The notes beneath the pieces were generated by a model, which had not been told where the DNA came from, did not search any database, and was given only the letters and a program-made list of their open reading frames with translations. A stretch of DNA of 19,306 nt from Deinococcales bacterium (GTDB lineage: Bacteria > Deinococcota > Deinococci > Deinococcales > JAAFIG01): contig JANNVX010000112.1 in the NCBI GenBank assembly GCA_031414595.1, positions 1 to 19,306 on the forward strand, written 5' to 3'. How positions within the stretch are numbered: the first letter of the stretch is position 1; the number at the start of each line of letters is the position of its first letter. Shown piece after piece: positions 1 through 19,306 of this stretch. A program made the position numbers and the translations under genes.

Positions 1-193
1 ATATCTCAATAGTATTCAAATGCGGTGAATACGTAGGTAAGAAAAATAAGTGCAAGCCTCGTTCTTCCCAGTATTCTCGTCGTTCCTGAACTGCTTTACA
101 AGTATGCACTCGAGCATTATCAAGTACCACCACAGTGACTCATTTTAAGTCCCTAGAAAAATTCTCGAGTTGTTCAATCACAAATTCACTATT
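1..193 (-). pseudogene. IS630-family (DDE_3) transposase remnant, cut off by IS982 and carrying an in-frame stop
   Basis: Not in the ORF track. Manual minus-strand translation of 193..2 gives NSEFVIEQLENFSRDLK*VTVVVLDNARVHTCKAVQERREYWEERGLHLFFLPTYSPHLNTIEI. VVLDNAxxH and FLPxYSPxLNxIE are hallmark IS630/Tc1 motifs. In-frame TGA at 142-140. Runs off the window start. Confidence 0.88.
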
Positions 194-1180
194 AACGTCA
201 ATTGTGGATAAGCAAACACCAAAAAGCGTTCTCCTATAAGCTGTTGTTAGCGCAAAAGCAAAAGGAGAACGCCATGAGTTTACTCGAATTATTCTGTTTA
301 CTCGATGATTATTGTCAAAATCTCAAAATCACCCTACCAGTCCAACCCTTGGGAACAGGAAAAAAGACCAGAAACCGAGCAACCCGACTGACGGATAGCG
401 AAATCATGACGATTCTGATTCATTTCCATCAATCAGACTACCGCAAATTTAAGCATTACTACTGTCGTCATGTCCAAGTCGTCTTAGCAAGTGAATTTCC
501 TAAAACCTGTGATTACCACCGTTTTGTGGCACTCATCAAACGCTATTTACTGCCACTATTAGGCTACTTATACTCGAGATTTGGGAATTGTGAAGGGGTC
601 AGTATTGTGGATAGCACTGCGCTAAAAGTCTGTCATAATCGTCGAATAGACAGTCACCGAGTCTTTGCGGGTCTGGCTGCTCGAGGTAAGAACTCGATGG
701 GTTGGTTTTTTGGATTTAAATTGCATATCGCTTTGAACACCGAAGGGGAATTGGTGGGTATGCACCTTGGTAAAGGCAACCAAGATGACCGTGATGGTCT
801 GCGTGAAATTTTGGCTAATCCATTCAAACAACTATTTGGTAAGTTAATTGCTGACCGAGGCTATATTGGCAAAGCATTTTTCGAGGAATTGTACAAGAAA
901 TATGGGGTTGAAGTGGTGATTGGGTTGAAGAAAAATATGAAAAGTATGTTGCCTCAGACGAGTGAGAGCATTTTTTTTCTACGAAAACGGGGTATTATTG
1001 AGACGATTATTGATCAACTCAAAAACATCATGCAGATTGAACACACAAGGCATCGGAGTTTCACTAGCTTCTCGGTTAATTTGATTTGCGGCTTGATTGC
1101 TTACTGTTTACAGCCTAACAAACCAAGTTTACTGTCTGGGAAAGATGTTTTGCTTACTCCTTAACCACAACTGACGTTAA
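192..1180 (+). mobile_element. IS982-family insertion sequence (about 990 bp)
   Basis: Terminal inverted repeats TTAACGTCAATTGTGGATAAG (192-212) and CTTAACCACAACTGACGTTAA (1160-1180), 2 mismatches in 21. They enclose a single transposase whose stop lies inside the right IR. No flanking direct repeat seen. Confidence 0.9.
274..1164 (+). CDS. IS982-family DDE transposase
   Basis: Motifs IVDSTALKVC, GWFFGFKLH, LIADRGY, KRGIIETIIDQLK, IEHTRHRS. Start moved to ATG 274 because of the AAGGAG RBS at about 262-267 (296 aa). Confidence 0.93.
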   Translation: MSLLELFCLLDDYCQNLKITLPVQPLGTGKKTRNRATRLTDSEIMTILIHFHQSDYRKFKHYYCRHVQVVLASEFPKTCDYHRFVALIKRYLLPLLGYLYSRFGNCEGVSIVDSTALKVCHNRRIDSHRVFAGLAARGKNSMGWFFGFKLHIALNTEGELVGMHLGKGNQDDRDGLREILANPFKQLFGKLIADRGYIGKAFFEELYKKYGVEVVIGLKKNMKSMLPQTSESIFFLRKRGIIETIIDQLKNIMQIEHTRHRSFTSFSVNLICGLIAYCLQPNKPSLLSGKDVLLTP

Positions 1181-1188
1181 ATAATGAA

Positions 1189-1479
1189 TTACATTGCTCC
1201 CGCTTCGTAAATTCTTATGCTGGTAATGATTGGGCATTCTTTTGCGATTCTTTCCGCTTCTTCAAGGCTATCTGCGCTGATGATGCAATAACCAGTTAAT
1301 GATTCTTTACCTAGTGGTAATTCTTTTGTTCCAGCACTTGAGATTTCTCTTCCGTTTCCCAAAGGGCTGCCGCCGTCTACTAATTTGTCGGCTATGGATG
1401 CAAACCATTTGCCCCATGCTTTCTGGACTTCTTGGGTAGGCGTTTCATATCCGTAAGTTAAGAACACAAATTTTTTCAT
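1189..1479 (-). CDS. YciI/DGPF-family protein
   Basis: 96 aa with MKKFVFL, W..W, LVDGGSPL, GYCIISADSLEEAERIAKECP and a terminal IRIYE strand, the YCII-related pattern. GGAG RBS upstream; follows the ArsR gene. Confidence 0.75.
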   Translation of the reverse strand: MKKFVFLTYGYETPTQEVQKAWGKWFASIADKLVDGGSPLGNGREISSAGTKELPLGKESLTGYCIISADSLEEAERIAKECPIITSIRIYEAGAM

Positions 1480-1488
1480 TTTTTCTCC

Positions 1489-1839
1489 TTAATTCTTGGT
1501 GTGATCGTTGCTTAAGTAAGCAGCATAGTTTTCTAGGGTTTCTTGGTTGCTGCCCCAGTATGTGTGATACTGCCCTAACCAATTTTGTGCGCTCTGCAAT
1601 CCTTCTCGGTTGAGTGCAAGAAAATTGATTCGTCCAATCTTTTTGCGGATTATCATGCCTCCTTTCTCAAGGACTTTTAGGTGTTTGTGAATTGCAGGCA
1701 GCGAGAGTCCTTCCCTAAAAGCCAGTTGGCTTATGGAGCAAGGGTGCAGACTTAAGATGTAAATGATTGCTCGTCTGTGTTTGTTCGCTAGAGCCTCAAA
1801 AGCGTTGTCTAAGTCTGACAGAGTTTGATCTTTCGTCAT
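1489..1839 (-). CDS. ArsR/SmtB-family winged-helix transcriptional regulator
   Basis: LDNAFEALANKHRRAII...SLPAISKHL-like (SLPAIHKHLKVLEKGGMI) and a C-terminal W..Y...W tail typical of the ArsR subgroup linked to SRPBCC/YciI genes. Confidence 0.9.
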   Translation of the reverse strand: MTKDQTLSDLDNAFEALANKHRRAIIYILSLHPCSISQLAFREGLSLPAIHKHLKVLEKGGMIIRKKIGRINFLALNREGLQSAQNWLGQYHTYWGSNQETLENYAAYLSNDHTKN

Positions 1840-1840
1840 A

Positions 1841-1864
1841 ACACTTAACCTATTGGTTAAGTGT
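1841..1864. promoter_or_regulatory. Perfect palindromic operator, probable ArsR autoregulatory site
   Basis: ACACTTAACC-TATT-GGTTAAGTGT (10-bp perfect arms), 1 nt from the ArsR start codon and overlapping the -10 box. Confidence 0.8.
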
Positions 1865-1888
1865 AGCGTTGAAGTTAAACTTTGTCAA
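1860..1888 (-). promoter_or_regulatory. Sigma70-type promoter of the ArsR-YciI operon
   Basis: Minus strand TTGACA (1888-1883), 17 nt spacer, TACACT (1865-1860). Confidence 0.8.
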
Positions 1889-1890
1889 GT

Positions 1891-1931
1891 AGAAAATTGC
1901 TCGAGCTTGCGCCTTGGCTTCTTCTCGAGCA
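1891..1931 (-). terminator. Possible terminator hairpin built from two CTCGAG copies
   Basis: TGCTCGAG (1898-1905) and CTCGAGCA (1924-1931) form an 8-bp stem just after the 1934 stop codon, followed on the minus strand by ATTTTCT. Confidence 0.4.
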
Positions 1932-1933
1932 GT

Positions 1934-3136
1934 TTATTTTTTAGGGCAGTTTTGTTTTGGAAAAGTCAGTGAGTCGTAAGGTTCTGGCAGCACTTCTTTG
2001 CTAGAACGCCAGACCACTTGGAATTGTCCGTTGCGTTCAACTCTACCAATGTAAACTCTTTGTTTAACCGAACCGTTTGGTTCAATGCGTATTCTGCCCA
2101 GTGGTGAATCCCTAAACTCGAGTCCAATCAGGGCTTGTCTGACCAGTAGAGGGTCAAAACTGCCTGCTTTTTCAACTGCTCGTCGCCAAAAAAAGGCGTT
2201 GGCGTAGGCATGTGCCATTGGGTCACTGATGACACTATTTGCACCATAACGTTGACGGTAGCTTTCTATAAATAAGCGGTTGGCTGGGTTCTCGAGGCTT
2301 TGAAAGTAATTCCAAGTGGCGTAATGACCAAGAAATAAATTTGCACCAATGTTTTGTAGTTCTGGTTCGGCAATTGAAAAATTGATGGTTGGCAGTAAGC
2401 GCGGGTCTAGGTTGGCTTGGCGGTATGCCTTAAAAAAGGCTAGGTTGCTATCGCCATTGATGGTGTTGATGATGATTTGTGGACGACTGCTTTGGATTTT
2501 TTTGACCACTGCACTAAAGTTTTTGTTGCCGAGCGGCACATAATCTTCTCCAACCAAAGTAGCAGCTTTGTCAGCAATATGACGTTTAAGAATTTTATTG
2601 ATGGTGCGCGGATAAACATAATCTGAACCAAGCAAATAAATCCGTTTGAAACCCTGCTCGAGCGCCCAGTTTAGGGCAGGTATGGCTTGTTGGTTAGGCT
2701 GAGCGCCACTGTAAATAATGTTTGGGCTGCATTCATTGCCTTCAAATTGAACTGGGTAAAACAACAAGCTCTGATTTTTTTCGATAATCGGTAGTACGGC
2801 TTTGCGACTGGCACTGGTCCAACCACCAAAAATCGCTGAGACTTTATCAGTGATTATTAGTTTTTTGGCTTTCTCGGCATAGCGATCCCAATTAGAAGCG
2901 CCATCTTCTTTGACAATAATGATTTGTTGCCCCAACACACCGCCACTTTGGTTGATTTCCTCGAGAGCAAGTTCGGTGGCGTTGGCGACACTAACTTCTG
3001 AAATTGCCATTGTGCCACTTAACGAATGCAAAATGCCGACACTGATGGGATTGCCTTGGGCTAGGCTTGGTTTAATCAGTGTCAGGCTCAAGACGCAAAG
3101 ACCAAGCAGCGCTAAACCAAGGGCAAATCGTTTCAT
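1934..3136 (-). CDS. UrtA/FmdD-like urea or short-chain amide substrate-binding protein (Peripla_BP_5), orphan
   Basis: Signal peptide, then VGILHSLSGTMAISE, FGGWTSASRKAVLP, LFYPVQFEG, GAQPNQQ, GSDYVYPR, NTINGDSN, all characteristic of UrtA. No permease or ATPase genes adjacent. Confidence 0.88.
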   Translation of the reverse strand: MKRFALGLALLGLCVLSLTLIKPSLAQGNPISVGILHSLSGTMAISEVSVANATELALEEINQSGGVLGQQIIIVKEDGASNWDRYAEKAKKLIITDKVSAIFGGWTSASRKAVLPIIEKNQSLLFYPVQFEGNECSPNIIYSGAQPNQQAIPALNWALEQGFKRIYLLGSDYVYPRTINKILKRHIADKAATLVGEDYVPLGNKNFSAVVKKIQSSRPQIIINTINGDSNLAFFKAYRQANLDPRLLPTINFSIAEPELQNIGANLFLGHYATWNYFQSLENPANRLFIESYRQRYGANSVISDPMAHAYANAFFWRRAVEKAGSFDPLLVRQALIGLEFRDSPLGRIRIEPNGSVKQRVYIGRVERNGQFQVVWRSSKEVLPEPYDSLTFPKQNCPKK

Positions 3137-3142
3137 TGGTTT

Positions 3143-3148
3143 AGTCTA
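3143..3148 (-). promoter_or_regulatory. -10 box of a probable leaderless transcript
   Basis: TAGACT, 6 nt, ATG (3136); no Shine-Dalgarno. Confidence 0.6.
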
Positions 3149-3208
3149 GCGCATCTGGTGTTACTAGGACGAGTTTTTTGAGTATGATGAACATAAGAGG
3201 TAAATTCT

Positions 3209-5389
3209 ATGATGCAAGCCACAGGTAAATTTATGGCAGCCATTTGGATCAAGGTTCGCACCACTTTTGATAATGCGCCGTTGCTCGGTAAGTTATTGAT
3301 GCTATCAGCTGTGGTTTTATTGCCACTTTTGCTGGTCTCGACATGGTTACTGTTTGGTGTCGTTGGTTCACAAATTGAACGTGGAGCGGGCGCTCGAGTG
3401 CGTCAAGCGGCTTTTAGTGCTGCCAATATCCTCAGTCGTAATTTGAATGAACGCTACAGCGATGTGCTGAGTTTTTCGACCTCGAGATTTGCGCGGAACA
3501 TGGATGCCGAAGAACAAAGCTCTTGGATGAACACTTTAATTAAAAACCAAAGCCCAGTTTATCGCCTAATGCTGGTAGCGGACACCAACGGTAAAGTCAT
3601 TGCCACTTCAAGTGTCAACGCCCAAGGCAACGCCCTTGATACCAGCCAGATTATCGGCTCGAGTGTGGCAGCCGAACAATGGTTTATTTCTTGTCGGCAA
3701 GGTTTAGTACCAGAGCGAACCGCTTTTGCTACTCCGGCTGGGGATGATGAAATTCTTAAAAAACTCGAGCCTAATGTCAGTCCGATGAGCTTAGGGTTTT
3801 CTGCGCCAATTCGTGGTTTTGGTGGTCAAATTATTGGGGTTTGGCACACCTTACTAAACTGGGATGAAATCAATCGAATTTTAAGCAATGCCCAAGCCGA
3901 AGCCAAAAACAATGGGTATGCCTCGGTTCGGTACTTGATTACCGATGATGTCGGGCGTTTACTCAGCGCTCCTAATCCAGATTTGGTCTTCAAAACCAAT
4001 TTACGTAATTTTGTGTCCTACAAAGCATCTCGAGCTAACCAAGCAGGCTATATGCAAGACCGTGATTTTGGCGATGTGGCACTAAGTCCTAAGGCGGCTG
4101 GTACAGTTGGCTGGTTTGCGGCGGGTAAAGATACCAACTTTAAGGGCTTGGGTTGGACGATACTTGCCAGTCAATCGGCGGCAGAAATCAATGCTGCCCA
4201 ATTGGGTTTACTAACCCCACTATTGTTGTTGTTGCTGCTGTTGCTTTTGGGGGCATTATTGGTGGCTTGGCTGATTTCACGCTATGTAGTTGGACAAATT
4301 TTGAGCTTAAAATCCCATGCGGCGGCTCTTTCCGAAGGAAATTTAGCCCAAGATATGCAGGCTGCCAGCACCGATGAAATAGGCGCATTGCGGGCTTCGT
4401 TTCAGAACATGACCTTGTATCAACGTCAAATGGCAAGGGTTGCCAGTGCCATTTCCCAAGGCGACTTAACAAGTAGTATTGAAGCCAAATCCGAACAGGA
4501 TGAACTTGGCATGGCTTTTGCCGAGATGACCCGCAAATTACGCGAGGTACTAAAACAAGTCCTGACCTCGAGCCAAGCCGTTTCGAGTGCCAGCAAACAA
4601 ATTTTAGCGGCTTGTGTACAACAAAGCAGTGGGATTTCACAACAAAGTGCCGCTGTCACCCAGACCACTGCCACGGTTGCCGAAGTCAGTCAGTCGTCAA
4701 ATCATGCGCTTGAACTGACCCAGCACATCACAAGTAGCGCCAATGGTGTGGCTCGAGTTGCCACCGCAGGCATCGAGGCTGCCCGTACCGCCGATGATGG
4801 AATGCAGCAAATTCGGGTTCGGGTTGGCGAAATTTCTGAGCAAATTTTAGGTTTATCGCAACAAACCCAAAGCATTGGCGAAATTATTGCCACTGTCTCT
4901 GACATTGCCGACCAAAGCAATTTACTCGCCTTAAACGCCGCCATCGAAGCCTCCCGAGCCGGCGAACACGGACGTGGTTTTTCGGTGGTTGCCCAAGAAA
5001 TCAGGCATTTAGCCGAACGCAGCAAAGACGCAACCCAACAGGTGCGAAATTTACTTGGGCAGATTCAACGTGCCACCAAAAGTGCAGTCATGGCTTCCGA
5101 GCAAGGCTCAAAAGTTGCCGAAAGCGGCGCACAGCACCTAGCCCACACTTTAGAGACCATCGAAGCCCTTGGCACAGCGATTCGTGAATCGGCAGAACAA
5201 ACCCAAATGATTCAGATTACGGTGCAACAAAACAACATTGGTATGAGTCAAATCGAAAAAGCCATCCACAGCATTAACGACACCACCCAAACCTCCTTGT
5301 ATGCCACCCAACAAACCCAGAGTATCGCCCAACAACTCGAGGGCTTAGCCGATAAGCTAAACGCGGTTAGCGTTGGCTTTAAGACTTAA
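3209..5389 (+). CDS. Methyl-accepting chemotaxis protein (TM-Cache-like sensor-TM-HAMP-MCP signal domain)
   Basis: Two hydrophobic helices flank an approx. 280-aa extracytoplasmic domain; HAMP-like segments ([24 protein letters not shown]); signalling hairpin [46 protein letters not shown] (3183-3188) and GAGG RBS upstream. Confidence 0.93.
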
Positions 5390-5390
5390 A

Positions 5391-5453
5391 TAGCTACTAG
5401 CTACTAGCTTTTAGTTTTTAGTTTTTAGCTAAAAACCAGAAGCTAAAGGCTCA
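5391..5453. repeat. Heptamer tandem repeats that fold back on themselves between convergent genes (probable bidirectional terminator)
   Basis: TAGCTAC TAGCTAC TAGCTTT TAGTTTT TAGTTTT TAG followed by inverted units CTAAAAA CCAGAAG CTAAAGG. AGCTTTTAGTTTTTAG can pair with CTAAAAACCAGAAGCT. Confidence 0.6.
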
Positions 5454-7010
5454 TTACATTACCCCAGTTGCCTCGAGTTTGCCATCTTTGACTTCTATAA
5501 TCACCAATGGACGGTTCTGAATTGCCCCTGCCTTAAACTGCACTGGGCTGGTCACACCTGGAGCGGGTTTGCTCGAGAAACCATCTAAGGCTTTTTTGAC
5601 ATTGATTCGGGTTTGGCTGTTAGATCGTTTAATTGCCTCGAGTAACGCCCGTGTTGCGTCATATGCCTGCATTGCTCGAGCGTTGGGTGTCCCGCCGCCG
5701 TATCGTCTTTGGAAGGCTTTGACAAATTGGGTTGTGTTGCCAATCGTGCTGGTGGCATGAAAAAACGAGAGCATGGTTAAACCTTCTACAGCTTTTCCAG
5801 CCGCCAGTAATTCTTGGCTGTAAGCAGCACTGCCGGTTAGCATCGGCAGTTTTACCCCTGCACTTGCTAAAGCTGTGGCAAGTCGGGCGCAATCGGCGGC
5901 TGTGCCAGATAAAAAGACCGCATCTGGACGTGGGTCATCTTGGAAGACATCAAAATCGGCGGGTAAACCCTTGGTTGGGAATTCAATTGGCACAGTGCTG
6001 ATAGATAAACTGGCAGCATCTTGAATAAAGGCATCAGCTAGGCTTTTACTGTAGGCATCTTTGGGGTCAAAATAAACTGGGATTCGGACATAGCCTTTTC
6101 TTTGTGCAATTTTAACCAGATTCTTGCCTTGAATACTGCTCGGCACGGCTAACCGATACGTAAAACCGCCTTTGTTGGACAAACGGTCATCGGTTGCAGC
6201 CGGCGCAATATGCACCAGACTTTGGGCATTATAAATATCGGCAGCCGCCACCGAAGCACTCGAGTTGACTGGTCCAATCACACCCAGCACCTCGGACAGC
6301 GAAGCCAAACTTGAGGCGGCTTGAACCGCTAAAGAACGATCATTTTGGTCGTTGCGAATTTCTACAATCACCCGTTTATTACCAAGGCTAGGCTGGCTAA
6401 ATTCTTGAACCGCCATGTTCACACCCTGTAAAATCGCTTCGCCCTGCTGCACACTCGAGCCACTGGTAGGCACACTCAAACCAATCGTGATGGCTTTAGC
6501 ACCAAGTTGCTTGGTCAGGGCATTGCTGCGAACCAAACCAATTAAGGCATCGGTGGGTCTCGAGTTCAACCACGCATCGGCTTTCTCGAGGGCATCAGCA
6601 TACGTCCCAGAATTATAGACATTAACAATATCGGCGCGTTCGGGTCGCAAATTGGCTGCCACTTGAACATCTGGGGTGGTTAGACTGGCTTCTGGATAAC
6701 CTGTGGTGGCTGGTGTGGTGGTAGTGACTGGTGGCGTGGTGACTGGTGGCGTGGTGGGCGTAGTGACTGGTGGTGTGGTTGGTGTAGTGACAGGCGGCGT
6801 GGTAGTGACTGGGGGTGTGGGTGTAGTGACAGGCGGTGTGGTTGGTGTAGTGACAGGCGGCGTGACGACCGGCGGAGTATTCACTGGGGCTTGGCAAGCA
6901 CTCGGAACAGGTAAGCCGGGCAGTTGAATACCACAATTTTGATGTTGTTGCCAACCAAAATAAGCTGCTAGAGCAATCACAATAATTGGAATTAAATTCT
7001 GGGGTTTCAT
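5454..7010 (-). CDS. Membrane-anchored LivJ/LivK-like (Peripla_BP_6) ligand-binding protein with Pro/Thr-rich stalk
   Basis: N-terminal TM helix, (PPVTTPTT)n linker, then ITIGLSVPTSG, VLGVIGPVNSS, APAATDDRLS, AYSKSLADAF, AYDATRALLEAI of type I periplasmic binding proteins. Confidence 0.82.
   Translation of the reverse strand: MKPQNLIPIIVIALAAYFGWQQHQNCGIQLPGLPVPSACQAPVNTPPVVTPPVTTPTTPPVTTPTPPVTTTPPVTTPTTPPVTTPTTPPVTTPPVTTTTPATTGYPEASLTTPDVQVAANLRPERADIVNVYNSGTYADALEKADAWLNSRPTDALIGLVRSNALTKQLGAKAITIGLSVPTSGSSVQQGEAILQGVNMAVQEFSQPSLGNKRVIVEIRNDQNDRSLAVQAASSLASLSEVLGVIGPVNSSASVAAADIYNAQSLVHIAPAATDDRLSNKGGFTYRLAVPSSIQGKNLVKIAQRKGYVRIPVYFDPKDAYSKSLADAFIQDAASLSISTVPIEFPTKGLPADFDVFQDDPRPDAVFLSGTAADCARLATALASAGVKLPMLTGSAAYSQELLAAGKAVEGLTMLSFFHATSTIGNTTQFVKAFQRRYGGGTPNARAMQAYDATRALLEAIKRSNSQTRINVKKALDGFSSKPAPGVTSPVQFKAGAIQNRPLVIIEVKDGKLEATGVM
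6703..6885 (-). repeat. Coding Pro/Thr tandem repeats (about 24-nt PPVTTPTT units)
   Basis: Repeated GGTGTAGTGACAGGCGG / GTAGTGACTGGTGG units on the + strand. Confidence 0.8.
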
Positions 7011-7016
7011 CTGCTT

Positions 7017-7022
7017 AGTCTA
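7017..7022 (-). promoter_or_regulatory. -10 box of a probable leaderless transcript
   Basis: TAGACT, 6 nt, ATG (7010); directly preceded by a CTCGAG (7023-7028). Confidence 0.6.
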
Positions 7023-7073
7023 CTCGAGAATATGCGACTTGGGCTATCTACAATTTTGTTAGCAACAACCCAC

Positions 7074-7949
7074 TCAGGCTCGAGGCTCGGAGTCATTGCG
7101 ATTTGTGCCTTCGGTAATCAGTTGTACCGTCACAGGTGGGTTAGCAGCAGGCGCTTGCCAGTTCAATTCGTCAAGGCGGTTTCGCAAGTGCTTGCGCCAT
7201 TCCCTTGACAGCGCCCATTGTTCTTTGGGTTGAACTTTCATCAGCACCCGAATCGTGGTTTGTGCGCCAAGGGCTTGAATGCCCAGTACCTCGGGAGGCT
7301 CGAGAAATTTGTTGATTAGGTCTGGTTGGCTCGAGAATTCTGTAACCAAGCGTTGCAGTTCACTCATCGCTTCTTCTATTGGCACGGTGTTTGGAACTTC
7401 AACATCAGCCACAATTCGCGCCCAGTCTTTAGATAACACACTAACGGTTTTGATTTCGCCGTTTGGAATCACATGGGCTGTGCCTTCTAAATCGCGTAGC
7501 ACCGTGACCCGAAGATTGAGGCTTTCGACACTTCCAGCCAGTACATGTGCCGAAGCTGCATTGACTTTTATGACATCACCCACGCCGTACTGATCCTCGA
7601 GCAGAATAAAAAATCCGTTCAGTACATCCCTGACCATGCTCTGTGCGCCAAAACTGACCGCTAAACCAAGAATCGAAACCCCTGCCAGTAACGCTGTGAC
7701 ATTGACACCAAGTTCAGACAGCACCGCCACCAGAGTTAAAACCAGCACCAGCACACGTAAACTCGAGGTCAGGACAACCCGCAGGGTTTCGGTGCGGACA
7801 TTGCGTCTCGAGAATTCTCTTGGAGTGGTGACAGCCGCCGCAAAACGGTTAATCAACCAGAGCAAAAAAGCCGCCAGTAAAAGTGTCAGCACCACACTTG
7901 GGGCGGCATCTAGGATACCCTCGAGTTTTTTAAGCCAGCGTTCAATCAT
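7074..7949 (-). CDS. Small-conductance mechanosensitive channel, MscS family (YkuT/YbiO-like)
   Basis: Three TM helices, GLAVSFGAQSMVRDVLNGFFILLEDQYGVGDVI, GSVESLNLRVTVLRDLEGTAHVIPNGEI. Overlaps the plsX stop by 8 nt. Confidence 0.92.
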   Translation of the reverse strand: MIERWLKKLEGILDAAPSVVLTLLLAAFLLWLINRFAAAVTTPREFSRRNVRTETLRVVLTSSLRVLVLVLTLVAVLSELGVNVTALLAGVSILGLAVSFGAQSMVRDVLNGFFILLEDQYGVGDVIKVNAASAHVLAGSVESLNLRVTVLRDLEGTAHVIPNGEIKTVSVLSKDWARIVADVEVPNTVPIEEAMSELQRLVTEFSSQPDLINKFLEPPEVLGIQALGAQTTIRVLMKVQPKEQWALSREWRKHLRNRLDELNWQAPAANPPVTVQLITEGTNRNDSEPRA

Positions 7950-8988
7950 GTTTTTTGGTCAGCCCTTCGAGTTTAAGCGCGACTTTCTCGAGCAGGTTGG
8001 CATCCACAGCTTTTTGGGCAGTTTTGAGGGCGCTGTAGACGGCTTTGGCATTCGATGAGCCATGTCCGATAAAAACCAAGCCTTTGACCCCAAGAAGCGG
8101 CTGAGCGCCAAATTCGGCTGGGTCGAGTTTAGCTGCCACACTTCTTAGGGCAGGCTTTACTAGCAGCGCCCCGAGTTTGACCAACCATGAACCGCTCGCA
8201 ATGGCTTCTTTAATCCAACCAATCAGCACTTTGGCTTCGGCTTCGGCAGCCTTTAAGACCACATTGCCCGTGAATCCGTCGGTCACAACCACGTCCACTG
8301 TACCTTTGAAAATGTCACTTCCTTCGACATTGCCATAAAAACGAATGCCTGGTGTAATTTTAAGTAAGTCAAAGGTTTCGTTGACCAATGCGTTTCCTTT
8401 ACCCTCTTCTTCGCCGATGGTCAGTAAACCAACACTTGGGTCGGCAATACCCTGCATGGCACTCGAGTAAGCTGCCCCCATCAGCGCAAAGCCTTGCAAA
8501 AATTCTGGGCGGTTATCGGCATTTGCGCCAACGTCGGCTAGGGTAACTCTTCCTTTGGCATTGGGAAAATTCGAGACAATCGCAGGGCGCTCGACTCCAG
8601 CCAAACGCCCCAAACCAAATAAGGCACTGACAAGGGTTGCGCCCGTGTGTCCTTGTGCCACGACTGCACTGGCTTTTTTGTAACGCACCAAATTGACTGC
8701 CACGTTAATCGAAAGGTTTTTGTTGCGCCGCACTTGGGTGGCAGCGTCATCCATACCAATCACATCAGAGGCATGAACCACACTTAAGGGCAACGTTTTC
8801 CAGGTGCTGTCTAGCCGCTCGAGTTCTCGAGTAATCGCGTCTTCACGTCCGACCAACACCACGGCAATGCCTTCTTTGGCGGCTCGTATTGCCCCTTCAA
8901 CCATGGCGGCAGGCGCAAAATCTCCGCCCATGGCATCTAAGGCGATTGGTAGTGTTCCATTCGGTGCGATTGTTAAACCTTCTGACAT
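7942..8988 (-). CDS. plsX: Phosphate acyltransferase PlsX
   Basis: IALDAMGGDFAP, GVERPAI, DVGANAD, GEEEGKGN, FYGNVEG, DVVVTDGFTGNVVLK, GHGSSNAKA. Confidence 0.97.
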   Translation of the reverse strand: MSEGLTIAPNGTLPIALDAMGGDFAPAAMVEGAIRAAKEGIAVVLVGREDAITRELERLDSTWKTLPLSVVHASDVIGMDDAATQVRRNKNLSINVAVNLVRYKKASAVVAQGHTGATLVSALFGLGRLAGVERPAIVSNFPNAKGRVTLADVGANADNRPEFLQGFALMGAAYSSAMQGIADPSVGLLTIGEEEGKGNALVNETFDLLKITPGIRFYGNVEGSDIFKGTVDVVVTDGFTGNVVLKAAEAEAKVLIGWIKEAIASGSWLVKLGALLVKPALRSVAAKLDPAEFGAQPLLGVKGLVFIGHGSSNAKAVYSALKTAQKAVDANLLEKVALKLEGLTKKHD

Positions 8989-8994
8989 GCTTAG

Positions 8995-9000
8995 AGCTTA
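8995..9000 (-). promoter_or_regulatory. -10 box of a probable leaderless plsX transcript
   Basis: TAAGCT, 6 nt, ATG (8988); no Shine-Dalgarno. Confidence 0.55.
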
Positions 9001-9116
9001 ACAAGAAACAGACCAGAAACGGGTATCTCGAGAGATTGCCTCGGCTGGCAATGACGAATATAAAGCCCCCACTTGCCATACAGCTTCTTAAAAGAATGTC
9101 ATTTCATCCTTTGTTA

Positions 9117-9235
9117 CAGGACAGACACAGGGGTGTCTTGACCATATACGCGCACCTTCGGGCATGGTCGCCTGTCCCTACAATTATGGCATAAAAAATG
9201 TGTGAGGTAGGGGCGAACCCCCGTGTTCGCCCTGT
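9117..9235. repeat. GTAG-type REP doublet (REPIN-like), copy 1, with a 37-nt insertion in the left REP
   Basis: CAGGACAGACACAGGGGT[37 nt]CTGTCCCTAC, 25 nt spacer, GTAGGGGCGAACCCCCGTGTTCGCCCTGT. Homologous to 19225-19303, including a related spacer. Confidence 0.85.
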
Positions 9236-9338
9236 TTTTCCATTCACGCGTTTGACGAAAAATTTTAGAAATTTCAGACCTTTCGGAGACTCTAACTTGC
9301 CAGCCACGAATAGCTTTTCTCATTTGTGTTTGTCACAA

Positions 9339-9344
9339 TAGACT
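9339..9344 (+). promoter_or_regulatory. -10 box of a probable leaderless mrdA transcript
   Basis: TAGACT, 5 nt, ATG (9350). Confidence 0.55.
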
Positions 9345-9349
9345 TAGCT

Positions 9350-11170
9350 ATGATTTTTGTACCACGCAAAGATAAACAAAAACGCCCACCGGGAAACCCT
9401 TTAAGTGGTGTGGCGTTGTTATTAACGGTCTTGTTGGGTTTATACTCGGTGCGTTTGTATCAGTTGCAGGTCTTGGAGTACCAAAAGTACACCACCATGT
9501 CCACCGATAATCGTTTGCAGCCGCGCAGTCTTCGGGCAGTGCGTGGCGAGATTCGGGCTTCGGATGGCACGCTTCTTGTCACCAATCGCAACGCTGTGCA
9601 ATTGGTCTATAAGGGCGGCGAAGTGCAGCAACTCGAGCGGATTGCTCGCCTTGCGGGTTTAACCCTGCCCCTGCCGCAACTCAAAGAGGGCGAGTCCGAA
9701 GTGATTGTTAAAAAAGATGTTCCAGAAGGCAGCATTGTGCCGCTCGAGGAGTGGTTGGCGGGGCAACAAGAAGTCCTCGAGTTGCGTTACCGAGTCCAAC
9801 GGGTTTACCCAAGTGGTTTGGCGGGGAATTTACTGGGGTACATGGAACCTGCCAACGACGAAGATTTAGCCGATAAAGAAAAAAATTATGATTCTCTGGA
9901 TTTGGTGCCGCAAAATGGTCTCGAGGCTGGTTTAGAAACTTTTTTACGTGGTCAGCACGGCGAAAAACTCGAGGAAGTGGATTCCAAAGGGCGGGTCGTG
10001 GTTGGACGTGACCGTGTGGTGCGTGAAGCCGAACGTGGTAAAACCGTGACTTTAACGATTATCCCGAAATTACAAAAAGCTGCCGAAAAAGCCATCAGCG
10101 AGGCTAAAGATGCAATTAACGCCTTAAACCGTAAAAACCGCATTCCACAAATCGAACAAGCTCGAGGCGCAATCGTGGCACTTAACCCCAAAACAGGGCA
10201 GATTCTGGCGTTGGCAGTTGGTCCTAAGTACGACCCAAATTGGTTTTCGACCCAGCCTCGAGACCCCAAAGGTATCGCAGCGTTGCTAGACACCAAGTAC
10301 AAACCAATGTGGAACAGGGCGGTCAAGCAATTTGAACAGGGCAGTGTTTTTAAGCTCGTGACCAACAGCGCCCTGCTCGAGGCTGGGGCTGGCAACAGGG
10401 TTTTTTCTTGTCCGCCTTTTATTATGTACGGTGGTCGCCCAAAATGGAATTGGAATCGTGGGCGCAACATGGGGGCAATGGATGCTCGTTTAGCCATCGC
10501 TAACTCATGTAACACTTGGTATTACCAAGCCGCAATCAATTATCAAGTTGGTTCAATTCGAGGTCCGATTCCATTTGCGGAAATGCTGGCGAAACGCGCC
10601 GAGGATTTTGGTTTTGACCAACCAACAGGCATCGAGTTAATCGGTGAACAAGTCAGCAGAATCCCGAGTCCATCAAAAACCCAAGCGGCGAATCAAACTT
10701 GGTTTCCGGGCGAAAGTCTTAATTTTTCGATAGGTCAAGGCACAATGCGAGCCAACCCTTTGCAAGTCGCTCGGATGCTTGCCACGATTGTCAATGAGGG
10801 TAAACGCCCCGAACTGACGGTGGTTAAAGCGGTCAATGGTACGACCCAAGCTCCAAAACCAATGACCCAAATTTCGGGTACACAATGGGAGACCTTAAAA
10901 CAAGGAATGCGTTTAACGGTCACAAAAGGCACAGCTAAAGAAATTCTGCGTGATTTTCCAATTGCCACGGCAGGTAAGACTGGCACTGCCCAAAATCCAA
11001 AAGGTGTACATCAAGACCATGCTTGGTACATGGGGTATGGTCCTGTGCAAGACCCCAATTTGGTGGTTGTGGCATTCTTTGAAAATGGGGTCGAGGGAAG
11101 TGGCGTGGCGCTGCCAGCCGTGCGAAAAGTCATGGCGGCTTTTTGGAACATCAAACTCGAGTCCAAGTAA
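9350..11170 (+). CDS. mrdA: Penicillin-binding protein 2 (class B transpeptidase)
   Basis: N-terminal TM, LYQLQV...AVRGEI dimerisation domain, SxxK (GSVFK), SxN (NSCN), KTG (GKTGTAQ), HAWYMGYGP. ATG 9350 preferred over GTG 9326 because of the -10 box. Confidence 0.88.
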   Translation: MIFVPRKDKQKRPPGNPLSGVALLLTVLLGLYSVRLYQLQVLEYQKYTTMSTDNRLQPRSLRAVRGEIRASDGTLLVTNRNAVQLVYKGGEVQQLERIARLAGLTLPLPQLKEGESEVIVKKDVPEGSIVPLEEWLAGQQEVLELRYRVQRVYPSGLAGNLLGYMEPANDEDLADKEKNYDSLDLVPQNGLEAGLETFLRGQHGEKLEEVDSKGRVVVGRDRVVREAERGKTVTLTIIPKLQKAAEKAISEAKDAINALNRKNRIPQIEQARGAIVALNPKTGQILALAVGPKYDPNWFSTQPRDPKGIAALLDTKYKPMWNRAVKQFEQGSVFKLVTNSALLEAGAGNRVFSCPPFIMYGGRPKWNWNRGRNMGAMDARLAIANSCNTWYYQAAINYQVGSIRGPIPFAEMLAKRAEDFGFDQPTGIELIGEQVSRIPSPSKTQAANQTWFPGESLNFSIGQGTMRANPLQVARMLATIVNEGKRPELTVVKAVNGTTQAPKPMTQISGTQWETLKQGMRLTVTKGTAKEILRDFPIATAGKTGTAQNPKGVHQDHAWYMGYGPVQDPNLVVVAFFENGVEGSGVALPAVRKVMAAFWNIKLESK

Positions 11171-11249
11171 TGACATAATCATCACACACCTTGTTGCAAA
11201 CACTTGGTAGACTAAATCCCAAGATGAAGACATCAACTCGAGGGACAGT

Positions 11250-11846
11250 ATGAAACTGCGTGGAACTGCCACGGGCTTAAATTTATTGATTGAGCCTTTG
11301 GATACACCCGAAAGTGCTTCTGGGATGCTCGAGTCTCGGGCTGCCTTGTTATCCGAAAACGTCGAAATTGAACTTGGTGGGGCGGTCTCTTGGGTAGTCG
11401 TCGAGACGATTCTGGCACACATCAATAAAGCTGGTGGGCGCGTGATCAGTCTACGTCCGCCGCGTGACAGCAACAAAGACAGTCTGGTCTCCTCGAGTAA
11501 AACCGAGGTTGTGCCGCGCACCATGCGGGCTGGGGTACGAATCGAAAAAGCTGGCAATGTGATTGTCTTGGGCGATGTCAACCCGGGCGCGGAACTGATT
11601 GCGGGCGGGGATATTATTGTCTCTGGGACGCTACGCGGCATGGCTCACGCGGGTGTTTCTGGGCGTGAAACGGCAATTATTTACGCGCAGCACATTGCAG
11701 CGCCCCAAGTGCGAATTGCCCATGCGATGGCTCGAGCGCCAGAAGGTTCTGGTTTGGAGAGTTTACGAATCGCACCGCAATCGGACGTGGCAGAAATTGC
11801 ACGGCTTGAAGCTGGGCAGATTGTGATTGAACCGTATAAACCATAG
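11250..11846 (+). CDS. minC: Septum site-determining protein MinC
   Basis: MKLRGT start, RTMRAGVRI, VIVLGDVNPGAELIAGGDIIVSGTLRGMAHAG, PQVRIA beta-helix. GAGGGA RBS and TAGACT (11208-11213) upstream. Confidence 0.93.
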   Translation: MKLRGTATGLNLLIEPLDTPESASGMLESRAALLSENVEIELGGAVSWVVVETILAHINKAGGRVISLRPPRDSNKDSLVSSSKTEVVPRTMRAGVRIEKAGNVIVLGDVNPGAELIAGGDIIVSGTLRGMAHAGVSGRETAIIYAQHIAAPQVRIAHAMARAPEGSGLESLRIAPQSDVAEIARLEAGQIVIEPYKP

Positions 11847-11858
11847 AGGCGAAAGGAT

Positions 11859-11891
11859 AAAGGTAGAGTGCAAACCGCCCCCTACCTTTTT
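11859..11891 (+). terminator. Probable intrinsic terminator after minC, possibly REP-derived
   Basis: AAAGGTAG...CTACCTTT stem ending in a T run. The reverse strand reads GTAGGGGGCGGTTTGCACTCTAC, resembling the GTAGGGGCGG REP head. Confidence 0.55.
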
Positions 11892-12077
11892 CGATTAGTT
11901 TTTGATGAGACTAAAATTGGCTTTTGTGACGAGATTCCTTGACTGGGGTGTTGAAGATGAGGCTTTGATGCTCACCTTTATCATGGAAAATAGCGGTTTT
12001 CTCTAAGCTACTGGCAAAAATCTTCTCGAGCCAACCAAACATTTTTCACCAGTGCAAACTGGTTTCTTGGGGTTCAA

Positions 12078-14261
12078 ATGAAAAAACTAATTGCAACACT
12101 GCTCGGAGTTATACTTGCCAGTGGATTGGCTGTCGCAGCCATCACTGTAACAGTCAAAGCAGGTGATTCGCTTGGCTCTATCGCAACACGCAATGACACC
12201 ACAGTTGCCGAATTACAACGGCTTAATGGGCTTAAAAGCATCAACATTCGGGTCGGGCAAGTGTTGCGTATCCCCCAACCAAGCAGCCTTACCGTGCGCT
12301 CAGGCGACAGCTTAGAAAGCATTGCTGCCCGTTACGGGGTCAGTGTTGCGGCTTTACGGGCTGCCAACGGCATCTCGGGCGACAGAATCCGTGTCGGGCA
12401 AGAACTAAAACTGCCAAATGGTAACACCCCAGTCCCCAGCAGTAGCACCTCAGTCTCGAGTAGTGTTGGTCGTACAAATACCGTGACAGTGCAGAGTGGC
12501 GATACCCTCGGGGAAATCGCAGAGCGCAACAATCTCAGTACCGCCGATTTACGTGCCGCTAATGGATTAAATAGTGATTCAATTCGGATTGGGCAAGTGC
12601 TGAAATTGCCCACCAAACAAATTGCCGCAGCTAAACCAACCGCAAGTACCAATTCTGTGACGGTGCAGAGCGGTGACACCCTTGGTGAAATTGCCAAGCG
12701 CAACAACACCAGCATCGAAGCCCTACAAGCTGTTAATAATTTAAGCGGTAATGCCATTCGGGTTGGACAAGTGCTGAAATTACCAAAAACAAACCAGTCC
12801 GCCCCAACCCCAACGGCTCGAGTCTCGAGTGGCAGTGTGACTATACAAGGCTCTAGTGTGACCGTTCAAGCTGGCGACAGTCTCGAGAAGATTGCCAAAC
12901 GCAACAATATCAGCGTGGTGGCATTGCGTGCCGCCAACAACCTAAGCGGTGATGCGATTCGTGTTGGTGATACCCTGCGCTTACCCTCGAGTACAAGCAC
13001 ACAAAAACCTGTAGTCGCTACAAAACCTAGTGCAGCTAAACCCAAGCCAAGTGTAGTTGCTACGAAGCCTAAGCCAAGTGTAGCCGTGGTTAAGCCCAAA
13101 CCTAGCCCTGTTGCTGTTAAGCCCTCAGCTAAGCCTAGTATCAAGCCACCTGTCTCGAGTGGCAGTATCAAGCCGACAGTCTCGAGTGGCAGTATCAAGC
13201 CGGCAGTCTCGAGTAAACCCAGTGTGACTGCAAATAAACCCAGTATCAAACCAGTTGTCTCGAGTAAGCCTAGTGTGACTGCAAATAAACCAGTTATCTC
13301 GAGTAAACCTGTGGTTGCAGCTAAACCCGTAACCCCGACAAAACCGCTCGCTCCCAATACTCGAGTGATTGCCCCACCACCCAATTTACCAACCGCGACA
13401 GGCAGAACCGTTACCATTCAAGCACCCCAAGCCGCCCCTAAACCCCAAAATGTGGCAGCTAAACCAGTTACAAGCCCAGCCTCACTACCACCGATTCAAA
13501 TTGTGACTGCACCAAAACCAGCCGCACCTGCCAATGTTGCCCGGCAACCCGCAGTTGCACCCAAACCAAGCCCAGTGGTGGCAGTTAAACCGAGCCCAGT
13601 TATCGCCGCTAAACCAGACAACATGCCCAGTACATTGGGGTTTAACGAACCGCTCGAGATTCCAGTCAGCGAAGATAGCCCCCTGATAGACCCAGCCCTC
13701 GAGTCGCCATTTTTTGATGCCACTGCCCCTGAAAGTAAACCAACTGCCCCAAGTGACCTTGCGCCTGAAGACATCGAAATTATCATCCCAGACAACCAAA
13801 GTGCGGCTTCGGTCAAACCTACCCCAGATTCACCAACCTACAGCCGCTCCGAAAAATTGCTCTGGCCCTTGTCCGGTACGATGACCAGTCGTTTTGGCTG
13901 GCGCAGTTTACGCGGTAATCGCTACCATACGGGTATTGACTTGGCAGCACCAACAGGCACACGGGTCTACGCCGCATTATCTGGCAAAGTCGAGTTTGCG
14001 GGTTGGAATCGCCAAGGATATGGCTACTTAATCATTATTCGTGGCTGGGATAACCGCCGTTATTACTACGGTCACAACTCGAGACTGCAAGTTAAAAAAG
14101 GACAATGGGTGCGCCAAGGACAAATCATTTCCAGAGTTGGCAGCACAGGATTTTCGACAGGACCACATTTGCACTTTGAAATCCGAGTTGGCAACAGCGC
14201 CAGAAATCCATTGGCGTACTTACCGCGCAGTCGTTTGGCATTGGCATCTTCTAAGCGGTAA
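12078..14261 (+). CDS. Secreted peptidoglycan endopeptidase: 5 LysM domains, long P/K/S/V/A linker, M23 domain
   Basis: Signal peptide; five xTVxxGDxLxxIAxR...L...N.L....IRxGQxLxLP units; Zn ligands HTGID and HLH intact. Confidence 0.93.
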   Translation: MKKLIATLLGVILASGLAVAAITVTVKAGDSLGSIATRNDTTVAELQRLNGLKSINIRVGQVLRIPQPSSLTVRSGDSLESIAARYGVSVAALRAANGISGDRIRVGQELKLPNGNTPVPSSSTSVSSSVGRTNTVTVQSGDTLGEIAERNNLSTADLRAANGLNSDSIRIGQVLKLPTKQIAAAKPTASTNSVTVQSGDTLGEIAKRNNTSIEALQAVNNLSGNAIRVGQVLKLPKTNQSAPTPTARVSSGSVTIQGSSVTVQAGDSLEKIAKRNNISVVALRAANNLSGDAIRVGDTLRLPSSTSTQKPVVATKPSAAKPKPSVVATKPKPSVAVVKPKPSPVAVKPSAKPSIKPPVSSGSIKPTVSSGSIKPAVSSKPSVTANKPSIKPVVSSKPSVTANKPVISSKPVVAAKPVTPTKPLAPNTRVIAPPPNLPTATGRTVTIQAPQAAPKPQNVAAKPVTSPASLPPIQIVTAPKPAAPANVARQPAVAPKPSPVVAVKPSPVIAAKPDNMPSTLGFNEPLEIPVSEDSPLIDPALESPFFDATAPESKPTAPSDLAPEDIEIIIPDNQSAASVKPTPDSPTYSRSEKLLWPLSGTMTSRFGWRSLRGNRYHTGIDLAAPTGTRVYAALSGKVEFAGWNRQGYGYLIIIRGWDNRRYYYGHNSRLQVKKGQWVRQGQIISRVGSTGFSTGPHLHFEIRVGNSARNPLAYLPRSRLALASSKR
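13137..13310 (+). repeat. Coding tandem repeats in the LysM-M23 linker (27-nt units plus longer variants)
   Basis: AGTATCAAGCCnnnnGTCTCGAGT units start at 13137, 13164 and 13191; AGTGTGACTGCAAATAAACC is duplicated further on. Confidence 0.8.
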
Positions 14262-14264
14262 AAG

Positions 14265-14690
14265 ATGAGTTTACTTGAACAGATGTACAAAGAAATTCTG
14301 CTCGAGCATCAAAAACGCCCACGCAATCTAGGGCGGCTCGAGCATAAAACCCATGCCGAAAGAGGGCATAACCCAGCTTGTGGTGATAAACTGGAACTTC
14401 AATTACGGCTCGAAAATAACACCATTGCCGAAGTGCGCTTTCTTGGACAAGGCTGTACTATTTCCCAAGCCAGCGCCAGTTTAATGACTGTGGCAATTAC
14501 AGGAAAAACCATAACCGAAGCCCTAGAGATTGCCAATGCCTTTGGCATCATGCTGCGAACAGGTCAGCCAGACTCGAGCCTAGGTGATTTGAATGCCCTT
14601 GTGGGGGTCGCCAAACTGCACACCCGAGTCAAATGTGCCACCCTTGCTTGGCAGACGCTCGAGTTGGCACTGGGTGTGCCAGAAATCTAA
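14265..14690 (+). CDS. sufU: SUF-system NifU-family Fe-S assembly protein SufU
   Basis: LEQMYKEILLEHQKRPRN, NPACGD, GCTISQASAS, RVKCATLAW; carries the SufU-type insert and lacks the IscU LPPVK motif. Confidence 0.93.
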   Translation: MSLLEQMYKEILLEHQKRPRNLGRLEHKTHAERGHNPACGDKLELQLRLENNTIAEVRFLGQGCTISQASASLMTVAITGKTITEALEIANAFGIMLRTGQPDSSLGDLNALVGVAKLHTRVKCATLAWQTLELALGVPEI

Positions 14691-14740
14691 GTTTTTGGCA
14701 TAATTTTAGAACAACGACTTGCTGCGAACAGGAGAACATC

Positions 14741-15772
14741 ATGAAAAAAACCATTTTTATCATCTTGGGTTGTATAGCAGTGACGGCTGCTGGTACAGTC
14801 GCCCAAACAACCCAAACCCTACGCAGTTTAGCTGATACCAAAGGCATCTATATGGGTGCTGCTGTTACGCCGATTTTTTATGACAGCACCGAACCAGATT
14901 ATACCAAGGTTCTCAGCCGCGAATACAACATGATTGTGGCAGAAAATATTATGAAGTGGTCGGCGCTTTCTTCTGGGCGTGGCAAATTTAGTTTTAATGC
15001 GGCTGACGGCATGATTGCCTTTGCCCAAAAACACCAACAAGCTGTGCGTGGACACACCTTGGTCTGGCACGAATCGTTGCCGTCGTGGGTTTTAACGATT
15101 AAAGACAAAGATGAAATGCGAAACGTCCTCAAAACCCATGTGCAGACTGTTGCCAAGTATTTCAAAGGTAAGGTCTTTGCTTGGGATGTCTTAAACGAAG
15201 CAATTCTCGAGGATGGAAGTTACCGCAAAACACCGTTTTATAATTTACTCGGTGCAGAATACATTGCTGATGTGTTTAAGTGGGCAAGAGAAGCCGACCC
15301 AAGCGCTAAACTTTTTTACAACGATTACAACACCGATGGAATCAATCCAAAATCCACGGCGGTCTACAATATGGTCAAAGCCCTAAAAGCCAGTGGTGTG
15401 CCAATAGACGGGGTTGGTTTCCAAGCTCATGTAGATAGCAACTTTAATGTGGTGCAGCAGCGTACCTTAGAAAATTACAAGCGTTTCCGTGACCTTGGTT
15501 TTGAGGTTCAATTAACCGAAGTGGATGTTACTTTGTCTGGCAATGCTCCTCGAATTGAGCGTTTAGCTGCCCAAGCCAAAGTCTATAAGGATTTATTGGC
15601 AACCTGTTTAGCCGTGAAATGCTCGGCTTTTATCACTTGGGGGTTTACCGATGCGTTCTCTTGGCGGGCGGCTGCTGCGCCATTGCCTTTTGATTCGGAT
15701 TATCAACCCAAACCTGCCTATTTTGCTCTGCTCGAAGCCTTAAAAGCACCTGCTATCACTCCACCAAAATGA
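14741..15772 (+). CDS. Secreted GH10 endo-1,4-beta-xylanase
   Basis: Start moved to ATG 14741 (CAGGAG RBS, signal peptide MKKTIFIILGC). Motifs AENIMKW, RGHTLVWH, WDVLNE (acid/base), LFYNDYN, IDGVGFQAH, LTEVDV (nucleophile), TWGFTDAFSW, KPAY. Confidence 0.93.
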   Translation: MKKTIFIILGCIAVTAAGTVAQTTQTLRSLADTKGIYMGAAVTPIFYDSTEPDYTKVLSREYNMIVAENIMKWSALSSGRGKFSFNAADGMIAFAQKHQQAVRGHTLVWHESLPSWVLTIKDKDEMRNVLKTHVQTVAKYFKGKVFAWDVLNEAILEDGSYRKTPFYNLLGAEYIADVFKWAREADPSAKLFYNDYNTDGINPKSTAVYNMVKALKASGVPIDGVGFQAHVDSNFNVVQQRTLENYKRFRDLGFEVQLTEVDVTLSGNAPRIERLAAQAKVYKDLLATCLAVKCSAFITWGFTDAFSWRAAAAPLPFDSDYQPKPAYFALLEALKAPAITPPK

Positions 15773-15825
15773 TTTTCCGACAGTTTAGTGACACTTGATA
15801 CCAACCTTTATTCAATACTCGAGGT

Positions 15826-16890
15826 GTGAGCGAGCGAGCTATTTTGTTGGTCAATCTGGGTTCGCCAGATTCAACCTCCATTCCAGATGTTAAAAAGTAC
15901 CTTGATGAATTTTTGATGGATCCTCATGTACTGGACTTTCCGTATTGGCTGCGCTCTTTTTTGGTGCGTGGTGTGATTCTCAATGTCCGTCCAAAAAAAT
16001 CAGCTGCCGCCTATCAAGAAATTTGGTGGGACGAAGGCAGCCCTCTGGTGGTGATTTCTAAGCGGGTGCAAGCTGCCCTACAAGCCATCTCGAGTATCCC
16101 CGTGGCATTAGGAATGCGCTACCAAAATCCAAGTATCGAATCGGCATTACGCGCTCTGCTCGAGCAGAACCCAGATTTACAAGAGCTGCTGCTTGTGCCG
16201 CTCTATCCGCAGTATGCGATGGCAACCACCGAAACCGTGGCGCGGGAAACCCGTGAAAGTTTAGCTCGGCTTGGGGTGAATTTAGACTTAAAAATCTTAG
16301 CCCCTTTTTATGACCAACCTGAGTACATCAGCGCTCTAGCCGAAGTCACCAAACCGTACCTCGAGACAGGTTTTGACAAGGTGCTTTTTTCGTATCATGG
16401 TATCCCGAAGCGCCATGTTAAAAAGTCCGACTGTACTGGTCAGCATTGCTTAAGCACCAATTGTTGCCATGTGGATAGCCCAGCCCATCAATACTGCTAT
16501 AAACACCAAGCCGTTCGCACCACTGAAAGCCTTGCCACGCAACTCGGCATCACCAATTATGATATTTCTTTTCAAAGCCGTTTGGGTGGCGGCTGGCTGA
16601 CTCCATTCACCGATAAAATGCTTGAACAGTATCCCAAGCAAGGCGTTAAGCGTTTAGCCATCCTCTGTCCGGCTTTTGTTTCGGATTGCTTAGAAACCTT
16701 AGAAGAAATTGCCCAAGAAGGACGCGAAACCTTTCTGAAGGCTGGCGGCGAGCAATTTACTTATATCCCCTGCTTAAATGACCACGCAGCTTGGATTGTG
16801 GCACTTCACAAGCTGACCGAACAAGCATGGAGCGCTTCGCCGTTTCTCGAGACCAGTTCTATTCCAAATTTAATCCAAGGAAAATTATGA
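15826..16890 (+). CDS. hemH: Ferrochelatase with internal Cys-rich insertion
   Basis: ILLVNLGSPD, PLYPQYAMATT, FSYHGIP, FQSRLG, WLTPFT, AFVSDCLETLEEI, IPCLND. Confidence 0.96.
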   Translation: MSERAILLVNLGSPDSTSIPDVKKYLDEFLMDPHVLDFPYWLRSFLVRGVILNVRPKKSAAAYQEIWWDEGSPLVVISKRVQAALQAISSIPVALGMRYQNPSIESALRALLEQNPDLQELLLVPLYPQYAMATTETVARETRESLARLGVNLDLKILAPFYDQPEYISALAEVTKPYLETGFDKVLFSYHGIPKRHVKKSDCTGQHCLSTNCCHVDSPAHQYCYKHQAVRTTESLATQLGITNYDISFQSRLGGGWLTPFTDKMLEQYPKQGVKRLAILCPAFVSDCLETLEEIAQEGRETFLKAGGEQFTYIPCLNDHAAWIVALHKLTEQAWSASPFLETSSIPNLIQGKL

Positions 16891-17791
16891 AAATCCATCT
16901 GACTTTATTGGCAATACTGACCGCCACCGTGACTTTGGCACAAACAACCTACCCCGTGACAATCAAGCACGACGCTGGCGAAACCTCTCTGACAAGCCGC
17001 CCAGCTTGGGCGATATTCATTATGAAGAACTCTTGGCGCTTGGAGTACAGCCAGTCGGTTATGCCCACCGCTTTAGTCAGCCGCCTGTGCTGGGTGCAAA
17101 ATTCCCCAGTTTAGGGGATTTAGACAAGTACACCCAAGGGAAATTACCTGTCTACGTCGGTGATTTGTTTACGCCATCACTGGAAGCGATGCTGGCTTTA
17201 AAACCAGATTTAATTGTCTCGAGCCAAGAAAATCTTCATGGTAATTTGTCTAAAATTGCCCCGACCCTAACCTTGCAAAGCCGTTTGGCTGATTCTTGGC
17301 GCAGCAGTTTACCCGCACTCGGAAAAGCCTTTGGGCTACAGAAACGCGCCAGTGAAGTGGTTAAAAGTATCGAATCACGCTTGCGATTAAGCCGTGAAGC
17401 CTTAAAACGAATCACTAAAAAAACCCCGCGACTGACTTTGGTGATGCTCTCTGGGCAAACCGCTTTTTTTGCCTCAAACGGTTATGTGATTGGAAAAATT
17501 TTTGAGGACTTGGGTTTTAGCATCACCAACCCAAGCGGTACAAAGTTTAATGCAGTTGGTTTAGCCCCGCTTTCGCTCGAGAAAATCCCGAGTCTCGAGA
17601 CCGACAAAATTTGGGTGATAAGTAATACCGACCTTTTGCCAGACAGTGCTTTACGCATGACGCTCGAGAAATCACAGCGCGGCAAGGTTATACTTTTTAA
17701 CAACAATTTGCGTCCGTTACTCGGACCCCTATCCTTACCAAGATTCTTGGGTGAAATCCAAAGCCGCAGCTTAAATAGCTCAGGTTTTTAA
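16887..17791 (+). pseudogene. Iron-siderophore ABC substrate-binding protein (Peripla_BP_2), frameshifted near 17005
   Basis: ATG 16887 overlaps the hemH stop (ATGA) and gives signal peptide + YPVTIKHDAGETSLTSRPA. The family sequence continues in the -1 frame as LGDIHYEELLALGVQPVG...PSLEAMLALKPDLIV...LSKIAPT. The usual RIV/RVV strand between them is missing. Confidence 0.75.
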
Positions 17792-17835
17792 CCAGTCTCT
17801 TGGTGAGCGCAGCACCTCGAGTCCGTCTGGGGCAG

Positions 17836-17994
17836 TGTAATCATCAAAAACACGCCGCCTATGCCCCGTGCTTCTAAACGGTGCTTCAGCCAAAAATAAT
17901 CATCACATTGTTTTTTCCAAGTTGGGTAATGACTTGGGCTGATGTCTCGAGCCGTTTGGTGAAACAAGACTGCATCCTCGTTAAACAAATAAAA
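17836..17994 (-). pseudogene. hemF: Internal fragment of oxygen-dependent coproporphyrinogen III oxidase
   Basis: [17 protein letters not shown]...[27 protein letters not shown] matches the HemF core motif (KKWCDxYFxLxHRxExRGIGGxFFDD). FFDDY is recovered only by adding one T to the T5 run at 17846-17850. Both ends of the gene are absent. Confidence 0.85.
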
Positions 17995-18244
17995 ATTCTC
18001 GAGTCATAATTTCATTGGCTTCCAACACAGCTTCTCGGCTAACTTTTCCCGCATAGCCTTGGACAAGTTGATCTAAACTTTCACCACTGGCTAAACGTGC
18101 CAATGTACCTGTAATTTCAATGCGGGTGTACTTAAAAGTTGGTCTGCCACCACAAACACCCCTTGCCTGAACCACGTATTCACCAAGTGGACGGTACACA
18201 TACGGTTCTCCAGATATTGATTCGGTGCGAAAGTCTAACATCAC
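17981..18244 (-). CDS. DUF433-domain protein (putative antitoxin)
   Basis: [15 protein letters not shown]...[14 protein letters not shown]...VSREAVLEA, the DUF433 pattern. No cognate PIN/DUF5615 toxin follows. Confidence 0.82.
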
Positions 18245-18272
18245 TTTGGGGTACGCAGTTTAAGCCGCCGCG

Positions 18273-19214
18273 TCAAGCCCTCGAAAAGATGCTTCTAGCT
18301 GCCTCTTGCCCTTGGCGAATACAATCTGGCAAACCAATACCACGATACGAAGCCCCAGCCAAATACACGCCTTTTGGGAGAAGCGCTTCGGCTTTTGCGA
18401 CCCGCTCCAAATGCCCAACTTCAAGCACTGGAAAGTCCGACCAACGAAAAACTTGATGTGCAAGTGGTACAGCCTCGAGTTGCAGAATTTCACGCAATTC
18501 GCGTCTAATCACCTCGAGCAAAGCTGACTCGGATTGGGGCAATTTATCGGCATCAAAAAATACCCGCAGTAAACCAATTCCTTTTGGAACTCGAGAAGGC
18601 ATTTTATGACTGGTGAACAGCACCGCGCTAATGGCTCGGTTTTCGGATTTAGGAATCACGATACCACGATATGCCCTTAAAGGCTCGAGCGCAAAAGCTG
18701 GATAAGCCAGCGCAACCGTACTAAGTCCCGAATGGCGCAAAGCGTTTAAGGCAAGACTGATTTCACCCTCAAGCAACCGCGCCGCGCTTGGGACTGGACA
18801 CGCCAGAATAATAGCGTCGGCGGGCAGCACTTGCCCAAACTCAAGAAAAACCTTATTGGATTCGACTTTTGCTATTTGTGTGTTGGTGCGAATGTCTGTT
18901 CCCAAAGCACACAATTTAGTCTCGAGGGCTTCTATAAGTGCTTGCATACCAGATTGCAAAGAAACTGCACTGGACTGCTTCTTGGTTTTGCGTTTTCGCT
19001 TAAGCATTCCGCGCAATAAACTGCCATGTTCTTGCTCGAGTTGCTGCAAGACTCCAAAACTGGCTTGCAAACTCATTTCTTTGGGATTAGTATTATAAAT
19101 TCCCGCCATGACTGTACCAAAAATAGTGGCGGCTTCTTGTCCAATTCGGCGGGTCAAAAAGGCATCTAAGGATTTGTCCGTAAATAACTTCCCTATTTGG
19201 AAATGATGAAACAT
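18273..19214 (-). CDS. hemG: HemY-type protoporphyrinogen/coproporphyrinogen oxidase, lacking the N-terminal FAD-binding region (partial or pseudogene)
   Basis: DKSLDAFLTRRIG, MAGIY...MSLQASF, GMQALIEAL, ADAIILACP, VGHLERV, LAGASYRGIGLPDCIRQG. No GxGxxG motif; in-frame TAG at 19223-19221 and a REP doublet immediately upstream. Confidence 0.8.
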   Translation of the reverse strand: MFHHFQIGKLFTDKSLDAFLTRRIGQEAATIFGTVMAGIYNTNPKEMSLQASFGVLQQLEQEHGSLLRGMLKRKRKTKKQSSAVSLQSGMQALIEALETKLCALGTDIRTNTQIAKVESNKVFLEFGQVLPADAIILACPVPSAARLLEGEISLALNALRHSGLSTVALAYPAFALEPLRAYRGIVIPKSENRAISAVLFTSHKMPSRVPKGIGLLRVFFDADKLPQSESALLEVIRRELREILQLEAVPLAHQVFRWSDFPVLEVGHLERVAKAEALLPKGVYLAGASYRGIGLPDCIRQGQEAARSIFSRA

Positions 19215-19224
19215 TGTTTCCTAG

Positions 19225-19303
19225 CAGGACAGACACAGGGGTCTGTCCCTACAAAATCCATAAAAATACGTCAGGTAGGGGCGGACCCCCGTGTCCGCCC
19301 TGT
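19225..19303. repeat. GTAG-type REP doublet (REPIN-like), copy 2, uninterrupted
   Basis: CAGGACAGACACAGGGGTCTGTCCCTAC, 22 nt spacer, GTAGGGGCGGACCCCCGTGTCCGCCCTGT; two inverted GTAG + hairpin units. Confidence 0.87.
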
Positions 19304-19306
19304 GAC

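Follow-up and report, generated by a model that had tools for sequence, protein, structure and literature searches.

In the genome of a Deinococcales bacterium (G000; 120 contigs, 94% complete), the hexamer CTCGAG forms a real hyper-iterated palindrome of exactly 6 bp. In the lineages that carry it, the motif is kept at about 4-11 sites per kb by a force that acts directly on the DNA, because its density is equal in genes and between genes, because orthologous sites are held far better than neighboring sequence and because the proteins have been bent to the motif, the proteome showing an excess of Leu-Glu and Ser-Ser. We favor, at a probability of roughly one in three, a sequence-specific transmission bias that acts through DNA uptake or recombination.

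The window, the whole stretch of 19,306 bp that was analyzed, contains exactly 90 CTCGAG sites (Table 1), where the original prediction had put their number at about 90. A uniform model yields 4.7 expected sites, and 200 dinucleotide-preserving shuffles gave a mean of 2.12 and a maximum of 7, with 0/200 reaching 90. The enrichment thus ranges from 19 to 42x over these two models, and the predicted value of about 20-fold is of the right order. On a set of 15 ORFs, we assigned 40 sites to the CTC-GAG (Leu-Glu) phase, 13 and 25 to the other two phases and 12 to intergenic DNA, so that all three codon phases are indeed used. The seven sites named as intergenic in the prediction (1900, 1924, 7023, 9027, 11237, 12025, and 15818) all lie between ORFs, and the two near-tandem pairs it described are both present. 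Doublets of the form CTCGAGNCTCGAG occur 101 times in the genome, in unique contexts and with any base at N.

Table 1. CTCGAG sites in the window and genes carrying them
Feature	Position	Strand	Details
All CTCGAG sites	109..19040	none	n = 90; 4.7 per kb
12 intergenic CTCGAG sites	109..18003	none	starts 109, 164, 1900, 1924, 7023, 9027, 11237, 12025, 15818, 17816, 17946, 17998
Methyl-accepting chemotaxis protein gene	3209..5389	+	PF00015, PF00672; sites in several phases
plsX	7942..8988	-	PF02504; 4 sites: 7987, 8462, 8818, 8826
Near-tandem CTCGAG pair in plsX	8818..8831	none	starts 8818/8826, 8 bp apart
mrdA-like PBP2 gene	9326..11170	+	PF00905, PF03717; Leu-Glu-phase sites
LysM x5 / peptidase M23 gene	12078..14261	+	PF01476, PF01551
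CTCGAGNCTCGAG doublet in LysM/M23 gene	12817..12829	none	starts 12817/12824, 7 bp apart

The enrichment is not confined to the window. CTCGAG is the commonest hexamer of the genome, with 23,235 sites or one per 193 bp, and is found on 120/120 contigs, at 2.3-5.8 per kb on those longer than 3 kb. This corresponds to an excess of 24x over base composition, 43x over an order-1 Markov model and 67x over a motif-masked background (346 expected). Coding sequence contains 20,453 sites (12,184, 3,997, and 4,272 in the three phases), 10x the 1,919-2,017 found in five within-gene synonymous-codon shuffles, and the densities in intergenic and coding DNA are 5.32 and 5.16 per kb, respectively. No flanking position carries more than 0.026 bit across the genome, in agreement with the claim that the flanks are unconstrained, and no extended palindrome or hairpin surrounds the sites, complementarity at +/-1 being 0.19-0.21, under the 0.25 expected. 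Leu-Glu pairs are found at 2.24 times expectation versus 0.98 for Glu-Leu, and 60% of them are encoded as CTCGAG. The sites are spaced nearly as in a Poisson process (Fano factor 0.88, 1.00, and 1.49 at 500 bp, 1 kb, and 5 kb, respectively), and a period search found the codon period of 3 but no helical or longer one at the scales testable on 120 contigs.

Could the excess arise passively from codon usage, dinucleotide composition or a general mutational bias, with high-GC ancestors favoring CTC and GAG codons? Such an effect is visible in high-GC relatives outside the family, where a 3-8x excess lies largely in the Leu-Glu phase and comes to 0.9-4.1x after synonymous shuffling, and in high-GC viral contigs, which have 5-9 sites per kb with GAGCTC about equally common. 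In G000, however, the excess persists under dinucleotide and synonymous-codon shuffles and amounts to 43-67x over Markov backgrounds, intergenic DNA is as dense in sites as coding DNA, and the reversed word GAGCTC occurs just 6 times genome-wide. A reversed-pattern control likewise gave 0 matches in every family genome, and site conservation exceeds codon conservation (see below). This explanation is thus very improbable, and the original statement that codon bias is insufficient holds, as it does for dinucleotide bias. Together with the use of all phases, the intergenic sites and the uninformative flanks, this bears out the description of CTCGAG as a HIP1-like iterated palindrome. The genome is also non-cyanobacterial as stated: at 94% completeness it gave neither a Photo_RC nor a phycobilisome match, whereas a Synechococcus control matched. 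HIP1 itself can be rejected as the repeated element, as CTCGAG is a different word, photosystem and phycobilisome genes are missing, and CGATCG has only 3 sites in the genome.

We compared the sites of the window with the orthologous positions in four relatives, in which 68/77, 60/73, 18/26, and 46/65 are conserved, against 71%, 57%, 34%, and 24.5% of phase-matched control hexamers (binomial P 2e-4 to 5e-15). A relative at about 76% identity hence keeps 71% of the sites but 24.5% of the controls. Intergenic sites are conserved where they could be aligned (5/5 in G005, 3/4 in G001, 1/1 in G004, and 4/4 in G003), the corresponding values for intergenic control hexamers being 73%, 38%, 19%, and 16%, and the same codon is better kept within the motif than outside it in 15/16 comparisons. 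Site 9920 in the mrdA-like gene reads CTCGAG in G000 and G003 and TTGGAA in G005 and G001, a three-base synonymous difference, and the chemotaxis gene shows several gains and losses among relatives, with variable positions between 3249 and 5150. The linker of the LysM/M23 protein (about 13124-13330) is encoded by a 27-bp tandem repeat with one CTCGAG per unit in a Val-Ser-Ser phase, the copy number of which varies among relatives, as seen from 27-bp and 54-bp gaps near 13154 and 13181 in the G005 and G001 alignments. In plsX, our marker gene across 28 genomes, Leu-Glu at alignment column 56 is written CTCGAG in 10/11 family genomes, whereas non-family orthologues have LA, LG, LS, or LR; column 338 is LE in 11/11 family genomes versus VE, VP, and others elsewhere. 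The original prediction had allowed for a library artifact, with reads joined at XhoI sites. An assembly or library artifact is practically negligible, as in-frame sites recur at orthologous places of conserved genes in 19 or more genomes that were assembled independently, including one closed into a single contig, and as the Leu-Glu excess is a property of proteins.

The trait is present in all 19 genomes of the family (G000 and 18 relatives), and each of the 18 relatives contains 108-1026 triple clusters of CTCGAG. In genus g19, G149 and G150 reach 6.6-10.8 sites per kb, compared with 0.30 per kb in G151 of the same genus. The G149/G150 lineage is placed far from the family in the PlsX tree, and its CTCGAG words are mostly located at other PlsX positions than those of the family. 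Several other genera have intermediate levels, including an intergenic excess, and the trait was not found in genus g9 (32 genomes) or in the largest genus, g7 (111 genomes). The similar enrichment that the prediction mentioned for some other Deinococcota is thus a graded, phylum-wide trait. As a heritable property, CTCGAG abundance marks a whole Deinococcales-type family and also a second lineage, distant from it within that phylum. A literature search returned no published report of it. If a dedicated CTCGAG-reading system is behind the trait, the responsible gene should be findable by a presence/absence comparison that uses the 19-genome family and the contrast between G149/G150 and G151.

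We searched for a cognate enzyme, an orphan XhoI/PaeR7I- or TaqI-like methyltransferase co-occurring with the enrichment having been proposed. This proposal was not supported. A candidate of the TaqI type occurs sporadically and probably belongs to a type IIG fusion, and no orthologue from PF01555, PF00145, PF02384, PF07669, or PF02086 spans the family. PF01555 is absent from G013, the only closed genome, and from G002 and G014; PF00145 is absent from G010, and its sole copy in G013 is a recent import. Because most genomes are incomplete assemblies, these absences are soft except in G013. An XhoI-family endonuclease is paired with a 340-aa PF01555 methyltransferase in G021, G158, G161, and G172, and the XhoI-type endonuclease domain (PF04555) matches in 7 other genomes of the phylum but in 0/19 family and 0/3 g19 genomes. 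The XhoI-linked methyltransferase occurs in 24/32 motif-poor g9 genomes and in 0/3 g19 genomes, with one weak partial match among the 18 family relatives and, in G000, similarity no closer than a shared domain; it therefore has no real homologue in the hyper-enriched genomes and does not qualify as the cognate enzyme. Vsr (PF03852) gave no match in G000, and control genomes matched. The putative factor is thus not a conserved cognate methyltransferase of a standard family, nor an XhoI-type restriction enzyme, nor Vsr.

These results bear on methylation-linked repair, the model proposed for HIP1 in the available part of Elhai 2015 (PMC4390886). Here, CTCGAG or its inner TCGA would be methylated and would serve as a strand-discrimination or repair signal, with repair creating and restoring sites, and the methyltransferase would belong to an unrecognized family or would have undergone non-orthologous replacement in different genera. 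Methyltransferases are very numerous in these genomes, G000 having at least 25 candidates, and a D12-class enzyme of some kind is found in 17/18 family genomes versus 4/12 others (E<=1e-5). The D12 matches, however, comprise at least three groups that are not orthologous to one another; no group is universal, and G000 lacks groups A and B. At E<=1e-10, D12 is absent from the motif-rich genomes G149, G032, G006, G008, G010, and G012 and present in 26/111 motif-free g7 genomes. A D12 methyltransferase gene in G000 is directly followed by a MutH-family ORF, but among the loci fetched this ORF occurs in G000 only, and it fits a GATC system because GATC is found there at 0.14 of expectation. Near-variants of the motif fit the model: single-mismatch words are skewed toward the outer positions, as reported for HIP1 in the portion of Elhai 2015 at hand (PMC4390886). 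Transversions in the inner TCGA occur at 0.45-0.72 of expectation and two-mismatch variants at 1.00. Transition and outer-position variants occur at 1.35-2.0x (outer-position variants at 1.4-2.0x, CTTGAG at 1.35x), so that there is no global depletion. With no family-spanning orthologue, no Vsr in G000 and an XhoI-linked enzyme concentrated in motif-poor genomes, we consider methylation-linked repair unlikely.

Transmission bias, or molecular drive, appears the likeliest explanation to us because more than 20,000 sites are maintained, each of which should be of negligible individual value. A putative factor would read double-stranded CTCGAG, the inner TCGA most stringently, and would favor motif-bearing DNA during uptake or recombination between cells of the lineage. 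Alleles with a site would then replace alleles that have lost it, and a bias differing in strength among lineages could give rise to the graded pattern across the phylum. A rough estimate puts one-mismatch variants well below what would remain if 23,000 sites had decayed neutrally. A recently imported low-GC3 island in the closed genome G013 is motif-poor, and mobile methyltransferase genes circulating in the lineage have a normal CTCGAG density, both of which we take as bearing on drive or uptake. Natural competence occurs in Thermus and Deinococcus. The trait is absent from the Thermus-sized genus g9 and from g7, and competence alone therefore does not yield it. A role as a signal for uptake or transformation has been argued for HIP1 (PMC13756078, as far as the available text goes). 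Counting against uptake drive, no uptake receptor or other CTCGAG-reading protein was identified, and one-mismatch variants show no global depletion. A palindromic word this short and dense (6 bp, about 5 per kb) rather resembles a target recognized by a dimeric enzyme or regulator. At least one genuine phage packaging module (terminase and portal) is specifically motif-rich, with 20 CTCGAG versus 2 GAGCTC in 3.7 kb. Drive through uptake alone would lead us to expect this only of a temperate phage that recombines in the same way as host DNA.

The same module could mimic a self mark and would then fit selection at the level of the organism. CTCGAG would here be the site of an abundant dimeric DNA protein (a nucleoid organizer, or a Chi-like or defense-type mark of self DNA that shields the resident genome) and would be kept at a high, roughly uniform density. 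The palindrome suits a dimeric binder, coding and intergenic densities are equal, imported DNA is poor in the motif, and positional conservation has been used to argue for selection on HIP1 in the accessible part of Xu et al. (PMC5861425). With more than 20,000 redundant sites, however, selection on any single one should be extremely weak, and yet individual sites are strongly held; their spacing is near Poisson without a period other than that of the codon at testable scales, and a candidate protein was not identified. We thus regard organism-level selection as doubtful, although sequence data alone cannot separate it from drive. Returning to transmission bias, we tentatively propose that a putative CTCGAG-reading system, distinct from restriction-modification pairs and from standard orphan methyltransferases, may write and maintain the hexamer genome-wide by biased transmission in uptake, recombination or repair, and that two Deinococcota lineages may have amplified it independently, whereas elsewhere it was lost or never switched on.

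We compared CTCGAG with other over-represented or sequence-specific systems. It shares its recognition sequence with XhoI/PaeR7I restriction-modification. Restriction sites are normally avoided, whereas CTCGAG is 24-67x enriched and no cognate endonuclease or methyltransferase accompanies it. Very-short-patch repair by Dcm/Vsr, which underlies the CCWGG excess in Escherichia coli, is an example of sequence-specific repair raising a methylated, palindrome-like site, but its effect is modest, requires Vsr and a C5 methyltransferase, and depletes the T-variant. A Dcm/Vsr-type product can be rejected here, as G000 has neither Vsr nor a conserved C5 methyltransferase and its CTTGAG is not depleted. 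Chi sites are over-represented short words marking self DNA for the recombination machinery, but they are asymmetric, strand-skewed and far sparser than CTCGAG. The DUS of Neisseria and the USS of Pasteurellaceae are likewise lineage-specific short words; they are hyper-abundant in genes as well as in non-coding DNA, proteins accommodate them at permissive positions, foreign DNA has few of them, and their spread is ascribed to uptake-biased molecular drive. These known uptake sequences measure 9-12 nt, are asymmetric and occur about once per kb, and their uptake specificity has been shown experimentally; CTCGAG instead has 6 bp, is palindromic, lacks informative flanks and reaches 5.2 per kb.

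The closest likeness is to HIP1 (GCGATCGC) and the alternate HIPs of cyanobacteria. Both are short GC-rich palindromes, over-represented tens of times, with sites in all reading frames and between genes and few sites in imported DNA. Orthologous positions are conserved beyond codons by the same test as in the part of Xu et al. 2018 available to us (PMC5861425). CTCGAG differs in having 6 rather than 8 bp, another sequence and another phylum, in distorting the proteome measurably (Leu-Glu 2.2x), in its density of about 5 per kb versus about 1 per kb given for HIPs in the accessible text of PMC4390886, and in showing no quasi-periodicity at the scales testable in a 120-contig assembly. The link between HIPs and methyltransferases is defined by a cognate enzyme wherever the HIP is frequent, whereas our search of five methyltransferase families returned no such enzyme for CTCGAG. 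CTCGAG thus behaves like HIP1 yet departs from it in the methyltransferase link; if our reading is true, it would represent a second HIP system, one without that link.

The window contains exactly 90 copies of CTCGAG, in the number (about 90) and at the positions given by the original prediction. Dinucleotide-preserving shuffles (n = 200) average 2.12 copies and never exceed 7. The enrichment is not confined to the window: the motif is present on every contig of the source genome G000 (a 4.49-Mb assembly in 120 contigs, of which C112 is the window; 47.2% GC, 94% complete), with 2.3-5.8 sites per kb on contigs longer than 3 kb. G000, which as predicted is not cyanobacterial, holds 23,235 copies, or 1 per 193 bp. 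CTCGAG is its commonest hexamer, with an excess of 24-fold over base composition, 43-fold over an order-1 Markov model and 67-fold over a motif-masked background, where 346 copies are expected. The ten bases on each side carry at most 0.026 bit per base; the flanks are unconstrained, as had been claimed, and the unit is thus exactly six bases long. Nor is CTCGAG the centre of a hairpin or of a longer palindrome: no arm extension was found, 8-bp extensions are under-represented, and complementarity at positions +/-1 (0.19-0.21) lies below the expected 0.25. Almost all other palindromic hexamers are strongly depleted in G000, among them GGGCCC (0 copies), TGCGCA (2), CGATCG (3) and GAGCTC (6), with 778-972 expected for each. 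CTCGAG is thus the sole exception in a palindrome-avoiding genome. GGCC is found at 152 sites where 13,951 are expected, and GATC at 0.14 of expectation. Avoidance of GGCC is limited to genera g1 and g5 of family f1, the family of G000 (19 genomes, all with the motif), and is absent from g2, g3 and g4; it is thus a separate and younger signal than the CTCGAG enrichment.

In a crude set of 3,692 non-overlapping G000 ORFs of at least 120 aa, CTCGAG has a density of 5.16 per kb, and 5.32 per kb in the remainder of the genome. The coding sites are distributed over the three codon phases as 12,184, 3,997 and 4,272. Codon bias is insufficient to account for them, as originally argued: 20,453 coding sites are observed versus 1,919-2,017 after within-gene shuffling of synonymous codons, a null model that is conservative because codon usage already includes the motif. 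In G000, 52% of CTC, 47% of GAG, 31% of CGA and 29% of TCG codons lie inside a motif. The most over-represented dipeptide is Leu-Glu, with an observed/expected ratio (O/E) of 2.24 (Glu-Leu 0.98, Ser-Ser 1.50), and 60% of Leu-Glu pairs are spelled CTCGAG. In one alignment column of the marker protein PlsX, Leu-Glu is encoded by CTCGAG in 10 of 11 f1 genomes, and 11 of 12 outgroup sequences have LA, LG, LS or LR; in a second column, all 11 f1 genomes have LE, and the outgroups mainly VE or VP. The extra Leu-Glu in PlsX thus came by amino acid replacement, not insertion. Insertion of the six-base motif as a general source of Leu-Glu was rejected, since the PlsX sites are substitutions and the indels are copy-number changes of a 27-bp repeat coding for a LysM linker (see the table), which differs in copy number among G000 and its same-genus relatives G005, G001 and G003.

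The Fano factor of CTCGAG spacing is 0.88, 1.00 and 1.49 at scales of 500 bp, 1 kb and 5 kb, respectively. Spacing is near-Poisson, and the 'evenly spaced' arrangement suggested by the gap histogram is thus too strong a description. Spacings below 20 bp are in deficit in G000, a tail of motif-poor islands lies at the other end, and a 3-bp codon period is the only periodicity detected. Doublets of the form CTCGAGNCTCGAG, where N is any base and the starts are 7 bp apart, occur 101 times in G000 in contexts that are all unique (for example at window 12817-12829), and spacings of 8 and 9 bp give counts of 17-20. There are no doublets at spacing 6, an arrangement that would create the avoided GAGCTC.

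We analyzed the conservation of sites by aligning 6-16 kb of the window with four same-genus genomes, using phase-matched hexamers as controls. CTCGAG is conserved at 68 of 77 sites in G005 (controls 71%, binomial P = 2e-4), at 60 of 73 in G001 (57%, P = 5e-6), at 18 of 26 in G004 (34%, P = 2e-4) and at 46 of 65 in G003 (24.5%, P = 5e-15). Intergenic sites are likewise conserved, as in G003 (4 of 4 versus 16% of controls). The same codon is kept better within the motif than outside it in 15 of 16 comparisons, the exception being TCG in G005; the inside and outside values for G003 are 0.83 and 0.38 for CTC, and 0.86 and 0.25 for GAG. Conservation of sites and of codons represents the two tests by which Xu et al. 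(PMC5861425) argued for a HIP1 repeat that is maintained, not replenished. CTCGAG and TTGGAA replace one another between close genomes at window 7330 and 9920. Among the sites that changed outside the LysM repeat, 3 of 4 (G005) and 4 of 10 (G001) carry at least three base differences, versus 7% of changed controls. This is a hint, from few sites and with some events common to several genomes, that intermediates with one mismatch do not last long. Across the genome, variants with one mismatch show no global depletion: transition and outer-position variants are raised 1.35-2.0-fold, as expected for decay products of a huge site pool, transversion variants of the inner TCGA are at 0.45-0.72-fold, and two-mismatch variants are at 1.00 in G000.

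We compared G000 with other genomes using loci of ~4 kb around plsX. These contain 3.7-8.6 sites per kb, or a 14-32-fold excess, in 18 f1 genomes (G000 and 17 relatives) that cover five genera and a GC range of 0.48-0.65. PlsX loci of four other families (n = 12) contain 0-2.8 sites per kb, and 80 loci of distant phyla, which served as a negative control, have a median of 0.14. In samples of 20-60 kb from f1, including its closed genome G013, CTCGAG is the top hexamer with 4.0-7.3 sites per kb (intergenic 4.8-12), 5-13-fold over synonymous shuffles, and the Leu-Glu O/E is 1.9-2.8. Samples of this size outside f1 have 0.03-2.8 sites per kb, or 0.1-4.1-fold over shuffles. We further searched 364 genomes of the phylum with a cluster detector that requires three CTCGAG within 30-base gaps (chance ~0.06 per genome), with the reversed word as control. 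Each of 18 f1 relatives yields 108-1026 matches, and the control none. There is at most 1 match per genome in genus g7 (111 genomes) and 0-3 in g9 (32 genomes); g13, g23, g24, g11 and much of family f2 are intermediate, with tens to ~150 matches and mostly low controls. The motif count resembles the control in g22, and its matches are thus compositional.

A second hyper-enriched lineage is found in family f3. Two genomes of its genus g19, G149 and G150, give 431 and 578 matches at 10.8 and 6.6 sites per kb (intergenic 7-9), and G032, also of f3, gives 124 matches at 4.1 per kb. The third g19 genome, G151, has no matches, 0.30 sites per kb and as many coding sites as synonymous codon choice would predict. 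The PlsX tree joins g19 to g7 within f3 (support 97/95), remote from f1, which is placed beside f4 and f5; G151 is nested beside G150 (87/82, with long branches). The PlsX motif positions in G149 and G150 are mostly unlike those of f1, with 2-3 C-terminal positions in common. The Leu-Glu O/E of G151 is 1.17, inside the range of motif-poor genomes, and shows no clear Leu-Glu fossil. In our reading, the enrichment is graded across the phylum and has been amplified at least twice. One ancient origin followed by many losses is a conceivable alternative. None of our statements leans on G325, an unpublished genome.

The original prediction had proposed an orphan XhoI/PaeR7I- or TaqI-like methyltransferase as a candidate cause, and among at least 25 DNA methyltransferase candidates in G000 we found none that tracks the motif. 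A TaqI-like protein (L001, G000:C89:271-1962) was rejected as the cognate enzyme, as close homologues are present in 2 of 18 f1 genomes and not in the closed G013. L001 is similar to CamA and M.BseCI and probably represents the methyltransferase portion of a type IIG fusion; in G016 and a Nostoc plasmid, the enzyme belongs to a fusion longer than 1,090 aa. Other candidates did not qualify as universal orthologues: PF01555 is missing from G013, G002 and G014; PF00145 is missing from G010, and its lone G013 copy is 28-35% identical to the G000 copies; matches to PF02384 and PF07669 have no orthologue in common; and a 1,108-aa protein from contig C64 is found in 8 of 18 f1 genomes. D12-class enzymes (PF02086) are present in 17 of 18 f1 genomes versus 4 of 12 others. 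They split into three or more groups that are not orthologous to one another; no group is universal, and G000 lacks two. Across the phylum, several motif-rich genomes have no D12 enzyme, and 26 of the 111 g7 genomes have one. Motif density was of no use as a residence filter for methyltransferase genes, as nearly all of them, including sporadic ones, have normal density. Given the depletion of GATC, the simplest reading of the D12 and MutH-family pair of G000 (see the table) is a module that restricts or nicks GATC; no MutH-family ORF was found in the other loci compared, and no Vsr in G000.

An XhoI-family endonuclease (PF04555) is encoded in 7 of the 364 genomes, none of them in f1 or f3. 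In four of the seven, its gene is convergent with that of a 340-354-aa PF01555 methyltransferase, the copies being 70-79% identical to one another. Homologues of this methyltransferase (56-79% identity) occur in 13 of 23 f4 and 24 of 32 g9 genomes. Those of g9 are 62-66% identical, no PF04555 endonuclease was found in that genus, and a widespread orphan or re-partnered enzyme is possible there. The methyltransferase was found in none of the three g19 genomes and not in G032; f1 gave a single weak partial match (43% over 86 residues, in G008), and similarity in G000 is at the level of the shared domain alone. The endonuclease and its partner are thus present in the phylum and not in its motif-rich genomes, and were rejected as the cause. 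For HIP1, a cognate methyltransferase accompanying the palindrome is among the criteria given by Elhai (2015, PMC4390886). No methyltransferase of the families compared tracks CTCGAG, and such a companion was thus not found here; the f1 genomes are drafts except for G013 and may encode an unrecognized methyltransferase family. The methylation link regarded as central to HIP1 is either not general or carried here by an unrecognized enzyme. That methylation-linked repair by such an enzyme maintains the motif seems unlikely to us. Maintenance of CTCGAG requires no conserved standard methyltransferase, no Vsr and no XhoI-type enzyme.

We also searched viral contigs in IMG/VR. A first scan yielded contigs with 5-9 sites per kb. 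These contigs contain GAGCTC, the reversed word, in similar numbers (CTCGAG/GAGCTC counts of 139/92, 57/28, 276/305, 81/53 and 37/49); they thus reflect high-GC codon usage, and the lead was withdrawn. A second scan, which required an AT-rich flank, returned specific contigs at GC 0.50-0.60, with counts of 22/0 (L402), 12/0 (L467), 13/0 (L403), 13/0 (L434) and 20/2 (L427) and no similarity to G000. Among the genes of L427 are those for a portal protein and for the large subunit of terminase (E = 1.8e-45), the latter with the motif in all three phases. CTCGAG can thus pervade real phage genes. A low-GC3 island in G013 is imported DNA without the usual motif density; it is listed in the table with the longest motif-free stretches of G000. 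The window itself contains a DDE transposase ORF (202-1164) and, in the plsX-mrdA gap, a dispersed repeat of ~210 bp (9091-9299). G000 has more than 10 copies of this repeat, 85-95% identical, and genomes of the same genus have many more; it looks like a MITE family. The last ~140 bp of the window (19166-19306) recur at 99-100% identity on many G000 contig ends, including that of the 2.1-kb C89 with the TaqI-like methyltransferase; they probably mark the terminus of an insertion sequence whose many copies interrupt the assembly.

Coordinates of modules, repeats and motif-poor segments discussed in the text
Feature	Location	Remarks
D12-class N6-adenine methyltransferase gene overlapping the start of a 207-aa MutH-family ORF	G000:C1:26904-28483 (L211:6904-8480)	PF02976, E = 1.7e-11
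XhoI-family endonuclease and 340-aa PF01555 methyltransferase, convergent	G021:C1:75199-76793 (L387); also L384, L385, L388	family f4
Low-GC3 island, 4.7 kb, GC3 0.23-0.31 in a 61%-GC genome	L171 (G013:C1:4979000-4987000), positions 3-4684	C5 methyltransferase (sole G013 PF00145 copy) and three ORFs; 4 CTCGAG
Longest CTCGAG-free stretches of G000 (2.6-4.9 kb)	C46:36667-41608, C30:4279-7534, C14:37565-40431, C96:7391-10013	candidate recent imports
27-bp tandem repeat, linker-coding	window 13124-13330, within LysM/M23 gene 12078-14261	one CTCGAG per unit

The force behind CTCGAG acts on DNA and not through proteins, and it acts site by site. It reads six bases, neither more nor fewer, and is strictest at the inner four; its strength differs among lineages. 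A transmission bias would hold more than 20,000 redundant sites more easily than organism-level selection. That selection keeps the motif for binding or self-marking of the chromosome is in our view doubtful. The best-understood transmission bias is molecular drive linked to uptake or recombination, as for DUS and USS. We tentatively propose that such a drive maintains CTCGAG, with a probability of roughly one in three. Molecular drive by uptake or recombination has now been put forward for HIP1 as well (PMC13756078), and a preprint on transformation has appeared (10.1101/2024.09.10.611283). Several observations speak against an uptake-linked drive: the motif is palindromic and 6 bp long, it is five times as dense as known uptake sequences, g9 and g7 do not have the trait, and a phage module is motif-rich.

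We found no published description of the CTCGAG enrichment in open-access full text. New here are a map of the trait across the phylum, controlled with the reversed word; a second lineage with hyper-enrichment, and the contrast inside its genus; evidence that the amplifications were independent; tests of conservation on the window, by site and by codon; and the systematic negative result for methyltransferases, including the XhoI-linked enzyme of the phylum. In motif-rich genomes CTCGAG sharply distinguishes resident from imported DNA, and its density is a hazard for XhoI cloning of such DNA.

To our knowledge, HIP1 has been without an explanation for three decades, and it is known from a single phylum, where it is nearly universal; the puzzle persists partly because of this confinement. 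CTCGAG represents a denser counterpart in an unrelated phylum, strong enough to alter both codon choice and amino acid sequence. Unlike HIP1, it offers a graded series of lineages that runs from depletion to hyper-enrichment, two amplifications that appear to be independent, and a same-genus pair in which one member has the trait and the other does not, and the question of the causal gene thus becomes directly testable.
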